Part shown: in pieces, positions 1-64,000 of the stretch
Position numbering within the stretch: position 1 is the stretch's first letter
Layout of the letters: each line of letters opens with the position of its first letter
Source: Planctomycetota bacterium
Lineage (GTDB): Bacteria > Planctomycetota > UBA8108 > SXIK01
Direction of reading: 5' to 3'
Assembly: GCA_965223845.1 (NCBI GenBank)
Contig: CBDCXR010000004.1
Coordinates: 320,001 to 384,000, forward strand
Length of the DNA stretch: 64,000 nucleotides
Notes under the pieces: model-generated
What the model saw: only the letters and a program-made list of their open reading frames with translations
The model's database searches: none
Told to the model about the DNA's origin: nothing
Position numbers and translations under genes: made by a program

Positions 1-1
1 C

Positions 2-2782
2 GCCATTGTCTGCGCCCTCGCTACGGGAACAACGCTCCGTGCGCTCGACTGCAATCGAAACGGCCGTCACGATGCGCTCGATCTCGCGCACGGCTATAGC
101 TTCGACTGCAACCGCAACGGCATTCCCGACGAATGCGATGAGTCGGAGGCCTTCGCGGATGGAACGCGTCTCGACTGCAACCGAAACGGCATCGAGGACT
201 GGTGCGACATCGCCCCGAGATTCCGCTTCGGTCGCGAAGAGGAGATGTTCCACTTTGGGTTTTCGCCGACCGATCTAGTCGCGGTCGATCTCGATGGCGA
301 AGCCGGCGAGGAGCTCATCGGGCTCGGGAACGGCCGAATTGTCGTCCTGGGATTCGACGCGGCGGGGCGAGTCGTCCGCCGGGGCGAGTACCCCGATTGT
401 GGAGGAAATTCGCGCCTCGCGACTGGGGATGTAAACGGCGACGGGCGAACGGATCTCGTGACGTACCGGCTGCCCTACGGCGACGCCGAGGAAGCACCCG
501 AAGCGGGGAATCTCGGCGTTCGGTTCGGTCGCGCCGACGGCTTTTCAGATTGTGTATCGGTCGCCGTTCCGGGAGGTCCAGAGAGTCTCACGATCGCCGA
601 TGCCGACGCAGACGGCATTCAGGACGTGTGCTGCGGAACTCGCTCGGGGACGATCGAGATTCTCTGGGGAGCGGGAGACGACGGCGGCGGCGAGGCGTTC
701 ACCGTGCGGTCGACCATCGAGACGACGTACGCGGCGACCGCGCTCTTCGTCGAGGACTTCGACCGAGACGGATTCCCCGATCTTCTCGTCGGTGAGCGGG
801 AGCTCAAGGAGGATCGGTTTCGCCTGTTCGCTTCGCGGGTCGACGTGCGGTGGGGCGATGCTTCGCGCTCGTTCGAGGAACGGACGCTTTTTTCCGCGCG
901 AACCGGACTCGGCGGCCTCGCCGTGGCGGACTTGAACGGGGACGCGAGACTCGATGTGGCGCTCGTCCAGTCGAACACGGCGCTTCGCTTCCTCGAGCCT
1001 CGCACTTCTCTCTACTCGTTCCTCAACGAGGGCGATCGGATTTTTCGGCTGCTTCCTCCACTCGACGTCTGGATGACGCACGACGATCGACTTCTGCGTA
1101 TACCCCGAGCCGACAGAGACGGAGATGAGGTGCTTTACCATTCGCTTCATCCCGACATCGGCCGACGTCCGAATGACTCGGGACGCCTCTACCGGTTTTC
1201 GTGGAGGAGCGGAGAGCTCCATCGGTCGGAGCCTATCGGAACCGCGAAGCCGCTTCTCGCCTCCGCCGTATTCGACGTCGATCGCGACGGCGACCCGGAC
1301 ATTGTCTATTCCGACGGCGATCGCACGCACGTCCTGCGAGCGAACGAAGGACTGGGAGCCTCCGCGCTCTTTGGATGGTACGAGCGAATTCAGGGGCACC
1401 TCACGCTTCCCACCGGCGTGGCCTCGCGCGACTGGGATGGAGACGGCCACCTCGACCTCGCGGCGGGAGTCGATGTTCAGACGTACATCCGCTTCCTCTG
1501 GGGCGGTGCGGACGACCTCGGCGCCGCGACGACCGTCGAGCTCGAGCACGAATCGCGAAAGCTCAATCCCGTCGATTTCGATCGAGATGGCGACCTCGAC
1601 ATCGCAGTGACGATCCATCCCAACCCCAGTGCCAAGAACCGGAATCGGCTCCAGATCCTTTGGAACGAGGGAAACCGCGAGTGGCGCACCGAGCTCGTCG
1701 CTGGATCCGACCTCGGCTACAGCAGCCGCGCCGTATTCGCGGCGGACTTTGACGGGGACGGATGGGAAGACCTCATTTGGCATTCAACTCCCACTACCGT
1801 GGGCTACTTCCCCAACGACCACGGGTCGTTTCCGCATCAGCGGCATTTCAAAGTCGGTTTGACGAACGATGAGCTACAGCCGATCGATATCGATGGCGAA
1901 GGCCCTCTTGAGCTCGCGATTCCACTTGCGGACGATTTCATCGCGATCTACAGCCTTGCAGATTGGGAGCCCCGACTTCTTTACCGCATTCCGTTTTCGC
2001 CTCTCGATTCCTTTGGCCCCTTCTCGACCGGCGATTTCAATCTGGATGGGCATGAAGATCTGATCGTTACGCAAGAAGCCGCGGAAGATATCTACCTCCT
2101 CCTCAACGACGGCTCGGGGAAGCTCGAGATCCATCAGCGCATTCCCTTCAGCAAGATCTACGCGAATCTCGACGACAGCATCCCGCGCCTTCACCTGAAC
2201 GCGCTCATCTCCCGCGATATGGACGGCGATTTGTATCCGGATCTTCTCATCTTTCATCTGAACGGTTCCGAGATCGCATGGAATCGCGGCGACGGCTATC
2301 TCGACGAGCCGCAGTACATCGAGAATTGGGGCGTCTGGTTTGCGGAGGCGAACGATATGGACGGCGACGGTCTCGCCGACCTCGTTCTGTCGGAGTGGTC
2401 GAATCGGAATGTTCTCATCGCCCTCAACCGCACGCTCCCGGCGCGCAGCGTCGACGAGAATCTCGATGGGGTCCCCGACGAGTGTGATCTTCCTCCGCGA
2501 CCGCGATTCATCCGTGGCGACGTCGATGACGGTGGTTCTGTCGCCCTCAACGACGCGATCGTCGTCCTCAGCTATCTCTTCTCCGACGCCAGTGCTCCGC
2601 ATTGCCTCTCCGCTGCGGACGCGAACGACGACCGCAGGGTGAACCTCGCCGACGGAGTCGCGATCTTGAACATGCTCTTCCGCGGAGAGGGACCGCTTCC
2701 GCCGCCGAGCGGCGAGTGCGGAACGGACAGAACACAGGACGCGCTCACGTGTGAAGAAAGCGCGTGTCCGGCCGGGGAATAG
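2..2782 (+). CDS. Secreted FG-GAP/VCBS-repeat protein with N-terminal DCNxNG repeats and C-terminal dockerin-like domain (5' partial)
   Basis: The frame of ORF 245..2782 is open from base 2 (AIVCALATGTTLRALDCNRNG...DCNRNGIPDEC...DCNRNG). It has many DxDGDGxxDL repeats and a C-terminal FIRGDVDD...DANDD...CG.D...LTC tail. Confidence 0.85.
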   Translation, partial: AIVCALATGTTLRALDCNRNGRHDALDLAHGYSFDCNRNGIPDECDESEAFADGTRLDCNRNGIEDWCDIAPRFRFGREEEMFHFGFSPTDLVAVDLDGEAGEELIGLGNGRIVVLGFDAAGRVVRRGEYPDCGGNSRLATGDVNGDGRTDLVTYRLPYGDAEEAPEAGNLGVRFGRADGFSDCVSVAVPGGPESLTIADADADGIQDVCCGTRSGTIEILWGAGDDGGGEAFTVRSTIETTYAATALFVEDFDRDGFPDLLVGERELKEDRFRLFASRVDVRWGDASRSFEERTLFSARTGLGGLAVADLNGDARLDVALVQSNTALRFLEPRTSLYSFLNEGDRIFRLLPPLDVWMTHDDRLLRIPRADRDGDEVLYHSLHPDIGRRPNDSGRLYRFSWRSGELHRSEPIGTAKPLLASAVFDVDRDGDPDIVYSDGDRTHVLRANEGLGASALFGWYERIQGHLTLPTGVASRDWDGDGHLDLAAGVDVQTYIRFLWGGADDLGAATTVELEHESRKLNPVDFDRDGDLDIAVTIHPNPSAKNRNRLQILWNEGNREWRTELVAGSDLGYSSRAVFAADFDGDGWEDLIWHSTPTTVGYFPNDHGSFPHQRHFKVGLTNDELQPIDIDGEGPLELAIPLADDFIAIYSLADWEPRLLYRIPFSPLDSFGPFSTGDFNLDGHEDLIVTQEAAEDIYLLLNDGSGKLEIHQRIPFSKIYANLDDSIPRLHLNALISRDMDGDLYPDLLIFHLNGSEIAWNRGDGYLDEPQYIENWGVWFAEANDMDGDGLADLVLSEWSNRNVLIALNRTLPARSVDENLDGVPDECDLPPRPRFIRGDVDDGGSVALNDAIVVLSYLFSDASAPHCLSAADANDDRRVNLADGVAILNMLFRGEGPLPPPSGECGTDRTQDALTCEESACPAGE

Positions 2783-3090
2783 ATTGTCTTCGCAAGACGG
2801 TGGGGGGCGTTTGAGCGAAGCGGAGATTCGCGACTCGACGCGGCAGCTCAGTTCGCGTGGAGATTTTCAGCTAACTCGGAGTCCGGACGTCGATCGAGCG
2901 AACGAGCCGCCGCCGTTGCTCGAGTGGATTCCCGAGCGTCGTTCATCCGTCCCTCGATCCGAAACGCGGCGCCGACGTGTTCGAACTTTCCCGGCGACGG
3001 TTCGGCGCGGCCTGTTGACCGGATCCCGGCCGGCGGCGACGATTCCGGCGGGATCAGTAGACCAAACCGGGAATCGTGCTCGGAGAGATC

Positions 3091-3879
3091 ATGGGCGAAA
3101 GAAGCTCGCATACACCAGGGACGTTCTGTTGGGTCGATCTCGCAACATCGGATTCGGCCGGTGCGAAGGAATTCTACGGCGAGCTCTTCGGGTGGGAGAC
3201 AGTCGACAAGCCCACCGAAGCCGGCGGGGTCTACACGATGTTCGAGCTCGGCGGCAAGGACGTGTGTGGTGCGTTCGAGCTCGACGAAACGATGCGTAGC
3301 CACGGAGTCCCGCCGCACTGGCAAAGCTACGTGTCGGTGGCGAGCGCGGACGTCTCGGCGGCGAGAGCGAAGGAGCTCGGCGGCAGCGTTCTCATGGATC
3401 CGTTCGACGTCATGGAGGCCGGCCGGATGGCGGCGATCCGAGACCCTCTCGGCGCCGTTTTCTCGATCTGGGAGGCGCGCGAACGCTGCGGCGCTCAGCT
3501 CGTGAACCAGCCGAGCTGCCTCTGCTGGAACGAGCTCCGCACGACCGACACCGCGGCGGCGCAGGAGTTCTATCACGGTCCGTTCGGCTGGACGACGCGC
3601 GCCGACTCCGGATCCCCGCAGTACTTCGAGTTCGAGCACGACGGTCGCGCGGCGGGCGGCATGATCGCGATTCAGCCGGAGTGGGGGAGTGTGCCGCCGA
3701 ACTGGGCCGTCTACTTCTCCGTCGCCGATTTCGATGCGTCGTTCGAGACGGCGAAACGCCTCGGCGCGAGCGCGTTCATGCCTCCGATAGACGTCGAAGA
3801 AGTCGGTCGGTTCGCCATGGTCGGAGACCCACAGGGCGCCTTCTTTTCGATGATTCAGCTCACGCGCGTCGACGAGTGA
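3091..3879 (+). CDS. VOC/glyoxalase-family protein with tandem domains
   Basis: Two repeats of (F/L)CW.(D/E)L.T.D...A.EFY..FGW...W..Y.SV...GR.A...DP.GA.F; GGAGAG RBS before ATG 3091. Confidence 0.9.
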   Translation: MGERSSHTPGTFCWVDLATSDSAGAKEFYGELFGWETVDKPTEAGGVYTMFELGGKDVCGAFELDETMRSHGVPPHWQSYVSVASADVSAARAKELGGSVLMDPFDVMEAGRMAAIRDPLGAVFSIWEARERCGAQLVNQPSCLCWNELRTTDTAAAQEFYHGPFGWTTRADSGSPQYFEFEHDGRAAGGMIAIQPEWGSVPPNWAVYFSVADFDASFETAKRLGASAFMPPIDVEEVGRFAMVGDPQGAFFSMIQLTRVDE

Positions 3880-4082
3880 CGATCGTGTCCTGAGGTGAGA
3901 CGCACTGAAAACTCGCGGCACGAACGGGACGGTCTGCACGTGCTGCGAGAGCGGCAGCACTCGCCGCAGCGATCGGGTAGACTCGATCGCCGAAGCCTTT
4001 CGCGCCCCGTACCGGGGACCTCGCCGGTCGAGTGATCTTCGTTTTAGTTCTGAACGTTCTCGAGTTCGACGGAGGGACAATC

Positions 4083-4613
4083 GTGATCGTCAACCCGACT
4101 CGTGTCTATCGCTTCGGTCTCTTCATCGTCCTTCTGCTCTCGCTCGGAGCTTGCGAGTCGAAACCCCGGGACCCGAATCGCCACTACGAAGACGGCGGCG
4201 GATTTTCGCTCGTCGCGCCCGACGGATGGAACGTCACGGAGTTCCCCGGATTCAAGTACAGGGTATTCCTCGGAACGCCGGTCGATGAGTTCGCTCCGAA
4301 CCTCAACGTCGTCGACGAGGTGTTTCAGGGGACGATCGATCGGTACGTCGAGCAGTCACTCACGACGATGGAGAAGCTGTTTCCGGAGTTTGAGAAGCTC
4401 TCTCAGGAAGACTTCACTCTCGACTCGGGTGCCCGTGCCGTCAGAATCGTCACGCAGAACGTGCAGTTCGGGAAGAAGCTCACGCAGACGTTCTACATGG
4501 TCGGCGATGGCTCGACGAAGTACGTCTTGACGGCGTCGAAATTGGCGACAGACACGCGCGACCTCGACCCGCTCTTTGACGCGAGCGCTCGATCCTTTCG
4601 CTTTGACGACTGA
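4083..4613 (+). CDS. Lipoprotein, PsbP/DcrB-like fold
   Basis: Lipobox LGAC after a hydrophobic stretch; GFSLVAPDGW...FAPNLNVV...FDASARSFRF pattern; GGAGGG RBS before GTG 4083. Confidence 0.65.
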   Translation: MIVNPTRVYRFGLFIVLLLSLGACESKPRDPNRHYEDGGGFSLVAPDGWNVTEFPGFKYRVFLGTPVDEFAPNLNVVDEVFQGTIDRYVEQSLTTMEKLFPEFEKLSQEDFTLDSGARAVRIVTQNVQFGKKLTQTFYMVGDGSTKYVLTASKLATDTRDLDPLFDASARSFRFDD

Positions 4614-4637
4614 TCCGCGGCACGCGGTCGGAGCGCC

Positions 4638-5984
4638 TCACTCCACGAGCTCGACCGACACCTCGTCTCGCTTTCCGTTCCGGATGACCGTGAACCGAAG
4701 CTTGTCGCCGACCTCGTGAGCGAACTTGATCCCGTAGATGAACGCCCGGTGGGTAATCTTGGGATCGATGGACTTCCCGTTGAGCGCCACGACGATATCC
4801 CCCTCGCGAAGACCCGCGCGGAGTGCGGCCTGTCCCGATGGTGACTGTCGGTTGATCCATCGGACGTCGAGCGCGCCCGCTCCCTTTGGCAAGCGGAGCC
4901 GCGCGAGCTTCTTTTTTTCGACGGGCGGAAAGTACACCTTGAGTCGCGGCGAGAGACTCCACATCGAGCCTCGCCAGGAGATGTCGCTCTCCTTCCAGCC
5001 CTTCTTGAGCTCGACGGTCCGCTTCCCGCTTTTCGATCCGGTGACGTCGACGGTCGTATCGGCGTTCGGGAGGGCGTGGAGAACCCACTGCATATCGGCG
5101 ATCGAAGTCATCGGCTGTCCGTTCATCGACAGGATCTCCTCGCCGTGACGGAGTCCCGCTTTCGCCGCCGGCTCACCGCGAGCGACCTTGCGTACGCGCG
5201 TGCCGTGATCGGCGTCGATCAAAAGTCCGATGTTGTCGGGAAGCGGGTACCGCCAAAGGAGATCGCGGTTGAACTCACCGCGGTCGCGCGCCGCCTTCTG
5301 CTCCGCGTCGTGGATGTTGTGGCAGTGGATGCAGTTGTTCCGCGCGGTGGCCTTGGCGAATCTCGCTCGTCCCTCGAGCCCGGGCATATCGAGCGCAGTT
5401 TTGTACGGCTTCTTCGGTGGACGCTTCCCCGCGAGGGCGCTCGCATTCGCGGGGTAGTTCTTGTGCAGCTCGAGCACGCGGCGCATCGTTTTCTCGAGTC
5501 CGGTCATCGAATTGTAGGCGTCCGGACCGGCGTCGCCCTGCGTTCCGTAGCGAGCGTAGATCGTGCCGTCTGCGTTCAGAAACACGGCCGCCCAGTTGAG
5601 ATCGAAGTCGAACTGAAAGATCGACAGATCGACGCCCTTCATTTCCACCTGGCGCACGGAGATGAACTCCTTCCGCGCCAGCTTCTGAACGCGGCCGTTT
5701 CCTCCGGCGACGGAGGCGTCGAATCCGGCGCAGGCATCGCACGGAACACAACGAAACGTGACGAAGAGGGGCTTCTTCTCTTTTCGCGCTTCCTCCATCG
5801 CCTGACCGATGTCGTTGTAGATCCAGAGATCGCTTCCCCGAGGGTTCTTGTCCTTCAGGATCTCCGCGAGATCCCCCGCGTCGCCGGCCTGTGCCGGGCC
5901 GGTGGCCAGGGCGGCGAGGAATCCGATCACAAGGAGCGGACTCGGGTGCACGCGAGTCCCGCGAGAGTTCGGTCGAGATGGCAT
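4638..5984 (-). CDS. Exported Trx7/PDZ-domain protein, Cys form of a family that includes selenoproteins
   Basis: Signal peptide; W.YND...A.EEA....KPLFVTFRCVPCDAC thioredoxin-like motif; CIHCH; two PDZ domains; AGGAG RBS before ATG 5984. Confidence 0.8.
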   Translation of the reverse strand: MPSRPNSRGTRVHPSPLLVIGFLAALATGPAQAGDAGDLAEILKDKNPRGSDLWIYNDIGQAMEEARKEKKPLFVTFRCVPCDACAGFDASVAGGNGRVQKLARKEFISVRQVEMKGVDLSIFQFDFDLNWAAVFLNADGTIYARYGTQGDAGPDAYNSMTGLEKTMRRVLELHKNYPANASALAGKRPPKKPYKTALDMPGLEGRARFAKATARNNCIHCHNIHDAEQKAARDRGEFNRDLLWRYPLPDNIGLLIDADHGTRVRKVARGEPAAKAGLRHGEEILSMNGQPMTSIADMQWVLHALPNADTTVDVTGSKSGKRTVELKKGWKESDISWRGSMWSLSPRLKVYFPPVEKKKLARLRLPKGAGALDVRWINRQSPSGQAALRAGLREGDIVVALNGKSIDPKITHRAFIYGIKFAHEVGDKLRFTVIRNGKRDEVSVELVE

Positions 5985-6386
5985 GGGAGTCTCCTGGGTA
6001 TTCGCCGAGGAGGGAGGAGTCCCTCCGCTACAGACGGAGCCGCTTCGGGGTTCCGCGTCTCGGAGTAGCACGCGGGCTTCCGTCGGCGCCGATCATCCTC
6101 CCGGTCGCCGGAGATCCCACCGAGCAACTCCAAGTTCCCGCTACGTAAGACGAGAGAAACGCGTCTCGGTTGCACCGGGTCGCTCCGGGATGGAGCAAAA
6201 CTGGGGAGCTCTCGCGGTTTTCGGGCCGGGAGAGGGGCGGATCGGGCCGTCCTCGACCCCGGTCCCGCCCCATCTCCAGGATTTTCGAGGATTCGTGAGC
6301 TCCTTTCGCGACCGTTGTCGCCGTGAGGGCAAGTGAGGCGCGCGGGCGCTTCGAAGGCTCGGGAACTTGTCCCCAGGAGGATTCCG

Positions 6387-8030
6387 ATGGAACCGCTCAA
6401 AACTACCACCGTTTCGTTTTGGAGTGCCCTTTTCATCGTGCTGGTCGCCGGGAGGCCTCACGCGGCCGAGGTCTGCGGATTCACCGCGGGCGTTGCGACG
6501 CGAGACATCGTTTCGATCAGCCCGGAGCCGGCGGTCGACATGCTCGTGCTTCGCGACGGGCGCACCATTACGCTGAGTTACATCGGTGAAGGTGAACAGA
6601 TGGATTTCGCGATCAGCGCCTACCTTCCCGACGGCACGGTCGACTGGGAGTTCGGTACCGCCGGCACCCGCGTCGTCGACTTCGACGGCGGGGAGGACTT
6701 TCCGGTTCGCATTCTCTTCGACCCTCGGCGTTCCTCGATCTACGCCGCCGGCTCGGTGTACCACGACGGCGACCGGGACATCGGAATCGTCAAGATCGAC
6801 CTTCGCGGCGGGATCAATTCGAGCTTCGGCGACAACGGACGCGTGGTCGTCGGCTGGGGAGAGCGGGAGCGACTCCACGATGCACTCGTGACCGACGACG
6901 CCAAGATCGTGCTCGTCGGCTCTACGGAGGAGTGCGGCGTTTTCGATTGCGGTGGATTCCTCGGGGTCGGATTCGGCGAATTCCGCATGGCGGTCGCGCG
7001 CATTCTCTCGAATGGAGAGCTCGACGACACATTCAGCGGCGACGGCAAGGACCGGCCGATCTTCGGCACCGAGGCCGAGCCCGGCGCGGCCGTCCTGACG
7101 CCGACGGGAGGCTTGATGATCGCGGGGAACCGTCGAGGCGCCGGTCCTCGCCGAGTCCTCTTCGTTCACTACACCCGCGAAGGCGAGCGGACGCAGGGAG
7201 AAGCCGATCACGATCGAATTTCGCCCGCGGTCGTGCGCGATCTCGTTCCGGTCGGCGGAGGCAAGTACCTCCTCCTCACCGAAGACGGGATCTACCGCCT
7301 CGCCAATCACTTCGGCCGGTTCGATCCGAGCTTCGCGAGCGGGCGGGGATTCAGTCTTGCGCCCTCCTCCGCCCACTCGATGGCCGTGTGGGACGGCAAG
7401 ATCTATGCATTCGGATACGAGAGCCCGACCGACGTCCACCGCTACGACGCGAATGGAATCGTCGACACCTCCTGGGCGCGCGACGGCGTCCGATCCTGTC
7501 CGTTCGACACCGTGGAGCGAAACGCCGCGATTCACTCGATTCTCGCGACGTCGCGCGGAGTGCTTCTCGGAGGCGAAGTCAGAAACGACGCCGGTCGCGT
7601 CTGGCAGGCGCTCGGTTTTCTCGGCGAGCGCGGCGAGTTCGTCGCCGGCTGTGGCGATCCGGAGCCGGAGCCCGAGCCGGAACCCGAGCCCGAGCCGGAA
7701 CCCGAGCCTGAACCCGAGCCTGAACCCGAGCCTGAACCCGAGCCTGAACCGAGCGGCTCCTACTTCCTCCGCGGCGACGCGAACCTGTCGGGCGCAGTGG
7801 ATATCAGCGACGCGGTTGCGGGCCTCAACTATCTCTTCAGCAGCGACGGAGAGCCGGCGTGCCCGCAGGCGCTCAACGTGAACGGCGACAATCGCATCGA
7901 CGTATCGGATCCGATCGCGCTCCTCGGTTACCTCTTCAGCGGCACGAACACCGCGCAGATCACCGGCGAGTGCGAGCCAGATCTGCAGGAAGAGTTCCCG
8001 GTTTGCGAAGTGAATTCGGCGTGCAGCTAA
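6387..8030 (+). CDS. Secreted delta-60-repeat beta-propeller protein with PE linker and dockerin-like domain
   Basis: AGGAGG RBS; signal peptide; repeats DGTVDWEFG, GGINSSFG, NGELDDTFSGDG; (PE)15 linker; FLRGDAN...NVNGD tail. Confidence 0.8.
   Translation: MEPLKTTTVSFWSALFIVLVAGRPHAAEVCGFTAGVATRDIVSISPEPAVDMLVLRDGRTITLSYIGEGEQMDFAISAYLPDGTVDWEFGTAGTRVVDFDGGEDFPVRILFDPRRSSIYAAGSVYHDGDRDIGIVKIDLRGGINSSFGDNGRVVVGWGERERLHDALVTDDAKIVLVGSTEECGVFDCGGFLGVGFGEFRMAVARILSNGELDDTFSGDGKDRPIFGTEAEPGAAVLTPTGGLMIAGNRRGAGPRRVLFVHYTREGERTQGEADHDRISPAVVRDLVPVGGGKYLLLTEDGIYRLANHFGRFDPSFASGRGFSLAPSSAHSMAVWDGKIYAFGYESPTDVHRYDANGIVDTSWARDGVRSCPFDTVERNAAIHSILATSRGVLLGGEVRNDAGRVWQALGFLGERGEFVAGCGDPEPEPEPEPEPEPEPEPEPEPEPEPEPEPEPSGSYFLRGDANLSGAVDISDAVAGLNYLFSSDGEPACPQALNVNGDNRIDVSDPIALLGYLFSGTNTAQITGECEPDLQEEFPVCEVNSACS
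7659..7751 (+). repeat. Coding hexamer tandem repeat (CCN GAR) encoding the (Pro-Glu)15-Pro linker
   Basis: CCGGAG/CCCGAG/CCGGAA/CCTGAA units read directly from the sequence. Confidence 0.95.
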
Positions 8031-8091
8031 TGCGCCAATGAATTCAGGCTGAGCCCCCTGACGATCGCGAACGACATTCGTTCACCCAGCA

Positions 8092-8135
8092 CAAAGGCCG
8101 CTTCGATCTCACTCCCGAGGTCGAAGCGGCCTTTG
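8092..8135. terminator. Long hairpin between convergent genes, probable bidirectional terminator
   Basis: CAAAGGCCGCTTCGATCTC-ACTCCC-GAGGTCGAAGCGGCCTTTG: 15 perfect bp plus 4 more (one G-U), between stops at 8030 and 8151. Confidence 0.7.
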
Positions 8136-8150
8136 GCCCATCGGGAGCCG

Positions 8151-10934
8151 CTACGAAGTCGCGCTGCCCTGCGCGAGTCCGCGGCCGCCGCCGACCGAAG
8201 TCCAGCCGGAGGAGAGCGCGATCGCGACGACGAACGCCGTACCGACGACTCCGGTAGAGAAGTACCAGCTCGACGCGTCGAGCGTGATCGGCCAGTGGAG
8301 CATTCGTTCGACGAAGAGAGTTACGATCAGCGACGTGAGGCCGAAGCGCATCAGCACGAACGCATGGACGACTACGACCGAAGTGAGGAATACAGCGTCC
8401 ACCGCCCCCCAGCCGCCGATCCGGCTGAGCGCGCTCGCCCAGACGACGACGAACGCGAGCGCAGCGAGGATGGGCTTTCGAGCGATGAATTTGAGCACGA
8501 CGAAGCTGAGGAGATACGAGAAGCCGAACTGTACGGCGAGTACCAGGTTGACGGTCGTCCTCGCAAGCGAATAGGCCGTGCCGTGGAGAGGCCACGTACT
8601 CACCGCATACGAGACGCTGGGGATCTCGCCGAGCGCGTCGGACGTGTAGGTCTGCAGCACGTCGAGGAGCCGCACGAGGATCGCGGCCACCGTGCCGTAG
8701 AGGACGCTTTGACCGACCAATCGATCGCGAAAACGTCCCTCGAGAATGCGGTACCACGAAATCAGATTGTGCGGCCAGAGGCGGCGCACGAAGGGCTCGA
8801 TCGCTAGGTAGAAGAGCCAGATCTCGAACGCACCGAACAAACTGAGAGCGACGCCGCCTTGAATCTGCCCGACCACCGCCGAGAGATCCGAGGAGTGCTC
8901 CCCGACGAAAACGAAGGCCATGAAGAGGCCGCAGAACATGAACTGCGCGATTCGGCGCGCTCCGACGCGGTCTCCTCTTCCGGTCGCCAGATGGAACCAG
9001 GCGAGGAACGCCGATCCGACGAGCAGCGAGAGGTAGATCACGAAGAAGAGATTCGGCGCGCTCGTGGAGAACGCCGAGGGCGGCTCGCGGCGGGAGACTT
9101 GGTAGCGCACGATCCTCCCGCGGAAGCTCGCGACCTCGATGGCGACGGGGGTGCCGATCGTCGTCACCGCGTGCCAGCGGGCGCGCGCGTCGAACGGAAC
9201 GGCCGGAGTCACCAGGGGTTCCGTTTCGACCGCGGAATCGGGGGCGAGCTCGAATGTGAGCTCGAGCGCGTCGCGCAGGTCCTCGATCGAGCTTCGTGGT
9301 ACCGGCGCCTCGGCACTGTTCGAGGGATCGGGCGGCGGAGAGCCTTCGAATGAGAGCAGATGCCCCGACGCATCCAGTCGAAGACGGACCATGCCTGGGA
9401 GGTCGATCGGCGGATCGCGAAAGGTGACGTGGCCGAGGTTCCGCTTGCTCCGCGTACGAATCGACCGCGGCACCATCACGCGCGGACTCTCGCGGTACCA
9501 GAAGCTCACGCGTCGTTGGCGCGCCTCTCGGCGCGCTTCGGCTTCGGCGGCGGTCTCACCGGAGGGATCGGGCCGCGCTACCCGCCTCGGGTCGAGCACG
9601 AGTCTCCATTTCGAGTCGACCGGCGCTTCGGCGTATCCGAACAACTCGACGATCTCCCGCGCGCGGTCGACGAGAATCTGGGGGTGAGTCTCGAGCTGGG
9701 ATCGATTGACGACGCTCGCACCCGAGGAGAGCCAGACGAGCGCGATCCCGGTGAGCGCGGCGGCGACGAGAAGAGTCGCTCGGCGAATCTCGAGCCCACC
9801 CCTCCCGCCAGCGGCGGCGACCATTCCCGGGGAAGGCGTCTCGCCGGCGGCCAGCGCGGCCGCGAGCGGCTCGCCACCTGGAAGGGCAGCCGCGACTTCG
9901 CGCGCCGAAGCGGGACGGTTCGCGGGATCTTTTTCGAGGCACCATTCGATCGCGCGGGCGATGCGCGGATCGAGCGGACCCGCCGCACTGCTGGATGAAA
10001 TTCGCCGCGAGTCTTCGTGCAGTCGGCGCAGTTCGACCGGCGACCCCGTCTTGTAAACGGACTCGCCGGTGAACAGCTCGTGGAGAATCAGGCCGAGCGA
10101 GTAGATGTCGCTCCGGACGTTGGTCGTTCCGTCGGATAGTTGTTCCGGCGCCATGTACGCCGGCGTGCCGGCGATCTCTGCGCCGCGCCCGTCATCGATC
10201 GTTCGGGCGAGTCCGAAGTCGGTGATGCGAACGCGACCGCTGCCGTCGATCATGATGTTCGCCGGCTTGAGATCGCGATGGATCACGCCCTGGTCGTGCG
10301 CCGCTGCGAGGCCGGCGCAGAGCTCCTGCGAGATTTCGACCCCCTTGTCCGGGGGGAGTCGGCCGATCCGGCGGAGGAGCGCTTTCAGATCTTCTCCGTC
10401 GACGAACTCCATCGAGAGGAAGTGCTCGTCGCCGATCTCGCCGATGTCGTAGATCCGACACACGTTTGGGTGGCTGATCTGACGCGTGAGGCGCACCTCG
10501 CTGTGAAAGAGCTCGAGCCGCCGCGGGTCGCCGGCGATCTCCCGCGGGAGAAACTTGAGTGCCACCGTGTGACCGAGCTTGAGGTCGTCGGCGCGAAAGA
10601 CCTCGCCCATGCCACCCCGGCCTGCGAGAAGGACTACGCGATAGCGTCCCGCGATCTTGGTTCCGGGGAGGAATCGACCGTGATGCGAGCTGTCCGAGGA
10701 GGGCGAGGGGTTCGCTCGCTCGGCGGGCGAATCGAGATCGCCGTTCAGGCGAACCTCGGCCGTCGCTTCTCCGAAGAGCCCTTCGGGGTCTCGGTGCGCC
10801 TCGAGAAGATCTTCGACGGCACTGCGCAGCTCGCGATCGTCACCGCACTCCCGATCGAGAAACTCGCGGGCGAGCTCGGGCGATAGGTCGAGTGCCTGCT
10901 CGAAGAGCTCGATCGCGCGGCGGTCCGAATTCAT
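8151..10934 (-). CDS. Hanks-type Ser/Thr protein kinase with extracytoplasmic and multi-TM C-terminal region
   Basis: GRGGMGEV, VALK, HRDLKPAN, DFG, GTPAYMAPE, DIYSLG motifs all intact; N-terminal LF..ALDL....R..FL...C.DD.ELR module; several hydrophobic segments at the C-terminus. Confidence 0.95.
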   Translation of the reverse strand: MNSDRRAIELFEQALDLSPELAREFLDRECGDDRELRSAVEDLLEAHRDPEGLFGEATAEVRLNGDLDSPAERANPSPSSDSSHHGRFLPGTKIAGRYRVVLLAGRGGMGEVFRADDLKLGHTVALKFLPREIAGDPRRLELFHSEVRLTRQISHPNVCRIYDIGEIGDEHFLSMEFVDGEDLKALLRRIGRLPPDKGVEISQELCAGLAAAHDQGVIHRDLKPANIMIDGSGRVRITDFGLARTIDDGRGAEIAGTPAYMAPEQLSDGTTNVRSDIYSLGLILHELFTGESVYKTGSPVELRRLHEDSRRISSSSAAGPLDPRIARAIEWCLEKDPANRPASAREVAAALPGGEPLAAALAAGETPSPGMVAAAGGRGGLEIRRATLLVAAALTGIALVWLSSGASVVNRSQLETHPQILVDRAREIVELFGYAEAPVDSKWRLVLDPRRVARPDPSGETAAEAEARREARQRRVSFWYRESPRVMVPRSIRTRSKRNLGHVTFRDPPIDLPGMVRLRLDASGHLLSFEGSPPPDPSNSAEAPVPRSSIEDLRDALELTFELAPDSAVETEPLVTPAVPFDARARWHAVTTIGTPVAIEVASFRGRIVRYQVSRREPPSAFSTSAPNLFFVIYLSLLVGSAFLAWFHLATGRGDRVGARRIAQFMFCGLFMAFVFVGEHSSDLSAVVGQIQGGVALSLFGAFEIWLFYLAIEPFVRRLWPHNLISWYRILEGRFRDRLVGQSVLYGTVAAILVRLLDVLQTYTSDALGEIPSVSYAVSTWPLHGTAYSLARTTVNLVLAVQFGFSYLLSFVVLKFIARKPILAALAFVVVWASALSRIGGWGAVDAVFLTSVVVVHAFVLMRFGLTSLIVTLFVERMLHWPITLDASSWYFSTGVVGTAFVVAIALSSGWTSVGGGRGLAQGSATS

Positions 10935-11215
10935 GCGTCGCTGTCAACTCGCTTCGGTGAAGCTGCGCATGGTAACAGGCACGGGGGGGAGCGACGACCG
11001 GAGAATCGGTCGTGTGTTCGAGCTAAACGAGACTCGCCGTTACGGTCCACGGTCGGCGCGACCGCGCCGAAGCACACGCGAACCCGAAACAACGAACGTC
11101 GAAGCTCCTCGATTCTTCTCCCGCTCGCGCGATCGGGTCCGCTCGCGACACCACGCGAAGCTGAGTAGAATGCCGCGGAGGCAAGCTGGCGTGTTCTGCG
11201 CGCCGCGGAGGAATC

Positions 11216-11770
11216 GTGGATCTGACGAGAATCTTGGAGTCCGCTCGATCGGGAGACCCTTCCGCTCGGGCAGAGATCGTCCGCGCCGCGTACGAGGACC
11301 TGCGCAAGATCGCGAAGGTCAAGATGGCGAACGAGCGAGACGGTCACACTCTCAGCGCGACTGCCCTCGCGAACGAGCTCGCGATCAAGCTGATGGGCGA
11401 CAGCCAGATTCCGGTGGCGGGCCGTCCGCAATTCATGGCGTACGTGTCGAAGGCGATGCGTCACTTCCTCATCGACTACGCTCGCACGCGGGGCCGGCAG
11501 AAGCGCGGCGGCGATCGCGAGAGGCTGACGTTCGACGACGCACTCGTCGCGAGTCGCGAGCAGAGCGAGGATTTGCTCCGACTTCACGAAGCGCTCGAGC
11601 GATTCGCCGCGATCGACGCACGCAAGGCGAGCGTCGTCGAGATGCGGTTCTTCGGTGGAATGAATCTCGAAGAGACGGCCTACTCGCTCGGCGTCTCGCC
11701 CGCGACGGTCAAGCGGGACTGGGACGTCGCGAAGGCGTGGCTGAAGCGGGAGCTCGCGGGGGAGGAGTGA
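11216..11770 (+). CDS. ECF sigma factor, TIGR02999 (planctomycete/verrucomicrobial) type
   Basis: Y.DLRKIA...HTLSATAL, AMRHFLIDYAR....QKRGG, VVEMRFFGG...EETA..LGVS.ATVKRDW..AKAWL. Confidence 0.92.
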   Translation: MDLTRILESARSGDPSARAEIVRAAYEDLRKIAKVKMANERDGHTLSATALANELAIKLMGDSQIPVAGRPQFMAYVSKAMRHFLIDYARTRGRQKRGGDRERLTFDDALVASREQSEDLLRLHEALERFAAIDARKASVVEMRFFGGMNLEETAYSLGVSPATVKRDWDVAKAWLKRELAGEE

Positions 11771-11901
11771 GCCTTCGAGAATAGCGGTGTCCACGATACC
11801 GCGAAGATCGCTGAACCACACGACCTCGACTTGACTCGACTCTTCGCGCGCGCGGTACGCGGTGGGAATGGAGTCGCCGGTCGAGCTCAGGAAACGATCT
11901 C

Positions 11902-12300
11902 GTGAAATCGACGCTCGTTTGTCTGATTGGCATCCTGTCGTTCTCGACCGTTTTTGTGCTTCTCATCATCGAAGACGACGTCGACTCGCGCCGGAAGTTT
12001 TCGATCGTCGAACCTCCTCCGATTCGACACGAGTTTACCATGCGACTCGAATCGGCGATGGTCGCGTACGTTCGCGGCCGCATCGACATTCGCGAACTGA
12101 CGGAGAGAGGCAAGGCGTCCTGCCTCGACGCCATCGATTCGCTCTGCACTTGTCGTCGGACGCGCGATCCGGACGCGTACACGCACGCCGAGACTTGCGG
12201 CTGGGCCGAATTCTATCCGCAGGTCAAGCCGTGGATTCGGCGCTTCGAACGGCGCGTCCGAGAAGAGCAAGAAGCTCGGGAGCGAGAGCGGAGCGACTGA
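11902..12300 (+). CDS. Hypothetical membrane-anchored protein
   Basis: AGGA RBS; N-terminal hydrophobic helix; fills the gap between neighbouring genes; no recognisable domain. Confidence 0.5.
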   Translation: MKSTLVCLIGILSFSTVFVLLIIEDDVDSRRKFSIVEPPPIRHEFTMRLESAMVAYVRGRIDIRELTERGKASCLDAIDSLCTCRRTRDPDAYTHAETCGWAEFYPQVKPWIRRFERRVREEQEARERERSD

Positions 12301-12357
12301 CGAGACGAGCCTCTCCCGCCTCCGACCGAGCTCGCTGCCGGGACCTCCGAGCGCGGC

Positions 12358-13215
12358 TCAGTCGCTTTTCTCGCTGCTCTTCCCTTCGATCTTCGCGATC
12401 GACCGCTCGAGGATTCCGCGAAACTCCTTGTCATCCGTATCGCTCGCGAGCTGACGCAATTCGGGCACGGCTGCCGCGGCCTCCGTTCGGAGATCCCCGA
12501 TGAGCCGCGCCGCCGCGTAGCGGGCCATGCGGAGGGGACGCTTTAGACTGGCGGTGAGCGCGGGGACTGCGGAACCACCGAGCGGCGAGACGATGCAGAC
12601 GGGGTCGTTCGGCTCCGCCGCGCGCATGTCGATCTCGTCGAGAGGAAGAAGCGCGCGTTCGTCTCCATCGACCTTTTTGATGGACTCGCGAAAGCGTTTG
12701 AACGAGAGGAAGCCCATCTTCAGGTGCGCGAGCTCAGGTATCGCGATGGCCTCGTCGGGAAACTCGGGGAGGTATTTCCGCAGTGCGCGGTAGTGCGCGG
12801 GACGGAAGAGTGAGTCAACGGAGTCGTGCTGGTGACCCATTTTCCCCGCGACCGTGCTCGTTCCCATCCAGACATTCGATTCACCGAGCACCACGATGAC
12901 CCGTGCGACTTCACGGCTTTCGCCGAACTTGATGCGGTAAACATTCATTTTGCCGAAGTCGCGGCGCAGCCACTCGGCGAAGAGACCCGCGAGCGCGATC
13001 TTTCCCGCTCGCGTTTCGAGAAACTCAGCGGTAACTCGTTGCTCGATCGAACCCTCAGGCGCGTCGAGATACTCACCGAGTGCATCCGGCGACGACCCGA
13101 GTCGCCACAGGTGATAGTGACGCGCGAAATCTTCGTGGTAGACGAGCGCCGCGAGGACGAGTGCGAGTGCGGCGCCGCCGAGGACCCAGGTGAGGACGCG
13201 ACGCTTGCGAGGCAT
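12358..13215 (-). CDS. Membrane-anchored protein with C-terminal HEAT repeats
   Basis: MPRKRR followed by a TM helix; AVPALTASL......RYAAARLIGDL....AAAVPEL HEAT pattern. Confidence 0.65.
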   Translation of the reverse strand: MPRKRRVLTWVLGGAALALVLAALVYHEDFARHYHLWRLGSSPDALGEYLDAPEGSIEQRVTAEFLETRAGKIALAGLFAEWLRRDFGKMNVYRIKFGESREVARVIVVLGESNVWMGTSTVAGKMGHQHDSVDSLFRPAHYRALRKYLPEFPDEAIAIPELAHLKMGFLSFKRFRESIKKVDGDERALLPLDEIDMRAAEPNDPVCIVSPLGGSAVPALTASLKRPLRMARYAAARLIGDLRTEAAAAVPELRQLASDTDDKEFRGILERSIAKIEGKSSEKSD

Positions 13216-13501
13216 GTCGGAGACTCTCGAGTTCGAGTTTGAACGGTCCGTCACGATAACCGAGGGGATCAGCCGGATTCCGCGGCTACCGGTGATTCTA
13301 CGTTCTCCTCGGTGCGGGTCGATCTCTTCTCGCACTCTTCGCGTCGAAGTTACCGGCCGTCGCTTCGCCGAGACCGGGCCGGGATTCGGTTGGCGTGCGC
13401 GACCCTCAAGCTTCCGCGCAGTGGACGTCGAACTCATGGGAGAACCTCCGTCGAGTCCTCGATGGAAACGAATCGGCAGACGAGAGATCAAGGATACGGA
13501 C

Positions 13502-14416
13502 ATGCGACGATTGGCAGGCGCGAAATTGCTAGCGATTTTTGGCCTTCTGCCGCTCTCGGCGACCGGGTGTTACGATGTCGGCGCCCTTGCCGAGGCCGGT
13601 GCGGCGTCCCGACCTGGGCAAATCGGAGCGTCCGCTGGAAGCCCGATTCCCCGCGCTCTCATCGACGGCCGTGATCTCGCCGGAATCGAAGCCGCTCTCG
13701 ACGGCGGAGCGGACATCGACGCCGCGTCCTCGCACGGAGTGACGCCGCTCATGATCGCGATCGCGATGCGACGGACCTCCGTCGTCGATCTCCTTCTCCG
13801 CCGCGGAGCGGACGTGAGAGCGGCATCGAGCCACGGGGAAACTCCTCTTCATAGCGCGCTCTTGATGAACGACCTCGCACTCGCAAAGCGACTCGTGGAT
13901 CTGGGAGCCGATGTGAACGCGGCGACGAAGGACGGAACAACGGTCCTCGCGAACGCTGCCCACCTCGGGCGGAACAACTGGATCGAGTTCCTGCTCGAGC
14001 GCGGCGCGGAGCTCGAGACGAAGAATCGGCTCGACGAGACTCCGCTCTTTCGCGCGATCTCTGAGCGCGAAGTCGAAACCGTCCGTCTCCTCCTCGAGCG
14101 GGGAGCACGCGCCGGCGAACTCACGAAGGAGAAGAGATCGACCGTGGCGTACGCCGCGGCGCGGGGCTCCGTCGAGTGCGTCGAATTGCTCGTCGCAGCC
14201 GGCGTGGCGGTCAACACTGTCGATATGTACGGAGCGACTCCGCTGATCGATGCTTCACTCCACGAACGGCCCGAGGTCGTGAAGCTGTTGCTCGAGCACG
14301 GCGCCGATCCGAGCGTCAAGGATCGGCACGGACGGACGGCGCTCGACATCGCGCGTGCGAAGGAAAACGCCGAGATCGAAGAGCTGCTCGCGGGCGGAAA
14401 CCCCGAGGCGCGATGA
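13502..14416 (+). CDS. Ankyrin-repeat lipoprotein
   Basis: AAGGA RBS; lipobox SATGC; about seven G.TPL..A...L...GAD repeats. Confidence 0.9.
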   Translation: MRRLAGAKLLAIFGLLPLSATGCYDVGALAEAGAASRPGQIGASAGSPIPRALIDGRDLAGIEAALDGGADIDAASSHGVTPLMIAIAMRRTSVVDLLLRRGADVRAASSHGETPLHSALLMNDLALAKRLVDLGADVNAATKDGTTVLANAAHLGRNNWIEFLLERGAELETKNRLDETPLFRAISEREVETVRLLLERGARAGELTKEKRSTVAYAAARGSVECVELLVAAGVAVNTVDMYGATPLIDASLHERPEVVKLLLEHGADPSVKDRHGRTALDIARAKENAEIEELLAGGNPEAR

Positions 14417-14597
14417 TCGACGGTCCTGATCTGAATCGACCCGCTCTCGATGCGGCTTGGGAGGGGCGACCCGAAAGCTCCCGTCAGTCGTCGAACGAAG
14501 GACGATGGCGCGGTGCGCGCGGAAGATTCAAGGGGAGCGGAGGAAGGGAACGTCAGAGTAGAGCGTCGCGAATGGAAACCGGCGGGATCACGCGGCG

Positions 14598-15215
14598 CTA
14601 GATCTTCGAGACTCTCAGGCGTCGATATTCCCCGTGCTCGCCGATGCCGTCACCGCCGCACTCCCAGAACCCGATCGCGCCCCGGGCGTGGTGTGCGTGT
14701 GGGTCGGTCCACTCGGCGCAAGGATCGAGCTCACCGTTCGGAGGTCCCAAGAAGACGCGAATCGTCGAGCCTTCGATCTCGACGCGCATGCGGTACCACT
14801 CGCCGAGGACGGGCACTCGCGCGCTCGCGATGAGCTCGCGGAACATCCTGCCGCCGTTCTCGTCCGCGGACTCGTCCTGTTCGCTCAACCGAGGACCGAC
14901 GAACGCGTGGAACCACACCTTGTCGGCGTTCGGCCCGGGACCGCCCGCGTCTCCGATGTCGAACTGCGCGAGATAGTAGTCGCGGTTCGATGTGTGGCGG
15001 AGCACGAATCCGGCGGCGCCCGAGACGATGCGGACGTCGGCCTCCATCGAGACGTCGACGAAGTCATCGCGCTTCGTAGTCACGATTGCGAACTCGCAAG
15101 TCTTCGGCGCGAAATCGAGGATCCCGTTCCGCACCGTCGCGGCTCGGTGAGGAGTCCAAGCGCTCGAGAGCGCGTCGCCGGCGAAGTCGTCTTCGAAAAG
15201 TAACGTGGCGCTCAT
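14598..15215 (-). CDS. DUF1080/concanavalin-like beta-sandwich protein
   Basis: LLFEDDF start; EWYRMRVEIEGSTIRVF and GAIGFW...EYRRLRV motifs; ATGA overlap with the stop of the upstream gene. Confidence 0.6.
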   Translation of the reverse strand: MSATLLFEDDFAGDALSSAWTPHRAATVRNGILDFAPKTCEFAIVTTKRDDFVDVSMEADVRIVSGAAGFVLRHTSNRDYYLAQFDIGDAGGPGPNADKVWFHAFVGPRLSEQDESADENGGRMFRELIASARVPVLGEWYRMRVEIEGSTIRVFLGPPNGELDPCAEWTDPHAHHARGAIGFWECGGDGIGEHGEYRRLRVSKI

Positions 15216-16366
15216 TCGAGGCGATCGGCTCGTGGGTCTAGTTTGTGCGCCGGACCCACTTCCCACTCGACCAGAGCGTCGAATGGAACAATTCGGTCGG
15301 GTGCTTCCTCCGGCCAGCGAAAACGACCCGATCCGAGGAGCCGCAGCGACGTCAGTTTGGTGGTCGAGATGTCGTAGACGCCGCGCCCTTCGAGTGCGAG
15401 CCGCTGCTCGGATAGGATCTTCCCCCGGCGAATCACGCGCTCCGACGCGAGCGCTCCTTCGTACCGAATTTCCGCAATCGATCCGCTGACCCGCGCAACG
15501 GTCGCACGGAGGCGGATCTCCGTCACCCAGTCGGGTTGGGGCGCGTGCTGGTAGCACATCGGCGAGGCGATCCGGCAAAGTCTTTTCGCGACGCTCGCCG
15601 GCACCTCCCACGAATCACCGGCGGCGATGTCTTCGCCCGTCTTCGCGAGCGGCGCAAAGGCGGCGAACTCGGGCGGCGTAAGATCGACACTCGAGATGAC
15701 CGGCGTCCGGATCTTGTCGCGATCCCGGCGCCGGACGTACTCGGCGAGCGTGACGCTCCCGTCCGGCCGAACGCCCTTCCCGCGAAAGGGCTGTGTGTCG
15801 ACGACCGACCTCTTCGCGGGCGTCACCGGTCCGTGTTTCTCCAGCGCCTCGTCGACAAGTCGAAGCGTTTTCCGAACCATGTCGCCGAATCCAGAGAGCG
15901 GCCCGGCGAGGACCTCGCCGTCGGGGGAGAGGATCCAAACGCCCTGCTTGTCCCCACGCTTCCGGATGTACGGACGAAGAAGGCGCGACTCTTTCGACTT
16001 GCGCCGTTGGAACTTTTCGTAGTCGACCGCGAGCGGAACGAGCGTGCCCGCGATGCGGCGAATCACCTTTTCGTTGACGAGCACGTTCTCACGGAACATG
16101 CGTGCGAACGTTCAGCAATCGTCGAGCGGGTCACCGGTGACGAGGTAGAGGAAGATCGGGCGCTTCTCTTTCGTCGCCGCGAGAAATGCATCTGAAACGT
16201 CCGTCAACCACGGGATTTCGAGGAAGCGCAACTCGGCCGCGGTCGCGCGGATCGCATCTGCCTTCGTCTCGAGATCCGGTGCATCCTCGCCGCGAGCCGG
16301 CGCGGCGAGAAGCGCGGCACTCAAAAAGAAGCAGCCGATCGTCTCTCGACGAAAACGAGGGTTCAT
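15212..16366 (-). CDS. Exported SelN-like thioredoxin-fold selenoprotein candidate (384 aa, in-frame TGA = U85)
   Basis: ORFs 16112..16441 and 15212..16099 are in the same frame, joined by TGC TGA ACG TTC GCA CGC ATG, giving RPIFLYLVTGDPLDDC-U-TFARMFRENVL. GGAGG RBS and signal peptide from ATG 16366; hairpin directly 3' of the TGA. Confidence 0.82.
16083..16111 (-). promoter_or_regulatory. Candidate SECIS hairpin after UGA 16112-16114
   Basis: ACGTTC-G-CACG-[CATGTTC]-CGTG-A-GAACGT: 6-bp plus 4-bp stems starting at the first base after UGA, with GU in the loop. Confidence 0.7.
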
Positions 16367-16712
16367 CGAACGTCCTCCGCACCGGCGATTGCGAAATTCA
16401 AGACTCGTCTCGATTGGACTTCGGGAATCGGGCTCGATCAAGTGCGATCCGTCTCAACCTGCCGCGCGTGCGCTCCCGCACGCTAAACGAGTGCGCTCCC
16501 GTCCAAAACATCTCCTCGAAGAACCTCGAGATCAAGGGCAACCCTAACTGAGCGCGCCTCCCCTGCTTAGGATTCTCGTTCTCCCTTCCCCTTCGTCTTC
16601 CTGCGCGAACTTCGTGTGCACCTCTTCCTCCTTTTCTTCCCTTTCGTCGGAAAGATCCACCGCGCAGCGATCGACTCTAATCTGAGCCCCCGCGCAGAGA
16701 GAGGATTCGAAC

Positions 16713-17195
16713 GTGACCGACTGGGACGAACTCGTGCGCACGCACGGCCCGAGCGCCTACGGCGTCGCCTGGCGGATTCTCGGCCACGCCGAGGACGTCG
16801 AGGATGTCGTTCAGGAGCTCTTCGTCGAGTGCTACCGCGTCGCCCGGTCGCGACGCGTCGAGCACTGGCGCTCGTTCATCGTTCGACTCGCCACCTTTCG
16901 CGCGCTCGACAAGCTGCGGCAGCGTCGGCCCGCGCTCGGGCTCGATTCCTTCTCGGTGATCGACCCCCAATCGGGGCCGGAGGACGAAGCCGCCGCGAGG
17001 GAGTCGGTTGCACAGCTCCGGGTCGCGGTCGCGGCACTTCCCGAGCGCCAGGCCACGGTCTTCTGCCTTCGCTATTTCGAGGAGCTGACGCCGAGCGAGA
17101 TCGCGCGCACGCTCGCGATCTCGCCGAACGCCGTCTCGCTCGCGCTCCACAAAGCCCGCGAGCATCTCCGGGATCGGTTTGCTGAGGTCAACTAG
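16713..17195 (+). CDS. ECF sigma factor (sigma-70 group 4)
   Basis: AWRILG...D.EDVVQE.F; region 4 LPERQ..VF.LRYFEELT..EIA.TL.IS...V...LHKAR..LR; GAGAGG RBS. Confidence 0.92.
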   Translation: MTDWDELVRTHGPSAYGVAWRILGHAEDVEDVVQELFVECYRVARSRRVEHWRSFIVRLATFRALDKLRQRRPALGLDSFSVIDPQSGPEDEAAARESVAQLRVAVAALPERQATVFCLRYFEELTPSEIARTLAISPNAVSLALHKAREHLRDRFAEVN

Positions 17196-17241
17196 ACTGC
17201 GATGAAGGAATTCACACGATCGAGCACCGGGAGAGTTTGCA

Positions 17242-19020
17242 ATGAGTCGTGATTCGGTCAGCGGCAATCCACTCGAAGGAAGACTCCGCGAAGCGGTTCG
17301 GCGGGTCCGGAGCTCGCCCATTCCCGACGCGTCGCTCTCACGCGCGCTCGATCGAGCCGCCGCCATCGCGGCTAACGCGAAAGTCGACGAAGCAGCGCCC
17401 GGGCCGGATTCGACTCGGCCCCGAGCGGTGGACATTCGAGCGATCGGCTGGTTCGCCGCGATCGCGGCATCGATCCTAGCAGTCGTGCTTCTCTTCTTCG
17501 CGTCCGCCTCACCGCGCGAGGGGCTCGCCGAGGTCGTTCGCGCCTTCGCCGAGAAGGATTGGGTTCATGTGAAGTCGCGCGACGTCGAGCGCGGCGAAGT
17601 TCCGCGCGAGGCAGAGATTTGGTTTTCCACTCGGAACCGCATTCACTTTCGTCGCGATGCCGAGTGGATCGAGATGCACGACCACCAGAGTGAGGTTTCG
17701 CTGTCGTACAATCGGCGCGAGAACCGGCTCGTGCGCGTTCCTTACGGAGAGATCGCGACTCCGTTCTATTCGAGCGTGTTCGACGTGATGCGCGCACTTT
17801 TCGAGGTGAACGAAGACGTCGAGAACCCGCTCGCCCTCGTTGCGGAGCTCGACGATGATCTCGCCGGTATCGAGTTTGTCGCCGGCGGGCGCACGACGGT
17901 CGAGGAAGAGGGTCGCACACTCACGGAGTTTCGCATCGAGGCGCGACACCCGCGGGTTTCGGGTCCGCTCTCGATCGTCGTTCGCGCGGACGCGACGTCT
18001 CTCCTCCCTGAGTCCGTCGACCTGTCCGGCTCGCTCGACGGGTCCGCCTTTCGATCGTCCGCGTTCTTCTCCTACCCGGATCCAGGGCCGAGCGACGTCT
18101 ACTCGGTTGGCGTCCCGCGTGGTACTCCGGTCGCAGAACGGCGACCCGAAGTCGACGTGTCGGCCGTCGCCGAGGGAATGCGGCGAGCTAGGCGAGAGTT
18201 CGACGACCACCTCACGATCTCGGTCTCGCGGCTCGTCACGCCGGGATCCGCGAACGCCTGGTGGTTGGGCCACCCGGTGATCTTCTACCGAAAAGGAGAC
18301 CTGTTCCGCGTCGATTTCGTGCGCTTGTCGGCGAGTGGCACTCCGAGGCTGGAGCGGCCCCCGAACGACGCGGATCCTGAATCGTGGTGGAGAGAGCGCG
18401 TTCGCGCCCTCAGCTTTGCGCCGAAGGTCATCCTCTCGGACGACAAAGCCTACTGGCTTCGCGACGTCGACCCGCGGTCGCCCGAACCGAAGGTCCGGGT
18501 CGAGCACGTCGATGAGAAGTACCCGTTTTCGTTCCGTTCCGAGTTTTTCCTCCCGCCCTACTGCGGTTGGGCGCCCGAGTTCATTGCCCGTCCCTCGCTC
18601 GGCATTCCGGATCGAACGCGCGCGCTCTTCCTTCGACCCTCGCCTCTGGAGGTCGCTCCTCGGGCGCTCCAAATGCGCCTCGAGCCGCGGCCGCGATTGC
18701 GCGAAGCGAGGAGCGAGGGACGAGAGAAGCACCGTTCGCTCGCGGTAGGGGATTTTTGGGTCGATCCCACTCGCGGCTTTGCGGTGGTGAAGAGTGATTG
18801 GCTGGTTGTCGAGGAGTTCGCTGAGACACCTGCCGGTGGATGGTATCCGCGCGTCGTCCGTGAGCCGCGCACCGCCCGGTCAAGATCGGGCTCGCCGCGC
18901 GAAGAAACCGATTTCGACTCTCTGCGGACGTTCTATGTCGACTTCGACACGAAACTTCCGGACGAGCTCTTCGACCCGAACGCGCCGCTTGTTGGCGCAG
19001 AGGCGTTTTCGACCAATTGA
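17242..19020 (+). CDS. Putative anti-sigma factor (single TM, large extracytoplasmic domain)
   Basis: Directly downstream of the ECF; short N-terminal domain, TM WFAAIAASILAVVLLFFA, then LAEVVRAF....WVHV and DVDF...PDELF-type sequence typical of LolA-like periplasmic domains. The function is inferred from position. Confidence 0.6.
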   Translation: MSRDSVSGNPLEGRLREAVRRVRSSPIPDASLSRALDRAAAIAANAKVDEAAPGPDSTRPRAVDIRAIGWFAAIAASILAVVLLFFASASPREGLAEVVRAFAEKDWVHVKSRDVERGEVPREAEIWFSTRNRIHFRRDAEWIEMHDHQSEVSLSYNRRENRLVRVPYGEIATPFYSSVFDVMRALFEVNEDVENPLALVAELDDDLAGIEFVAGGRTTVEEEGRTLTEFRIEARHPRVSGPLSIVVRADATSLLPESVDLSGSLDGSAFRSSAFFSYPDPGPSDVYSVGVPRGTPVAERRPEVDVSAVAEGMRRARREFDDHLTISVSRLVTPGSANAWWLGHPVIFYRKGDLFRVDFVRLSASGTPRLERPPNDADPESWWRERVRALSFAPKVILSDDKAYWLRDVDPRSPEPKVRVEHVDEKYPFSFRSEFFLPPYCGWAPEFIARPSLGIPDRTRALFLRPSPLEVAPRALQMRLEPRPRLREARSEGREKHRSLAVGDFWVDPTRGFAVVKSDWLVVEEFAETPAGGWYPRVVREPRTARSRSGSPREETDFDSLRTFYVDFDTKLPDELFDPNAPLVGAEAFSTN

Positions 19021-19041
19021 AGCTAGTGAGTGAGTATCACC

Positions 19042-20235
19042 ATGCTGAGACCTTTCCCGCGCGTGCTCGTGTTGGCGGCGTTGATTACCTCGAGCGTCAG
19101 CTCCGAAGAGACCGCGGCCGCGGATCCCGAGGAGATCTTTCGCGAGTTGAAGAGCGAGTGGGACGAACGCGGACGCAAAGAAACGGAGCCCCTTCGCCGC
19201 GCCGAAGGAGACGAACGCCTGCGGATCCGAGACGAGCTCTTTCGACGCTACCGGGCGTCGGCGCCGCGCTACGCGAGCAAGTTCTTGCGTCTCGCTGAGG
19301 ACGCACCGAATCACCCGATCGCCGTCGATGCACTTCTTTGGGTCGTATCGAACTTGAACTCGATGCCGGAAGCGGATCGAGCGGTCGAAGTGCTCACCGA
19401 GCGCTACATCGACGATCCGAAGGTGGTCTCTTACATCCTCCGTCTCGGACACTGGGTCTATCCCGCCGATGAGCCGCTTCTTCGCGCGCTCGCCAGTGCG
19501 ACCGACCGCCGCGAAGTTCGCGGCGTGGCGATGTTTCGTCTCGGCGAGACGCTCGCCACGAAATCGGTCTGGGCGCGGCAGCTGAAGCTCGATCCGTCGG
19601 GAACACTGGACGACTTCATCGCGAAGCCGCGCGCACTCGGACCGGGCGTTCTCGCGCATCTCGAGTCACTCGACGCCGACGCGCTCGAAACCGAAGCGGC
19701 GAGTCTGTTCGAAGAGATCGCTGAGAAGTTCGCGGACGTCACGCACGGTGCCGCGACGCTCGGCGTCGCTGCTACCCGCGAACTCGACGAGATGAGGCGT
19801 CTCGCGATCGGAAAACCCGCGCCTGAGGTCAGTGGGGAAGACATCGATGGTGTGAGATTCAAGCTGAGTGACTACCGCGGAAAAGTCGTCGTTCTTTCCT
19901 TTTGGGGGCACTGGTGAGGACCGTGCCGGGTCAAGTACCCCGCCGAGCGGTCGCTCGTCACTCGCCTCAAAGATCGACCCTTTGCCCTCCTCGGAGTGAA
20001 CAGCGATGAAGATCGCGAGAAGCTCAAAAAGACGATTCGGACCGAGAAGATCACCTGGCGGTCGTGGTGGGACGGTGGAAGCACTCGAGGGCCGATCGCC
20101 CGCGCTTGGAACGTCACCGGGTGGCCGACGACGTACGTGATCGACGCGCGCGGGGTGATCCGGTTCAAGTTCGTGTTCACGGACTCGGTGGGACCGATCG
20201 TGGATGCGTTGCTTGAGGAGGTGAAGGAACGGTGA
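19042..20235 (+). CDS. Exported TlpA/redoxin-family selenoprotein candidate (UxxC; in-frame TGA at 19915-19917)
   Basis: IGKPAPEVSGEDIDG..FKLSDYRGKVVVLSFWGHW-TGA-GPCRVKYPAERSLVTRLKDRPFALLGVNSD...WNVTGWPTTYVIDARGVIR: a complete TlpA domain spans the TGA, which sits at the first Cys position of WCxxC. Alternative start GTG 19030. Confidence 0.93.
19918..19952 (+). promoter_or_regulatory. Candidate SECIS hairpin after UGA 19915-19917
   Basis: GACCG(19919-23) pairs with CGGTC(19948-52); upper stem GCCGGGT-[CAAGT]-ACCCCGC with one C-C mismatch; GU in the apical loop. Confidence 0.7.
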
Positions 20236-20240
20236 CGAGC

Positions 20241-20264
20241 GGGAGCGGGAACGGGAACGGGAAC
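20241..20264 (+). repeat. Intergenic hexamer repeat GGGAGC(GGGAAC)3, which matches a G3N3 x4 G-quadruplex motif
   Basis: GGGAGCGGGAACGGGAACGGGAAC read directly. Confidence 0.85.
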
Positions 20265-20299
20265 GCGGCACGAAAGATCCTTCGCCACGGGAGAGATTC

Positions 20300-21439
20300 A
20301 TGGACATTTCGGCTCAGACGATCGCAGGTCGGTCAGCTCAACACCAGATCGAACGCGCGATTCGTGCTTCGATCGTTGCCGTCGTCCTCGTCGTCGCTGG
20401 TCGCGCACTCGGGGGCGACTCACCGAGCTCGCGATGGACTCGGTCGACCGTCTTTCGCGGGAGTGAGTTTCCGTTCGTCGGCGTCGCATTCAGCGCAGAC
20501 TCGAAAACGCTCGTCGCGAGCGACCGTGCGTCCGTGCGCGTCTGGGACGTTGGTGCGCCGGAGCCCAGGATCGTACTGCCGGGGAAACAGCAGACGAAGA
20601 GTGGGCTCGACGCGCCGCCTCGCGGGCGACCGCGGGAGGTGCCGTCGAGATTCGGCACGATTGCAATCTCTCCGGACGGCCGACGGATCGCGACGGGGGG
20701 ACTCCCCGCGCGAGTCACTCTTTGGAACGTCGAGACGGGGATGATCTCAAGGCAGCTCGAAGCCGAGGGCTCGATTCGGTCGTTCGCGTTTTCTCCGAAC
20801 GGCGAGCAGCTCGCCGCAGGTGTCGACCTCGGCGCGGCCGGAAACTACGTCCAGGTGTGGAACACGGCCGACTGGTCGGAGCGAGGAGTGTTGAAGGGAC
20901 ACCGCGGCCGCGAGAGTCCGCTCCGCGGCGGAACGATCGAGAGTCTCGCGTACTCGGGAGACGGGAATCTCCTCGTTTCGGGGAGCTGGGACGGCACGGT
21001 CAAGCTTTGGGATACGCAAGCGATGCGCGAGCTGAAGGCGATCCCGCACGAACACCCGGTCGTCCGGGTCGATCTTTCGTCCGACGGAAAGACTCTCGTT
21101 TCGTCTCAGTGGAAGCGAGTCCCATCGAAGCCGGGTCGATACGAAGCGTGCTTCACCAAGATCTGGGATCTCGATTCGGGGCGAGCGGATCGCACGCTCG
21201 AAGACACGAAACTCGTCTATGGAGTGAAGTTCTTCCCGGACGCGACGAAAGTCGCGACGGGAACGCAGGATCGCCTTCTGCGAATCTGGGACACCCGGTC
21301 GGGCCGTGAGCTCGAAGCGCTGCGTCACGACGCGATGATACGGGCGTTCGCGATCGCGCCAAACGGTCGATCGATCGCGGTGGCTTCTCACGATCGCACG
21401 GTGGTCTTGTGGACTCGGACGCGAAACGGTGGGCCGTGA
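20300..21439 (+). CDS. Exported WD40-repeat protein
   Basis: Repeated AFSPDG...ASG..D.TV.LWD units; N-terminal hydrophobic segment; GGAGAG RBS. Confidence 0.9.
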   Translation: MDISAQTIAGRSAQHQIERAIRASIVAVVLVVAGRALGGDSPSSRWTRSTVFRGSEFPFVGVAFSADSKTLVASDRASVRVWDVGAPEPRIVLPGKQQTKSGLDAPPRGRPREVPSRFGTIAISPDGRRIATGGLPARVTLWNVETGMISRQLEAEGSIRSFAFSPNGEQLAAGVDLGAAGNYVQVWNTADWSERGVLKGHRGRESPLRGGTIESLAYSGDGNLLVSGSWDGTVKLWDTQAMRELKAIPHEHPVVRVDLSSDGKTLVSSQWKRVPSKPGRYEACFTKIWDLDSGRADRTLEDTKLVYGVKFFPDATKVATGTQDRLLRIWDTRSGRELEALRHDAMIRAFAIAPNGRSIAVASHDRTVVLWTRTRNGGP

Positions 21440-21554
21440 TCGTACTGTGACGGTGAGGTTGTATCGTAACGATGATCGAAACCGGGGACTGTGACACGGT
21501 GTCGCGCGGGTTCAACGAATCCCGTAGGGTGAACCGAGGAGTCAGGTTGATTCC

Positions 21555-22022
21555 ATGGCTCAACGCTTTTTTGATCGCCGCACTCTCGTCCTCGGACTAA
21601 CCGCCGCGGTGTGCGCCTACGGAATCGGCGAGGGGATCGTGGCTCCGGACGATCCCACGGGCGACCCCGTCGACCGATCCTTAGGCGCCGTCTGGGCGGA
21701 AGTGGTTCACCGGGTCGAGTCCGTCTCCCGCGACGACGTTTTTTCCGTCTACCGAGACGCGATCGCCCATCTGGAGCTCGTGTCGGACGAAGGGGCGGTG
21801 GAGTTTTTTTTCGACCGCATCGAAGCCGGCGGCGATGACTGCTTGACCGCAGGTAAGCTGCTCTGTTGGGTGAACGAGTTGTGTTCGTACCGGCCTCGAA
21901 TCGGGCTCCCTGCCCACGTTCGATTCGGATGGGACGGCGTGGAGGGTGAGTGCGGCGAGTATCTCTACGAGGTCCTACCTCGTCGAACCCCGGACGTGTT
22001 ACGTCGGAGAACCGAGCGATGA
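21555..22022 (+). CDS. Hypothetical exported protein
   Basis: GAGGAG RBS; DRRTLV followed by a hydrophobic stretch (possibly Tat-like); ATGA overlap with the next gene. Confidence 0.55.
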   Translation: MAQRFFDRRTLVLGLTAAVCAYGIGEGIVAPDDPTGDPVDRSLGAVWAEVVHRVESVSRDDVFSVYRDAIAHLELVSDEGAVEFFFDRIEAGGDDCLTAGKLLCWVNELCSYRPRIGLPAHVRFGWDGVEGECGEYLYEVLPRRTPDVLRRRTER

Positions 22023-22510
22023 CCACCGATTCGCCAGTTCGCCGATCGTTGAGCGCGATCTTGCTGGGGGTGCTCGTTGGCGGAGGTGTCTTCGCCGCAC
22101 TCCGCTGGGAGCGCTGCGTCGAGCGCTGGAATCTGCGTGCGCTCGAATCGCCGGAGCTCTCCGTGAAAGCACTGGCCGCGCTTCGACTCTCGCGAATCGG
22201 ATCGGAAAGCGCGATTCGCGGACTGGTGCGCGCCATTCGTTCCGATCCGACCGAACGGGCGTGTTTGTCCTTCCTTCCGCTCAACGCCCCAAACGTCCAA
22301 ACCTGCGGCGGCCATTGGCTATCGCTTCCTCCGATGACGTACGCACTCTATCTCGCCGGTCCCGCGATGGATTCCGTCCTCGCGGAAGAGATCCGAGCGA
22401 TTCCCTATGGCGAGGGCGCTCCGACTTTGAACCTCGTGCGCCGCAGCTGGGAGTTCGACTGGACGGTCGACCTCCAGGATCCGTCGAAGTGGGATGATTG
22501 GGGTGACTGA
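22019..22510 (+). CDS. Membrane-anchored protein with a single HEAT-like repeat
   Basis: N-terminal TM, then AALRLSRIGSESAIRGLV; translationally coupled to the upstream gene. Confidence 0.6.
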   Translation: MTTDSPVRRSLSAILLGVLVGGGVFAALRWERCVERWNLRALESPELSVKALAALRLSRIGSESAIRGLVRAIRSDPTERACLSFLPLNAPNVQTCGGHWLSLPPMTYALYLAGPAMDSVLAEEIRAIPYGEGAPTLNLVRRSWEFDWTVDLQDPSKWDDWGD

Positions 22511-22571
22511 TTCGTAGTCTTGAGCACCGCCCAGTCCCTCGGCATTCGAGCTCGGAACTGCCCCATCCCCA

Positions 22572-22946
22572 TCATCGCCGCCGCCCGCGCCGCGGCTTCG
22601 CCGCCACCTGCCAGCCATCGCAGTACACCACGATTCCCGGGTCCGCGCAGGTGTGCATACGAACCGGCACGCCGTGTTCCCGAAGCAGGGCCGCGACGCT
22701 TCGCGTCTTCGCCATCGGCCGCGTTGCGTGCGGGCGAAACCAGCAGATCGCTCGGCGATTCTCCCAGTCGTCGAGACACGCCGGGACCTTGAGGTGCATG
22801 TTGAGCCAAGCGAGATCCTCACGAAACCAGTCGATCTCGTAAGCCTCGAGGGCTCCGGCGTTCTCCAGTATCCCGGCGGCGTGGATCACTCCGAGGAGTG
22901 ATCCCGAATCGCGATCGATCTCTTGTGTGGTGAAGCGAACGTACAC
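22572..22946 (-). CDS. Hypothetical protein
   Basis: Protein-like composition from GTG 22946 (YVRF...G...GVIHAA...WLN.HL.VP...AICWFR...PG.VVY.D.WQV.A.P). Confidence 0.65.
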   Translation of the reverse strand: MYVRFTTQEIDRDSGSLLGVIHAAGILENAGALEAYEIDWFREDLAWLNMHLKVPACLDDWENRRAICWFRPHATRPMAKTRSVAALLREHGVPVRMHTCADPGIVVYCDGWQVAAKPRRGRRR

Positions 22947-23221
22947 GGTTCTTTCCCGCGGGCGAACCCATCGAACGAGACTTTGAAGCGGCTCCGCACG
23001 GCGCGAAGAAATGAACGAGACGGCGCTCCTTCGGGAGATCTTGCGGAAAAAAGTCGTGTTCTCTTCGTTCGCTCGCAATTCTGGTCGGAGCCACGCGCCT
23101 CCTCGAGGGCTCTCTTTTTCTCGTGGTCTCGGATACGCTTGACCGAAACGCGCTGCGCCCGGATCGAGAAGATCCGGGGCCGCCGAACTGCGCACCTCCG
23201 AGCTCGAGGAGAGAGACGACC

Positions 23222-26200
23222 ATGCCACCGCGTCGATCGTTCGCTCGTTTGCTTCTCTCGTGCGTACTCGTCTCGAGCGCGTCGCTCGCAGGCACGAGCC
23301 TCGTCCGCGCCGCCGACTGCAACGGCAACGGCGTCGACGATGCGAGCGATGTCGAATCAGGAACGAGCGACGACTGCAATCTCGATGGCGTTCCGGATGA
23401 GTGCGAGGTCGCCGCGCTCCGCTTCGGCGCGACGGATGCGGTCGTCCCGCTCGATCAGCGTGCGCGCGTCCTTCGATCCGTGGACGTCGACGGCGATGGC
23501 GACATGGATCTCGTCACCGGGAACCGCCAGTCGCGACAGCTTTCGACTGTGTCGGTACTGCGGAATCGCGGCGACGGAACGTTCGAAAGCGCCGCGTACT
23601 CAGCGGCGATCGATGACGAGACGGACAGCCTCTACGCACTCGAGATCCTCGACCTCGATGGCGACGGCGATCCGGATCTCGTCTCGGCGAACGAGGCCGC
23701 GCTCCTTCTTCTTTTCAACGAGGACGGGCGCGGCGAGTTTTCCCCGCCCGTGTCCGTTCCGCTCCCGGTGGAGAGCCGCATCATCGCGAGCGGCGATGTC
23801 GACGGCGACGGGCACAAGGATGTCGCCGTCGCTCACCGAGGAGGCGGGGCGGTCACGATCCTCCGGAGCGACGGTGCAGGCGGACTCTCTCCGGCGGGCG
23901 AGCTCGAGCTCCCCGAGGAGGCGCGATCTCTCCGCCTCGCTGACTTCGATGGCGACGGCCGGACGGATCTCGCGAGCGCCGGACGATCTGCGGACGGAAT
24001 CTTCTTCCTCGGTGACGGCGCCGGGGGATTCGGTCCGGCGGCGACGGTTTCGCTCGGGGCTCGAAGCGCCGAGCTCGCCATCGCGGCCGACCTCAACGCC
24101 GACGGACGCGCGGATCTCGTCGCGCGCACGTCCCGCTCTCTCTTCGTGGTGTTCGCCGGTGACGAAGGCGGTTTCGCCCCGCCGGTCGCGATTCCCGGCG
24201 TTCCGCGGTCGGCGCTCGCCGCCGACGCGGACGTCGACGGAGACTTCGACCTCGTCATCGGACAGATCGGCAAAGTGACCGTGCGGACGAACGACGGCGC
24301 CGGCCGCTTCGGAATCTCCTTCGACTCCGTTCTCCCGACGAATCCGATCGCGCTCGCTGCCGGTGACTTCGATGGCGATCATGTGCCTGATCTCGCCCTC
24401 GCGGCGGTTGCGGGCTCGACGTCGGAAGTGATCGTCCTCCGCGGCGGAGCCGAGAGCGCCGCGAGTGTCGTGTCCGACCCAGTCCCGCTCACCGGCTGCG
24501 CCGACCCACGCGGTTGCCGGCCGCATTCCGGTACATCGGGCGACTTCGATGGCGACGGCAAGCTCGAGGTCCTCGCGTCGATCACGCACCCGGGATCGTT
24601 CGCGATCACGACCACGAAGTCGGGCGATCTCGAATTCGAAGGAATCCATGTGTTCGGCGGTGAGCATCCACAATCGGTCGCGGCCGGCGACATCGACGGC
24701 GACGGCGACACGGACGCAGTGACGGTCGACAACCTCGACCACAATCTCTACGTGCACGTCAACGACGGCTCCGGCTCGTTCGGTCGTTCGCCGAGCCGGT
24801 ATCGCGTCGGCAACGCGCCGATCAACGTCGCGCTCTTCGACATCGACGGCGACGGCGCACTCGACGCCGCGAGCGCCGACGAGAGCGGCGGAACGGTGAC
24901 GGTCCTCTTCTCCGATGGGGCGGGTGATTTTTCGGACGGGAAGCAAACTCTCCGCGTCGGCGGCAACCCGAAGGCCGTCGCGGCCGGTGATCTCGACGGC
25001 GACGGCGACGGCGATGTCGCGGTTGCGATTCCCTCACGCGGACGGGTGAGCGTCCTTCTCAACATCGGCGAACGCAGGTTCGGCGAGGAGTCGAGCTACC
25101 AGACGAGCGGCCAACCGAATCACGTGACCATGGGAGATTTCGACGGGGACGGAGATCTCGATCTCGCGACGGCGAACAGCTCGCAGACCTCGTCGATTTT
25201 CCTCAACGCCGGCGATGGAACGTTCGGAGAGGCGACCCAGGTCGCGATCGGACAGCGGCCGTACTCCGTGATGGCGGTCGACTTCGACGGCGACGGCTGG
25301 CTCGACCTCGTGACGGGAAATGAAGCTTCGAGCAACGTCTCGATTCTCCCCGGCCGCGGCGATGGCACATTCGACGCGCCGACCCACGTCGAGGGCGGAA
25401 ACGGGCTTCGATTCGTCGCGCCGGGCGACTGGGACGAGGATGGCGACCTCGATCTCGCGACGATCGATCGCGAAGGGCACAGCATTACGATCCTCCGGAA
25501 CGAGTCGCCGGCGTCGCTTCCCGATTACCTCGAGCGCCTGTGCACGCCCCGAGAGTACGAGTTGCTCTCGGCTCGGTCGACGACTCGGGGCGGAGCGGAT
25601 CGCTTTCTCAAGTTTACGATTGCCGCGGACGACGACGACGCGCTCCTCCCCGCGGCGTTTCAGAACACCGATCGCTACGAGCTTCACCTCGATTTTCTCG
25701 AGCAGGTGTTCCCCGAGCGCTTCGGCGGGCTGACGCCGGCGGAGTACGCGCAGCTCGTCGAGAAGCGGTCGACTCGGCGCTACTTCGCCGGAGTGGTCTC
25801 GCGCATCCGGCGCCCGACGGGAACCCTCTACGGATTCTCGGTCGTCGCGGACTTCGGCGATCCGGTGGAGCGACTCGACGCAGCAGAGATGAAGGACGTC
25901 TACGAGAGGCTGCGGCGTCACGTTCACCTCGAGCCCCTCGCGTACGCGCCGGCGACGCGCGACGCGATCGCGGTGGCGGAGGGGTGGGAGGATCCCGGGT
26001 TTCCCGTCGAGCTGGGCGACGCCGACGCGGGGCTCGCGTACGAGTCGTACACTTCCGGCATCGCTTACGGGCGAGTGCGCGTCCTCGATGGCGACGCGTT
26101 CGACGAAGCAAACGAGTCCGGGCGCCTCAGCGCACGGGACATCCTCGTCCTCGAGCGGGCGCCGCGGGATATCGAGGGAGTCGTTGGCGGAGTGATCACG

Positions 26201-28687
26201 GCGGAGCGGCAGAGCGACGATTTTAGCCATCTCCGGGTGCGAACGGCGCGGCGAGGGACGCCAAACGCGTACGTTCGGGACGCGCTCGAGCGATTCACGG
26301 AGAGCGAGCTCGTCCGCCTCGAGGTGAACGCGACGGGTTTCGACGTCACTCCTGTGAGTGCGGACGAGGTCGCGCGCTGGCACGAAGCGAATCGGCGAGA
26401 GCTGTCCGAGCCGCCGCGCGTCGATCGCGAGTTTGACGAGCTTCTCACCCTCGCCGAAATCGCCGAGCTCGACGGGGCGGCCGGCGCTCCGCCGAGCGAG
26501 GCGCGCTTCGGCGGGAAGGCGTCTCACCTCGCGAGGCTTCAGGAGACGCTCACCGGCGAGTTCGAGCGCTATCGGAGGAGCGGCTTTGCGATACCGATCG
26601 CCCACTACTTCGAGTTCCTGAGCTCGAATACGATTCCCTCGCTCGGCGATCCCGACACTGAAGTGACGTACGCGGAGTACCTCGAGGAGCTGCGCGGAAG
26701 CGACGAGTTCGTGAGCGATTCTGCGCGGCGCTTCGAGCTGCTCGCCGCATTCCGTGAGCACATCGAGGATCACGGTGAGGTTTCCGCGGCACTTGTTCGT
26801 CGCGTCGCGCTCAAGGTGGCGGCGGTATTCGGGAGCGCGTCGACTCCGATTCGGCTGCGCTCGTCGTCGAACCTCGAGGATGCCCTCGAGTTCAACGGCG
26901 CCGGTCTCTACGACTCGACGTCGGCGTGCGCCGCCGATGATCTCGACGCGGATTCGGGCGGACCGTCGCGCTGCGATGCCGCGCGAACCGAGGAGCGTGG
27001 CATCGCGCGCGGTCTCAAGCGGGTTTGGGGGAGCCTCTGGAACTTCCGCGCGTACGAGGAACGCGCGTTCTACGGTGTCGACGAGACCGAGGTTGCGATG
27101 GCGGTTCTCGTCACCGGGGCGTTCACCGACGAGCGCGCGAACGGCGTCGCGTTCACCGGCGACCCGTCGGGGGCGGACGACCGCTTCGTCATCGTCGCGC
27201 AGGTGGGGGAGAACAGTGTCGTGAGCCCCGAGCCGGGCGTCGCCGCGGAGCGGAGCCTTCTCGAGGTCGTGGACGGCGAGGTCGTCTCGATCGTCCGCGC
27301 TCGCGCGTCGTCTCTCGTCGAGAACGGCGAGTCGGTGCTCGACGACGACGCGCTCCGCGAGCTCGGTACCGTACTCTGGCATCTCGCGGAGACGTATCCC
27401 GTCGATCTCGGCGGGCACGCTCAGAGCGACGTTCTCCTCGACGTCGAGTTCAAGCTCGACGCGGACGGAAAGGTCGCACTCAAGCAGGTGCGGCCGTTCC
27501 TCCGGACTCAGTCGTCGCAACCCGAGCCCGTCTTCGAGCTCGTCATACCTCCGGGGACGCTCGCCTGCGGTAAGTTCGACATCGCGCGAGATCTGCGCGA
27601 GGAGTATCGACACCAGAGCGTGCTTCGCTTCGTGCCCGGACGCGTCGCGCTCGCGGCCGGAGCGGAACGCTTCGCCGCGAGCATCGTCGAGGACATCGAG
27701 TTCGGGCCTGAGCGCCAACTCGCGACTCCGAGCGGACCCGGGGAGTTTACCGTAACGAAGAGCCGCACGGTCGACGGCGACGATCGGTACCGGTTCGATT
27801 ACGAGCAGGAATTCGCGCTTGCGGACGATTCCCGGGCGAAGCTCGAGATCTTCGGGCTCGAGTTTTTCGCGCGCGACGGGATCGCGTTCGAGCTTTCGCG
27901 TACGGTCGACGACGAACTCCTCACCGACGCCTTGGCCGCGGAATTGACGCCCGCTGACGGCGGCAATTTCACCCGGATCGAGTATTCATCCTGCGCGTAC
28001 GGGCAGCTTCCTCTTTGGATCGTCCACGCGGAGATCGCCGACGGCACGGTACTTCGTCTCGAGGAGAGATTCCGGCGTGAGCCGGAGGAAGAGACCGGAC
28101 CCGCCGCGCTCGTCCGCGCGGATGTCGAATTCGGTGAGACGGTGGGCGGAGGTGCGCAGACGATCACCGACTACTGGAAGCTCGTCTACACGGCGGTGCG
28201 TCACAATCGCGAAGTGAACTACCTCGTTCTCCTCGAGACCCCTGTCGAGCTTGCGGGCCTCGACGCACCGGTTCACGCGATCGAGCTCGTCCCCCCCGAC
28301 CCGTTCCACGAAGTCGACGTCGGCGCGCGCTACCTCGGCGCGGGGCTCGAGCTTCTCACTCGCGCCGAGCTCGTCGAGTTCGATCGCTCGCCCGCCGACG
28401 ACCCGGAGAATCGGCCGTTCCGCCGCGGCGATGCGACCGGAAACGGCAGCCTCGAAGTGAGTGACGCGCTCGCCGTGCTCCGGTATCTCTTTGCGCGCGG
28501 CGACGTTCCCGGCTGTCTCAAGGCGATCGACGCGAACGACGACGGCCGACTGAACGTCACCGATGCGGTGAAGATCCTCCTTCGCCTCTTCGGAGAAGAC
28601 GAGGGGCTGCCCGAACCCTTCGACCGTTGCGGACTCGACCCGACGCCCGACGAGCTCGGGTGTGAGTCGTCCGGCGCGTGCGCGTGA
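23222..28687 (+). CDS. Secreted FG-GAP-repeat protein fused to a PEP/pyruvate-binding (PPDK_N, ATP-grasp) domain and a dockerin-like tail
   Basis: GAGGAG RBS; signal peptide; DCNGNG repeats; many DxDGDG repeats; FGGKA, RLRSSSNLED...FNGAGLYDS, KRVWGSLWNFRA..ER, MAVLV...ANGVAFT, DVEFK...KQVRPF; C-terminal FRRGDA...DANDDG. Confidence 0.88.
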   Translation: MPPRRSFARLLLSCVLVSSASLAGTSLVRAADCNGNGVDDASDVESGTSDDCNLDGVPDECEVAALRFGATDAVVPLDQRARVLRSVDVDGDGDMDLVTGNRQSRQLSTVSVLRNRGDGTFESAAYSAAIDDETDSLYALEILDLDGDGDPDLVSANEAALLLLFNEDGRGEFSPPVSVPLPVESRIIASGDVDGDGHKDVAVAHRGGGAVTILRSDGAGGLSPAGELELPEEARSLRLADFDGDGRTDLASAGRSADGIFFLGDGAGGFGPAATVSLGARSAELAIAADLNADGRADLVARTSRSLFVVFAGDEGGFAPPVAIPGVPRSALAADADVDGDFDLVIGQIGKVTVRTNDGAGRFGISFDSVLPTNPIALAAGDFDGDHVPDLALAAVAGSTSEVIVLRGGAESAASVVSDPVPLTGCADPRGCRPHSGTSGDFDGDGKLEVLASITHPGSFAITTTKSGDLEFEGIHVFGGEHPQSVAAGDIDGDGDTDAVTVDNLDHNLYVHVNDGSGSFGRSPSRYRVGNAPINVALFDIDGDGALDAASADESGGTVTVLFSDGAGDFSDGKQTLRVGGNPKAVAAGDLDGDGDGDVAVAIPSRGRVSVLLNIGERRFGEESSYQTSGQPNHVTMGDFDGDGDLDLATANSSQTSSIFLNAGDGTFGEATQVAIGQRPYSVMAVDFDGDGWLDLVTGNEASSNVSILPGRGDGTFDAPTHVEGGNGLRFVAPGDWDEDGDLDLATIDREGHSITILRNESPASLPDYLERLCTPREYELLSARSTTRGGADRFLKFTIAADDDDALLPAAFQNTDRYELHLDFLEQVFPERFGGLTPAEYAQLVEKRSTRRYFAGVVSRIRRPTGTLYGFSVVADFGDPVERLDAAEMKDVYERLRRHVHLEPLAYAPATRDAIAVAEGWEDPGFPVELGDADAGLAYESYTSGIAYGRVRVLDGDAFDEANESGRLSARDILVLERAPRDIEGVVGGVITAERQSDDFSHLRVRTARRGTPNAYVRDALERFTESELVRLEVNATGFDVTPVSADEVARWHEANRRELSEPPRVDREFDELLTLAEIAELDGAAGAPPSEARFGGKASHLARLQETLTGEFERYRRSGFAIPIAHYFEFLSSNTIPSLGDPDTEVTYAEYLEELRGSDEFVSDSARRFELLAAFREHIEDHGEVSAALVRRVALKVAAVFGSASTPIRLRSSSNLEDALEFNGAGLYDSTSACAADDLDADSGGPSRCDAARTEERGIARGLKRVWGSLWNFRAYEERAFYGVDETEVAMAVLVTGAFTDERANGVAFTGDPSGADDRFVIVAQVGENSVVSPEPGVAAERSLLEVVDGEVVSIVRARASSLVENGESVLDDDALRELGTVLWHLAETYPVDLGGHAQSDVLLDVEFKLDADGKVALKQVRPFLRTQSSQPEPVFELVIPPGTLACGKFDIARDLREEYRHQSVLRFVPGRVALAAGAERFAASIVEDIEFGPERQLATPSGPGEFTVTKSRTVDGDDRYRFDYEQEFALADDSRAKLEIFGLEFFARDGIAFELSRTVDDELLTDALAAELTPADGGNFTRIEYSSCAYGQLPLWIVHAEIADGTVLRLEERFRREPEEETGPAALVRADVEFGETVGGGAQTITDYWKLVYTAVRHNREVNYLVLLETPVELAGLDAPVHAIELVPPDPFHEVDVGARYLGAGLELLTRAELVEFDRSPADDPENRPFRRGDATGNGSLEVSDALAVLRYLFARGDVPGCLKAIDANDDGRLNVTDAVKILLRLFGEDEGLPEPFDRCGLDPTPDELGCESSGACA

Positions 28688-28821
28688 TCGCCGCCGGGCG
28701 AAGCGATGCTGGACCGGCGTCCGGAGCGAGCGAGTTTCCGCTCCCGTGGGCCTCGGCCATCCGCTATCGTTGCTGAGAGCGGTATTGCCGGTGTTCGAAG
28801 GTCGGTCGGACGGAAGCGGAC

Positions 28822-31662
28822 ATGAGTTTTGCTAAGCGATTCTGCGTCGTCGCCTTTCTCGTTTTTGGGTTGGGACTGAGAGCGGACGCCGACATTCTGA
28901 CGCCGGCCGAAGTCCGCGCGACGAGCCAGTTCGGACTCGGGATCGAGATCGACAATCTCGTCAACGGCTCGGGGCTCGACGGCGAGGGTCCGATCGAGGG
29001 ACAGCTCCACAACAACGATCCAAATCATATGTGGTTCGCGGGCTGTGCGGACGCCGGCATCGAGGGCGGGACGCCCGACGGCGGGTGCGACGACCCGTTC
29101 GCGCTCGCGCCGGTTGACGAGCAGATCGTCGAGTTCGAGCTCGACGCGACCTACGCGCTGAGCTCGGCTCTCGTGTGGCAGTACAACGAGCTCAATCCGA
29201 ACGGTGGTCCGTTTCCCGGGCGAGGCGTGAAGAAGTTCGAGCTGCAGATCTCGCCGACCCTCACGGATCCGTTCACGATTCTCGGCGAGGTCGAGCTCGA
29301 GATCGCGGAGCCCGACCCGACGCCGGGTGTGTTCTCCGAAGCCGCGCAGATCGTTCTGTTCGCGGGCGACCCCCTCGTAAGGCGGGTGCGTTTTCGGCTT
29401 CTTGAAGCACACAGCGGCGACTCGCCCGAGTTCATCGGGCTCTCCGAAGTGAGGTTCGACGGGGTGCCGACGTTCGGTCCGTTGCCGCCTCGCGTGACGC
29501 GGTTCCTCTCGCGGAGTACCTTCACGGACTCGTCGACGCCGGTGAGCGTAAGACTCGACGTCACCGTCGAGCCCGACACCGGGCCGTTCGAGATCGCCCT
29601 TGTCGAGAACTTGCGGGACGGCTGGACGGCGACCGACATCTCGGACGGCGGAAGCGTCGCGGAAGGGACCGTGAGCTGGATGCTCTCCGCAGTCGCTGAG
29701 AGCACGACTCTCTCGTACACGCTCGTACCCGACGACGTGACGATGACGCCAGTCGAGCTGTCGGGATCGTTCATCGTCGACGGCGGCGACTTCACGGGCG
29801 ACGTCGCCGGGGATCGACATCTCACTTGGTCGGAGAGCGCGCCCGCAATCACGGCGCAGCCCCAAGGCGGGAGGGTGATCGTGGGAGGCTCGTTCACGTT
29901 CTCCGTTGAAGTGACGGGGTCGGAGCCGATCAGCTTTCAATGGGAGAAGGACGAGGAGGCGATCGATGGTGCGACGGAGCGCGAGCTCGTCCTCACCGAT
30001 GTCGCCTTCGAGGACGCCGGCGAGTACTCGGTCGTGGTGAGCAACGCCGAGGACGTCATCGTGAGCGATTTCGCGCTCCTCGAAGTCACACCGCCGAATC
30101 TCGCGCTCTGCGGAATCGCGACTCAGTCGACGACGCTTTTCGACAGCGTCGCGTCGCGCGCGATCGACGGCAGCACGGACGGCAGTACCGATGCCGTGAC
30201 GCACACGACGTTCGGGGATCCCGTTCCGTGGTGGGAAGTGAGACTCGGCGCGAGCGCGACGATCGACACGATCGTCTTGTGGAACCGAAACGAGCTTCCC
30301 GAGCGCCTCTCGAACTTCACGGTCTCCGTGCTCACCGTCGATCGTGAGGTCGTGTGGAGCGACGAGTTCTTCCCCGAGGGGGCGAACCCGCCGTTTCCCG
30401 ATCCCGCGAGCGGCGGATTCGCGATCGACATCGGCGTCGAGGGGCGGATCGTTCGCGTCGAGAAGGGCGAGAGCGTCAACCTAACGCAAATCGGCCAGTT
30501 CCTTTCGCTCGCGGAAGTCGAGGTGTTCGGAACGGAGGCGTGCACCCCCGAGCCGGATCCCGAGTGTCCGGCAGACGGTGATCCCGACTTCGGCGATACG
30601 CACTGCGGCTCGATTGCGATCGAGGGACCGGACGGAAACGCTGTCGGCGACTATCTCGTCACGGCGCAGGGCACCGACGACAGCGGCGACACGGTCCATT
30701 ACACGTTTACGGCGGTCCACCAGGTCTACGGAACGACGCACACGCGCGGTCCGCACGCGGTTCCTTGGGCTTATCTCCCGCTCACGTACGGAGCGTGGGA
30801 CGTCACGGTCACCGCTGACGACTTCTCTTCGTGCGACGATGAGGCCGTCGACGCAACGTGCACGGACACCGTGACGGTGACCGATCCGACTTGCGTCGAG
30901 GGCGAGCTCTGCAACGTCGCGATCCGCGGTCTCGCGAGTCAGTCGTCTATCTTTCTCTATGAGGCACGGCTCGCGATCGATGGGAACACGGACGGAAACC
31001 TCAACAACAACACCGTGACCCACACCGGCTTCGACGACCCCGCGCCCACGTGGGAAGTCGAGCTCGATCGGGACTACGCGATCGAGAGAATCGTCCTTTG
31101 GAACCGGACGGATTGCTGCTCCGAGCGCCTGACGAACTTCGCCGTGACGCTTTTCGACGCGAACGGCGACGAGGTCTGTCGAGAGGAGTTTTTCACGGAC
31201 GGCACGGAGTTCCCGGACACCATGGTCGAGGGCTTCGCCGTCGAGCTCGAGGGGGAAGTGGGGCGCACCGTGCAAGTGGCGCTACAGAACACGCATCCGG
31301 GATTCAATCAAAGCCAGTTCTTTCTCTCGCTCGCTGAGGTTCAGATCTTCGCCGAGGACGAGGGGATGCCGCCGGTCGAGTTCCGTCGCGGCGACGTCAA
31401 CGACGACGCCGGCGTGAACATCGCGGACGCGATTTTCGTCCTCAACGATCTCTTCGGTGACGGCCGATCCTCGACTTGCGCGGAGACTCAGGACGTGAAC
31501 GGCGATGCGGCGGTGAACATCGCCGACGCGGTGTTTCTTCTCAACAACCTCTTCGGGACGGGGCCGTCTCCGATCGACGGCGCGGGCGAGAAGGGGACGG
31601 ATTGCGGACCCGATCCGAATCCGGCCAACTCGCTCGGCTGCGAGACGTACACGAGCTGCTGA
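28822..31662 (+). CDS. Secreted multi-domain protein: discoidin-like domain, Ig-like domain, two fucolectin/F5-8-type domains, dockerin-like tail
   Basis: Signal peptide; PAITAQPQ...FQWEKD...DAGEYSVVVSN (Ig); two NxA..G.A.QS...A..AIDG...VTHT...W.V.L...IVLWNR...ERL.NF...LSLAEV units; FRRGDVNDD tail. Confidence 0.85.
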   Translation: MSFAKRFCVVAFLVFGLGLRADADILTPAEVRATSQFGLGIEIDNLVNGSGLDGEGPIEGQLHNNDPNHMWFAGCADAGIEGGTPDGGCDDPFALAPVDEQIVEFELDATYALSSALVWQYNELNPNGGPFPGRGVKKFELQISPTLTDPFTILGEVELEIAEPDPTPGVFSEAAQIVLFAGDPLVRRVRFRLLEAHSGDSPEFIGLSEVRFDGVPTFGPLPPRVTRFLSRSTFTDSSTPVSVRLDVTVEPDTGPFEIALVENLRDGWTATDISDGGSVAEGTVSWMLSAVAESTTLSYTLVPDDVTMTPVELSGSFIVDGGDFTGDVAGDRHLTWSESAPAITAQPQGGRVIVGGSFTFSVEVTGSEPISFQWEKDEEAIDGATERELVLTDVAFEDAGEYSVVVSNAEDVIVSDFALLEVTPPNLALCGIATQSTTLFDSVASRAIDGSTDGSTDAVTHTTFGDPVPWWEVRLGASATIDTIVLWNRNELPERLSNFTVSVLTVDREVVWSDEFFPEGANPPFPDPASGGFAIDIGVEGRIVRVEKGESVNLTQIGQFLSLAEVEVFGTEACTPEPDPECPADGDPDFGDTHCGSIAIEGPDGNAVGDYLVTAQGTDDSGDTVHYTFTAVHQVYGTTHTRGPHAVPWAYLPLTYGAWDVTVTADDFSSCDDEAVDATCTDTVTVTDPTCVEGELCNVAIRGLASQSSIFLYEARLAIDGNTDGNLNNNTVTHTGFDDPAPTWEVELDRDYAIERIVLWNRTDCCSERLTNFAVTLFDANGDEVCREEFFTDGTEFPDTMVEGFAVELEGEVGRTVQVALQNTHPGFNQSQFFLSLAEVQIFAEDEGMPPVEFRRGDVNDDAGVNIADAIFVLNDLFGDGRSSTCAETQDVNGDAAVNIADAVFLLNNLFGTGPSPIDGAGEKGTDCGPDPNPANSLGCETYTSC

Positions 31663-31668
31663 TTCGCG

Positions 31669-32700
31669 TCAGCGCGGAGGTTTCGCGGGAAGCGCCATCC
31701 TCTCGACGAGGTCGCGGAAGCGCGTATCGTCGCGGAGCTCATCGAACCACGGCTCCTCGCGAACGAAGACGAGCTCCCAAGCGCGCTCGCGGTAGGCTTC
31801 CTCGAGGAGCTCGTACGCGCGTTGCTTCTCGCGGAGACCGACGCAGATATAGGCGCGCTGAACGGGCGGAACGTGCCAGCGTTCGGCGGCGCGTTCGAGC
31901 TCCTCGAGAACCGCGCGCGCTTCGGTTTCGCGACCGGCTTCCGCGTAGGCGTGACCGAGTCCCGCGTACACTTCTGCCGTCTTGTCCGAAAGGCGAGCGG
32001 CCGTCTCGTAGGTCGGGATCGCTTCGTCGAAGGCGTTCAGCTCGACGTAGGCCATCCCGAGCCAGTCGTGCGCCCACGGCGACGCCGGATCGATGGCGAT
32101 GACGTCTCGTAAATGGTCGCGCATGGTGGCGAATTCGCGCGCAAAGTAGAGGACGGCAGCCTTTCCGATCTTGAAGCCGAGCTCATCCGGCGCGAGCTCC
32201 GTCGCGCGCGTCGACTCCGCGATCGCCCGAGGGTGATCTCCCATCGCAGCGAGATAGAGTGCGTACCAGTGCCGCGCTCTTGCGTCCGTCGGGTCGAGAC
32301 GAATCGCGTGTTCGAGAGAGAGCCGCGCTCCGTCCCAGTCCCAATCGCAGAGCCGGACGATCCCGAGTGCGACGTGCGCCGCAGCGACATCGCTTCCTAA
32401 TTCGGTGGCGCGATTCGCGGCGTCTCTCGCGCGCGGGAGAGCTCCTTCACGCGAGTAGTACCCGAAGCACCAAAGGGTCGCGAATGCTTCGGCGACGCCG
32501 GCGTGTGCCCGAGCGTCGTTCGGGTTTCGCTCGAGTGTCTCTTCGTGGAGCGCGACGACGCCTTCGAACGCTCGGCGATACTCTCCGCCGAGGGACGGCG
32601 CAGGCTCGCGGTGGATGGGATCGCTCGGCGCGTCGACAACCGGCGAACAAGCGGCGGCGGTGAGGGCGACGACGAGAACGAAGAGTCGGCGTTTCTTCAT
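31669..32700 (-). CDS. TPR-repeat lipoprotein
   Basis: Lipobox AAAC; TPR units; C-terminal V..EPWFDELRDD.RF.DL..RM.L resembling the TPR tails of TolB-like/adenylate-cyclase-type proteins. Confidence 0.8.
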   Translation of the reverse strand: MKKRRLFVLVVALTAAACSPVVDAPSDPIHREPAPSLGGEYRRAFEGVVALHEETLERNPNDARAHAGVAEAFATLWCFGYYSREGALPRARDAANRATELGSDVAAAHVALGIVRLCDWDWDGARLSLEHAIRLDPTDARARHWYALYLAAMGDHPRAIAESTRATELAPDELGFKIGKAAVLYFAREFATMRDHLRDVIAIDPASPWAHDWLGMAYVELNAFDEAIPTYETAARLSDKTAEVYAGLGHAYAEAGRETEARAVLEELERAAERWHVPPVQRAYICVGLREKQRAYELLEEAYRERAWELVFVREEPWFDELRDDTRFRDLVERMALPAKPPR

Positions 32701-32816
32701 CGGATGGGCTCGTTCGCCCTACCTTTGTGGACGGCTCGGGTACACTGGAAGCTCGTCGATGGCCGAGGATCTCTCGTTGCCGTTTCGGCTCAACATCGGA
32801 AGGTGGATCGTCCGGG

Positions 32817-35800
32817 ATGACGGAACAGAAGTCGAGAGCACGATTCCTTCTTGCGGGGATTGCGCTCGTGGCCGCTGCAGTCGCGATCGTTGTCGTCTTC
32901 GATCGAGGCCGACGAGAGGAGAGGACTCCCCCGGTCGAACTCGCCGAAGGCGACGATTCGGCTCCGCCGGCAGAATCCGAGAAGGACGGCGATCGGCTCG
33001 AATTCCGCAGCGCGGACGAGGCGCGCGCGTTTGTCGCGCGTGCGAAGTCGTCGCTCGCCCGTCAACCGGGCGATGCGCGCCTTCACCGACAGCTCGGAAC
33101 GGCCCTGAGCGCGCTCGGTGAGCGAGACGACGCGCTCGCTCACTACGGCCGAGCCGTAGAGCTCGCGCCGAGCGACGCCGAAGCGCAGAACGATTTCGCC
33201 GTACTTCTGGCCGCGAGCGGGCAGATCGAGCGGGCCATGGCGCACTTTCGCGCGGCGATCCGCGTCGACCCCGATCACGCCGAGAGTCGAGTCAATCTCG
33301 GGAATACGCTCGTCGTTCAGAGAAAGTTTGCGGAGGCGATCCCGCACTTTCGCCGTGCGATCGCAGTGCGGCCGGACTACGCGAAGGCGCACAACAACCT
33401 CGCCGTCGCTCTCAAGGAAACGGGGAGTATCGACGAGGCGCACGTCCACCTTCGTGAGGCGATGCGTTTCCGTCGCGAGCAGGCGGCGTCGACGTCTCGC
33501 GACTCTCCGGCCGTCGCGGAGAGACGAGAGGGCGCCGAAGATTCCGCGGATTCGCGAAGAGCAGCGGAGCGCGACGCCGAGGGTGTCGCGGCGATGACGA
33601 CGCGACGCATCGAGTCGGAGCGAGCGTCGGCCGCGACCGCTCTCGATCCGAGCTCCGACGGCTGGGAGTCGGAAGCGGTCGCCGAAACGGCGAAAGCGCG
33701 GCTCGAGCGACTCGCCGCACTCCTCTCGGGTCCGGGACCGATCGACCCGACGAGCTTCGACGGCCTCGTCTCCGCCGATCCCGAGTCGACGGAGTTCGAC
33801 GGGAAACTCGAGGAGGCGTACCGCGACGCGGTCCTCACCGTGCGCCGTCGAGCGGCGCCCGTCACGAAAGAGGATCGGGTGAACCGAGGGCGCGCATCGC
33901 TCGCGAAAGCACTCGAAACGCTCGCGGCGCCGCTCCGTGGAGCGAGCGATGTCGAAACGCACGTAAAGATCGTCCGCGTCGATCTCGCCGGCGATTCCGT
34001 CGCTACCCTCGCGTACTTCGACGCGAGTGGTCGTACGGGCGCGGGTGCAGTCGGAGTTCGCGATGTATGGCGATGCCGCTGGGCGCGAGAGAACGGTGAG
34101 CTGCTTCTCGATTCTCTGAGTTCGGACGACTACGAACGGATCGACGCTCGCGGATCCCGGTGGTTCACCGACTGTACGGCGGCGGTTCTCGGAGCGAACG
34201 ACTCGTTCGAGCGCCAGCTCGTTCCCGGACTCAACCACTGGCTCGCCCGCATCGAGCGGGTCCACAGCATGCACGTCTTCGCGCGTTACGGACTCGCGGT
34301 CGGCGACGTCAACGGCGACGATCTCGACGATGTCTACGTGTGTCAGCCGGGCGGTCTCCCGAATCGGCTCTACGTGCAGAACGCGGACGGGACGGCGAGC
34401 GACACCTCCGCGGCCGCCGGGGTCGACTGGCTCGACCACACGAGCAGCGCGCTCCTCGTCGATCTCGACGGTGATGGCGATCAGGATCTCGTCGCGGCGA
34501 CGATCTTCGGACTCATCCTCATGGCGAATGACGGGCGGGGCTCGTTCGCTCGTCGCGCGGTTCTTGCGCCGCGCGACATCGATCTCCACTCTCTGAGCGC
34601 CGCGGATTACGACGGCGACGGAGACCTCGACCTCTACATCTGTACGGACTTCGCGCAGGAAGTCGCACGCCCCGGGGCAGGAACGGGATTCGTTTACCAC
34701 GACGCGAACGATGGCGGAGCGAATCTTCTCTTTCGAAACGACATCGCGTCGAGCGAGGACGGGGCGTCGGTCGAGGGTGGGGCGACTTGGTCGTTTACCG
34801 ACGTCACGAAGGACGTCGGGCTCGACGTCGACAACCGCCGGCACAGCCTCGCGGCGGCGTGGGAGGACTACGACAATGACGGCGATCCCGACCTCTACGT
34901 CGCGAACGACTACGGTCAAAACTGCCTCTACCGAAACGACGGCGGACGCTTCGTGAACGTCGCTCGCCAGGCGGGCGTCGTCGATTTCGGCTCGGGAATG
35001 TCGGTGAGCTGGGCCGACTTCAACCGCGACGGTCGCTTGGATATCTACGTCGGGAACATGTTCTCCTCGGCGGGAAATCGCATCACGCGCCAGCTCGGCT
35101 TCAAACCCGGCGTGAACGAGACGACGCGCGAACTCTACCGCCGTTTCGCGAAGGGAAACTCCCTCTTCGAGAACATTGGCGGCGGCACGTTCCGCGAGGT
35201 GGGCGCGGAAGCGGGCGTCGAGATGGGGCGCTGGGCGTGGAGCTCCGTGTTCGCGGACATCAACAGCGACGGCTGGGACGATCTCCTCGTCGCGAACGGC
35301 TACATCACGACGGAAGACACCGGCGACTTGTGAAGCTTTTTCTGGCGACAGGTCGTGTCGCACGGACGAGTCGCAGTGAGGGACGTGCCGTCGAGCGGGG
35401 GCGCGGCGACCGCCGGCACTCGGCTCCACGATTTCATCCGGCGGGGACGCTCCTTTAGTGGTCGAGAGCGAAACTGCTGCTTTCTCAATACGGGGCGCGC
35501 CGCGCGCCGGTTCGCGGATGTCTCCACCGTGAGCGGGTTCGACTTCGCCGACGACGCCCGTGCGATCGCGCGCGTCGATTGGGATCACGACGGCGACCTA
35601 GACTTTTGGGTCGCGAACCGAAGCGGGCCGCAAGTGCGCTTTCTCCGCAACGATGTTCCTCGTGCCGGTCGATCGATCTCGCTCGCTCTAGTCGGCACTC
35701 GCTCGAATCGCGACGCGATCGGAGCGCGCGTCGAGATGGTCTTCGCAAATGAGGCGCATCCGAAGCTCGTCCGCTCGCTCCGCGCGGGAGACGGCTTTCT

Positions 35801-37103
35801 CGCGCAGTCGACCAAGTGGCTTCACTTCGGGCTCGGGGAGGCGACCGAGATCGAACGCGTCACGGTGCGGTGGCCGAACGGTGAGGAGGAGGACTTCCGT
35901 GACGTCCGCGCGGGCGGACGCTTCCGTTTGGTGGAAGGACGCGGCGTCGCCGAAGCGTCGCCGAAGCGTCAGCCAGGCGTGCGGCTTGTCGAGACTCCGC
36001 CTCGCGAGTTCACCTCTCGTGAGCCGCGGCGCGTCGTCTCGCGAGCGCGGCTTCCTGTACCCATACTCGAGTACGACGACTTTGACGGCGAGCCGCGATC
36101 GGTGTTTCGCGCCGCCGATGAGGACGCGACCGGCGCGACCGAACCCCGCGCGATGCTTCTCGTTCTGTGGGCGAGCTGGTGCCCGCCGTGCATCCTCGAG
36201 CTCCGCGAGATCGCCGAACGCGCGGGAGATCTTCGCGCAGCCGGTCTCGACGTCGTCGCGCTCTCGGTCGACGGGCTCGCGGAGAAGCCGGGACGCTCGC
36301 CGGCGGAGCTTAGTGACATCATCGCGCAGACCGAGTTTCCGTTCGCAGCGGGCCTCGCTCGCGAGCGCACGCTCGAACGCCTCGAGCGCGTTCACGATCG
36401 ACTCTTCGATCTTCGTCGGCGATTCCCCGTTCCCGTGAGCTTCCTCATCGACGGACGAGGCGAGCTCCTTACGATCTATCGCGGTCGTCTCGGAGTCGAC
36501 GCGCTCCTTCACGACGTGGAGCGGGCGAAGACGCGTACGCTTCGCGCGAGTGCACTCCCGTTCTCGGGTCGGTGGCTGCGCGAACCTGGGCGCTTGAGTC
36601 CCTTCACACTCGTCTGGGAGCTGCTCGCAGGCGGCGACGCACATGCCGGAATCCGGTACTTCGCGAAGCACCACGATCTCCTCCGCGCGCACGTCCGATT
36701 TCCGCAGCTCGCCGTGCTCGCGGGAAACGCACGGCTCTCGCGCGGAGACGTCCGAGCGGCGATGGCGCTCTACCGCGAAGCCATCGCGCGCGACGCGGAA
36801 TACGTCGATGCGCAGAACAACCTCGCGTGGGTGCTCGCGACCCACGCGGAAGACGGCGTCCGCGACGGTGCCGAGGCGGTGCGACTCGCGCAGTCGGCGC
36901 TCCAGAAGTCAGAGGGCAGGTTGACTTCGGTGTGGAACACCCTCGCCGCCGCGCTCGCAGAGGCGGGAGACTTCCCGCGGGCGATCGAAGTGGCCGAGCG
37001 AGCCCTCGAGCTCGCGCGCGACCGCGAGCAGGGCGAGCTCGCCGAAACGATCGAGCGCCGGCTCGCGCTCTACCGAAACCATCTCCCGTACAGATCCCGG
37101 TGA
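32817..37103 (+). CDS. Membrane-anchored TPR + FG-GAP/CRTAC1 + ASPIC/UnbV + TlpA + TPR protein; selenoprotein candidate (1428 aa, in-frame TGA = U839)
   Basis: ORFs ..35333 and 35355.. are in the same frame: ANGYITTEDTGDL-TGA-SFFWRQVVS. The CRTAC1-type propeller continues across the TGA (SFSGRERN..FLN, DWDHDGDLD), followed by SNRDAIGARV...LHFGLG...VRWP (ASPIC/UnbV), WASWCPPC (TlpA) and TPRs. A strong hairpin follows the TGA. Confidence 0.82.
35341..35366 (+). promoter_or_regulatory. Candidate SECIS hairpin after UGA 35331-35333
   Basis: TCTG-GCGACA-[GGTCG]-TGTCGC-A-CGGA: a perfect 6-bp upper stem starts 11 nt after UGA, and CAGGUC resembles the apical sequence of the E. coli fdhF SECIS. Confidence 0.78.
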
Positions 37104-37213
37104 TGCACCCGCATTCTCGCGGAAAGCCGTTGCAAAGGCTGCTAGCGCGAGTTGCGATGTTCGGACGAGGCGTGGGTCGCGTCTCGATCGAAACGGGTCG
37201 GAGGAAAACCATC

Positions 37214-38779
37214 ATGCGTCGTTCTGCCGCCGTCGTCTTCGCGTCCGTTCTCGTTTTCTCCGCGGCGGGAATCGTCTCCGCGGACATCATCGCGCCGACG
37301 GAGGTTCGGGCGACGAGCCAGTTCGGGCTCGGGGTGATCGTCGTCGACAGTCTGATCGACGGCTCGGGACTCGACGGAGCCGGTCCGATCGCGTCTCAGC
37401 TCCACGACAACGACGACGACAACATGTGGTTCTCGGGCTGCGAAGATGCCGGGATCGCAGGAGGGACTCCGGCGGAGTGTCCGACCGGGTTCGAGGTCCC
37501 GCCCGTAGACGAGCAGATCGTCGAGTTCGTCTTCGACACCGCGTACGACCTCGGCTCGGCGCTCGTGTGGCAGTACAACGAGTTCAACGACACGGTCGGA
37601 CCGCTTGCCGAACGCGGCGTGAAGCGTCTCGAGATGCTCGTCTCGCCGAGCCTGGAGGGCGAGTTTACGGCCATCGGCGAGTTCGAGCTCGCGCTGGCGT
37701 CGCCGGGGGACGAGGCCGGCGCGTTCACCGCGCCCGTCCAGAGTCTCGACGTCTGCGATCTCCCCGCGACGGACAGCGTGCGTCGCGTGCGCTTCCATCT
37801 CCTCGAAGCGCACAGCGGCGGCGAGGCGGACTACGTCGGCCTCTCTGAGGTGCGCTTCGAAGGCGTGGAGGCGGCGAACGTCGAGCTCATCACTCCGTCG
37901 GGAATCACCGGGACGAGTCAGTTCGGACTCGGCATCGTGACCGACAACTTGATCAACGGCTCTGGGCTCGATGGCGAAGGAGCCGTCGAGGATCAGCTGC
38001 ACACGAACGACAACGCGACGATGTGGTTCAGCGGGTGCGAGGATGCCGGCCTCCCGGGGGGAACGCCGCCCGAGTGTCCCACCGGCTTCGAGGTGGCTCC
38101 GGTCGACGAGCAGGTCGTCGAGTTCGAGTTCGACGGGAGCTACGATCTCAGCTCGGCACTCGTGTGGCAGTACAACGAACGCTCGGGAATCGGGCCGCTT
38201 CCGGGGCGCGGAGTAAGGACCTTCGAAATGCTCGCTTCGCCGAATCTCACCGACGATTTCGTTTCGCTCGGGACGTACGAGCTTGCGGTGGCGAGTCCAG
38301 CGGCAGAGCTCGGGGTGTTCTCCGAGCCGGCGCAAAAGATCGGCATTTGCGGACCGGAGTCGACCGGGGTCCAGCGCGTCCGCTTCCGCATCCTCGAGGC
38401 TCACAGCGGCGAAGCGATGGACTACGTCGGGCTTTCCGAAGTGCGCTTTCAAGGGACACCGCTCATTCCCTCGGTCGGTCAGCTCGCGGGCGATGCCAAC
38501 CAAGACGGCGACGTGAATGTGAGCGACATCATCACCGGGATCAAGCTCCTCTTCCCGACGTTCTTCCTACTCGATCGGAGTCCGGCATCACCGCCGTGCG
38601 CCACGGACGCCGGCAATGTCGCCGTGCTCGACGTGAACGGGGATGCCGCTCTCAGCGCGGCTGATCTCCTTTACTTGGCGCAGTACCTCTTCGGTGGGGG
38701 ACCCGCACCGGTCGGCGGTGTGTGCATCCGGGTTCCCGAGGCGGACTGTGACGAGAACGCTGCCTGCAGCGGTGGGTAG
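37214..38779 (+). CDS. Secreted protein with two tandem discoidin-like domains and a dockerin-like tail
   Basis: GGAGGA RBS; signal peptide; two ~190-aa repeats TSQFGLG...GSGLDG...MWFSGC...VWQYNE...RGV...RVRF...GLSEVRF; GDANQDG...DVNGD tail. Confidence 0.85.
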   Translation: MRRSAAVVFASVLVFSAAGIVSADIIAPTEVRATSQFGLGVIVVDSLIDGSGLDGAGPIASQLHDNDDDNMWFSGCEDAGIAGGTPAECPTGFEVPPVDEQIVEFVFDTAYDLGSALVWQYNEFNDTVGPLAERGVKRLEMLVSPSLEGEFTAIGEFELALASPGDEAGAFTAPVQSLDVCDLPATDSVRRVRFHLLEAHSGGEADYVGLSEVRFEGVEAANVELITPSGITGTSQFGLGIVTDNLINGSGLDGEGAVEDQLHTNDNATMWFSGCEDAGLPGGTPPECPTGFEVAPVDEQVVEFEFDGSYDLSSALVWQYNERSGIGPLPGRGVRTFEMLASPNLTDDFVSLGTYELAVASPAAELGVFSEPAQKIGICGPESTGVQRVRFRILEAHSGEAMDYVGLSEVRFQGTPLIPSVGQLAGDANQDGDVNVSDIITGIKLLFPTFFLLDRSPASPPCATDAGNVAVLDVNGDAALSAADLLYLAQYLFGGGPAPVGGVCIRVPEADCDENAACSGG

Positions 38780-38780
38780 A

Positions 38781-40214
38781 TTGCGCTCACTCGCGCGTTC
38801 GGCTCGGATTGGCGAGCTCACCGGTGGGATCCGCGCCCTCCTTCTTCTCCTTTCCGCGTTCGTGTTTAGTGCGCGACTCGGCGCGGCGGAGCGACCGCAT
38901 ATCGTCGTTTTCATCTCGGACGATCTCGGCCGGCTCGAGACCTCGGTCTACGGATCGAAGGACGCGAAGACGCCGAATCTCGACCGCGTCGCCTCGGCCG
39001 GAATGACGTTTGAGAGCGCGTACGTCGCTTCGCCCTCGTGCTGTCCGAATCGATATTCGCTTCTCACGGGACTGATGCCGTCGCGGCACGGAGCGCATCC
39101 GAATCACAGCCGCGTGAAGCCGGGGACGAAGTTCCTTCCGCCGTTCCTCAAGTCGCTCGGTTACACGATCGCATCCTTCGGGAAGATCGCTCATCGCCGG
39201 AGCTCGTTTCCGGGCTGCGATTTCAACTCGCCGCGACCGCGTGATCTGTCCGTGAACGTGCGGGACTGGTTCCGCTCAAAGCCGGAGGGGCCGATCTGCC
39301 TCCTCGTCGGAGATCGCCGTCCGCACGTATTGTGGACTAGCGAGTCGATCTACGACCCAAACGCGGTCCGATTGCCTCCCGACTTCATCGACACTCCCGA
39401 GACGCGCGAGCACTGGGCGCGCTACCTGACGGAGATCTCGGGCATGGACGGAGAGATCGGACGCATACTCGCCCTCGCGTCGGAGAACCTCGGCAAGAAC
39501 TTCATCTTTCTCTTCACCAGTGATCACGGCGGGCAGTGGCCGCGCGCGAAGTGGAATCTGTACGACTCCGGGACGCGGATCCCGCTCATCGTCTCCTGGC
39601 CGGGGCGAATCGCCGCCGGCGTTCGGACGAACGCGTTCGTGAGCTGGGTGGATCTCGTGCCGACGCTCCTCGATCTCGCCGGCGGTGAGGTTCCGAAAGA
39701 GATCGACGGTCGCTCGTTCGCCGCCGTTCTCCTCGGGACCGCGACGTCGCATCGTGAACGGATCTTCACAACCCACACGGGCGATGGTGTGATGAATGTC
39801 TTTCCGATGCGAAGCGTGCGCGTAGCCAATTGGAAGTACATTCTCAACCTGCGGCCGGACGCTTGGCACACCACTCACTCGGATCGCTTGCGACGCGATG
39901 GCTCCGGTGCGTTCTGGAACTCGTGGGACGAAGCAGCGAAGACGGATGCCCGAGCAGCATCGATCATCCGGCGCTACCGTACGCGCGCGCGGGAGGAGCT
40001 GTTCGACTTGTCGCGCGACCCGTTCGAGCTCACGAACCTCGCCGCGGATCCGAAGCACCGCGACCGTTTGGCCTCGCTCCGAATGGCGCTCTCGAGCTGG
40101 ACGACGGCGCAGGGCGACTCGCTCGAGCCGCACCGTGATCCCTACCTCCGCTCGAAGCCGATCCCCGACCTGCGACGCGAGCGAGAGCGTTCGAAGCGCG
40201 AGGCGGGACGATAG
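38781..40214 (+). CDS. Sulfatase (formylglycine-dependent S1 family)
   Basis: PHIVVFISDD, CCPNRYSLLTG (CxPxR), GKIAH, SDHG, K.NLYD.G.R.PL motifs; start codon uncertain (GTG 38772 or TTG 38781). Confidence 0.92.
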   Translation: MRSLARSARIGELTGGIRALLLLLSAFVFSARLGAAERPHIVVFISDDLGRLETSVYGSKDAKTPNLDRVASAGMTFESAYVASPSCCPNRYSLLTGLMPSRHGAHPNHSRVKPGTKFLPPFLKSLGYTIASFGKIAHRRSSFPGCDFNSPRPRDLSVNVRDWFRSKPEGPICLLVGDRRPHVLWTSESIYDPNAVRLPPDFIDTPETREHWARYLTEISGMDGEIGRILALASENLGKNFIFLFTSDHGGQWPRAKWNLYDSGTRIPLIVSWPGRIAAGVRTNAFVSWVDLVPTLLDLAGGEVPKEIDGRSFAAVLLGTATSHRERIFTTHTGDGVMNVFPMRSVRVANWKYILNLRPDAWHTTHSDRLRRDGSGAFWNSWDEAAKTDARAASIIRRYRTRAREELFDLSRDPFELTNLAADPKHRDRLASLRMALSSWTTAQGDSLEPHRDPYLRSKPIPDLRRERERSKREAGR

Positions 40215-40282
40215 ACTACCGCTACCGCGTGGGGAGCGTGTCGCACCGCGGAGTCGATTTCGATCCAGAGGAGGTAGCCGCC

Positions 40283-40768
40283 GTGCCGCGCTACATGATC
40301 AAAGAACGGTTTTGGTCCTTCGGCGACACCTTCCAGATCTTCGATGCGGACGGAGAGCCCGCGTACGAGGTCGTCGGCCGAGTCTTCAGCTGGGGTGACA
40401 AGCTCAGCTTCCAGGATCTCGACGGGGCCGAGCTCGCGTTCATCTCGCAGCAGATGCTGTCGTTTCTTCCCCGCTACGAGATTTCGGTCGGAGGAGAGCC
40501 GTTCGCCGAGGTGCGGAAGGAGTTTTCCTGGTTCAAGAAGCGGTTCGCGCTCGATGTTCCTGGTCCCAACGACTACGAGATCGAGGGCTCGTTCTGGATT
40601 CACGACTACGAGTTCCGCCGGCGCGGACGAGTGGTCGCGACGGTGAGCAAGGCGCTTTGGGCATGGACGGACAGCTACGGCATCGAGATCGTCGATGACG
40701 AGGATGACGTGAGCATCCTCTGCGCAGCGATCGTGATCGACCAGGTGCTTCACGACGGAGATTCTTGA
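40283..40768 (+). CDS. LURP-one-related (LOR)/tubby-like protein
   Basis: Y.IKERFWSFGD.F.I.D..G...Y.V.G...SWG.KL...W.DSYGIEI...AIVID; GAGGAGG RBS. Confidence 0.88.
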   Translation: MPRYMIKERFWSFGDTFQIFDADGEPAYEVVGRVFSWGDKLSFQDLDGAELAFISQQMLSFLPRYEISVGGEPFAEVRKEFSWFKKRFALDVPGPNDYEIEGSFWIHDYEFRRRGRVVATVSKALWAWTDSYGIEIVDDEDDVSILCAAIVIDQVLHDGDS

Positions 40769-40901
40769 CGCTTCTTCGATCGAGTTGCCGTCGCGTGCCG
40801 TTCTTTCGAGAAGACGAGGGCCGAATTCGCCGCTACGATCACCGGAACGGCCTCGGGACCTCTCCGGTGGCGCACGCTCACGATCTTGATGGAGGACCTC
40901 G

Positions 40902-42017
40902 ATGCGACGCTTCTACCTCCTCGCGTGTCTCGCGGGTGGTTTGATCGGAACCGCTTCCGAGGTCGAGTCGTCCCGCTCCGATTCGGTTCCCGCGCTTGCG
41001 CTCGCGCATTCAGAACCGGTGCAGGCGGCGCTGTTCAGCCCGGACGGGAAGCGCATCGCCACCGCGGCGAAGAGCGGCGCGGTGCGTATTTGGGATGTCG
41101 CGAGCGGTGAGCGGCTCGAGACCATGGCCGGGAGCTCCCACGGAAAGGCGAGTCGCGACCCGCTCCTCGGGATCGCCTACCGGCCCGATGGCACGCGGAT
41201 CGCCGGACGCTCTGAGGACGAGCACGTCTACGTCTGGAACCCGGTGAACGGCGAGTCGATCGTATCGATCTGCGGCCGCAAGTGGAGCTTCGCCATCGCG
41301 ACGTTCAGTCCGGACGGACGCCACCTCCTCACGGTCGAATACGGTCGAGCGGAGATCTACGACGCCGCGAACGGAAAACACGTCGGCGCGCTTCAGAGCG
41401 GCGACGACGACTGGGTCGAGACGGCGCACTACAGTGCGGATGGCCGACGCATCGTCACCGTTACGAAACGGGGGATCGTGACCGTCCGGGAGGCGAAGGG
41501 GCGTGAGGTCGTTCGCGTGCTGGAAACGTCGAAGCCGAATGCGGATTTCGCTCGACTCGATCGGAAGGGAAAGCGCGTCGTCACGCTCGCCGGCGACCGC
41601 TGGGCCCGAGTGTGGGACGTTGCGAACGGAATCGAGCTCTACTCCGTGCCGATCGGAAAGCGGGGCGTGCAGGGGGCGCGTGTCGCGCGGTTTGGCCCGG
41701 ATGGCAGTGTTCTCGTCACGGCGGTGCGTCAATCCAGCGCGCGAATCTGGGACGCTGCGACCGGGAAGCGGATCGCGACGCTCACGGGTCACGAGAAACC
41801 GATTCGCTCGGTCGCGATCAGTCCGGATGGACGACGAATCACGACCGCGTCGACCGAAGACTCCGCCCGACTGTGGGACGCGAAGACGGGGCGACTTCTG
41901 CGCCTCTTCGAGCACAAGGACAGCGTCTACACGGCGGTGTTCAGTCCGGACGGCAAGCGAGTACTTACGGCTTCGAAGGACGGCGCGGCTTGCGTCTGGG
42001 ACGTTTCCGCGGAGTAG
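40902..42017 (+). CDS. Exported WD40-repeat protein
   Basis: GGAGG RBS; signal peptide; seven FSPDG.R..T...D..AR.WD units. Confidence 0.92.
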   Translation: MRRFYLLACLAGGLIGTASEVESSRSDSVPALALAHSEPVQAALFSPDGKRIATAAKSGAVRIWDVASGERLETMAGSSHGKASRDPLLGIAYRPDGTRIAGRSEDEHVYVWNPVNGESIVSICGRKWSFAIATFSPDGRHLLTVEYGRAEIYDAANGKHVGALQSGDDDWVETAHYSADGRRIVTVTKRGIVTVREAKGREVVRVLETSKPNADFARLDRKGKRVVTLAGDRWARVWDVANGIELYSVPIGKRGVQGARVARFGPDGSVLVTAVRQSSARIWDAATGKRIATLTGHEKPIRSVAISPDGRRITTASTEDSARLWDAKTGRLLRLFEHKDSVYTAVFSPDGKRVLTASKDGAACVWDVSAE

Positions 42018-42023
42018 TAGTTC

Positions 42024-43316
42024 ATGAATCCTTTTCGATCGGGCGTGCTTCCTCGTCTTGCCGCGTTCCTGCCTGCGACCCTCTTCGCGATCGCCCCGCT
42101 GTCCTCTGAAGAACTGGCGAGCTCGCCGGTCGAGCTTCGACGACTCGCGGAGCTCACCGGGATCTGGCGTGTCGAAGGTCGAGTCCGCGCGAGCGCCGAC
42201 CGTCCGTGGATCGAGGTCGCGGGCACTGCTCAGGCTGAGACGATTCGCGGCGGGCGTTTCATCGTCCGCACGTTGCAACTCGCGCCGGCGGGAGAGACGT
42301 CTCCGGCGATCGAGCGGTCGAGCCTCTTCGGTTTCGACGAGCGGGGCGACCGGCTACGCCGGCTCTCGACCGGTTACGGGCGCACCGCGGTGGTCGTCGA
42401 GGATGGAAAAGCAGACGGCGATCGCCTGATCTTCAGCGCCAGTGAGGCGTCTGCGGGCACCCCGGCGCGGCGCTCGGTCATCGAGCAGGCGGGGGCGGAG
42501 ACGCTCAAGGAGACGACGTATTCCGTCGGTTCGGGCGGAAGCGAGAGGCTCGTCGAGTCGCTCGCTCTCGTGCGCACGGAAAGTAAGGCTGCGATTCTCC
42601 CGCTCGTCGCGAGGAACTCGGCGGGGATGGAGCTCTGCCGCATCGATCCCGGGGAGTTCGTCATGGGGAGCGCCGAGTCGGAAAAGGGGCGCGAGGACGA
42701 CGAATCGCCGCAGCGCACCGTTCGGATCACGCGTGCGTTCTATCTCGGCGGCACGGAAGTGACCCAGGCGCAGTGGGCGGACGTCATGGAAACGCGGCCG
42801 TGGGAAGACAACAAGAACATCGAGAAGGGCGAAACATTGCCCGCGGTGCTGATTCGATGGAGCGACGCCGTTCAGTTCTGCCGCAAGCTCAGCGAGCGTG
42901 AAGGGAAAACGTATCGTCTTCCGACCGAAGCGGAGTGGGAATACGCCTGCCGCGCCGGCGCGGCGACGGAGTTCTACTGGGGCGTCGGCTTCGATCCCGA
43001 GTTTGCGTGGAGCAGCAAGAACGCGAAAGGCCTTCAGCCGGTCGCGACGCGGTGGCCGAATGCGCGCGGGCTCTTCGATATGGGCGGAAACGTCTGGGAG
43101 TGGTGCCGTGACTGGCACGGTCCGTATGACGCGGACGGCGGGGAAGATCCCGTCGGCCCGGCGAGCGGTGAGCGGCGCGTGATTCGGAGCGGCTCCTACA
43201 GCAATAGCATGTGGGACTGCCGATCGGGCGAGCGCGGTGCCGTGCCACCCGACGTTTCGTTTGGGGCGAGCGGGTTTCGCGTCCTTCTCGAGATTCCGAG
43301 CCCGAAGTCACGCTGA
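42024..43316 (+). CDS. DUF1579-like domain fused to an FGE-sulfatase (SUMF1/EgtB/PvdO) domain
   Basis: F.MGS...E.P...V.IT..FYLG.TEVTQ.QW, YRLPTEAEWEYACRAG, PN..GL.DM.GNVWEWC, GFRV; the N-terminal L..L.G.W.V.G segment is DUF1579-like. Confidence 0.85.
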   Translation: MNPFRSGVLPRLAAFLPATLFAIAPLSSEELASSPVELRRLAELTGIWRVEGRVRASADRPWIEVAGTAQAETIRGGRFIVRTLQLAPAGETSPAIERSSLFGFDERGDRLRRLSTGYGRTAVVVEDGKADGDRLIFSASEASAGTPARRSVIEQAGAETLKETTYSVGSGGSERLVESLALVRTESKAAILPLVARNSAGMELCRIDPGEFVMGSAESEKGREDDESPQRTVRITRAFYLGGTEVTQAQWADVMETRPWEDNKNIEKGETLPAVLIRWSDAVQFCRKLSEREGKTYRLPTEAEWEYACRAGAATEFYWGVGFDPEFAWSSKNAKGLQPVATRWPNARGLFDMGGNVWEWCRDWHGPYDADGGEDPVGPASGERRVIRSGSYSNSMWDCRSGERGAVPPDVSFGASGFRVLLEIPSPKSR

Positions 43317-43334
43317 GCGAGTGTGCGGTCGCGC

Positions 43335-43883
43335 TCAGCGCCGGCGCCGCGGTCCGCTCAGCTCGACGATCCCGCGGATCCTTCCCCACTCGGCCGCGGA
43401 GTCGCCGAGGTCGTTCCACCGGCCCCGCTGGCGGAAGTTGATCATCCCGAACGGCTCGCCGGCCTGTTCGTTGTTGGGCTCGCCGGGCAACCAGTTGGTG
43501 AACGCGAGCTCCTCGCCGCTCGTCCAGCGCCACTCGCCCTCCGAGTCTTCGTCCGTGCAGCCGATCCACATCGCGTCGCTCCCGAACGTATCGACGACCC
43601 ACTCCTGCTCCTCGGCGTCGTTGATGGCGACGAGGTGGCCGCCGATCTCACGCGCGTACTCCTCACCCTCGTACCACGTACAACCGGACGGAGTGAGTCG
43701 GTAGAGATTCCCGCGGAACTCTTTCCATGTTTCGGGTGAGCTACGGAGAAGATCCCACCTGCGGTAGCGCCAGGAGATCTCGTCCCATCCCGCGATCACG
43801 CCGGCTATGAGGACGATCAAAACGCCGCCGCCGATGTAGATCGCGATCCGTCGCCCGCCGCGAGAGTGCGCTTCGGTTCTCAT
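43335..43883 (-). CDS. Membrane-anchored C-type lectin domain protein
   Basis: TW...E.YA..IGGHLVAIN...EQ.WV, WIG.TD...EG.W.W.SGE...FTNW..GEPNN, WND motifs; N-terminal TM. Confidence 0.9.
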   Translation of the reverse strand: MRTEAHSRGGRRIAIYIGGGVLIVLIAGVIAGWDEISWRYRRWDLLRSSPETWKEFRGNLYRLTPSGCTWYEGEEYAREIGGHLVAINDAEEQEWVVDTFGSDAMWIGCTDEDSEGEWRWTSGEELAFTNWLPGEPNNEQAGEPFGMINFRQRGRWNDLGDSAAEWGRIRGIVELSGPRRRR

Positions 43884-44061
43884 GCCTGCAGCTCCGTAGG
43901 CCACCCAGTCACGATTGTAGCCCGAAATCCCGTTCGCACCGTACGGGGCCGGTCGCTCCCAACTGTTCGTTCGCCCGCCGGAGTTGACTCCCTCTACGAA
44001 CTTGACTACGGTCGATGGGCCAGCATCCGAGTGAGTCAGCGGGCAGATGAAGGGAGGCGCG

Positions 44062-45645
44062 ATGTCGCTAGCAAGAACGATTCGCCGGCCGACCAGTACG
44101 GCCGTGATGGCCGTACTGGTGCTCGTCAGTGCTCGGGGCCTTACGGACGATACCAACCAGACGGCCGAGTCGGGCGCAGCCGCGGACGAGTGCCCGGACA
44201 ACACGAAGATCGCGTCGTATCCCGAGCTCAGAGATACGACCCGCCGGACGATCGAACGGGCTCTCGATCTCTTCAAGCGCTCGGATTCCTCGCCGCATTG
44301 GGACGCGATGATTCAGAAGGGGCGGGCCGGACTGAAGGGCGTGGCACGGCGGGACAAGAAGACTCCGCTTCCCGAGTTTTATCTCGGTATGTCGTACTTC
44401 GAAACCATGCTCTACGACGCTGCGGAGAAGTGGCTCGAGAAGGCGCTCAAGGCATCGCCCACTTTTCATGAGGCGCACCTCGTGCTCGCGCGAGTGAAGA
44501 TCATCGCGAAGGACTACAAAGCGGCGCTCACGCATACCGAGAAGGCGCTCGAGATCTGTCCGAAGTTCTTGCCGGCCGCCTATATCAAGTCGGAGTGTCT
44601 CGTCCGGCTCAATCGCATCGAAGACGCGCTGCGATTCTTCGACGAATCGCCGGCGACGAGAGATTTGCCGCGCACGTTCGACGAGATCATCGAACTCGAG
44701 GAAGAGGAGGTTCGTCGGAATCCACCGCGACGGCCTCCCCCTGTTCCCGACTCCACCGTTGTGGACGAGGCGAAAGCGGCTGAGGAAGCCGAGAAGGAAG
44801 CGGAGCTAGAGCTCCGGCGCAGCGGCACTCGGCTTCGTGTGCTCCTCCAGCGGGCCGTGGATGGTCCGGAGTGGGGCCGCGGTTTCGTCAAGGAATCGAA
44901 GCACTACCGCATTTCGACTCCCGTCTCTCAAGCGTTCGCGGACGAGGCCTCGGAGCGGGCGGAGCTGATCCACGAGCTCTACCGCAAGCTGTTTCCGAAG
45001 ATCAAGCGGCCGAAACGAAAGTACGAAGTTTGGATCTACGGTTCCGAGGAAGAGTACATCAACTCGGGTGCGCCGGTCGGCACGGCCGGCTACTACGACA
45101 CGACGTTTCGCCGCCTCGTGCTGTACTACGAGGAGCGAAACCTGGATTACACGTACTCAGTTCTTCAGCACGAGGCGTTTCACCAGTTCTTCGACGACTA
45201 CGTGAGGATCGCTCCGCCGTGGTTCAACGAAGGGCTCGGTGAGTACTTCGGGGCGTTCGAGCTCTACAAGCGAGGAAAGAAATCGTATCTCCGTTCGCCT
45301 CGCGATCTCGGTCAACGGCGCTCGGCGTCGGCGCTCGTTCGATCTCGCGGGTACACTCCGCTCCCGATCTTCCTCCGCATGAACCAAGAGTACATGTACC
45401 GCCGAGCCGGTGTGCACTACGCCCAGGCACTGTCCCTCGTCCACTTCATGCTCGAAGGCGTCTCCTACAATCGCGACGTCGGCGTCGGTCTCGTAACGAA
45501 GCGAACCTACCGCAAGGTTCTCCTCGAGTACTTCAACCAGATCCGCCGGGGCAAGAACCCAGTCCAGGCTTACGACGCGACCTTCGCGAAGATCGACCTG
45601 AAGATGTTCGAGGAGGACTGGATCGATTTCGCGTCGAGGCAGTAG
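44062..45645 (+). CDS. TPR + DUF1570 putative zinc-metallopeptidase-like protein
   Basis: TPR units; LQHEAFHQF (HExxH), PPWFNEGLGEYF, YAQA.SLVHFML; GGGAGG RBS. Confidence 0.82.
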   Translation: MSLARTIRRPTSTAVMAVLVLVSARGLTDDTNQTAESGAAADECPDNTKIASYPELRDTTRRTIERALDLFKRSDSSPHWDAMIQKGRAGLKGVARRDKKTPLPEFYLGMSYFETMLYDAAEKWLEKALKASPTFHEAHLVLARVKIIAKDYKAALTHTEKALEICPKFLPAAYIKSECLVRLNRIEDALRFFDESPATRDLPRTFDEIIELEEEEVRRNPPRRPPPVPDSTVVDEAKAAEEAEKEAELELRRSGTRLRVLLQRAVDGPEWGRGFVKESKHYRISTPVSQAFADEASERAELIHELYRKLFPKIKRPKRKYEVWIYGSEEEYINSGAPVGTAGYYDTTFRRLVLYYEERNLDYTYSVLQHEAFHQFFDDYVRIAPPWFNEGLGEYFGAFELYKRGKKSYLRSPRDLGQRRSASALVRSRGYTPLPIFLRMNQEYMYRRAGVHYAQALSLVHFMLEGVSYNRDVGVGLVTKRTYRKVLLEYFNQIRRGKNPVQAYDATFAKIDLKMFEEDWIDFASRQ

Positions 45646-45726
45646 GCGTTCGCCGCCTCTCTCGCATTCCCTCGGCGAACGCTCGGAACAAGCGTCCGAT
45701 CGGGAACGAGATCGGGCGGTTGGGCC

Positions 45727-46266
45727 TTACTCCTCTTCGTCGAGAGCCGCGTGCAGCACGTCGAGAGTGCTGATGATCCCGACGAGCCGCGCGTCGTCGT
45801 CGAGTACGACGACACGATGCACGGCCTGGTCGGTCATGCACTCGAGGATCGAGCGCAGCGAGGCGTCCTTTTGCACGCTGACGACGTGAGTCGTCATGAA
45901 GCGCTCGGCCGGTTGTGCGGCCGCCGGAGCGACCGAATCGCCGACTTCACGCAGGCGCTCCTCGTAGATCGCTAGCGGAAGCGCGAGCTGCGATTCGAAG
46001 AACGCCGACGCCTGAGCGCGCCGGCGCTCGTCGTCGATCGCCGTCTCTGCGCCGACGAGATCTCGCGCCGAGAGAACTCCGACGCAGACTCCGTTCTCGT
46101 CGACCACGGGGGCGCCGGAGATCCGCTCTTCGAGGAGCACCGTGGCTGCGCGAGCCAGCGGGTCGCTGCGCCGGATCGTTACGACGTCACTCATCATTAC
46201 GTCGGCTGCGCGGGTCATATCGAGCCAGTCTCCCAGGGTGGTCGCGGAAGCTCGGTTTACGTCCAT
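45727..46266 (-). CDS. CBS-domain pair protein
   Basis: AADVM..DVVTI...ISGAPVVD..G..VGVLS..D and FMT..VVSV...HRVVVLD...LVGIIS.LD. Confidence 0.92.
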   Translation of the reverse strand: MDVNRASATTLGDWLDMTRAADVMMSDVVTIRRSDPLARAATVLLEERISGAPVVDENGVCVGVLSARDLVGAETAIDDERRRAQASAFFESQLALPLAIYEERLREVGDSVAPAAAQPAERFMTTHVVSVQKDASLRSILECMTDQAVHRVVVLDDDARLVGIISTLDVLHAALDEEE

Positions 46267-46303
46267 CGGACCCTCTTCGGTCGGTCGTACGGATCGAGTC
46301 GGT

Positions 46304-46894
46304 TCAGTCTGGACTTCCCGACTCGTCGTCCTCGGTCTTATCGCGGAGCTCGCGGACGTCGGCGTAGCGGTGGCGGCGAGAGAGCTCACTCTTGTACGCC
46401 GCCACGCTCCGTACCAGCGATCTGAGCGCGCGGACGAATGCGGGATGCCATTTCGCGTCGGAGATCGATGCGCAGAGGGTCCGGCGCGGCAGGTGAAGCG
46501 ACAGGTGAACGTCGGACGATCCCCGCCGCGCGTCGTCAGCGATGTCGACGCGGAGACTGGCGCGAGGGAAGCATCGCACGGTGCGCTCGAGGACGCTGTT
46601 GCGGACGTGCTCCTCGATCTGTTGGCGACGTTCCCGTGCTTTCTCTCGCTGCGAGCAGTGGACGGCGACGTTCAACCGAGCGCCGCGATCGGATTCCGCT
46701 TCACCACGGTCCGCTCTCGCGCTCGAGAGCTCGTCGAGCGTGCCGTCAGAGGGGGGAGTTCCGCTCTGCACCGTAGCTTGCACGTCGCTAGCTGCTCGGC
46801 GGCGTCGCGTGCGCGGTTCGTCTTCTCCGGTGTCGCGAAGGCGAGGGAGACTTTGGTGCGGCTTTCGAATCGGGGAGTGGTCGACTTTGGACAT
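46304..46894 (-). CDS. HPF/RaiA-like ribosome-associated protein with N-terminal extension
   Basis: AAGGAG RBS; C-terminal LER.V..FP...L.V.I.......V.LSL.LP.RTL.A........AF.RA...LV..V..YK pattern, recalled as HPF-like and not verified. Confidence 0.55.
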   Translation of the reverse strand: MSKVDHSPIRKPHQSLPRLRDTGEDEPRTRRRRAASDVQATVQSGTPPSDGTLDELSSARADRGEAESDRGARLNVAVHCSQREKARERRQQIEEHVRNSVLERTVRCFPRASLRVDIADDARRGSSDVHLSLHLPRRTLCASISDAKWHPAFVRALRSLVRSVAAYKSELSRRHRYADVRELRDKTEDDESGSPD

Positions 46895-46902
46895 GGCGCG
46901 TA

Positions 46903-47403
46903 TCAACTCCTTTCCGCCGCGGTGAGTCGGGGCTCGGGGGATTCGAGACGATAGAAACGACTGCAGAAATCGAAGTTTTGGAGAACCTGAAGAAGATCGA
47001 GCGCGGACAGCATCCCGATCGGTTCGCCGTCTTCGACCACGAGGAGCCGATGGAGGCGGAGTCGGCACATCGCATCGGCCGCGTCGACCAGTTCGTCGTC
47101 GGGAGTGACGAAGTGCACGCGCCGCGACATGACGCGTGCGACCGGCTGCTTTCGGAGCTCGGCCTCGAGCTCCGCGTGCGTTTCGCTCGTGTCGGTGAGC
47201 TGGCGCGCGATCCACCGGACGACGTCGTACTGTCCGACCATGCCGACGAGTGCGCCTGCATCCGAAAGCACCGGCACCCCACCGACGTGATACGACGCGA
47301 GGATCTTGTCGAGCTCGCTGATCGGCGTGTCTTCATGCACCGAGACCAAACAGTCACGGCGGACCAAATCTCGAACTCGGAGCGGTGCGCGCGTGTCTCT
47401 CAT
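46903..47403 (-). CDS. CBS-domain pair protein
   Basis: VRDLV...VGGVPVL...G.LVGMV..D and VARVMSR.V..V.PD...HRLLVV..G..IGMLS.LD; AAGGGG RBS. Confidence 0.92.
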   Translation of the reverse strand: MRDTRAPLRVRDLVRRDCLVSVHEDTPISELDKILASYHVGGVPVLSDAGALVGMVGQYDVVRWIARQLTDTSETHAELEAELRKQPVARVMSRRVHFVTPDDELVDAADAMCRLRLHRLLVVEDGEPIGMLSALDLLQVLQNFDFCSRFYRLESPEPRLTAAERS

Positions 47404-47590
47404 GGAATCCCCCTTGTTTTGCTTCTTCCGCTGATCGAAAGCGGCGCCGGAGTGAGGTTTTCGTTTGAATCGCCGCCCGGATTCCTCGGTGTGGTGTCAC
47501 AGCTGCTGACCGCGGTGCCCGATCCGCTGCTTTCGGGGCGCGATCCACGTCGCGTGAGGAACCCGGGCGAACTGTTCTTCGCGTCGCTTG

Positions 47591-47606
47591 TGCAAACCGC
47601 ATTCCA
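47591..47606 (-). promoter_or_regulatory. sigma54 (-24/-12) promoter for the CBS-HPF-CBS genes
   Basis: Minus strand TGGAATGCGGTTTGCA = GG-N10-GC with TTGCA, about 190 bp upstream of ATG 47403. Confidence 0.65.
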
Positions 47607-47807
47607 GCGCCGCCGCCCTGCGACGTGACGAGAGACTCCGGCCGGAGACCCGCGGGGCGAAGCGCTCGAGCGGGCATCGACCGCGAATCATTTCGCTTTC
47701 GTCGAGCCAGAAGGGAGATTGTTCGCAGCCTTGACGTCGCAATCGACCGGTTCGCTCGGGTGGCGGCCGACGTGCCGAAAATCACCCGCTCGCACGGACG
47801 CGGACGT

Positions 47808-49460
47808 TTACCCTTCGGGGCGAGTTCTTTCCCGGAGAACCTTGAGCGCAGCGGCGAGACTCGCGGCCTCTGTCCCGCCCGTATCGATGCGGTGAGCGGT
47901 GTCGGTGGGCAGAGAGCGCGTGCGACGTTGCTTCGCGAGGACGTCCGGAGTGGCTTCGGACGGATCCTCGCCTTCGGCCAGGCGGCGGCGAAGCCGCTCG
48001 TCGGCCACCGCGTCCGGGACGACGCATTCGAGGATGGTCACCGCGCTCGCGGCGTTGCGTGCCTCGTGTTCCATCGCCGTGAGATCGCCCGCCGAGGAGA
48101 ACGTGGCATCGACGACGACATGGGCGCCGGCGCGGAGGAGAGTTCCCGCGCGCTCGGTGAGCGCCGCGTAGACCTTTCGGCGATTCTCGACGGAGTAGCG
48201 GCCGGCAGCGTAGGCGGCGTCGCGGGCGTCGTCCGCCACGGCGGGAACGATTTCGCGTCGGAGCTCGTCCGAGCTGAGCACGTCCGCACCGAGCTCCCGC
48301 CCGAGCCTGCGCGCGAGCGTCGACTTTCCCGACGCCGAGAGGCCGCCGACGAGAACGCAGCGCGGGCGGCCGAGCCCGAGACTTGTCGAGTGCGCGAGCT
48401 CGAAGTATCGGATCGCCGCGCGCCGGTGAGCGTCGATCTCACGTCCGCATGACACCTGCTGAGCGCGGAGGAGATGGACCTTTGCGCGGACGTGTGCGCG
48501 GTAGCTCACATAAAAATCGATGACGGTCGTGATGCCCTCGTCGCCCGAGGCCTCGATGTAGAGATCGAGAAAGTCGCGCCAGAGACTCGGCTCTCCGAGA
48601 AGGAAGAAGTCGACCGCCAAGAAGGCGAGGTCGCTTGCGACATCGCCGCAGCGCAGTCGATCGGAAAACTCGATCGCATCGATCACGACCGGGTCGGGGA
48701 CGAACGCGACGTGGTCGACGCGAAGGTCGCCGTGTCCCTCGCGGATGCGCGCTTCGGCGACCCGTCGTTCGAAGACCTCCGGGCGAAGAGCGAGGGTCGC
48801 GAGCTGCGCCGAGCGAATCGCCGCCCGCCGCGCGGCGCTGATCACGTCCCCGATCGCTCCGCTCGTTTCGCGAAAATTGTCTTCGCAGTTCTTGCGAATC
48901 GCGGTTACTGCGCCGTACTCGTCGACTTCTCGCCCCGTCGGGGCTTCGGCGTAGAACCGCGCGAGAAGGGCGACGAGCAGTTTGAGATCGGCCCGGGGGA
49001 ACTGCCCTCGCGCGATGCGTTCTCCGAGTAGCGCGTCGTCGGGAATGCGGCGCATGAGGACGAGCGCCTCTACTGCTCCCGGCGGAGTCGCGCCGGTATC
49101 GCGCACCCACTCGAGCTTGCCCGCGCGCTCGACGACGACGAGAACACCCGCGTAGATCGAAGGGGCGAGGCGGCGATTGATCCGAACTTCGTCGCGGCAC
49201 CGCGCGAGGCGATGCGAAAACGTCGAGTAGTCGAGGAAGCCGAACTTGACCGACTTCTTCATCTTGTACACGTACGAACCGGCGAGGAATACGAGCGAGC
49301 CGTGCGTCTCTCTCGTTTCGATCACGTTCACTTCGTGATCGTACGAGTCGGGCCGGGAGAGGAGCTCGATCACGCGTTCTTGAGTGCGGCAGGTGGACAT
49401 CGCGCGCGCCATCGCCTCGACCGGAGCGTCGGACGCGGAGCTCGGCGTCTCGCGGCTCAC
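47808..49460 (-). CDS. Bifunctional aminoglycoside-phosphotransferase-like / AAA_33 kinase (COG2187-COG0645)
   Basis: ETH.S.VFL.G..VYK.KK.V.FGFLDYST, REGHGDL, ID.IEF....R..DVA.D.AFL, then P-loop GLSASGKST and VVDATF. Confidence 0.9.
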   Translation of the reverse strand: MSRETPSSASDAPVEAMARAMSTCRTQERVIELLSRPDSYDHEVNVIETRETHGSLVFLAGSYVYKMKKSVKFGFLDYSTFSHRLARCRDEVRINRRLAPSIYAGVLVVVERAGKLEWVRDTGATPPGAVEALVLMRRIPDDALLGERIARGQFPRADLKLLVALLARFYAEAPTGREVDEYGAVTAIRKNCEDNFRETSGAIGDVISAARRAAIRSAQLATLALRPEVFERRVAEARIREGHGDLRVDHVAFVPDPVVIDAIEFSDRLRCGDVASDLAFLAVDFFLLGEPSLWRDFLDLYIEASGDEGITTVIDFYVSYRAHVRAKVHLLRAQQVSCGREIDAHRRAAIRYFELAHSTSLGLGRPRCVLVGGLSASGKSTLARRLGRELGADVLSSDELRREIVPAVADDARDAAYAAGRYSVENRRKVYAALTERAGTLLRAGAHVVVDATFSSAGDLTAMEHEARNAASAVTILECVVPDAVADERLRRRLAEGEDPSEATPDVLAKQRRTRSLPTDTAHRIDTGGTEAASLAAALKVLRERTRPEG

Positions 49461-50845
49461 TTGTCGTCGGGATGTTTCAGGTGGTGCAGGTCGAACTTGT
49501 CGACGCGGTAGCGGATCTGATCCCGATTGAGGCCGAGCAGCTTTCCCGCGCGCGTCTGGTTGCCTCGCGTCAGGCGAAGTGCCTGTTCGACGAGATCGCG
49601 CTCGATCGCCTCGAGTGAGACGCCACGCGCGGTCAGCGTGATCGTGTCGTTCGGGCGATCCGCGGACTCTTCGATGAGGCTCAGCGGGAGATCCTGGGCG
49701 TCGAGCTCGTCACCCGTGCCGAGGATCATCGCCCGCTCGATGGCGTTGCGAAGCTCGCGGACGTTCCCCGGCCAATCGTAGGCCTCGAACCGCTCGAGGA
49801 GCACTTTTTTCATTCCCCGAACGTTCTTCTTGAACTCGCGATTGAAGTGCTGGATGAAGTGCGCGACGAGGAGAGGGATGTCGCCCTCGCGTTCGCGGAG
49901 CGGCGGGAGTCGAATCGGAATCACGTTCAGGCGGAAATAGAGGTCCTCCCGGAACTCGCCGCTCGCCGCGAGCTTCTTCAGGTCGCGGTTCGTCGCCGCG
50001 ACGACGCGGACATCGACCTCGATGTCTTTCTGTCCACCCACGCGACGGAACCGCCGCTCCTCGAGAACGCGGAGCAGCTTCGCCTGCAGATAGGGGCTCA
50101 TGTCGCCGATTTCATCGAGAAACAGCGTGCCGCCGTCGGCGAGTTCGACGAGACCTTTCTTTTGCCCTTTCGCGTCGGTGAAGGATCCCTTCTCGTGACC
50201 GAAGAGCTCGGATTCGAGGAGTCCCTCGGGGAGCGCCGTGCAGGTGATGTTCATGTACGGACCGTCTGCGCGCGAGCCGCCGTAGTGGATCGCCTTGGCG
50301 AGGACGTCCTTCCCGGTTCCGCTCTCTCCCTGGATGAGCAGCGTCGAGGAGGGCGAGGTGAGAACGCGCTCGACGAGTCGAAACACCTGCTGCATGGCCG
50401 GTGACTCGCCCACGATGGCGCTCCTCTCGAACTCTCCGCGCCGCTCGTCGCGCAGGCGCTGGAGCTCGTCGCGCATGTGGCTGTGGCTGAGGACCCGGCC
50501 GACGCGGAGCGCGATGTCGCCGTCGGCGAAGGGCTTCGCAACGTAGTCGGTCGCTCCCGCTTGCATCGCGCGCACGGCGTTGTCGATGCTCGAATGAGCG
50601 GTGATCATGATGACGTTTTGAGCGATTCCACTCTCGCGGATGCGCTCGAGAACGTCGACTCCCGTCATGTCGGGAAGCTTGTAGTCGAGGAGGATGACGT
50701 CGTACGAGCGGTCCGCGAGGGCGCGCAAGACTCCGTCACCGGTTTCGGCCTCCTCGACGTCATACCCTACTTCGGAGAGGCTCTCCTTGAGCGACCACCG
50801 AATCAGCTTCTCGTCGTCGGCGACGAGGATGGTTCCTGAGGGCAT
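49457..50845 (-). CDS. NtrC-family sigma54-dependent response regulator
   Basis: Receiver ([17 protein letters not shown]); [39 protein letters not shown]; Fis-type HTH. Confidence 0.96.
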
Positions 50846-51058
50846 CGGTTCTCTTTCGCGTTTCGAGTACGGATACCGCGATCGCGCCTCGCAAATCGCT
50901 CGCCTCCGGGATTCGGCCGCTCGCGGCGCGGTTCGGAGCGCGAGAATCCCCGAGAGGCGCTGATTATTCCCCGCTCGCCGCGAGTTTTCTCCCGATTTCG
51001 CGGGCGCGAGTTCTTCGTTCGGGACGAGTTTCTCCTGCCGAGTCGAGTTTCCGTCTTC

Positions 51059-51074
51059 TGGCCGCGCGTTTGCT
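51059..51074 (+). promoter_or_regulatory. sigma54 (-24/-12) promoter for the oxidase operon
   Basis: TGGCCGCGCGTTTGCT = GG-N10-GC with TTGCT, about 105 bp upstream of ATG 51180. Confidence 0.65.
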
Positions 51075-51179
51075 TTCGCCCGAATCGCGATTGCGGACGG
51101 GACCTGGCGTGTCTGCGAACTCGAGTTCGCGGATCCGCGGGAGAGCACGAATCGGTTCGGGGGAGACGAACGAGAACAC

Positions 51180-52052
51180 ATGCGTGTGATACTTGCCATC
51201 GTGACGCTGCTCACGGGCGTCCTCTTTTGGGGTCTCTTTCGCTCGGGTCATCACCTCGGAGCTCTCCGGACGTCGGAACCGAGCTCCGATCCGGTTCACG
51301 AGCAGATGACCGATGAAGGCGAGGCGGGCGCGCGGCTCTACCGTCTCTACTGCGCCGGCTGCCACGGGGACGGAGGCGCGGGCGATGGCCCGGCGGCAGC
51401 CTTCCTCGACCCGAAGCCGCGCGACTTCACGACGGGCGTGTACAAGTTCGTGTCCTCGCCCGGTGGGACGCTTCCCTCCGACGAAGATCTCCACCGGACG
51501 ATCACCTACGGGCTCTACGGCACTTCGATGCCGGGATGGAAGTTTCTCTCGCTCGTCGAGCGGGAGCAGCTCATCGAGCATCTGAAGACGTTCTACGATT
51601 GGAGCGAGGGCTATACGGCGCCGGACGTTCCGTTCTACGAGAATCCGTTCGACATTACCGAACCCGACGACGTTCGGCGGGCGATCGAAGCCGGGCGCGT
51701 CGTGTATCACAAGGACGCTACCTGCTGGCAGTGTCACCCGGCATACATGCCGCGCGACGAGCTCGAGACGATGATCGGGGGGCCGGCGCGACCGGATCTC
51801 ACCGCCAGTCTCAGCAAGCCGGACATGTGGGAACAAGTGGTGAAGCCGCCGGACTTTCCTCACGATCGGTTGAAGTCGGTGCGCGAGCTGCGCGATCTCT
51901 ACCGCGTGATCACGGCGGGCGTCGGAGGAACGGCGATGCCGACATGGAAGTCCGCGCTCAGCGGAGAGCAACTGTGGGCACTCACGTTCTACGTCGATTC
52001 GCTCCGCCCGCGAAGCCTCGCCCTGCAGATGATCGCGGGAGGTGAAGAGTGA
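51180..52052 (+). CDS. Membrane-anchored diheme cytochrome c
   Basis: CAGCH and CWQCH; PKPRDF...GLYGTSMP and GVGGTAMP distal-Met motifs; N-terminal TM. Confidence 0.92.
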   Translation: MRVILAIVTLLTGVLFWGLFRSGHHLGALRTSEPSSDPVHEQMTDEGEAGARLYRLYCAGCHGDGGAGDGPAAAFLDPKPRDFTTGVYKFVSSPGGTLPSDEDLHRTITYGLYGTSMPGWKFLSLVEREQLIEHLKTFYDWSEGYTAPDVPFYENPFDITEPDDVRRAIEAGRVVYHKDATCWQCHPAYMPRDELETMIGGPARPDLTASLSKPDMWEQVVKPPDFPHDRLKSVRELRDLYRVITAGVGGTAMPTWKSALSGEQLWALTFYVDSLRPRSLALQMIAGGEE

Positions 52053-53470
52053 GCTCCACTGACGCGAACCTGCGCCCAGCGAACGGAGGATCTGTGAACG
52101 AATCGCCGAGCGTTCCTCTCGTGGAGCGCCGTCTCGTCCTGTACCACCTCGCCGCGGGGATGGTGTGCCTTCTCGTCGCGCTGCTCGGCGGGTTTCTCTA
52201 CTCGCTCGCCTTTCTCCAGAAGTATCCGGCGGAAGGCGTCTCCGTGCTCTCGCCCGGGCGAGTCCGCATGGTTCATACGAATCTCATCGCCTTCGGATTC
52301 CTCGTGAACGCCTTCGTCGGCTTGCTCTACTGGGCCGTCCCGCGCATGACGCACCGCCCGGTGTACAGCGGGAAACTCGGGTGGCTGATCTTCGTCGTGT
52401 GGCAGCTGATTCTCGTCGGAACCTTCGTCGGGATCCTTCTCGGAGAAGCGCAGGGGCTCGAGTGGGGCGAGACGCCGGTGTGGGTCGACCCGTTCGTCGT
52501 CGTCGGCGCCGTTCTTCTCATGGCGCAGTTCTTCCCCTCGATCGCCGGCGCGCGCGGGAGGTCGCTCTACGTTTCGAACTGGTACATCAGCGCCGGGCTC
52601 GTGTGGACGGGACTCACGTACATCATGGGGAACTTCCTCCCCGAGTACTTCATTCCCGGAGCGTCCGGTGCCGCTCTCACGGGGCTCTACATCCACGACC
52701 TCGTCGGCCTCTTCGTGACGCCGATGGGTTGGGGCCTCATGTACTACTTCGTGCCGATCATCATCAAGAAACCGATCTTCAGTCACGGCCTCTCACTGAT
52801 CGGATTCTGGGGACTCGCCTTCTTCTATCCGTTGAACGGCGTCCACCATTTTCTCTACAGCCCAATCCCCATGTACGCGCAGTACGGCGCCATCGTTGCG
52901 ACGATCGCCGTCGAGGTCGTCGTGATGACGGTCATCGTCAACTTCTTCGCGACGCTCTTCGGCCGCGGAGACCTGCTCCGAACGAACCTCGCGATCCGGT
53001 GGTTCTACACCGGGATGATTCTTTACTTCGTCACCTGCGCGCAGTGCGCGTACCAGACGACACTCGAAGCGCAGAAGATCATCCATTTCACGGACTGGGT
53101 CGTCGGGCACGCTCACCTCGTCATGTTCGGCGTGTTCAGCTTCTGGATCTTCGGCACGATCGAATTCGTCTGGCCCAAGCTCGCCGGACGGGAGTGGTTC
53201 TCGGCGCGGCTCAATCACTGGGCGTATTGGCTGTGCACGATCGGACTCGTGTGCATGTTCGTGATTCTGCTCGCGGCGGGGTTGATGCAGGGATTTCTTT
53301 GGAAGTCGCTCTCACCTTGGGAATCGTCCGTCGTGAGCTCGTTCCCGTTCTGGTGGGGGCGGACCCTGAGCGGGATTCTCATCATCCTCGGTGTGACCCT
53401 ACTCGCACTCAACATGCTCTGGACCGCGCGCGGCGGACCTCGCGCGAACGAGCGGACGATCGGAGGCTAA
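52049..53470 (+). CDS. ccoN: Heme-copper oxidase subunit I, C (cbb3) family, divergent
   Basis: GRVRMVHTN, LYVSNWY, IHDLVG, MYYFVP, YPLNGVHHFLY, HFTDWVVGHAH: all six His ligands and the helix-VII Tyr are present. Confidence 0.9.
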   Translation: MSSTDANLRPANGGSVNESPSVPLVERRLVLYHLAAGMVCLLVALLGGFLYSLAFLQKYPAEGVSVLSPGRVRMVHTNLIAFGFLVNAFVGLLYWAVPRMTHRPVYSGKLGWLIFVVWQLILVGTFVGILLGEAQGLEWGETPVWVDPFVVVGAVLLMAQFFPSIAGARGRSLYVSNWYISAGLVWTGLTYIMGNFLPEYFIPGASGAALTGLYIHDLVGLFVTPMGWGLMYYFVPIIIKKPIFSHGLSLIGFWGLAFFYPLNGVHHFLYSPIPMYAQYGAIVATIAVEVVVMTVIVNFFATLFGRGDLLRTNLAIRWFYTGMILYFVTCAQCAYQTTLEAQKIIHFTDWVVGHAHLVMFGVFSFWIFGTIEFVWPKLAGREWFSARLNHWAYWLCTIGLVCMFVILLAAGLMQGFLWKSLSPWESSVVSSFPFWWGRTLSGILIILGVTLLALNMLWTARGGPRANERTIGG

Positions 53471-53473
53471 CCC

Positions 53474-54091
53474 GTGGAGAGATTCAGTCGGATATTCCTC
53501 GTCGCCGGACTTCTCTTCTTCGGATTCGCCTTCGCGATCATGGCGGTGATTCCCTACCTCCACTTCGTCGACCTGCCGGTCGAGACGGCGGAGGATCTGG
53601 CGCCGAGCGTCATGGCCGCGTTCCAGGATCTCGAGGCGCGCGAGCCGGAGGCGTTCCGGCGCGCCTTCCCGAACGGAGCGACGACCGAGCACGCGGCGGA
53701 GGCGCTGCGTCGCGGTCGCAAGATCTTCATTGGCGAAGGCTGCTGGCACTGCCACTCGCAGTTCATTCGGCCGGTATCGAACGAAGACGTCCGCTGGGGC
53801 AAGATCTCCTACGCGGCGGAGTTTCAGAACGAGCTTCAAATGCCGCCGCTGCTCGGGACTCGGCGCGTCGGTCCCGATCTCGTTCGTCAGGCGAACGTCC
53901 ACTCGAGTGACTGGCACTTTGCGCACTTTTACAACCCGCGCAGCGTGTCGCCGACTTCCGTGATGCCGCCGTTCCCGTGGTTCTTCGACACGGACGGCGA
54001 GCGTATCGTTCCGAATCGTGACGGCTTTTCGATCGTGACTTACGTGCAGTGGCTCGGCAGCTGGATTCCCGAGGAGGCCCGTCTTGACTGA
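53474..54091 (+). CDS. ccoO: cbb3-type oxidase subunit II (monoheme)
   Basis: GRKIFIGEGCWHCHSQFIRP, LLGTRRVGPDL, WH.AH.YNPR...P.S.MP.FPW. Confidence 0.93.
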   Translation: MERFSRIFLVAGLLFFGFAFAIMAVIPYLHFVDLPVETAEDLAPSVMAAFQDLEAREPEAFRRAFPNGATTEHAAEALRRGRKIFIGEGCWHCHSQFIRPVSNEDVRWGKISYAAEFQNELQMPPLLGTRRVGPDLVRQANVHSSDWHFAHFYNPRSVSPTSVMPPFPWFFDTDGERIVPNRDGFSIVTYVQWLGSWIPEEARLD

Positions 54092-54383
54092 GGAAACTCT
54101 CAAGCGCCGGCGTATCGCACAGTATGTCTGCGTCGTCATGCTGCTCGCCGTTTTCATCGGAGCGTTCGGCTTCGTTTACAAGCTCGTCCAGTTCGCGCGG
54201 GAGGCGATGGGCGAGGATGCGGCGAGCTTCGCCGTCGTGCCGGTGCTCACCTACGCGTGCGTCGCCGGGGGATTCCTGAGCCTCTTTCTCTGGTCGCTTT
54301 CACGCGGGCAGTTTCGTGACATCGAGGGGCCGAAGTACCGCCTGCTGGAGGACGAGGAGCGCTATGAGCGAGACGGTGTCTGA
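54084..54383 (+). CDS. CcoS-like oxidase maturation protein (two TM)
   Basis: FLWSLSRGQFRDIEGPKYRLL resembles the CcoS W....GQF.D.E motif; lies in the oxidase operon. Confidence 0.7.
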   Translation: MTEETLKRRRIAQYVCVVMLLAVFIGAFGFVYKLVQFAREAMGEDAASFAVVPVLTYACVAGGFLSLFLWSLSRGQFRDIEGPKYRLLEDEERYERDGV

Positions 54384-54567
54384 CGAGCACGCGAGGGCGG
54401 CCACGACGCCCGGTGCTGGTGAAGGCGGAGAAGAGTACCTGAGCTACGAGGGCGCGGTCGTTCCGTGGTTCGTGGTTCTCCTCTGGCTCGGCTTCATCGC
54501 CTTCAGCGTGATTTATCTCCTTCGGTTTGTTCCCGAGAGCTGGATGGAGTGGTTTGCCGGTGAATGA
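54364..54567 (+). CDS. Small single-TM protein in the oxidase operon
   Basis: GAGGAG RBS; VPWFVVLLWLGFIAFSVIYL; overlaps both neighbours. Confidence 0.65.
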   Translation: MSETVSDEHARAATTPGAGEGGEEYLSYEGAVVPWFVVLLWLGFIAFSVIYLLRFVPESWMEWFAGE

Positions 54568-55249
54568 GCAACAACAACTGCGGGAGCAGATCGCAGCAAA
54601 GCAGCTCGAGCTGCAGCGGCTCGAGGACGAGCTCCACTCCGCGGGGATCGGCACGGGACCGGAAGCCTGGCAGCCGACGGGCTTCTACACCGCGTACTAC
54701 CTCCTCGCCGGCGGGCTCCTCGGATTCGTCGCCGCCTGGGCGGCGCTCGCGTGCAACGTCGTCGGCGCCGCCTTCGTCGGGCTCGACGACCCGCTTCGCC
54801 TCCTTCGCGTCTACTCGACGATCATCGGCGGAGAGCGAACGGTGGAGAGCACGGAGGCTGTCGTCCTCGTATTCGCGATCGGGCTTCACACCGCGACGGG
54901 GATGGTCTGCGGGGCGCCGATCCACGTCGTTCTCAGTCGGTTTTTCCCCCCGCTCGGCCCCGTGGTTCGCATCGGCATCGGGGTCGCCCTCGGTCTCGCG
55001 ATGTGGATCATCAACTACTACGGGATCCTGTCGTGGCTCCAGCCACTCATCGACGGTTCGGACGAAAGCTATATCGTGAAGACGATTCCCGCGGGAGTCG
55101 CCGCTAGTACACACGTCGTCTTCGCGGTGATCGTGACGCTGCTCCAGCCTCTCGCGCGCTTCGATCCGAAGACGTATCGATGGACGCCGGCTACGGCGGA
55201 GACGAGCGATGTAGATCCCGCGCCCGAGAGCGGCGACCCCGGCGAGTAG
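54560..55249 (+). CDS. Uncharacterised 4-TM membrane protein with His in TM segments
   Basis: GGAG RBS; hydrophobic helices with GLHTATG and STHVVF; coupled to the neighbouring genes. Confidence 0.75.
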   Translation: MNEQQQLREQIAAKQLELQRLEDELHSAGIGTGPEAWQPTGFYTAYYLLAGGLLGFVAAWAALACNVVGAAFVGLDDPLRLLRVYSTIIGGERTVESTEAVVLVFAIGLHTATGMVCGAPIHVVLSRFFPPLGPVVRIGIGVALGLAMWIINYYGILSWLQPLIDGSDESYIVKTIPAGVAASTHVVFAVIVTLLQPLARFDPKTYRWTPATAETSDVDPAPESGDPGE

Positions 55250-55251
55250 AG

Positions 55252-57537
55252 ATGAGCCCTGACGCCGTCTCCTATTGCTCGCTCTGCGGACTTCCCTATC
55301 GAAGCGCGGAGTCGAGTTCGTCGGGAGACGACGGGTATTGCTGCTACGGGTGTTCTCTCGTGGATTCCCTCACGCGCGGTCGCGGGGGAGACGGTCACGG
55401 GGGAGACGGGGGCGACCCGGCCGAGCGAGCAGCGCAGTGGATTCTCGCTCGTATCTTCCTCGGCGTGTTCTTCGCGATGGGGGTGATGGTCTTCTCCCTC
55501 GCACTCTACGCCGACGTCTCGTACGGGGACGGCGTCGACGGCCACGCTCTCGGACCGCTCGCACCGGCGTTCGGCTGGCTCGCGATGATCTTCGCGACGC
55601 CCGCCGTCCTCCTCCTCGGCGGTCCCCTGCTGATCCAGACGATGGGAATCACCTTGCGCGGTCGTCCGCTCCTTCGGGCGCTGACGCCGAACCCCGTTGC
55701 GGCGCTGATCGGAATCGGCTCACTCTCCGCCTACGTGCTTTCGGTCGTTCATCTCGTCAGCGGGCGCGGTGAGGTGTACTTCGACACCGCCGTGATGATT
55801 CTTCTCCTCCTCACCGCCGGGCGCTTTCTCGAAGCGAGAGCGCGCGCGCGTTTCGCCGGTGAGAGACGAAAGCTCGAGGCGTTCTCCCCGGGCCCGGCCC
55901 GTCGCGTCGCTCCGGACGGAACGACCGCACCGATCGCCATCGAATCGCTCCGGCGCGGCGATCACGTCGCGGTCGTCGCGGGCGAGACGTTCCCCGTCGA
56001 CGGACGCGTGGTCGAGGGCCGCGTCAGCGTCGATCCGTCTCTCGTCACCGGCGAGAGCCGGTCCGAGGATTGCCGGCCCGGTGCGAAAGTTTTCGCCGGT
56101 ACGGTTTGCCTCGATGGCTCCTGCGTCGTCGAAGCGACGGAGCTCGCCGGCGAGCGTCTCGTCGATCGCATCCGCGGGCTCGTCGCCGCCGCTCACCTCG
56201 GCCCGCGGATGGAGCGGAGCACGGCGCGGTGGTCGAGGCGTGTGCTCGTCGGTACGCTCTTGGCCGCGGCAGCGACGTTCGGTTACTGGCTCATCGCTTC
56301 CGATTGGATCTCGGCGCAGGAGAACGCTCTCGCTGTCCTCTTGATCGCGTGTCCCTGTGCCGTCGGGGTCGCGGCTCCGCTCTCCGTCCACGTCGCGCTC
56401 GTGCGCGCGGCGCGCCGGGGAATCCTCGTCCGAGACGGCTCCTGTCTCGAAGATCTCGGCCGCGCGAGAACCGTTCTCTTCGACAAGACGGGCACTCTCA
56501 CCGAGCGCGAGCTCGAAGTGAGCTCGATTCACGCATTCGCCGGCGAGCGGGACGAGGTCGTCCGTGTCGCGTCGTCGCTCGGTCGCGAGTCGACGCATCC
56601 GGCTTCGCGCGCCGCGGCGCGCACCGGCGCTCGAGTCGAGGCGAACGCACCGAGACTTCGCGGCGTCGGCGCGGTCGCGGGTCGCGGCATCGCTGCGGAG
56701 CTCGACGGTGAGCCCGCCACTCTCGGCAGCCTCGAGTTCGTTTCCGCACGACACGGCAGAGGAACGGCGGGCGGCTCTTTCGCGCAGCGTCTCCGTGACT
56801 TCGAGGGATCGCTCGACCCCGGTGAGAGCGCGGTCTTCGTGGCTCGGGGCGAAGAATTGGCGGGGGCGATCCGACTCCGCGAATCGCTCCGACCCGAGGC
56901 GAGCCCAGTCGTCCGCGAGCTCGAGGGCGCCGGACTCGAAGTGCGGGTGATCACCGGCGACCGCGTCGAGCGCGGGCGCGAGGTCGCGGGAAGACTCGGA
57001 GTGCGCGCGAGCGGGGGACTGAGTCCGACGGCGAAGCTCGCCGAGCTCGACGAGGAGATCGAGCGCGGCGCAGTTCCCATCGTCGTCGGTGACGGAATGA
57101 ACGACGCGCCGGCGCTCGGCCGCGCACCGGTCGGAGTCGCGCTCGCGGACTCGGCGGACGTCGCCGCGGTTGCCGCCGACATCGTCATCGCCGATTGGCC
57201 CGGCCGGCGTGAGCTCGAGGCGATTCCTTTTCTCGTCGAGCTCGGTCGCGTGACCCGGCGTCGAATCCGGTTCAGCCTCGCGTGGGCGTTCGGATACAAC
57301 GCAATCGGAATCCCGTTCGCGGCGCTCGGCTTTCTCCATCCCCTTCTCGCGGCGGTGTTGATGCTCGTCTCGGGGATCGGGACGATGGCGATCGCCGCGG
57401 GCGGCCGCCCGCTCGCCAGCGGCGGCGAATCCACGGGGAGCGCGCGAAGCCCGAGCGCAGACGATCGACTCGCGGACGACACTCCCGCCTCGATCGGGTC
57501 GCCTCTCTCCATTCCGGCTGGGGTGGGCGAGCGATGA
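55252..57537 (+). CDS. ccoI: Cu-translocating P1B-type ATPase, CcoI/FixI-like
   Basis: N-terminal CSLCG...CCYGC; YFD, TGES, ACPCA, DKTGTLT, HP, GDGMND, YN motifs; lies in the cco operon. Confidence 0.88.
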   Translation: MSPDAVSYCSLCGLPYRSAESSSSGDDGYCCYGCSLVDSLTRGRGGDGHGGDGGDPAERAAQWILARIFLGVFFAMGVMVFSLALYADVSYGDGVDGHALGPLAPAFGWLAMIFATPAVLLLGGPLLIQTMGITLRGRPLLRALTPNPVAALIGIGSLSAYVLSVVHLVSGRGEVYFDTAVMILLLLTAGRFLEARARARFAGERRKLEAFSPGPARRVAPDGTTAPIAIESLRRGDHVAVVAGETFPVDGRVVEGRVSVDPSLVTGESRSEDCRPGAKVFAGTVCLDGSCVVEATELAGERLVDRIRGLVAAAHLGPRMERSTARWSRRVLVGTLLAAAATFGYWLIASDWISAQENALAVLLIACPCAVGVAAPLSVHVALVRAARRGILVRDGSCLEDLGRARTVLFDKTGTLTERELEVSSIHAFAGERDEVVRVASSLGRESTHPASRAAARTGARVEANAPRLRGVGAVAGRGIAAELDGEPATLGSLEFVSARHGRGTAGGSFAQRLRDFEGSLDPGESAVFVARGEELAGAIRLRESLRPEASPVVRELEGAGLEVRVITGDRVERGREVAGRLGVRASGGLSPTAKLAELDEEIERGAVPIVVGDGMNDAPALGRAPVGVALADSADVAAVAADIVIADWPGRRELEAIPFLVELGRVTRRRIRFSLAWAFGYNAIGIPFAALGFLHPLLAAVLMLVSGIGTMAIAAGGRPLASGGESTGSARSPSADDRLADDTPASIGSPLSIPAGVGER

Positions 57538-58247
57538 GTGGGCTCGAGCTCGGCTGGGTCTGGCTCGCCGCGGTCGGCGCCGCCTTTGCGGGTTCGCCGC
57601 ATTGTGCAGGCATGTGCGGACCGTTCGTGCTGTCGTGCGCAGCGGGAGGACGCGGCGCCGTTCGCTCGTCGCCCGTCTTCTACCTCGCGGGGAAAACGAC
57701 GACCTATCTGACTCTCGGAGCGCTCGCGGGCTGGGGAGGCCAATCGCTCGCGCGGCTCGGACGGCCGAGCACGATCGCACTCGGAATCCTCGCGGCCGTC
57801 TCGTTCGGAGGACTCGGACTCCACCAGCTCGGATTCCGGCCCCGAATTCGCGTACCGCTCTCTGCGAACGTGCGCGGGGCGTTCGCCGCCGCGTTCCGCG
57901 GAGTCGACGCGCTCCCGTTCGGAATTCGATCCGTGGGCATCGGCGCTCTCAGCGGACTTCTTCCCTGCCCGCTCGTCGCGGCATTTCTGCTGGCCGCTGG
58001 CGCGAGTGGATCCGTTGTCCACGCGCTCGTAATCGCGTCGGGGCTCGCCCTCGGAACTGCCCCGGCGCTGCTAGCCGTCGCGTGGATCCACGGCTGGATC
58101 TCCGCTCGCGCGCGAACTCGCTGGCTCGGCTTGAGCGGAGCATTTCTCCTCGCCCTCGCCGCGTACACCGCGTACCGAACGATCGCGGAACCGCCCTGCT
58201 GCGAACTCGCCCCACCCCCGCCAACCTCGCTCGGCTCGGCGAACTAA
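57534..58247 (+). CDS. DsbD_2/TauE-like membrane protein (cbb3 biogenesis cluster)
   Basis: S.HCAGMCGP, Y.AGK..TY..LGA..G, G.LPCPLV, LGTAP motifs. Confidence 0.85.
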   Translation: MSGLELGWVWLAAVGAAFAGSPHCAGMCGPFVLSCAAGGRGAVRSSPVFYLAGKTTTYLTLGALAGWGGQSLARLGRPSTIALGILAAVSFGGLGLHQLGFRPRIRVPLSANVRGAFAAAFRGVDALPFGIRSVGIGALSGLLPCPLVAAFLLAAGASGSVVHALVIASGLALGTAPALLAVAWIHGWISARARTRWLGLSGAFLLALAAYTAYRTIAEPPCCELAPPPPTSLGSAN

Positions 58248-58312
58248 CCGAGGAAGCTGGCGCAAGCCTCGACGCGAGTCGAAGAGAACGCGCGAACACC
58301 ATCGCGCGCCCG

Positions 58313-58473
58313 TCCACACACACTCTCACCCTTCCCTACCCGTTCTCTCTCTCTCTCCTCTCCCTCTTACTCCTACTCCTATTTCTACTCTTCCTCTTAC
58401 TCCTACTCCTACTCCTACTCTTCCCCTTCCTCTTCCTTCGTGTCCTTCGTGCCCTTCGTGTTCAAACTCTCCC
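58313..58473. repeat. Polypyrimidine/low-complexity tract: (CA)n, (CT)n, TACTCC repeats and three CTTCGTGYY units
   Basis: No G on the + strand from 58343 to 58439; CTTCGTGTC CTTCGTGCC CTTCGTGTT at 58436-58462. Confidence 0.92.
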
Positions 58474-58489
58474 GAGAACGAGAGAAAAC

Positions 58490-59971
58490 CTAGCCCGTAA
58501 CCATAGGAAGAGAAAGCGTAACAACCGCCCCGCCCGCCGGAGCGTTCTCGATGCGCACCGAGCCCCGGTGAAGCTCGGCGATCCGCTTCGCGATCGGAAG
58601 CCCCAGTCCGGTTCCCGCACCTTTCGTCGTGAAGAACGGCTCGAACGCGCTCGTGCGCGCCGCCTCCGAGAACCCCCGTCCCGTGTCCTGGACCGCGATG
58701 TCCAAGCCGTCCGGGTCGTTCGAGCGCTTCTGCGTCGTGACGGTGATCGTCCCCGATCCATCCATCGCCTGGCGAGCGTTGACGAAGAGATTGAGGAGAA
58801 CGGATCGGATCATCTCGGGGTCGCACTCGACGCTCACGCGCTCGGCGGACACGCTGAACTCGATGCCGCTGAATTCGGCGTCCGAACGTGCGAGCGAGAC
58901 CGTTTCCTCGATGAGGACGTCGACGGGTACGCTCCGCGTCACCGGCATCTTCGGCTTCGCGAAAGTGAGGATATCGTCGACGCTAGCGTTTAGGGCGAGG
59001 ACGCGATCGATCGTCTCACCGATGATCTCGCGGTCGGCCTTCGAGCTCGATCTTCCCTCGAGCACTCGCAGGACGCCTACGATGCCGGTGAGCGGGTTTC
59101 GGATTTCGTGCGCGACGACCGCCGAAATCTCACCGAGGCGAGCGAGGCTCCGCTGTCGGAGGAGCTCGGATTCGATCTCCCGTTCGCGTGTCCGATCGCG
59201 GATGATTCCAGTGAAGAACCGGCGGTCGCCGAGCCGAAGCTCGCTCACGGCGAGACTGACGGGAAACACTGTGCCGTCCTTTCGGTGCGCGTCGACGTTT
59301 CGGCCGATGCCGATGATCTTCCGCTCGCCCGTCTGAAGGTAGGCTCTCAGGTAGTCGTCGTGTTCTTCGGCGACCGGCGATGGCATGAGGCAATTGACGT
59401 TTCGTCCGACGAGCTCCTCGGGATCGTAGCCGAAGAGCGTTTGACACGCACGGTTCGCGCTCTCGATCGTCCCGCGTTCGTCGATCGTGATGATCGCGTC
59501 GACCGCGGCGTCCACGATCGCTCGGACGCGCGCGGACTGCTCGTCGGCGACACGCTTCGACCGTTCGCTCTCCGTCAGATCGCGCTGAATCGACAGGTAG
59601 TACTTGGGCGTGCCGTCGACTGAAAGGATCGGGACGACGTTCCACTCGACGGTGTACTCCGTCCCGTCCTTCCGATAGTTCGTGGTCTTCCCCTGGAACG
59701 GACGGCCGTCGACGAGCGCCCGGCGCATCTCGTCGAGAGTCCGGCGTTCGGTTTTCGGGCCCTGGAGCACCCGGGGAGTCTGGCCGAGGATCTCGCTCGG
59801 TGAGTATCCGGTGACGCGCTCGAACGTCTCGTTGACGTAGACGATCTCCGGCCCCGGCGGCTCGAGCTGTGCGGTGGTGACGACACAGACGAGGTCGCCC
59901 ACGGCGTCGAGCGCGGCGAGGGCGACCTCGAGCCGGTCGGAGTCGGGAATGTTCGACGGTCGGTGGAGCAC
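58490..59971 (-). CDS. Cytoplasmic PAS-PAS sensor histidine kinase (LOV-like PAS plus FixL-type heme PAS)
   Basis: IVYVN..F.R.TGY...EILGQTPRVLQG; GRNVNCLMP.....EHD.YL..Y..TGERKIIGIGR; VAHEIRNPL; N, G1, F and G2 boxes. Start codon uncertain. Confidence 0.9.
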   Translation of the reverse strand: MLHRPSNIPDSDRLEVALAALDAVGDLVCVVTTAQLEPPGPEIVYVNETFERVTGYSPSEILGQTPRVLQGPKTERRTLDEMRRALVDGRPFQGKTTNYRKDGTEYTVEWNVVPILSVDGTPKYYLSIQRDLTESERSKRVADEQSARVRAIVDAAVDAIITIDERGTIESANRACQTLFGYDPEELVGRNVNCLMPSPVAEEHDDYLRAYLQTGERKIIGIGRNVDAHRKDGTVFPVSLAVSELRLGDRRFFTGIIRDRTREREIESELLRQRSLARLGEISAVVAHEIRNPLTGIVGVLRVLEGRSSSKADREIIGETIDRVLALNASVDDILTFAKPKMPVTRSVPVDVLIEETVSLARSDAEFSGIEFSVSAERVSVECDPEMIRSVLLNLFVNARQAMDGSGTITVTTQKRSNDPDGLDIAVQDTGRGFSEAARTSAFEPFFTTKGAGTGLGLPIAKRIAELHRGSVRIENAPAGGAVVTLSLPMVTG

Positions 59972-60199
59972 GTCGGGCTCGACGAATGGGAGTCGTGAGT
60001 TTGCGGGCGGCGCGGAAGCGAAACCCCGCACGCGGGTGTGAGCAAGCAGCGGGCCAATCCACTCGGTTTCGGTACCGTCGGCGACGCGGTTCGTCCGCGC
60101 GGAGACGATTTCGGCTGAGTATCGCGCAAATCTGCATGAGGTGGGGAAAATTCCCCGCGGCCTCGTCAGACGCACGCGACATCTCCCGGGGAAACCGGA

Positions 60200-60214
60200 T
60201 GGCACGGTACGTGC
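60200..60214 (+). promoter_or_regulatory. sigma54 (-24/-12) promoter for the USP gene
   Basis: TGGCACGGTACGTGC has one mismatch to TGGCACG-N4-TTGC and lies about 105 bp upstream of ATG 60318. Confidence 0.72.
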
Positions 60215-60317
60215 GATTCCAGAGAAACAGCCGACCGCACGCGACGTGCGACGGATTCGCGCGCGAACGCCGGTCGAAGTCCCCGGGCGGGTCCGGGCCT
60301 AAACGGAGGGCCGAACG

Positions 60318-61226
60318 ATGCTGTCGAAGATCCTAGTGCCGACCGATTTCTCCGAGCGCGCGCGCGCCGTGTATCCCGCCGTCGCCGACTACTGCCGGAA
60401 ACGCGATGCCGAGCTCGTTCTCGCGCACTCCGTGCAGTCGATCCTTCCTATCTATTCGCTCCATGCGCGAGGCGTGGCGGTCGACGTACCGGCGGAGTCC
60501 TTCGTCGCGGGCGTCGCCGATGAACTGAAGAAGGAAGCGACGCGCGACGTGTTCGACGGGGTGAAGCTCGCGACGGAGCTCGTCTACCACTCCGACCCGA
60601 TGGCGGAGCTCGGGCGATTTGTCGCGCGGGAGAAGATCGACCTCTGCGTGACGACGACCCACGGGCGATCCGCGATCGGTCGCTTCCTTCTCGGAAGCTA
60701 CGCGAAGCGGCTTCTCCGTGAGATGTCGTGCCCCGTACTCGTCTGGCGGGGGACCGGGACGACGCTTCAGTTCGAGCGCGTCGTCGTTCCGTTCGACTTC
60801 TCGACGAACAGCCGCGCAGTTCTGCCTCAGGTGAAGCTCTGGTCGGAACTTTTCGGAAGTCGGTTCACGTTCGTTCACGTCGTCGAACCGTTTCCGTACA
60901 CCTTGAGCGACGCTCCCGGAACGGAGGCGCTCGTCGCGATCGAACGGTCGATGGCGGCGGCTCCAGAGCGTGCGCAGGTGGCCTTCGACGATCTCTCCGC
61001 GGAAGCGCTCGGCGGAATCGAGCACGACTGCAAGGTCTGCGCCGGCAATCCGGCCGAGGAGATCGTGAAGACGGCCGAGGCGACGAACGCCGACCTGATC
61101 CTCACCGCGACGCACGGCGCCACCGGATGGACGCGTCTTGCGCTCGGAAGCGTCGCCGAGCACGTCGTCGCGACGGCGCCGTGTTCCGTAATGACGGTGC
61201 GCTCGCGTCCCGAAGAGGCCGAGTGA
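60318..61226 (+). CDS. Universal stress protein with tandem USP domains
   Basis: KILVPTDFS...THGR......LGS....L.....PVLV and VVVPFDFS...THG.TG.....LGSVAE.VV..APCSVMTV; GGAGG RBS. Confidence 0.95.
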   Translation: MLSKILVPTDFSERARAVYPAVADYCRKRDAELVLAHSVQSILPIYSLHARGVAVDVPAESFVAGVADELKKEATRDVFDGVKLATELVYHSDPMAELGRFVAREKIDLCVTTTHGRSAIGRFLLGSYAKRLLREMSCPVLVWRGTGTTLQFERVVVPFDFSTNSRAVLPQVKLWSELFGSRFTFVHVVEPFPYTLSDAPGTEALVAIERSMAAAPERAQVAFDDLSAEALGGIEHDCKVCAGNPAEEIVKTAEATNADLILTATHGATGWTRLALGSVAEHVVATAPCSVMTVRSRPEEAE

Positions 61227-61264
61227 GAAGCCCTTCGCGAGAGCGTGCGGCAGCGAGTTAGAAA

Positions 61265-61291
61265 CCCGCTCGCGACGGCGTCGCGAGCGGG
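61265..61291. terminator. GC-rich hairpin downstream of the USP gene (no U tract)
   Basis: CCCGCTCGCGAC-GGC-GTCGCGAGCGGG, a perfect 12-bp stem. Confidence 0.5.
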
Positions 61292-61614
61292 CAACCTCGG
61301 CGACCGCACGGTGGAAGCGTACGGCCACCCCCTCGTGATCGGACGAGTCTTCTCGTTTGCGTGCCCCTGATCGGACTACACTCCGAGTTGTGCCGCTCGA
61401 ATCGGTGTCCGAGGGCGACGGGAGACACGTCCGAAGTCCCGCACACCGAGCACTCCACCGACTTCGCTACGAGGCGGCGGCGCCGGGGGGCCGTGACCGT
61501 GGCCCGTGACCGAGCGCGTCCGGCTATACTCGTGGTCGCCGGCCCGCCCGCGGAGGACCGGTCGGAGGCGTCACTCGAAACGAGTCGAGGACGTGCGGCC
61601 CGGGGAGAGAACGT

Positions 61615-64000
61615 ATGCACGACAGGGGGTGTGAGCTCACGACACGTCGCGCTCAGGCGGTGGTCTGGCTTGTCGCGGCCGGAGTCTTCGCGAACACGCC
61701 TGGATCTGCGGAGGCGGACTGGATCACTTACCGCGGTGACTCGGAGCGGACGGGTCGCGTCGCCGCGGCGCTCGAGCTACCACTCGAGCTAGCGTGGACC
61801 TACACCGCGCCGAAGCGTCCTGCTCCGGCCTGGCCCGCGCCGGCGAAGCGCGACATTTGGAATGAACGCGATCGGCTCGCACCGCGAGTCGTCTACGATC
61901 GCGCGTTTCACGTGGTCGCAAAGGCGGGTCGGGTGTACTTCGGTTCGTCGGCCGACCATAAGCTCTACTGCCTCGACCTCGCCACCGGCGCGGAGCAGTG
62001 GAGCTTCTTCACCGAAGGGCCGGTGCGGCTCGCACCGAGTTTGTCGCCGCTCGGCATCCACTTCGGCTCCGACGACGGGTCCGTGTACACGCTCGGGTAC
62101 GACGGCCGTCTCCTCTGGTCGATCCGAGTCGGCCCGAATCGACGGCGGGTCGCGGGGAACGGAGCCTTGATTTCACCGTGGCCGGTGCGGACTGGTGTTC
62201 TCGTGGAGGGCGACACGCTTCGCGTTTGCGCCGGCCTCTTTCCCGAGGAGGGGGTGTGGCAGGTCGCTCTCGACGCGCGGACCGGACGCGAGCTCGGCCG
62301 CGGCGCTCTCGGGATCTCGCCGCAAGGCTATTTGACGGTCAGCGGCGACGATGTGATCGTCCCGAACGGACGCGGGAAACCGGAGATCGTCGCGCGTCTC
62401 GAGCGACGCGGCAGAGGGTCCGCGGCCGCGGCGATCGAGATCCCTACGCGATTTCGGTACGCGCAGATCGAGACCGGAGAGATCACGTTTGCCGGTGGGG
62501 ACGGCGAGGTCGCGGCGTTTTCGAACGACGACGGCCGGAAGCTCTGGTCCGCGCGCGTGCAGGGAGTCGCGTGGTCACTCGCAGCGACGGCCGGTCGCTT
62601 GCTCGCGAGCACGAGCGAGGGCGTCGTTCATTGCTTCGCGAGCGAGGTGAGCAGCGTTCCGCCTCGAACGGCGAACGGCCGCCGCGCGCGATCGAGTGAC
62701 GCGCCCTCGGAGTTCGTCCTCGCGCGCGAGTGGTCGCGCGGCTGGGGCGTCGTGTTCGGAAGCGGAGACGGCACGCTCCTCGCCAGGCTGGCGCGGGACG
62801 GGCCCGAACGGCGCCTGGCCGGATACGAGTGGTCGCCGGAGCTCGTCGATCTCTCGCGACAGCGCCTCGATCGCGCGGGAGTCTACGGTCGAGTCGCCGT
62901 CTTCGCCTGGGACCGCGCGCGCGAGGCGTCTGCGGCGGTGGAGCTCACCTGTCTCGCGAATCGGGCTTTCGTTACGGCCCGCGGAGCGCCGTTCGTCGAG
63001 CCGGCGGCTGCGTTTCACGCGGTCCGTCCGGGAGGAGCGCTTTTCCTCGAGGACACGGGAACGGCGCGCGACTGGGACGAGTGGCGGCGGGCGAACGCCG
63101 CGCACCGAGACCCCGAGATGGACCAGAAGGGGTGGCGGGTCTATCGCCGTCCCGCCGTGCCGGGGGGCGGATCGTGGACGCATCTCTACGCCGACGCCGC
63201 GAATTCCGCATCGAGCGGCGACCAGCGGGTGGACGGTCGGCTTCGGCTCCAATGGTTCGGCGAACCCGGTCCGCGCGAGATGCTCGACCGGCACCACCGC
63301 GCGATGGCGCCACTCTGTCGCGACGGTCGGTTGATCGTTCCGGGCGACGGCCGGGTGTTCGCGGTCGATGCCTACAATGGCACGCCGCTTTGGACGCGCG
63401 AGATCGACGAGTCGCGTCGACTCGGAGTCGGGCGCGATGCGGGGAGCATGGCGCTCGGCGGCGCCAATCTCTACGTCGCGTCGGGTGCGACATGTCTAGC
63501 GCTCGACGCGGCGACGGGGAACCGCGTCGCCGTGTATTCCGTCCCGGCCCCGAGCGCCGCCTCCCGCTGGGGATGGGTGGCGCTCGACGGTGCCCGAGTG
63601 TACGGGTCGGCCGCTAAGCCGGACGGGTCTCGGCGCGAGCTCGGACGGACGACGATCGACGAAATCTACAACGACCACCAAGCGATCGTCACGAGTGACG
63701 CGGTGTTTGCGTTCGAAAAGGGCGCCGCGCGTCCGGCGTGGAGGTACGGCTCGGAAAAGGAGACCGTCCTCAACCCGACGCTCACGGTCGGCGGCGGGCG
63801 CGTGTACTTCGTGCGAGTTGACGCCGGCGCGGCAGCGGGCCGAACGGATTTGAAGTCGCTGCTATCTCACCCGGCGGCAGTCGTCGCGCTCGATTCCGCT
63901 ACCGGCGAGCCGATTTGGAGTCGCGAGCTCGATCTCAGCCCGCTCGAGCACGCGGTGTACCTCGTGTTCGCAGAGAATCGTCTGGTCCTCTGTGGGTCGC
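61615..64000 (+). CDS. PQQ-type beta-propeller protein with an internal SAM-methyltransferase-like domain (3' partial; absent from the ORF track)
   Basis: Translated by hand, with no stop found to the window end: GGGGAGAG RBS, signal peptide, DWITYRGDSERTG, VYFGSSADHKLYCLDLATG, GWGVVFGSGDG.LL..LA...AVRPGG, GSWTHLYADAANS. Confidence 0.88.
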   Translation, partial: MHDRGCELTTRRAQAVVWLVAAGVFANTPGSAEADWITYRGDSERTGRVAAALELPLELAWTYTAPKRPAPAWPAPAKRDIWNERDRLAPRVVYDRAFHVVAKAGRVYFGSSADHKLYCLDLATGAEQWSFFTEGPVRLAPSLSPLGIHFGSDDGSVYTLGYDGRLLWSIRVGPNRRRVAGNGALISPWPVRTGVLVEGDTLRVCAGLFPEEGVWQVALDARTGRELGRGALGISPQGYLTVSGDDVIVPNGRGKPEIVARLERRGRGSAAAAIEIPTRFRYAQIETGEITFAGGDGEVAAFSNDDGRKLWSARVQGVAWSLAATAGRLLASTSEGVVHCFASEVSSVPPRTANGRRARSSDAPSEFVLAREWSRGWGVVFGSGDGTLLARLARDGPERRLAGYEWSPELVDLSRQRLDRAGVYGRVAVFAWDRAREASAAVELTCLANRAFVTARGAPFVEPAAAFHAVRPGGALFLEDTGTARDWDEWRRANAAHRDPEMDQKGWRVYRRPAVPGGGSWTHLYADAANSASSGDQRVDGRLRLQWFGEPGPREMLDRHHRAMAPLCRDGRLIVPGDGRVFAVDAYNGTPLWTREIDESRRLGVGRDAGSMALGGANLYVASGATCLALDAATGNRVAVYSVPAPSAASRWGWVALDGARVYGSAAKPDGSRRELGRTTIDEIYNDHQAIVTSDAVFAFEKGAARPAWRYGSEKETVLNPTLTVGGGRVYFVRVDAGAAAGRTDLKSLLSHPAAVVALDSATGEPIWSRELDLSPLEHAVYLVFAENRLVLCGS

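Follow-up and report, generated by a model that had tools for sequence, protein, structure and literature searches.

Decoding of UGA as selenocysteine (Sec) is textbook molecular biology, and the SECIS hairpin of the Escherichia coli fdhF type is the described bacterial element closest to the hairpins reported here. Among the selenoproteins already catalogued are Prx-like thiol:disulfide oxidoreductases, thiol-disulfide isomerase-like proteins and redoxins, which carry UxxC or UxxU motifs and fall within PF00578, cd02966 and PF08534 (Table 1 of a 2026 review, PMC13188914). The same review lists subfamilies with CxU and CU motifs, such as the thioredoxin-like Sec.1 proteins (PF13192).

Here we describe three genes in a 64-kb stretch of a planctomycete genome (hereafter the window), which compare with these systems in different ways. 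Gene 2 is of a selenoprotein kind that is already catalogued, and genes 1 and 3 represent families that are new to current selenoprotein catalogues, within the catalogue and models that we compared. The gene 1 family is absent from a 119-family prokaryotic selenoprotein catalogue and from the NCBI curated models, and no selenoprotein with the CRTAC1 fold was found in that catalogue, in NCBIfam or in the literature searched, with the proviso that the supplementary tables of planctomycete candidates (PMC4807772) and of the sources of Table 1 may include members.

Three genes with in-frame TGA codons

Each of the three genes contains an in-frame TGA, at 16112-16114 on the minus strand (gene 1) and at 19915-19917 and 35331-35333 on the plus strand (genes 2 and 3), just as an earlier, sequence-only reading of the window had proposed. 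Reading through these codons gives products of 409, 401 and 1458 residues, respectively, and each gene terminates at a further TGA. The same reading had allowed that the TGAs might be assembly errors. Independently built Logan contigs, assembled from four runs that share one sample, possibly that of the source, match positions 16000-35500 of the window without differences, TGAs included. None of the runs listed as containing this sequence is an RNA-sequencing run. The N-termini agree with the suggestion that all three proteins begin with a signal peptide or membrane anchor, since those of genes 1 and 2 are signal-peptide-like, with a charged n-region that precedes 14-16 residues without charge, and that of gene 3 is a single putative hydrophobic anchor of 19 residues. 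The protein domain does continue across each TGA, as had been claimed, according to a Pfam span in gene 2, a thioredoxin fold in gene 1 and a CRTAC1-like model in gene 3. The three architectures had been called unrelated, and although they do differ, they are not wholly so, because all three include a thioredoxin-fold domain.

Gene 2 (19042-20235, plus strand; 397 residues from the ATG at 19042, with its stop TGA at 20233-20235) encodes, behind the signal-peptide-like N-terminus, a region of 250 residues for which no family match was found and a TlpA/ResA-type redoxin domain bearing the motif WUGPC. Its Sec codon (19915-19917) corresponds to the leading Cys of the WCxPC active site in solved structures of the TlpA/ResA family; U296 aligns with that residue of WCPPC and WCGPC in 3kcm and 2yp6. 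The Pfam AhpC-TSA match covers residues 260-379, across U296, and the protein belongs both to this family (PF00578; 78 bits, cut-off 26) and to Redoxin (PF08534; 61.8 bits, cut-off 26.6). The sequence FWG[DH]WUGPCR occurs with TGA at 20 of 20 gene-2 loci (here as elsewhere, the genomes of relatives are not independent, and counts of TGAs, hairpins and cysteines overstate the number of independent events); six paralogs with Cys are present in the same genome and one paralog is of the UxxU type (FULMU). Gene 2 is like the catalogued redoxin selenoproteins in matching PF00578 and PF08534 and in placing UGPC at the position of the attacking Cys, but differs from them in its family-less N-terminal region and in scores that leave it outside two NCBIfam models, NF041054 (WAxxUGC_long; 36.3 bits against a cut-off of 300) and NF053656 (TUGYCR redoxin; 18.1 bits against 100). 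We read gene 2 as a TlpA/ResA-type thiol:disulfide oxidoreductase with Sec in place of the attacking Cys.

Gene 1 (15212-16366, minus strand; 384 residues from the ATG at 16366, with its stop TGA at 15212-15214) begins with a signal-peptide-like segment, continues with a thioredoxin-fold domain and ends in a beta-rich domain of about 190 residues, for which searches with the whole model returned no recognised fold and no structural match. No Pfam or NCBIfam family reached its cut-off for this protein; Thioredoxin_7 scored 16.8 bits against a gathering cut-off of 27, Thioredox_DsbH scored 16.1 bits against 27 with a relative, and PF13192 gave no match. In the AlphaFold2 model (pLDDT 86.6) the thioredoxin fold continues through U, and the N-terminal domain superposes on 3f9u (Z 14.3), DsbH (2ju5, Z 12.5) and DsbD-gamma (1vrs, Z 10.2); Foldseek matched the model to 7tkv and 3ira. 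The Sec codon (16112-16114, residue 85 from the ATG) falls after strand 1 at the start of helix 1, within the motif DDCUTF, so placing a vicinal Cys-Sec pair at residues 84-85, ahead of a helix modelled at 86-94; relatives have C-x-U. Sec is located where the CxxC lies in the DsbD-gamma, DsbH and Thioredoxin_7 folds, from which gene 1 differs in having vicinal C-U rather than CxxC and in its extra beta-rich domain. On the strength of the model, gene 1 is predicted to be an exported DsbD-gamma/DsbH-like thioredoxin-fold protein whose active site, the vicinal Cys-Sec, lies where helix 1 begins. Its family is a small one, with 233 of 1.84 billion cluster representatives. All 20 of the aligned loci have TGA in this column, exactly one TGA is found in 60 of the 61 match rows obtained from 61 genomes, and Cys forms (CC or SC) account for 6 of 18 sequences spanning the site.

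Gene 3 (32817-37103, plus strand; 1428 residues from the ATG at 32817, with its stop TGA at 37101-37103) consists of the N-terminal anchor, TPR, a CRTAC1-like FG-GAP propeller with UnbV_ASPIC, a TlpA-like CPPC domain and TPR again. FG-GAP_3 (127 bits) and UnbV_ASPIC (63.1 bits, cut-off 23.4) both score above their cut-offs, which places the protein in the CRTAC1/ASPIC-UnbV family; murine CRTAC1 (9etn) is matched both in sequence (E 1.7e-11) and in fold (E 5.7e-29, TM 0.64/0.72). The Sec codon (35331-35333; U869, motif DL-U-SFFWRQVV) opens a helix of the CRTAC1-like core; in the numbering of a confident CRTAC1-like AlphaFold2 model, it falls after strand 385-388 and before helix 390-398. A candidate resolving cysteine, Cys917 (35475-35477, ERN-C-CFLN), follows 48 residues later, and the CPPC motif (36180-36191, residues 1152-1155) belongs to a TlpA-like domain at about residues 1141-1247. 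What gene 3 shares with CRTAC1 and the bacterial ASPIC/UnbV FG-GAP proteins is the propeller and UnbV_ASPIC, to which it adds the core Sec and partner Cys, TPR, the TlpA-like CPPC domain and the membrane anchor. The family is large; this genome has eight paralogs, all with the Sec codon, and species-representative genomes contain at least 583 related loci. The TGA is aligned in 20 of 20 relatives' loci, and the best 81 match rows have one TGA each; among 77 motif-bearing loci drawn from three phyla (Planctomycetota, Verrucomicrobiota and Acidobacteriota), 74 have TGA, three have a sense codon and none has TAA or TAG.

Hairpins downstream of the TGA codons

All three TGAs are followed by a SECIS-like hairpin, in describing which we number nucleotides from the U of UGA as nt 1. 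In gene 1 (16072-16110, minus strand) the inner stem GCAUGUUC/GAACGUGC and its loop occupy 16081-16101, with the apical loop CGUGA at nt 22-26 (G23, U24); relatives L016, L025 and L027-L029 keep this loop sequence and its position, but on another stem. In gene 3 (35345-35361, plus strand) the hairpin GCGACA-GGUCG-UGUCGC spans nt 15-31, with the apical loop GGUCG at nt 21-25 (G22, U23). The sequence-only reading had described a hairpin with GU in its apical loop at nt 18-23 after each TGA. For gene 2 the minimum-energy fold of this sequence alone does contain the hairpin described (19928-19940, loop CAAGU at nt 18-22), but the conserved hairpin lies further downstream (19944-19957, plus strand), where CGAGC-GGUC-GCUCG occupies nt 30-43 and ACGAGC-GGUC-GCUCGU is present at the same place in 19 of 19 relatives.

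By themselves these hairpins are weak evidence, because their folding energies do not differ from those of shuffled sequences (z = -0.63, -0.98 and -0.07) and because chance hairpins are common. When a stem of at least 5 bp, GU in the loop and G at nt 16-30 are required, such a hairpin is found after 8.9% of 5000 random coding positions and after 148 of the 1646 terminal TGAs, and after 15.2% of random coding positions if the G may lie at nt 16-40. We consider that what counts as evidence is conservation across genomes, which each family displays, with covariation shown for gene 3 only. In 94 sequences of the gene 3 hairpin, 98.6% of cells pair and three of the six pairs have changed on both sides, values that were reached by 0 of 500 shuffles, and the hairpin is absent from all three non-Sec forms. 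As in the SECIS of the E. coli fdhF type, the hairpins lie inside the reading frame and start 11-30 nt past the UGA, the G-U of the loop is about 22-37 nt from the U, and genes 2 and 3 have GGUC. Gene 1 differs from that type in its CGUGA loop, and no Rfam family reached its gathering score anywhere in the window.

Selenocysteine decoding in the source genome

A search of the genome recovered selA (536 bits), selB (320 bits, or 352.7 bits with its in-frame neighbours) and selD in the form of a fusion (308 bits), all above their NCBIfam cut-offs, together with a tRNA-Sec with the anticodon tca; the 64-kb window itself contains no tRNA gene. Among relatives, selA was found in 58 of 61, and the sole selA-less relative that is 99% complete has only TGA-free redoxin matches and no homolog of genes 1 or 3. 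With this machinery in place, and with a TGA conserved at its column and Cys homologs found in all three families, the proposal of Sec decoding is upheld, and most likely all three TGAs encode selenocysteine. Our explanation as a whole, in which we have high confidence, is that the three codons are decoded by the usual bacterial route, whereby SelB carrying Sec-tRNA(Sec) would be recruited by the in-frame hairpin directly after the UGA, and that the products, whose export we judge from their N-termini, act outside the cytoplasm in the roles proposed here for each.

Were the TGAs ordinary stops, the loci would comprise either six separate genes or three genes with nonsense mutations. In favour of this, TGA is the commonest stop in the genome, closing 1646 of 2589 long ORFs; each in-frame TGA has a start codon within the next 5 to 27 codons; and the pieces stand as proteins of their own in public gene calls. 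Such splitting had been anticipated as an artefact of gene calling and is evident in the partial entries of both new families, those of the gene 1 family stopping at residue 109 or beginning at residue 115, and that of gene 3 being an 838-residue N-terminal piece. Against ordinary termination, the interruption is always TGA and never TAA or TAG, and always in one column (20 of 20 loci in every family, and 74 of 77 in the three-phylum set of gene 3); peptide conservation spans the TGA and predicted secondary structure is uninterrupted there; homologs that lack the interruption have a sense codon in its place; the same 'break' would have had to arise in eight paralogs of one genome; and the assembly is independently reproduced. 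We therefore regard this account as extremely improbable. Nor is TGA reassigned throughout the genome, because it ends those 1646 ORFs and all three genes.

The UGAs might instead be read through without Sec, by near-cognate insertion of Trp or Cys or by leaky termination that the hairpins stimulate. The high variability of the gene 3 column (S, A, N, G, E, C and others) would fit with this, in that many residues are tolerated. Yet the genome has a complete Sec machinery, which tracks the TGA forms among relatives; the codon in genes 1 and 2 occupies the active-site position of a thioredoxin fold; in gene 3 the TGA goes together with a conserved partner Cys; and the hairpins stand at the bacterial SECIS distance, with GGUC-type loops that presumably resemble the E. 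coli fdhF element. Read-through of this kind is very unlikely in our judgement, and selenocysteine remains the preferred reading of the three codons.

The density of candidates had also been taken as the mark of a selenoprotein-rich genome, and a wider count bears this out. Scanning the genome for TGAs flanked by coding signal yielded 1476 candidates and proved far too noisy, and when only candidates with a paralog spanning the site were retained, at least 16 credible Sec genes were obtained, eight of them the gene-3 paralogs. This figure is a lower bound, and genes without a paralog are missed by the scan. Many alignments of TGA on TGA were dropped as natural C-terminal stops of paralogs, for example at 31660-31662 in the window and at the ends of PSD1-type proteins.

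A putative selenenylsulfide couple in gene 3

The Sec column of gene 3 is occupied in uninterrupted homologs by Ser in 22, Ala in 22 and Cys in four of 65 sequences, and otherwise by Asn, Gly, Glu and further residues. So few cysteines would be unusual for a catalytic Sec, and the presence of Ser or Ala in most of these homologs means that the fold can work without a redox residue at this position. The column of Cys917 behaves differently between the forms, having Cys in 19 of 20 Sec forms, three of four Cys forms and 7 of 59 other forms, and, in a second sample, in 69 of 74 Sec forms and none of three non-Sec forms. That a cysteine 48 residues downstream accompanies Sec suggests a selenenylsulfide couple between U869 and C917. 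We propose that, in the membrane-anchored protein, the helix-starting Sec of the core probably cycles with Cys917 in this manner, and that its likely reductant would be the protein's own C-terminal TlpA-like CPPC domain, through which electrons may pass to Sec. This domain cannot serve only to recycle Sec, since it is also found in the Ser and Ala forms.

A different view would accept the Sec of gene 3 and dispense with the couple, Sec acting as a ligand for a metal or metalloid, or as a substrate-binding nucleophile, and the proximity of the three genes being due to chance. The prevalence of Ser and Ala is consistent with this, as is the character of CRTAC1-type propellers, which we take to be calcium-binding and adhesion-like and for which we know of no catalytic activity. 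The three genes do not form one operon, gene 1 being on the opposite strand, and the secreted proteins encoded between them, which have FG-GAP, F5/8 type C, dockerin or WD40 domains, are unrelated. However, the absence of a couple would leave the association of Cys917 with Sec to be explained, and likewise the fusion of a CPPC thioredoxin-fold domain to the gene 3 protein itself. Proximity due to chance is opposed by the recurrence of the arrangement; in four relatives (G011, G013, G015 and G019) a redoxin gene with a TGA and a gene-3 homolog share contig and strand at a distance of about 3 kb, and in the present genome a gene-1 paralog and a gene-3 paralog form a second pairing, 19.5 kb apart, at 4375872 and 4395358. 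On balance we think it rather unlikely that there is no couple and that the genes adjoin by accident. The export signals, the thioredoxin folds and the proximity of a Sec-redoxin gene to a gene-3 homolog in four relatives make the extracytoplasmic 'redox network' of the sequence-only reading plausible as an inference.

Biological significance

Gene 3 puts Sec into the CRTAC1/ASPIC propeller, a structure whose biochemical role is unknown in both bacteria and animals, and if the Sec-Cys couple is real then the role of this fold becomes testable. We also advance, tentatively and as a possibility that we would not yet put at even, that in PVC bacteria and some Acidobacteriota the CRTAC1-like propellers form a large and unrecognised family of extracytoplasmic selenoenzymes, operating through Sec869-Cys917 and a fused TlpA-like recycling domain, and that with the gene-1 family and the Sec-redoxins they make up one periplasmic selenium system of at least 16 genes per genome. 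If this is true, the Ser and Ala forms known from other Acidobacteriota would represent non-catalytic descendants, or else precursors, and the couple would offer the first catalytic clue for the CRTAC1/ASPIC fold. PVC bacteria would then hold a substantial extracytoplasmic selenoproteome that is hidden from view, the proteins of genes 1 and 3 being truncated halves in public protein sets, and this would bear on genome annotation and on estimates of selenium demand in marine and soil environments.

Results

Reading frames and selenocysteine machinery

The genome measures 7.93 Mb and has a G+C content of 65%; the window covers 320001-384000 on its largest contig. Three pairs of ORFs in the window become three joined genes when a single in-frame TGA is read in each as selenocysteine (Sec, U): gene 1 (15212-16441, minus strand, U at 16112-16114), gene 2 (19030-20235, plus strand, U at 19915-19917) and gene 3 (32727-37103, plus strand, U at 35331-35333). 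The likely starts are the ATG codons at 16366, 19042 and 32817 respectively. A further TGA is the terminal stop of all three, as it is of 1646 of 2589 long ORFs genome-wide; TGA is therefore the normal stop of this genome, and it can stand for a residue only locally. Between window positions 16000 and 35500, Logan contigs from one sample (four runs; the assembly may itself derive from this sample) show zero differences, and so the three TGAs are not errors of a single assembler. The in-frame codons on which the sequence-only reading was built are thus real, and their coordinates are confirmed.

The genome was searched for selA, selB, selD and tRNA-Sec and all four are present: selA at 536 bits (cut-off 268), selB at 320 bits, or 352.7 with in-frame neighbours (cut-off 242), selD at 308 bits (cut-off 125), and a tRNA-Sec with anticodon tca identified by ARAGORN. 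Only one selD match is strong; it forms part of an ORF of 784 residues (contig C4, approximately 5317130-5319484; positions 1390-3744, minus strand, of locus L010) in which an N-terminal Pyr_redox_2 domain (pyridine-nucleotide-disulfide oxidoreductase) is fused to the SelD AIRS and AIRS_C domains; this ORF has no in-frame TGA. SelD fusions of this type have been described before. Among related genomes, selA is present in 58 of 61. Of those that lack it, G059 alone is essentially complete (99%); it lacks homologues of both gene 1 and gene 3, and its redoxin matches are free of TGA, which makes it a small negative control for the Sec reading. Credible Sec genes in the source genome number at least 16 by a paralogue-supported scan: eight are CRTAC1-like, three resemble gene 1 and five encode redoxins. 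This is a lower bound, since genes without paralogues are invisible to such a scan; the earlier expectation of a selenoprotein-rich genome is borne out.

Gene 3, a CRTAC1-like protein

Gene 3 (32817-37103) encodes, in order, a 19-residue hydrophobic N-terminal anchor, TPR repeats, an FG-GAP propeller, a UnbV_ASPIC domain, a TlpA-like domain with a CPPC motif, and more TPR repeats. The modelled core (residues 480-1100, pLDDT 84.6) resembles murine CRTAC1 (9etn; E 5.7e-29, TM 0.64/0.72), and the model places Sec, in the motif DL-U-SFFWRQVV, as the first residue of a helix following a strand. One TGA occurs in each of the 81 best rows among relatives, the codon is aligned in 20 of 20 relatives' loci, and eight paralogues in the source genome carry TGA at the same column. 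A scan of species-representative genomes yielded 583 confirmed relatives; codons were counted in the best 80, and in the 77 of these that retain the motif the Sec column holds TGA in 74 and a sense codon in three (Ala, Ser, Tyr), never TAA or TAG. The TGA forms span Planctomycetota, Verrucomicrobiota and Acidobacteriota.

Downstream of the codon is a hairpin, GCGRCA-GGUCG-UGUCGC, at nt 15-31 counted from the U of UGA. Over 94 sequences 98.6% of cells are paired, three of six pairs have changed on both sides, and none of 500 shuffles matches the observed values. The three non-Sec forms have a nearly unchanged peptide and no hairpin, which shows that the structure does not simply follow from the protein sequence.

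Most known selenoproteins have homologues with Cys at the Sec position. Gene 3 is unusual in this respect: among 65 uninterrupted, motif-bearing homologues (from 120 listed database matches, the other 55 being distant or truncated) Ser and Ala each account for 22 at the column and Cys for just four, the rest being N, G, E, Y, D, Q or R. Cys917 (ERN-C-CFLN), 48 residues downstream of Sec, is found in 19 of 20 Sec forms (in all 20 when a Cys at the following position is allowed), in three of four Cys forms and in seven of 59 others; a second sample gave 69 of 74 Sec forms against none of three non-Sec forms. Because the relatives are not independent, the true number of separate events is smaller than these counts suggest, but the co-occurrence is the pattern that a resolving cysteine would show, and Cys917 is a candidate for that role.

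Gene 2, a probable Sec-redoxin

An AhpC-TSA/Redoxin domain spans the TGA of gene 2 (19042-20235; residues 260-379, 78 bits in Pfam), and the U of its WUGPC motif aligns to the first Cys of WCPPC/WCGPC in the TlpA/ResA-family structures 3kcm and 2yp6. FWG[DH]WUGPCR with TGA recurs in 20 of 20 fetched relatives; TGA-free matches also exist among relatives. Among paralogues in the source genome, two more have TGA at the aligned column and six have Cys, and a later paralogue scan added two Sec-redoxins. One of the first two has TGAs at 7394230 of contig C4 and three codons later, both in the active site (FW..F-U-LM-U), making it a UxxU redoxin. Table 1 of a 2026 review (PMC13188914) catalogues 'Prx-like thiol:disulfide oxidoreductase, UxxC, UxxU' and its neighbours; gene 2 is of the same kind as these entries, and is thus a selenoprotein of known kind.

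The sequence-only reading had placed GU in an apical loop at nt 18-23 from the U of each UGA. For gene 2, the minimum-energy fold of its own sequence does have a hairpin loop at nt 18-22, but the hairpin kept in 19 of 19 relatives (ACGAGC-GGUC-GCUCGU) is another, represented in the window by CGAGC-GGUC-GCUCG at 19944-19957 on the plus strand (nt 30-43).

Upstream, 10-22 nt separate the end of a 592-residue ORF (17242-19020, plus strand) from gene 2, the distance varying with the start codon assigned to gene 2. This ORF may be co-transcribed with gene 2, has no match in Pfam and contains a single hydrophobic segment, near residue 70.

Gene 1, a probable vicinal Cys-Sec protein

Neither Pfam nor NCBIfam has a model scoring above cut-off for the gene 1 protein (15212-16366, minus strand) or two of its relatives. 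An AlphaFold2 model built from 25 sequences (pLDDT 86.6) begins with a disordered stretch resembling a signal peptide, continues with a thioredoxin fold (residues 44-182) and ends in a C-terminal domain rich in beta structure. The nearest folds are the DsbD-like exported domain 3f9u (Z 14.3), DsbH (2ju5, Z 12.5), AGR3 and DsbD-gamma; the Cys-Sec pair, residues 84 and 85 counted from the ATG, follows strand 1 and precedes helix 1 in the model, which is where these folds have their CxxC motif.

Exactly one TGA is present in 60 of 61 match rows from 61 genomes, at one column in 20 of 20 aligned loci, mostly as GHPLGCTU, and the source genome has two paralogues of this type. Cys replaces Sec (CC or SC) in six of 18 relatives spanning the site. 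The hairpin loop CGUGA (nt 22-26) has the same sequence and position in five relatives' loci (L016, L025 and L027-L029) on differing stems. Only 233 relatives were found among 1.84 billion cluster representatives; of the 150 listed, at least 23 stop exactly at residue 109, the last before the TGA, and seven start at residue 115, the first ATG past it, the signature of gene calls split at the TGA. Standard gene calling does fragment this family, as had been predicted.

Other features of the window and genome

The plus-strand ORF at 28822-31662 and its paralogues form a secreted family with F5/8 type C, Ig and dockerin domains, ending in a conserved LGCxxYxxC motif directly followed by TGA. These were dropped as Sec candidates, a convergent TPR gene in the window (31669-32700, minus strand) ending 7 nt past the TGA, and their TGAs are taken to be natural stops. 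Logan contigs show diverged internal repeats of about 150-330 nt within this gene (28900-29200). The preceding 1854-residue ORF (23123-28687, plus strand) combines eleven FG-GAP-like repeats with a dockerin and PPDK_N, the pyruvate phosphate dikinase ATP-binding domain, an odd mixture for a secreted protein. Contig C1 (15,005 bases) has 48% G+C against 63-68% in the other three contigs, possible explanations being foreign DNA, a mobile element or contamination. The PSD1 domain (PF07587) has 51 matches in the genome and none in 14 control genomes, and an ECF sigma factor of PF07638 type lies at 11216-11770 in the window; both are consistent with membership of the PVC group, most probably in Planctomycetota.

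Discussion

The Sec reading of the three TGAs is strongly supported by computational evidence. With UGA, a conserved hairpin and the Sec machinery present, Sec would actually be inserted, and the products, which carry predicted N-terminal export signals and in genes 1 and 2 have Sec at the active-site position of a thioredoxin fold, would be extracytoplasmic selenol/thiol oxidoreductases. The Sec centre of gene 3 may be recycled by its own CPPC domain; that domain is also found in Ala and Ser forms, which calls for caution on this point.

A functional link between the Sec families has some support from gene order. In each of four relatives (G011, G013, G015, G019) a gene 3 homologue and a TGA-bearing redoxin gene share contig and strand at a distance of about 3 kb, and the source genome has a second pairing of gene 1 and gene 3 paralogues within 19.5 kb. 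In the window itself, however, unrelated secreted proteins intervene and gene 1 runs opposite to the other two, and for this reason the selenium redox network first proposed is put forward only as a hypothesis.

Planctomycetes selenoproteins have been identified through homology to known families (PMC4807772). The 119 families and subfamilies in Table 1 of PMC13188914 include no FG-GAP, UnbV/ASPIC or CRTAC1 selenoprotein, NCBIfam has no model for the core of gene 1 or gene 3, and full-text literature searches brought up, among the papers listed, nothing relevant to a selenoprotein with a UnbV, ASPIC, FG-GAP, VCBS or CRTAC1 domain. Measured against that table and NCBIfam, gene 1 and gene 3 each represent a new family of selenoproteins, of which gene 3 is the more interesting for its fold, its many paralogues and its Ser and Ala homologues.

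Follow-up and report, generated by a model that had tools for sequence, protein, structure and literature searches.

The minus strand of the 64,000-nucleotide stretch of planctomycete DNA analysed in the present study (hereafter the window) carries a gene which probably encodes one exported selenoprotein with a thioredoxin fold. Its UGA-85 would be decoded with the help of a SECIS element, Sec85 would be the attacking residue, and Cys84, directly before it, would be the partner in a redox cycle. The in-frame TGA is almost certainly a selenocysteine (Sec) codon, since it is conserved in the orthologues and in the wider family, homologues carry Cys in its place, a hairpin downstream of it covaries, and the genome holds the Sec machinery. 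An earlier note on this DNA had proposed a periplasmic reductase related to selenoprotein N (SelN, SELENON). We found the selenoprotein itself to stand on firm ground, and the kinship to SelN to be doubtful. The features of the locus are collected in Table 1.

Table 1. Features of the selenoprotein locus, in positions of the window
Feature	Position	Strand	Remarks
DUF1080 / 3-keto-disaccharide-hydrolase-like gene, 205 aa	14601..15215	-	downstream; ATGA overlap 15215-15212
Selenoprotein coding sequence	15215..16366	-	384 residues when TGA is read as U; start ATG 16366-16364; stop TGA 15214-15212
C-terminal domain, residues about 200-370	15257..15769	-	predicted meander of long antiparallel strands, barrel-like
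Thioredoxin-fold domain, residues 45-182	15821..16234	-	DsbH/Thioredoxin_7/AGR/DsbD-gamma/UAS type
SECIS-like hairpin	16081..16101	-	8-bp stem 16101-16094/16088-16081; apical loop CGUGA 16093-16089
Cys84 and Sec85, vicinal redox pair	16112..16117	-	Cys84 TGC 16117-16115; Sec85 TGA 16114-16112
Putative signal peptide, residues 1-24	16295..16366	-	probable A-x-A cleavage after A24; pattern only
Shine-Dalgarno-like GGAGGA	16373..16378	-	6 nt before ATG; read directly from sequence

Results

The merged frame was found exactly as it had been quoted before, with the stretch LVTGDPLDDC-U-TFARMFRENVL and the TGA as codon 85. Promoter-like sites were looked for between 14300 and 16800 and none was found. 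The N-terminus has basic residues, a hydrophobic stretch and A-P-A at positions 22-24, a pattern which agrees with the signal peptide proposed earlier. Residues 1-25 are disordered in the AlphaFold model (pLDDT about 50), and hydrophobic N-termini of like kind are present in other family members. Judged by this pattern, the protein is probably exported to the periplasm (paryphoplasm).

The motif D-C-TGA is in frame in all of the four orthologues (47-61% identity), which are collinear through the TGA. Compared with the closest of them, codons 30-84 hold 20 synonymous-only and 19 amino-acid-changing differences and codons 86-190 hold 34 and 37, respectively; the reading frame has been kept beyond chance both before and after the TGA. 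Exactly one TGA was present in 60 of 61 matches from 61 related genomes and in 149 of the 150 matches listed from a phylum sample of 401 genomes, a search which gave 176 further matches beyond those listed. The Sec column is invariant in family alignments A1 and A3. Gene callers break the family apart here: 41 near homologues were obtained from the protein database, and none of them spans the TGA; all are C-terminal pieces, and 39 begin at MFRE(N/S)VL, just past it. Among 61 stop-free representatives that span this column (from the 150 listed of 2661 profile matches), Cys replaces Sec in 23, including C-C homologues that align full-length at 29-32% identity, and 38 have neither residue there. 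The genome also encodes SelA (453 bits), SelB (320 bits), SelD (308 bits) and tRNA-Sec (68 bits), each above its curated cut-off.

A hairpin of 6+4 bp starting at the first base after the UGA, to which attention had been drawn before, does exist in the minimum-free-energy fold, but it is not the conserved one. Its energy is unexceptional (z = -0.74; 47 of 200 shuffles fold as well or better) and it pairs in 54.5% of the cells of 24 family members (20 distinct rows), and for these reasons it was rejected as the functional element. The conserved hairpin overlaps it and has a stem of 8 bp beginning 10 nt past the UGA. Pairing is seen in 81.3% of its cells, whereas shifting the 3' partners by 1-3 columns lowers this share to 36-44%; changes on both sides were seen in five of the eight pairs, and only one cell of the five inner pairs is unpaired. 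As about three subfamilies supply these counts, the covariation represents few independent events, and because the loop also encodes the conserved Arg-Glu, the constraints on RNA and protein are entangled.

The thioredoxin-like fold, likewise part of the earlier proposal, is supported by the AlphaFold (AF2) model (pLDDT 89.1, pTM 0.85). Structural comparison by VIA-align gave 3f9u (Z 14.0, rmsd 3.2, 125 aligned), 3ph9 (Z 12.6), 2ju5 (Z 11.9) and UAS domains (Z 10.9 and 10.5), with about 120-125 residues aligned for the first three, and Foldseek against the PDB gave 3ira at E 2.5e-4. By sequence profile, the PDB matches were 3ira (E 2.6e-5), AGR3 (E 1.5e-3) and 3f9u (E 4.5e-3). The Pfam model Thioredoxin_7 (PF13899) reached 16.9 bits with the whole protein and 19.4 bits with the domain, below its gathering score of 27; the gathering score of PF03190 was not passed either. 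At E<=10, 12 of 20 family members matched PF13899, the best at E 2.3e-4. The protein thus represents a clade related to Thioredoxin_7/DsbH and is not a member by Pfam's rule.

In the model, Sec85 stands at the N-terminus of helix 1 (residues 86-94), and its counterpart in 3ira is the first Cys of the CxxC motif. The vicinal pair C84-U85 is therefore at the active-site position of a thioredoxin fold, as had been claimed. The Thioredoxin_7, DsbH (DUF255), AGR, DsbD-gamma and UAS proteins (e.g. 3ira, 3f9u, 3ph9, 2ju5 and 2dlx) share the fold, with Z scores of 10.5-14.0 and a weak but significant profile similarity, and the Sec is aligned to their active-site Cys. However, they use CxxC or CxxS, whereas here both motifs are absent: Ala occupies position +3 from Sec, and the partner Cys stands at -1 (in the C-T-U subfamily at -2).

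The C-terminal domain also sets the selenoprotein apart from the Thioredoxin_7, DsbH, AGR and UAS proteins. When modelled alone in AF2 it gave a pLDDT of 92.0 and a pTM of 0.86. Foldseek returned nothing for it at E<=0.001, and there was no Pfam match and no PDB match by sequence profile. The top score by VIA was Z 7.2, to outer-membrane barrels (PagL), with none of 8 or above, and it lies in the noise range stated for the tool. Overall, the domain is beta-barrel-like in the model and has no clear known fold.

The family is very large, mostly Sec-containing and centred on Planctomycetota. A profile search of 1.84 billion representatives gave 2661 matches at E<=1e-3, and matches occur in 169 of the 401 genomes sampled from the phylum, in up to 8 copies per genome. 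One orthologue is carried by a 'Verrucomicrobiales' MAG; in the sample of its phylum, that genome was the only one with a match (1/151). Three types of Sec motif occur in the family, namely D-C-U (the protein described here), R-C-U and C-T-U. Among the 61 stop-free relatives, the domain starts beyond about residue 250 in 19 (hand-picked from the 150 listed), and Pfam assigned FecR to 11 of these, protein kinase to five and ECF sigma-70 regions to three. One C-C homologue, P0077, is a sigma-fused form in the sister clade of the protein described here. When P0077 was looked up in the ESM Atlas, only unnamed Planctomycetota clusters were obtained at 0.90-0.91; among named clusters, Thioredoxin_2/7 came at 0.75-0.78, below the level taken as a lead.

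The family is apparently uncatalogued. No Pfam or NCBIfam model scored above its cut-off with the protein; NF041383 (VPGUxxT) reached 11.8 bits against a cut-off of 275, and the paralogues reached 12.7 bits against NF041383 and NF041199 (cut-offs 275 and 300). A 2026 inventory that covers 119 families of prokaryotic selenoproteins gave no match that we could find. In Table 1 of PMC13188914, none of the entries carries a Thioredoxin_7 or DsbH domain identifier, and none of the thioredoxin-fold families has a C-U motif. In the main text of the openly readable literature we found no description of a bacterial SelN or of a planctomycete selenoproteome.

The downstream gene product matches Pfam PF06439 (3keto-disac_hyd/DUF1080) with 28.6 bits (cut-off 26.8) and has no signal peptide. 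Translational coupling of the two genes had been proposed, and the ATGA overlap is real in this genome; the synteny is not conserved, as tblastn found a DUF1080 homologue in 0 of 23 other family loci (most with about 1.5 kb of flank). DUF1080 was thus rejected as a conserved partner. On the other side, the divergent neighbours are an ECF sigma gene (16713-17195, plus strand) and a gene for a 592-aa membrane protein.

Discussion

A redox role is the natural reading of this protein, because it is a thioredoxin-fold selenoprotein, probably exported, with a vicinal Cys-Sec pair at the active-site position. We propose that SelA, SelB, SelD and tRNA-Sec of the genome would read UGA-85 as Sec, directed by the SECIS 10 nt downstream. 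Sec85 would cap the N-terminus of helix 1 in place of the attacking Cys of CxxC and, with no Cys at +3, would have Cys84 as its partner. The selenolate may attack a disulfide, a sulfenic acid, a peroxide-type oxidant or a similar oxidised substrate, and Cys84 would then resolve the adduct to give a selenenylsulfide between the two neighbouring residues. This bond could be re-reduced by an exported reductant pathway, e.g. through a CcdA/DsbD-type membrane electron transporter encoded elsewhere; one DsbD_TM gene was found in the genome (96.7 bits). The probable role of the beta-barrel-like C-terminal domain is to bind the substrate or a partner.

To our knowledge, thioredoxin-fold selenoproteins are common and nearly all of them are UxxC or CxxU, and adjacent Cys-Sec chemistry is otherwise known from thioredoxin reductase and selenoprotein N. 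In the present family, Sec occupies the canonical attacking position and its partner is the residue directly before it (or two before). In mammalian thioredoxin reductase, adjacent Cys and Sec can form a selenenylsulfide. There the pair is carried by the flexible C-terminal tail of a flavoenzyme, whereas here it caps helix 1 of a thioredoxin fold, and the two proteins have no homology. The motif of thioredoxin reductase is named as GCUG in PMC12839072.

Instead of being an enzyme, the protein could chiefly serve in the periplasm to sense redox state or to bind a ligand, with the Cys-Sec pair as a switch reporting to the divergent ECF sigma/anti-sigma genes or to another system. The fusions to FecR, kinase and ECF sigma-70 regions among the 19 picked stop-free relatives point in this direction, as do the sigma-fused C-C form P0077 in the sister clade and the ECF sigma gene and membrane-protein gene beside the selenoprotein gene. 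Since both Cys and Sec are missing from the column in 38 of the 61 stop-free relatives, and such relatives are extracytoplasmic modules of FecR anti-sigma, ECF sigma or kinase proteins, the ancestral role of the scaffold may have been binding or sensing and not catalysis. However, the protein described here is not fused to any such module and has only a signal peptide, catalysis accounts better for the near-universal keeping of costly Sec among the stand-alone forms, and the ORF listing of the four orthologue loci shows no obvious ECF neighbourhood. We therefore regard a mainly sensory role as unlikely for this member, and prefer the redox enzyme described above.

The second question is whether SelN and this prokaryotic thioredoxin-like domain are specifically related, the domain being closer to SelN than to Thioredoxin_7, DsbH or UAS and working by the same vicinal Cys-Sec mechanism. 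In the passages of PMC12839072 that deal with the motif, Sec462 of SELENON lies in SCUG within a thioredoxin-like region, and Arg466 and Arg469 are given there and in PMC8842757. By these published positions, C84, U85, R89 and R92 coincide with Cys-1, Sec, Arg+4 and Arg+7 of SELENON, and the resemblance, compared in this manner, is suggestive. The motif which the earlier note had given for SelN thus matches at these four places, but its alignment of LDD needs a gap of two residues. The R-C-U sister Sec subfamily (L033/L039) has an insertion of two residues after the D-D pair, which matches the spacing of the SelN stretch as quoted in that note. In addition, both proteins would present a vicinal C-U at a thioredoxin active site facing an oxidising compartment, the ER lumen in the case of SELENON as published and the periplasm here. 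R92 is (nearly) invariant across the family, also in the stop-free forms that need no SECIS, the sister C-C clade reads C-C-G, and UAS domains are among the structural matches.

Against this kinship, neither the name nor the layout of SelN appeared among the matches listed from the profile search (150 of 2661) or from a word-indexed search with alignment A5 (120 of 413, E<=10), or in two ESM Atlas look-ups, and no PDB chain matched was tied to SelN. The protein begins with a putative signal peptide followed directly by the thioredoxin-like domain, whereas SELENON, in the published passages, has a type II membrane anchor and an EF-hand; Pfam found no EF-hand in the protein at E<=10, no membrane anchor is present, and a C-terminal barrel stands in contrast to the long N-terminal region of SelN. 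Furthermore, T and D are found where SCUG has G at +1 and S at -2, and the helix-1 features past the active site are partly generic to the thioredoxin clade, as seen in the alignment with 3ira and AGR3. The families shared with eukaryotes in a 2026 review omit SelN (PMC13188914). Taking both sides, we hold specific kinship to SelN to be a tentative idea that is more probably wrong. One apparent SelN match on a metagenome contig, from a scan with a degenerate DNA motif, was rejected as chance; it was a single match in a frame full of stops.

A stronger form of this idea, that the C-U/C-C clade (D-C-U, R-C-U and R-C-C-G) is the prokaryotic sister or source of the SelN catalytic domain, is quite improbable; if it were so, the Cys-Sec chemistry of SelN would have arisen in the bacterial periplasm. 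The mRNA of SelN is reported to have a stem-loop beside its UGA. The SECIS of the protein described here would lie inside the coding region, unlike that of SELENON, and it is pure speculation that the SelN stem-loop is a relic of an in-frame bacterial SECIS, which here overlaps the Arg-Glu codons. If the link to SelN were true, the family would offer a bacterial model, convenient to work with, for a protein of human disease about whose substrate chemistry little is understood.

That the TGA is a true stop, leaving two small genes or a decayed pseudogene with an incidental hairpin, is hardly credible: the splitting of the family by gene callers into C-terminal pieces and the unexceptional energy of the hairpin first noticed would fit it, but the thioredoxin fold spans the TGA with strand 1 before and helix 1 after, the shares of synonymous-only changes are alike on both sides in the same frame, one TGA recurs at the same column in hundreds of genes, homologues have Cys in its place, the 8-bp hairpin covaries, and the Sec machinery of the genome is complete.

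With the codon read as Sec, the selenoproteomes of planctomycetes have probably been undercounted, because gene callers split this family at the UGA, no model passes its cut-off and the inventory holds no match. The family offers Sec, Cys and redox-dead forms, with and without fusions to FecR, ECF sigma and kinase modules, as a natural series for what Sec adds to a scaffold for redox work or sensing in the periplasm. The NCBIfam types VPGUxxT (NF041383), Trx7/PDZ (NF041199) and TlpA/Redoxin UxxC are likewise exported thioredoxin-fold selenoproteins of similar bacteria, and they differ from the protein described here in motif and domain architecture. A TlpA-like selenoprotein with the motif W-U-G-P-C is encoded 2.7 kb away in the window.

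Results

On read-through, the minus-strand frame yields ...LVTGDPLDDC-U-TFARMFRENVL..., which is identical to the C-U motif sequence proposed in an earlier note made from the sequence alone. As that note had read it, the N-terminus has the pattern of a signal peptide: basic residues, a run of hydrophobic ones, and A-P-A spanning residues 22-24. The frame's final TGA shares bases with the start codon of the following, DUF1080-type gene, in the ATGA coupling the note had described. The DUF1080-type product (205 aa) matched the Pfam 3-keto-disaccharide hydrolase/DUF1080 model with 28.6 bits (threshold, 26.8) and is without a signal peptide. Since frame, motif, N-terminus, overlap and DUF1080 match are all as described, the observation was correct in all its parts. 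By tblastn, the DUF1080 gene was found at 0 of 23 other family loci (flanks mostly short), and the coupling is specific to the window's genome.

Features of the selenoprotein gene, its surroundings and its paralogues (G000, the window's own genome; C, contig)
Feature	Position	Strand	Description
Selenoprotein ORF	16366..15212	minus	start ATG at 16366, final TGA 15214-15212; 384 residues on read-through
Internal in-frame TGA	16114-16112	minus	sole internal stop of the selenoprotein frame
GGAGGA	6 nt upstream of ATG 16366	minus	read from the sequence
Conserved hairpin	16101-16094 paired with 16088-16081	minus	8-bp stem, loop CGUGA; overlaps the 6+4-bp hairpin
Ser/Thr protein kinase	8151-10934	minus	927 aa; neighbouring gene
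Exported ankyrin-repeat protein	13502-14416	+	neighbouring gene
ECF-type sigma-70 factor	16713-17195	+	Sigma70_r2 + r4_2; upstream, divergent from the selenoprotein gene
592-aa protein	17242-19020	+	one predicted membrane segment, no Pfam match; after the ECF sigma gene, divergent
Second selenoprotein, TlpA/Redoxin-type	19030-20235	+	401-aa frame, TGA at codon 296, ...FWGHW-U-GPC...
WD40 protein	20300-21439	+	neighbouring gene
Family paralogue	G000:C4:4375570-4376004	minus	one in-frame TGA, G-C-(T/V)-U motif
Family paralogue	G000:C4:75130-75576	minus	one in-frame TGA, G-C-(T/V)-U motif

The selenoprotein is almost certainly genuine, and five lines of evidence concur. D-C-TGA-TFARMFRE(N/S)VL was found in frame in all four orthologues on genome contigs (47-61% identity), and synonymous-only and amino-acid-changing codon differences occur in similar proportion upstream and downstream of the TGA (against family locus L022, 20 and 19 in codons 30-84, 34 and 37 in codons 86-190). 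None of the 41 near homologues in the protein database (236-309 aa, 54-77% coverage) spans the TGA; these are pieces only, and 39 of them start at MFRE(N/S)VL. Whole-genome searches reading through stops gave family matches in 42 of 61 related genomes, with exactly one TGA in 60 of 61 matches, and in 169 genomes out of a phylum-wide sample of 401, with one TGA in 149 of the 150 matches listed (176 more lie beyond these). Among the best 150 of 2661 representatives from a profile search against 1.84 billion proteins, 61 cover the Sec position and are stop-free, with Cys (23 of 61), Ser (13) or other residues (25) in that column. SelA, SelB, SelD and tRNA-Sec are encoded in the genome, all above curated cut-offs.

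The 6+4-bp hairpin that the earlier note had placed directly after the UGA does lie within the minimum-free-energy fold, but its energy is ordinary for a sequence this rich in G+C (z = -0.74; equalled or bettered by 47 of 200 shuffles). Among 24 family members (20 distinct rows), only 54.5% of its cells are paired, against 81.3% for an overlapping hairpin, for which slid controls gave 36-44%, and it was rejected as the conserved element. The overlapping, conserved hairpin shows both-side changes at five of eight pairs, though with about three subfamilies among the sequences these represent few independent events; its five inner pairs are formed in all cells except one, and its loop doubles as codons for a conserved Arg-Glu. 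It begins 10 nt after the UGA, a distance that fits the usual geometry of bacterial SECIS elements, the hairpins directing Sec insertion.

In an AlphaFold2 model built with a 39-row alignment (pLDDT 89.1, pTM 0.85), residues 45-182 are predicted to adopt a thioredoxin fold. Strand 1 (71-76) leads into the loop with C84-U85, and helix 1 runs from residue 86, thus placing Sec, in the model, at the helix cap, the site of the attacking Cys. Structural matches of the model by VIA-align were 3f9u (Z 14.0), AGR3 (12.6), DsbH (11.9) and UAS domains (10.9 and 10.5). Foldseek returned 3ira (E 2.5e-4), which the family profile also matched (E 2.6e-5), with Sec over the first Cys of CxxC. Scores for Pfam Thioredoxin_7 and DsbH were under cut-offs. 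Modelled on its own (pLDDT 92.0), the C-terminal half is a predicted meander of long antiparallel strands. Foldseek gave no match for it with an E-value of 0.001 or lower, and its top VIA Z (7.2) is inside the tool's stated noise range.

Discussion

We infer that the protein is an exported thiol/selenol oxidoreductase, in which Sec85 would attack, resolution by Cys84 would give a vicinal selenenylsulfide, and re-reduction would come from an exported reductant; the genome holds one CcdA/DsbD-type membrane module. The chief alternative, a role in sensing or binding, is suggested by the signalling-module fusions of stop-free relatives (19 forms with long N-terminal extensions among the matches listed: FecR 11, protein kinase 5, ECF sigma-70 regions 3) and by the adjoining ECF sigma gene, which we set beside these ECF sigma and FecR fusions elsewhere. 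The 592-aa protein is possibly an anti-sigma factor. The second selenoprotein, of UxxC type (W-U-G-P-C), is likewise divergently upstream and directly follows these two genes; its table-11 ORF breaks off at profile position 35 of AhpC-TSA. The kinase, ankyrin-repeat and WD40 neighbours are typical planctomycete gene content.

A specific kinship of the putative oxidoreductase with eukaryotic selenoprotein N (SelN) appears unlikely. In SELENON, Sec462 lies within the SCUG motif of a thioredoxin-like region, and Arg466 and Arg469 are present (PMC12839072, PMC8842757); these offsets coincide with C84, U85, R89 and R92. Only this part of the motif match in the earlier note was confirmed; for the present protein its LDD alignment requires a 2-residue gap. 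The R-C-U subfamily has that spacing, and R92 is invariant or nearly so across the family, including stop-free forms needing no SECIS. Against the kinship, the EF-hand, the membrane anchor, and G+1 and S-2 of SCUG are absent and the domain order differs. SelN is not in the list of families common to prokaryotes and eukaryotes (PMC13188914).

The protein belongs to a large, apparently uncatalogued selenoprotein family. No NCBIfam or Pfam model covers it, and a May 2026 review that tabulates 119 prokaryotic selenoprotein families (its Table 1) lists neither Thioredoxin_7 nor DsbH, nor any C-U family of thioredoxin fold (PMC13188914). Atlas taxa and record names place the family's centre in Planctomycetota; one 'Verrucomicrobiales' MAG has an orthologue and is the sole match among 151 genomes of its phylum. 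Three Sec motif types were found, namely D-C-U (the clade of the present protein), R-C-U (loci L033 and L039, and at least 70 database pieces beginning directly after U) and G-C-T-U, the commonest. In the domain tree (FastTree, midpoint-rooted, topology only), vicinal forms were grouped together, and full-length C-C proteins (P0118, P0122, P0070, P0077, P0076) were sister of the D-C-U clade. The window's own genome has three family copies.

Within the R-C-U subfamily, LTxxQ-like repeats were seen by eye between the signal peptide and the Sec domain of L033 (G009:C50). P0228, a database fragment of this subfamily, matches the Pfam LTXXQ family PF07813; it begins just past the Sec codon, and in that protein PF07813 therefore follows the Sec domain. 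In another genome, two family domains 4.4 kb apart on one contig (G362:C321:10793-11239 and 5924-6373), one stop-free and the other with one TGA, sit in open frames of 1998 and 1562 aa, which are possibly giant multidomain forms. At locus L025, an ORF (6612-7262, + strand) that follows the orthologue downstream after about 1.4 kb has a start resembling the latter half of a thioredoxin-like domain, and it might be another split selenoprotein.

Follow-up and report, generated by a model that had tools for sequence, protein, structure and literature searches.

Murine CRTAC1 combines an FG-GAP propeller with a following UnbV_ASPIC domain (PDB 9etn), and the same order of domains is found in the product of a 1428-codon gene in the window, the 64,000-nucleotide stretch of Planctomycetota DNA analyzed here (Table 1). 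Chain A of that structure (9etn_A) was the top Foldseek match (E 7.8e-27, TM 0.72 normalised by target length, 604 aligned columns, 18% identity) and matches the propeller part of the protein. The matched chain, of 551 residues, differs in being without Sec, thioredoxin (Trx) domain, TPR flanks and membrane anchor, and no redox role of CRTAC1 was encountered in the analysis. Ordinary CRTAC1/ASPIC-UnbV members encoded in the source genome read ...ANGH... and have a gap in place of the DL-U-SFFWRQVV insert that carries the candidate Sec.

The Trx part of the protein shares its fold with ResA, TlpA and CcmG, with Foldseek probabilities of 1.0 to ResA (2f9s, 1st9) and TlpA (1jfu). It resembles ResA in having a WCxxC motif with a Glu three residues past the second Cys, a residue type that figures in the title of PDB entry 2h1b, ‘ResA E80Q’. 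Scores against the NCBIfam equivalog models fall far under their cut-offs (TlpA NF047696, 29.4 bits vs 230; ResA NF002854, 24.9 vs 170), so that the domain is orthologous to neither. It also differs from both in being internal to a 1428-residue protein, where its proposed client would be a Sec residue of the same chain.

Several Trx-fold families bearing Sec have been described, including UGC-containing TlpA, WAxxUGC and UxxC thiol:disulfide oxidoreductases (PMC13188914, Table 1). Like the putative selenoprotein reported here, these are extracytoplasmic redox selenoproteins with a bacterial SECIS. In those families, however, Sec substitutes one Cys of the CxxC itself, whereas the propeller protein has an all-Cys CxxC and its Sec, U839, would belong to an insert of the propeller that precedes the CxxC by about 280 residues, in neither a CxxU nor a UxxC motif, as had been recognized in the initial annotation of this DNA. 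A built-in reductant has a precedent in the PilB-type fusions of Trx and methionine sulfoxide reductase (Msr), in which a periplasmic TlpA-like domain stands in cis with the enzyme that it re-reduces. The analogy extends to this logic only, the Msr domain being absent from the propeller protein according to Pfam and NCBIfam.

Gene structure and predicted fold

When the internal TGA is read as U, a single frame encodes 1428 residues followed by a terminal TGA, and the residues around the candidate Sec read ...ANGYITTEDTGDL-U839-SFFWRQVVS... An alternative start, GTG 32727, lies upstream. The hydrophobic stretch near the N-terminus is a probable signal anchor, and on this predicted topology the remainder of the protein would be extracytoplasmic.

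Table 1. Features of the propeller gene and its product, in window coordinates
Feature	Position	Strand	Basis or remark
Full gene, 1428 codons, read through TGA 35331	32817..37103	+	terminal stop TGA 37101-37103
N-terminal hydrophobic stretch, residues 10-28, FLLAGIALVAAAVAIVVVF, after KSRAR	32844..32900	+	direct sequence reading
N-terminal TPR repeats, about residues 73-221	33033..33479	+	Pfam
FG-GAP beta-propeller, CRTAC1-like, about residues 490-960	34284..35696	+	Pfam, AF2 model, Foldseek
Candidate Sec codon, U839	35331..35333	+	frame reading, homologue column, AF2 model
Candidate SECIS hairpin, GCGACA / GGUCG loop / UGUCGC	35345..35361	+	bSECIS model, covariation
C887-C888 in ERNCC, first strand of next blade (model strand 424-428)	35475..35480	+	sequence, AF2 model
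UnbV_ASPIC domain, residues 967-1033	35715..35915	+	Pfam
ResA/TlpA-like Trx-fold domain, about residues 1085-1240, with C1122-P-P-C1125 and E1128	36069..36536	+	Pfam, Foldseek
C-terminal TPR region, limits approximate; Pfam TPR_7 at residues 1376-1405	36684..37046	+	Pfam

Pfam scores for the propeller and its companion domain all exceed their cut-offs (FG-GAP_3, 127.3 bits; FG-GAP, 76.5; UnbV_ASPIC, 63.1), as does that for AhpC-TSA at residues 1111-1217 (31.5 bits vs a cut-off of 26). NCBIfam holds no family-specific model, and the 1428-residue protein matches only TPR and weak Trx models there; among the selenoprotein models the sole match was WAxxUGC_long on the Trx domain, at 29.6 bits vs the 300 needed. 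The initial annotation had pointed to a CC pair (RERNCCFLN) about 50 residues downstream of the candidate Sec and to a WCPPC motif in the same chain; both are present, the former 48-49 residues past U839 and the latter at C1122/C1125.

An AF2 model of residues 464-1264 has a pLDDT of 91.9 and a pTM of 0.94. U839 opens a predicted helix (model residues 376-384, USFFWRQVV) that belongs to a two-helix insert between propeller blades, and C1122 (model residue 659) directly precedes another (660-671).

The TGA column and its hairpin

The UGA at 35331-35333 is almost certainly a genuine Sec codon, judging from the reading frame, the homologues and the hairpin downstream. The source genome encodes the Sec decoding set, comprising tRNA-Sec (68.1 bits), the SelB wing (69.1), SelA (453) and SelD (307.8), all above curated cut-offs, and SelA was found in each of five other genomes with TGA forms. 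TGA occupies the same column at each of the 20 related-genome loci compared and in 8 paralogues within the source genome. Among the best 80 loci of named Planctomycetota, Verrucomicrobiota and Acidobacteriota, it does so in 59. Within the same order and class, exactly one TGA is found in about 85 of those matches from related genomes that were listed. One match with a single TGA in the source genome (C4:2031841-2032353) was rejected, the column not being covered and the TGA being an ordinary stop after the ASPIC domain.

The TGA column and hairpin recur together in 86 loci, beyond what chance would give. A pseudogene or an assembly error at this codon, for which the stop codon itself is the one argument, is difficult to reconcile with the same TGA in 8 source-genome paralogues and 78 loci of other assemblies across three phyla, or with intact downstream domains (CxxC intact in 77 of 80 TGA loci, the other 3 being missing or unassessable), and we regard it as the most improbable of the explanations weighed here.

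A second explanation would have the TGA as an ordinary stop, with one gene encoding a propeller fragment of 838 residues and another starting at GTG 35355. Public gene calls do split the locus there, and our own open reading frame list gave 35355-37103 as an ORF of its own. The column is crossed without a stop in 130 of 150 representatives, and the other 20 are fragments, either N-terminal pieces ending ...GDL or C-terminal pieces starting just past the motif. The initial annotation had raised the possibility that the halves are consistently separate genes with an independent start; wherever TGA is absent, however, they form one uninterrupted protein, with non-Sec homologues of about 1000-1450 aa. 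The codons for SFFWRQV, between the TGA and GTG 35355, are moreover conserved as protein throughout, in every non-TGA form as in the 86 with TGA. A stop would also cut the propeller between blades, whereas the read-through product is modeled as one body at the pTM given above, and compensatory changes in the hairpin occur in TGA forms only. Two separate genes are accordingly very improbable, if slightly less so than a pseudogene.

Based on 106 motif-bearing representatives, the residues standing in place of Sec are E (32), D (21), S (19), A (11), N (9) and C (4), with M (4), Q (3), G (1), R (1) and one gap making up the rarer states. Cys is found at this column in one further locus (L030), so that the TGA or Cys looked for in the initial annotation does occur, as TGA in 86 loci and occasionally as Cys. 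So few Cys forms among non-Sec homologues would be uncommon if Sec were catalytic, and the site could also be a dispensable or metal-binding one. Columns specific to the Sec forms are U839, S881, C1122, E1128 and D927. A second putative Sec subfamily (L037 and L038) reads HDL-U-AEF. It shares the TGA column and carries a GGUC-loop hairpin of its own; a Trx domain is absent, as is, at least in L037, any Cys within the 200 residues after Sec.

The initial annotation reported a stem beginning 11 nt after the TGA, and we recover the same 6-bp, 5-nt hairpin, made up of an 11-nt spacer (35334-35344), GCGACA (35345-35350), GGTCG (35351-35355) and TGTCGC (35356-35361). In place of the E. coli fdhF SECIS, to which the initial annotation had likened its spacing and apical sequence, the hairpin was compared with the published model of the bacterial SECIS (bSECIS). 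This describes a loop of 3-9 nt, a stem of 4-16 bp, a G within the first two loop positions, a UGA-to-loop distance of 16-37 nt and an energy of at most -7.5 kcal/mol (PMC13188914). The hairpin agrees with it throughout, having a GGUCG loop of 5 nt placed 17 nt past the UGA, a 6-bp stem and an energy of -9.3 kcal/mol when the 19-nt stretch 35344-35362 is folded.

Covariation among homologues supports the hairpin. Across the 86 TGA forms 97.9% of hairpin cells are paired, a value reached by 0 of 500 shuffles, and sliding the 3' partner lowers pairing to 13.8-67.6%. Three pairs vary on both sides; pair 24-34 occurs as GU (34), AU (32), GC (13), CG (2), UG (2) and UA (1). In 21 non-TGA forms with the same peptide, pairing is 57.9%, a level reached by 459 of 500 shuffles. 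The conservation check proposed in the initial annotation thus separates the two groups, with compensatory changes where TGA is present and shuffle-level pairing where it is not. The hairpin lies inside codons for W-R-Q-V-V-S, and all six standard pair types at pair 24-34 arise as the third base of an Arg codon varies in concert with the choice of S, P, A or T as residue. The mutual constraint between RNA structure and protein sequence is unusually clear here, within a conserved peptide. Single-sequence folding of 76 nt (35325-35400) gave a z of -0.25 with the minimum free energy structure taking another pairing, and is therefore uninformative by itself. No Rfam family matched 35250-35480, even with E values up to 10 allowed.

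Association of Sec with the thioredoxin domain

The CxxC of the Trx domain follows the Sec column closely. Among the pooled sequences, 72 of 73 with U have it intact, compared with 2 of 3 with Cys and 10 of 76 with another residue. All 8 source-genome paralogues and all 12 C-terminal fragments retain it, and the 77 of 80 TGA loci noted above compare with 1 of 17 non-TGA loci. An independent-pairs sign test on a FastTree tree, which allows for shared ancestry, gave 10 pairs, with CxxC going the same way as Sec in 5.9, oppositely in 0.0 and without difference in 4.1 (median p 0.03, range 0.016 to 0.25). The same tree implies 18 changes between U and other residues. Many non-Sec forms keep xxxC, sometimes as S/TxxC, so the Trx domain there may not simply be dead.

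The initial annotation had proposed that the Trx domain recycles the propeller in cis, and had noted the CC pair as well. A working link to the Trx domain gains support from these counts, but one to the CC pair fails phylogenetic control: the raw association of ERN-C with Sec (56 of 72 U forms vs 14 of 75 others) dwindles among independent pairs to 3.1 the same way and 2.0 the opposite way, which is not significant. A role of C887/C888 as resolving Cys is a weak possibility.

We infer that Sec is probably coupled in function to the Trx domain in cis, the recycling itself being suggested by co-occurrence. The principal alternative accepts the Sec but denies that it is a Trx-recycled catalytic center. 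U839 would then bind soft metals (Cu, Hg, Zn) or chalcogens (selenium or sulfur species), or would act on the propeller as a redox sensor, and the Trx domain would either work on different periplasmic clients or do no more than hold the site in reduced form. Such a role would suit the FG-GAP propellers, which are metal-binding scaffolds (Pfam), the E or D present at the column in 53 of 106 homologues, which are typical hard-metal ligands, the scarcity of Cys there (4 of 106) and the Sec subfamily that has no Trx domain. TlpA proper also helps copper proteins to mature; ScoI and cytochrome oxidase subunit II are named in the titles of 4txo and 4txv in the PDB. However, the first Cys of the CxxC and the ResA-type Glu are retained almost only alongside Sec, which is easier to reconcile with a common redox cycle than with separate tasks. 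Nucleophiles are usually placed at the N-terminus of a helix, as Sec is in the model, and some of the residues that replace it in homologues (S, A, N, M and Q) do not ligate metals. We consider a ligand or sensor role unlikely, though far less so than either of the explanations that deny the Sec codon.

We prefer to read the protein as a Sec oxidoreductase that acts outside the cytoplasm and is re-reduced in cis. The UGA would be decoded via the bacterial SECIS hairpin within a membrane-anchored propeller protein of 1428 residues, and U839 would serve as a redox-active nucleophile. Some extracytoplasmic substrate, be it a peroxide, a sulfoxide or a disulfide-type oxidant, would oxidize it, and the CxxC of the Trx domain in the same chain would reduce it again. 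Electrons for the Trx domain might come from a membrane protein of the CcdA/DsbD type, and a DsbD_TM homologue (96.7 bits) is encoded elsewhere in the source genome. Lineages that lost Sec would accept any residue at the column and leave the CxxC to decay, so that the redox module looks accessory to a Sec-independent scaffold. We put the probability of this explanation as a whole, Sec decoding and coupling included, at roughly 0.6; any single named chemistry is unlikely to be the right one. The joint retention or loss of Sec and CxxC amounts to a natural experiment that marks the residues of the putative redox module, and their co-loss makes the function of bacterial CRTAC1/ASPIC-UnbV proteins testable.

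Novelty and genomic context

The family is not among the 119 prokaryotic selenoprotein families of a 2026 catalogue by name, domain or motif (PMC13188914, Table 1), and that paper makes no mention of FG-GAP, ASPIC, UnbV, CRTAC1 or propeller. The suggestion in the initial annotation of an undescribed family is thus in line with this catalogue. Searches of the literature on selenoproteins with FG-GAP, CRTAC1, ASPIC or UnbV, and on SECIS elements in Planctomycetes and Verrucomicrobia, likewise did not reveal it. The main text of a study of Planctomycetes (PMC4807772), whose candidates sit in supplementary Table S9, contains none of the terms FG-GAP, ASPIC, VCBS or tetratricopeptide, and terms of the same kind are absent from the main text of the deep-Sep paper (PMC12013277).

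Public databases label the homologues ‘tetratricopeptide repeat protein’, ‘FG-GAP-like repeat-containing protein’ or ‘TadD/peroxiredoxin’. With 8 copies in the source genome and TGA in 59 of the best 80 loci across three phyla, hundreds of long genes would be systematically split by public annotation. If real, the family would be an addition to the prokaryotic selenoproteome unlike most of the families listed there, with a Sec that lies outside UxxC/CxxU motifs and outside the Trx fold and with homologues that are mostly non-Cys. A broader proposal, which we advance tentatively and at somewhat less than even odds, is that these proteins form a widespread, unrecognized class of extracytoplasmic selenoenzymes in Planctomycetota, Verrucomicrobiota and Acidobacteriota, with about 8 paralogues per genome and a catalytic Sec at the N-terminus of a helix in a CRTAC1-like propeller, re-reduced by an in-chain ResA-like domain. 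Such a class would have been overlooked because each of its genes is divided at the UGA by gene-calling programs. It could account for a major share of the selenoproteome in these organisms and would provide the first enzymatic function for the CRTAC1/ASPIC fold.

No CcdA/DsbD gene or other evident partner was found in the neighborhood of 32817-37103. The neighboring genes encode an FG-GAP/PPDK_N giant, an F5/8 type C-domain protein, a TPR protein, a sulfatase, an FGE-sulfatase protein with DUF1579 and WD40 proteins. A selenoprotein candidate of the Sec-bearing Trx-fold type discussed above, with the motif W-U-G-P-C, occurs in the window at 19915.

Reading frame and conservation of the selenocysteine codon

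With the internal TGA read as selenocysteine (Sec, U839), the open reading frames at window positions 32727/32817-35333 and 35355-37103 become a single frame of 1428 residues ending at a second TGA. The sequence features listed in the initial annotation (the TGA, a hairpin 11 nt on, a Cys pair, a WCPPC motif and the domains) are all present, and the protein, here called the Sec propeller, is probably extracytoplasmic.

Features of the Sec propeller gene and its product
Feature	Location	Strand	Basis
Internal TGA	35331-35333	+	reading frame
TPRs	N- and C-terminal ends		Pfam
FG-GAP_3 and FG-GAP repeats			Pfam
UnbV_ASPIC	residues 967-1033		Pfam
AhpC-TSA/Redoxin	residues 1111-1217		Pfam
Hydrophobic stretch, preceded by KSRAR	residues 10-28		sequence
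CC pair	C887-C888		sequence
Thioredoxin motif, W-C-P-P-C, then E	C1122, C1125, E1128		sequence

A full HMMER pass with residues 760-960 against 1.84 billion representatives listed 150 proteins, of which 130 cross the alignment position of U839 (the column) without a stop, contrary to the possibility raised in the initial annotation that the halves are separate genes. The remaining 20 are fragments, either N-terminal and ending in GDL or C-terminal and starting directly past the motif, and represent Sec forms cut by gene callers. A search of 90% clusters gave the same pattern of uninterrupted chains and fragments; it returned no full-length relative above 57% identity, and its relatives carried source names such as 'tetratricopeptide repeat protein', 'FG-GAP-like repeat-containing protein' and 'TadD/peroxiredoxin', none being named 'selenoprotein'. 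The Sec propeller is thus a single multidomain chain.

The initial annotation had proposed tabulating homologues at the column, and TGA recurs there. When residues 500-1060 were searched in six frames against 40 related genomes, about 85 of the strongest matches each contained exactly one TGA, and its column was identical in all 20 loci retained, within the motif [DE][LT]-U-S-x-[FYW]-W-R-x-V. The source genome (7.9 Mb, 4 contigs) alone encodes eight Sec-propeller paralogues of this kind, together with ordinary CRTAC1-like paralogues that read ANGH and have a gap at the column. Among the best 80 loci in one-genome-per-species contigs, 59 have TGA, spanning Planctomycetota (Pirellulaceae, Planctomycetaceae, Phycisphaerae), Verrucomicrobiota (Akkermansiaceae, Roseibacillus) and Acidobacteriota (Holophagales and others); the remaining 21, mostly from Terriglobales and Acidobacteriaceae, have S (7), A (6), G (3), N (2), E, M or D (1 each). 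Sec machinery is encoded in the source genome, comprising tRNA-Sec (68.1 bits), the SelB winged-helix domain (69.1 bits), SelA (453 bits) and SelD (307.8 bits). SelA was also found in all five further genomes with TGA forms, and in five sampled genomes with non-TGA forms it scored strongly in two, weakly in one and had no match in two.

The seven further paralogues lie on contig C4 of the source genome (G000) at 6222275, 952543, 3012607, 613675, 2896518, 2069247 and 4395358, all with the CxxC motif; two of them (L044 and L045) are shorter, lack C-terminal TPRs and have divergent hairpins.

The hairpin (35345-35361, GCGACA/GGTCG/TGTCGC) starts 11 bases past the TGA and agrees with the bacterial SECIS model in section 5 of PMC13188914, having a 5-nt loop starting GGU on a 6-bp stem, a distance of 17 nt between UGA and loop and an energy of -9.3 kcal/mol. 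As stand-alone evidence it is undercut by single-sequence folding of 76 nt, which was unremarkable (z -0.25), and by the lack of an Rfam match for the region. Across 86 TGA forms, 97.9% of cells at the six stem positions are paired, a value equalled by 0 of 500 shuffles, and pairing falls to 13.8-67.6% when the 3' partner is slid along. Pair 24-34, linking the third base of an Arg codon with the first base of an S, P, A or T codon, is GU in 34 forms, AU in 32, GC in 13, CG and UG in 2 each and UA in 1, and both sides vary at pairs 22-36 and 26-32 too. The 21 non-TGA forms used as a control have the identical SFFWRQVV peptide and are paired in 57.9% of cells, a value reached by 459 of 500 shuffles; encoding this peptide therefore does not explain the SECIS pairing. 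The UGA and its SECIS are conserved in a Sec-competent organism, and we consider the UGA a real selenocysteine codon (probability about 0.95).

The Ser codon after Sec is AGY in 85 of the 86 TGA forms (UCG in L090 only), and the 11-nt spacer AGYUUYUUCUG (alignment A2, columns 10-20) has almost no variation, which may reflect a context constraint 3' of the UGA additional to the hairpin.

Joint retention of Sec and the thioredoxin motif

The column residue in 106 motif-bearing representatives is E (32), D (21), S (19), A (11), N (9), M (4), C (4), Q (3), G (1), R (1) or a gap (1), so that without Sec the position looks unconstrained. Cys forms exist, including an additional one in L030 (DYCSEFWRH), and are rare.

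The CxxC motif of the fused ResA/TlpA-like thioredoxin (Trx) domain, scored with a profile of that domain, is intact in 8/8 own paralogues, in 12/12 C-terminal fragments from split Sec forms and in 9/75 representatives with another residue at the column and a Trx match; among loci it is intact in 77 of 80 assessable TGA forms vs 1 of 17 non-TGA forms. In a pooled set of 170 rows, restricted to those with at least 330 residues both before and after the column, the counts were 72/73 for U forms, 10/76 for other residues and 2/3 for Cys forms. On a FastTree phylogeny with the trait column masked, there were 18 changes between U and other residues and 15 changes in CxxC. Across 10 independent pairs taken from supported branches, CxxC changed in the same direction in 5.9, in the opposite direction in 0.0 and not at all in 4.1 (median p 0.03, range 0.016-0.25). 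Sec and CxxC(xxE) are retained or lost jointly, and on balance we favour a functional coupling of Sec to the Trx domain in cis.

Columns conserved in 75% or more of Sec forms and in no more than 35% of others include U839, S881, D927, C1122 and E1128, the last completing a CxxCxxE motif that is also found in ResA. Glu80 has a known role in ResA. PDB entry 2h1b ('ResA E80Q') was among the Foldseek matches. The Cys pair noted in the initial annotation is present and its ERN-C motif is commoner in Sec forms (56/72) than in others (14/75), but this association is lost in independent pairs (3.1 the same way vs 2.0 opposite).

Many non-Sec forms keep xxxC, sometimes as S/TxxC; by comparison with CxxC-derived motifs in general, this might be a peroxiredoxin-like active site, with the domain put to a different use instead of plainly decaying. 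Retention of the second Cys alone, several times as S/TxxC, was seen in L100, L103, L107, L108, L111, L115, L119, L121, L122 and L124, mostly Terriglobales and other Acidobacteriota.

Two loci from the same family and the same order as the source genome (L037:2030 in G003 and L038:1604 in G005) define a second CRTAC1-like subfamily, HDL-U-AEFN[TS]GAVAP, with TGA at the same column and a hairpin whose stem differs and whose loop is again GGUC. These proteins stop after the ASPIC domain. Because they have Sec without any Trx domain, Sec at the column either predates the Trx fusion or has a wider distribution, and it does not require a reductant in cis. The main rival to the coupling is a Sec that binds a metal or senses, with the Trx domain having another purpose; we regard it as less likely than the coupling.

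Predicted structure and possible chemistry

An AlphaFold2 model of residues 464-1264, built from a 101-row alignment (pLDDT 91.9, pTM 0.94), predicts Sec at a helix N-terminus, with U839 opening helix 376-384 (model numbering). A second helix (399-412) is followed by strand 424-428 carrying C887-C888, and C1122 immediately precedes helix 660-671. The top Foldseek match was murine CRTAC1 (9etn_A, E 7.8e-27), followed by ResA and TlpA covering the Trx part.

We infer that Sec acts as a nucleophile that a periplasmic oxidant oxidises; the ResA-like domain in cis would reduce it and would in turn be re-reduced via CcdA/DsbD. A DsbD_TM homologue is encoded elsewhere in the source genome. Any particular chemistry for the Sec site is doubtful.

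Known selenoproteins and genomic neighbours

The comparison with published lists suggested in the initial annotation did not recover the Sec propeller: Table 1 of a May 2026 review (PMC13188914), with 119 selenoprotein families or subfamilies, does not list CRTAC1, FG-GAP or ASPIC, and these words occur 0 times in its text and in the main text of deep-Sep. The accessible literature linking selenoproteins or selenocysteine with FG-GAP, CRTAC1, ASPIC or UnbV contained nothing on it; supplementary lists, e.g., Table S9 of PMC4807772, might include a member. Nor was it found in the accessible literature on SECIS in Planctomycetes/Verrucomicrobia or on new bacterial selenoprotein families. We regard the Sec propeller as a bacterial selenoprotein whose SECIS is standard but whose fold context and logic are new.

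Another TGA-containing frame in the window (19030-20232, plus strand, TGA at 19915-19917) encodes 400 residues with LSFWGHW-U-GPCRVKYP, a thioredoxin-fold W-U-x-x-C selenoprotein of the TlpA/thiol:disulfide oxidoreductase type, a kind already catalogued. The initial annotation counted three selenoprotein candidates, and this frame is probably one of the other two.

No evident operon partner was found among the neighbours of the Sec propeller gene, which encode an 1854-residue protein with FG-GAP and PPDK_N domains, a protein with an F5/8 type C domain, a TPR protein, two sulfatase-type proteins (a sulfatase and an FGE-sulfatase with DUF1579) and several WD40 proteins. The 1854-residue product (23123-28687, plus strand) unites 11 FG-GAP_3 stretches with PPDK_N (pyruvate phosphate dikinase ATP-binding), an unusual pairing.
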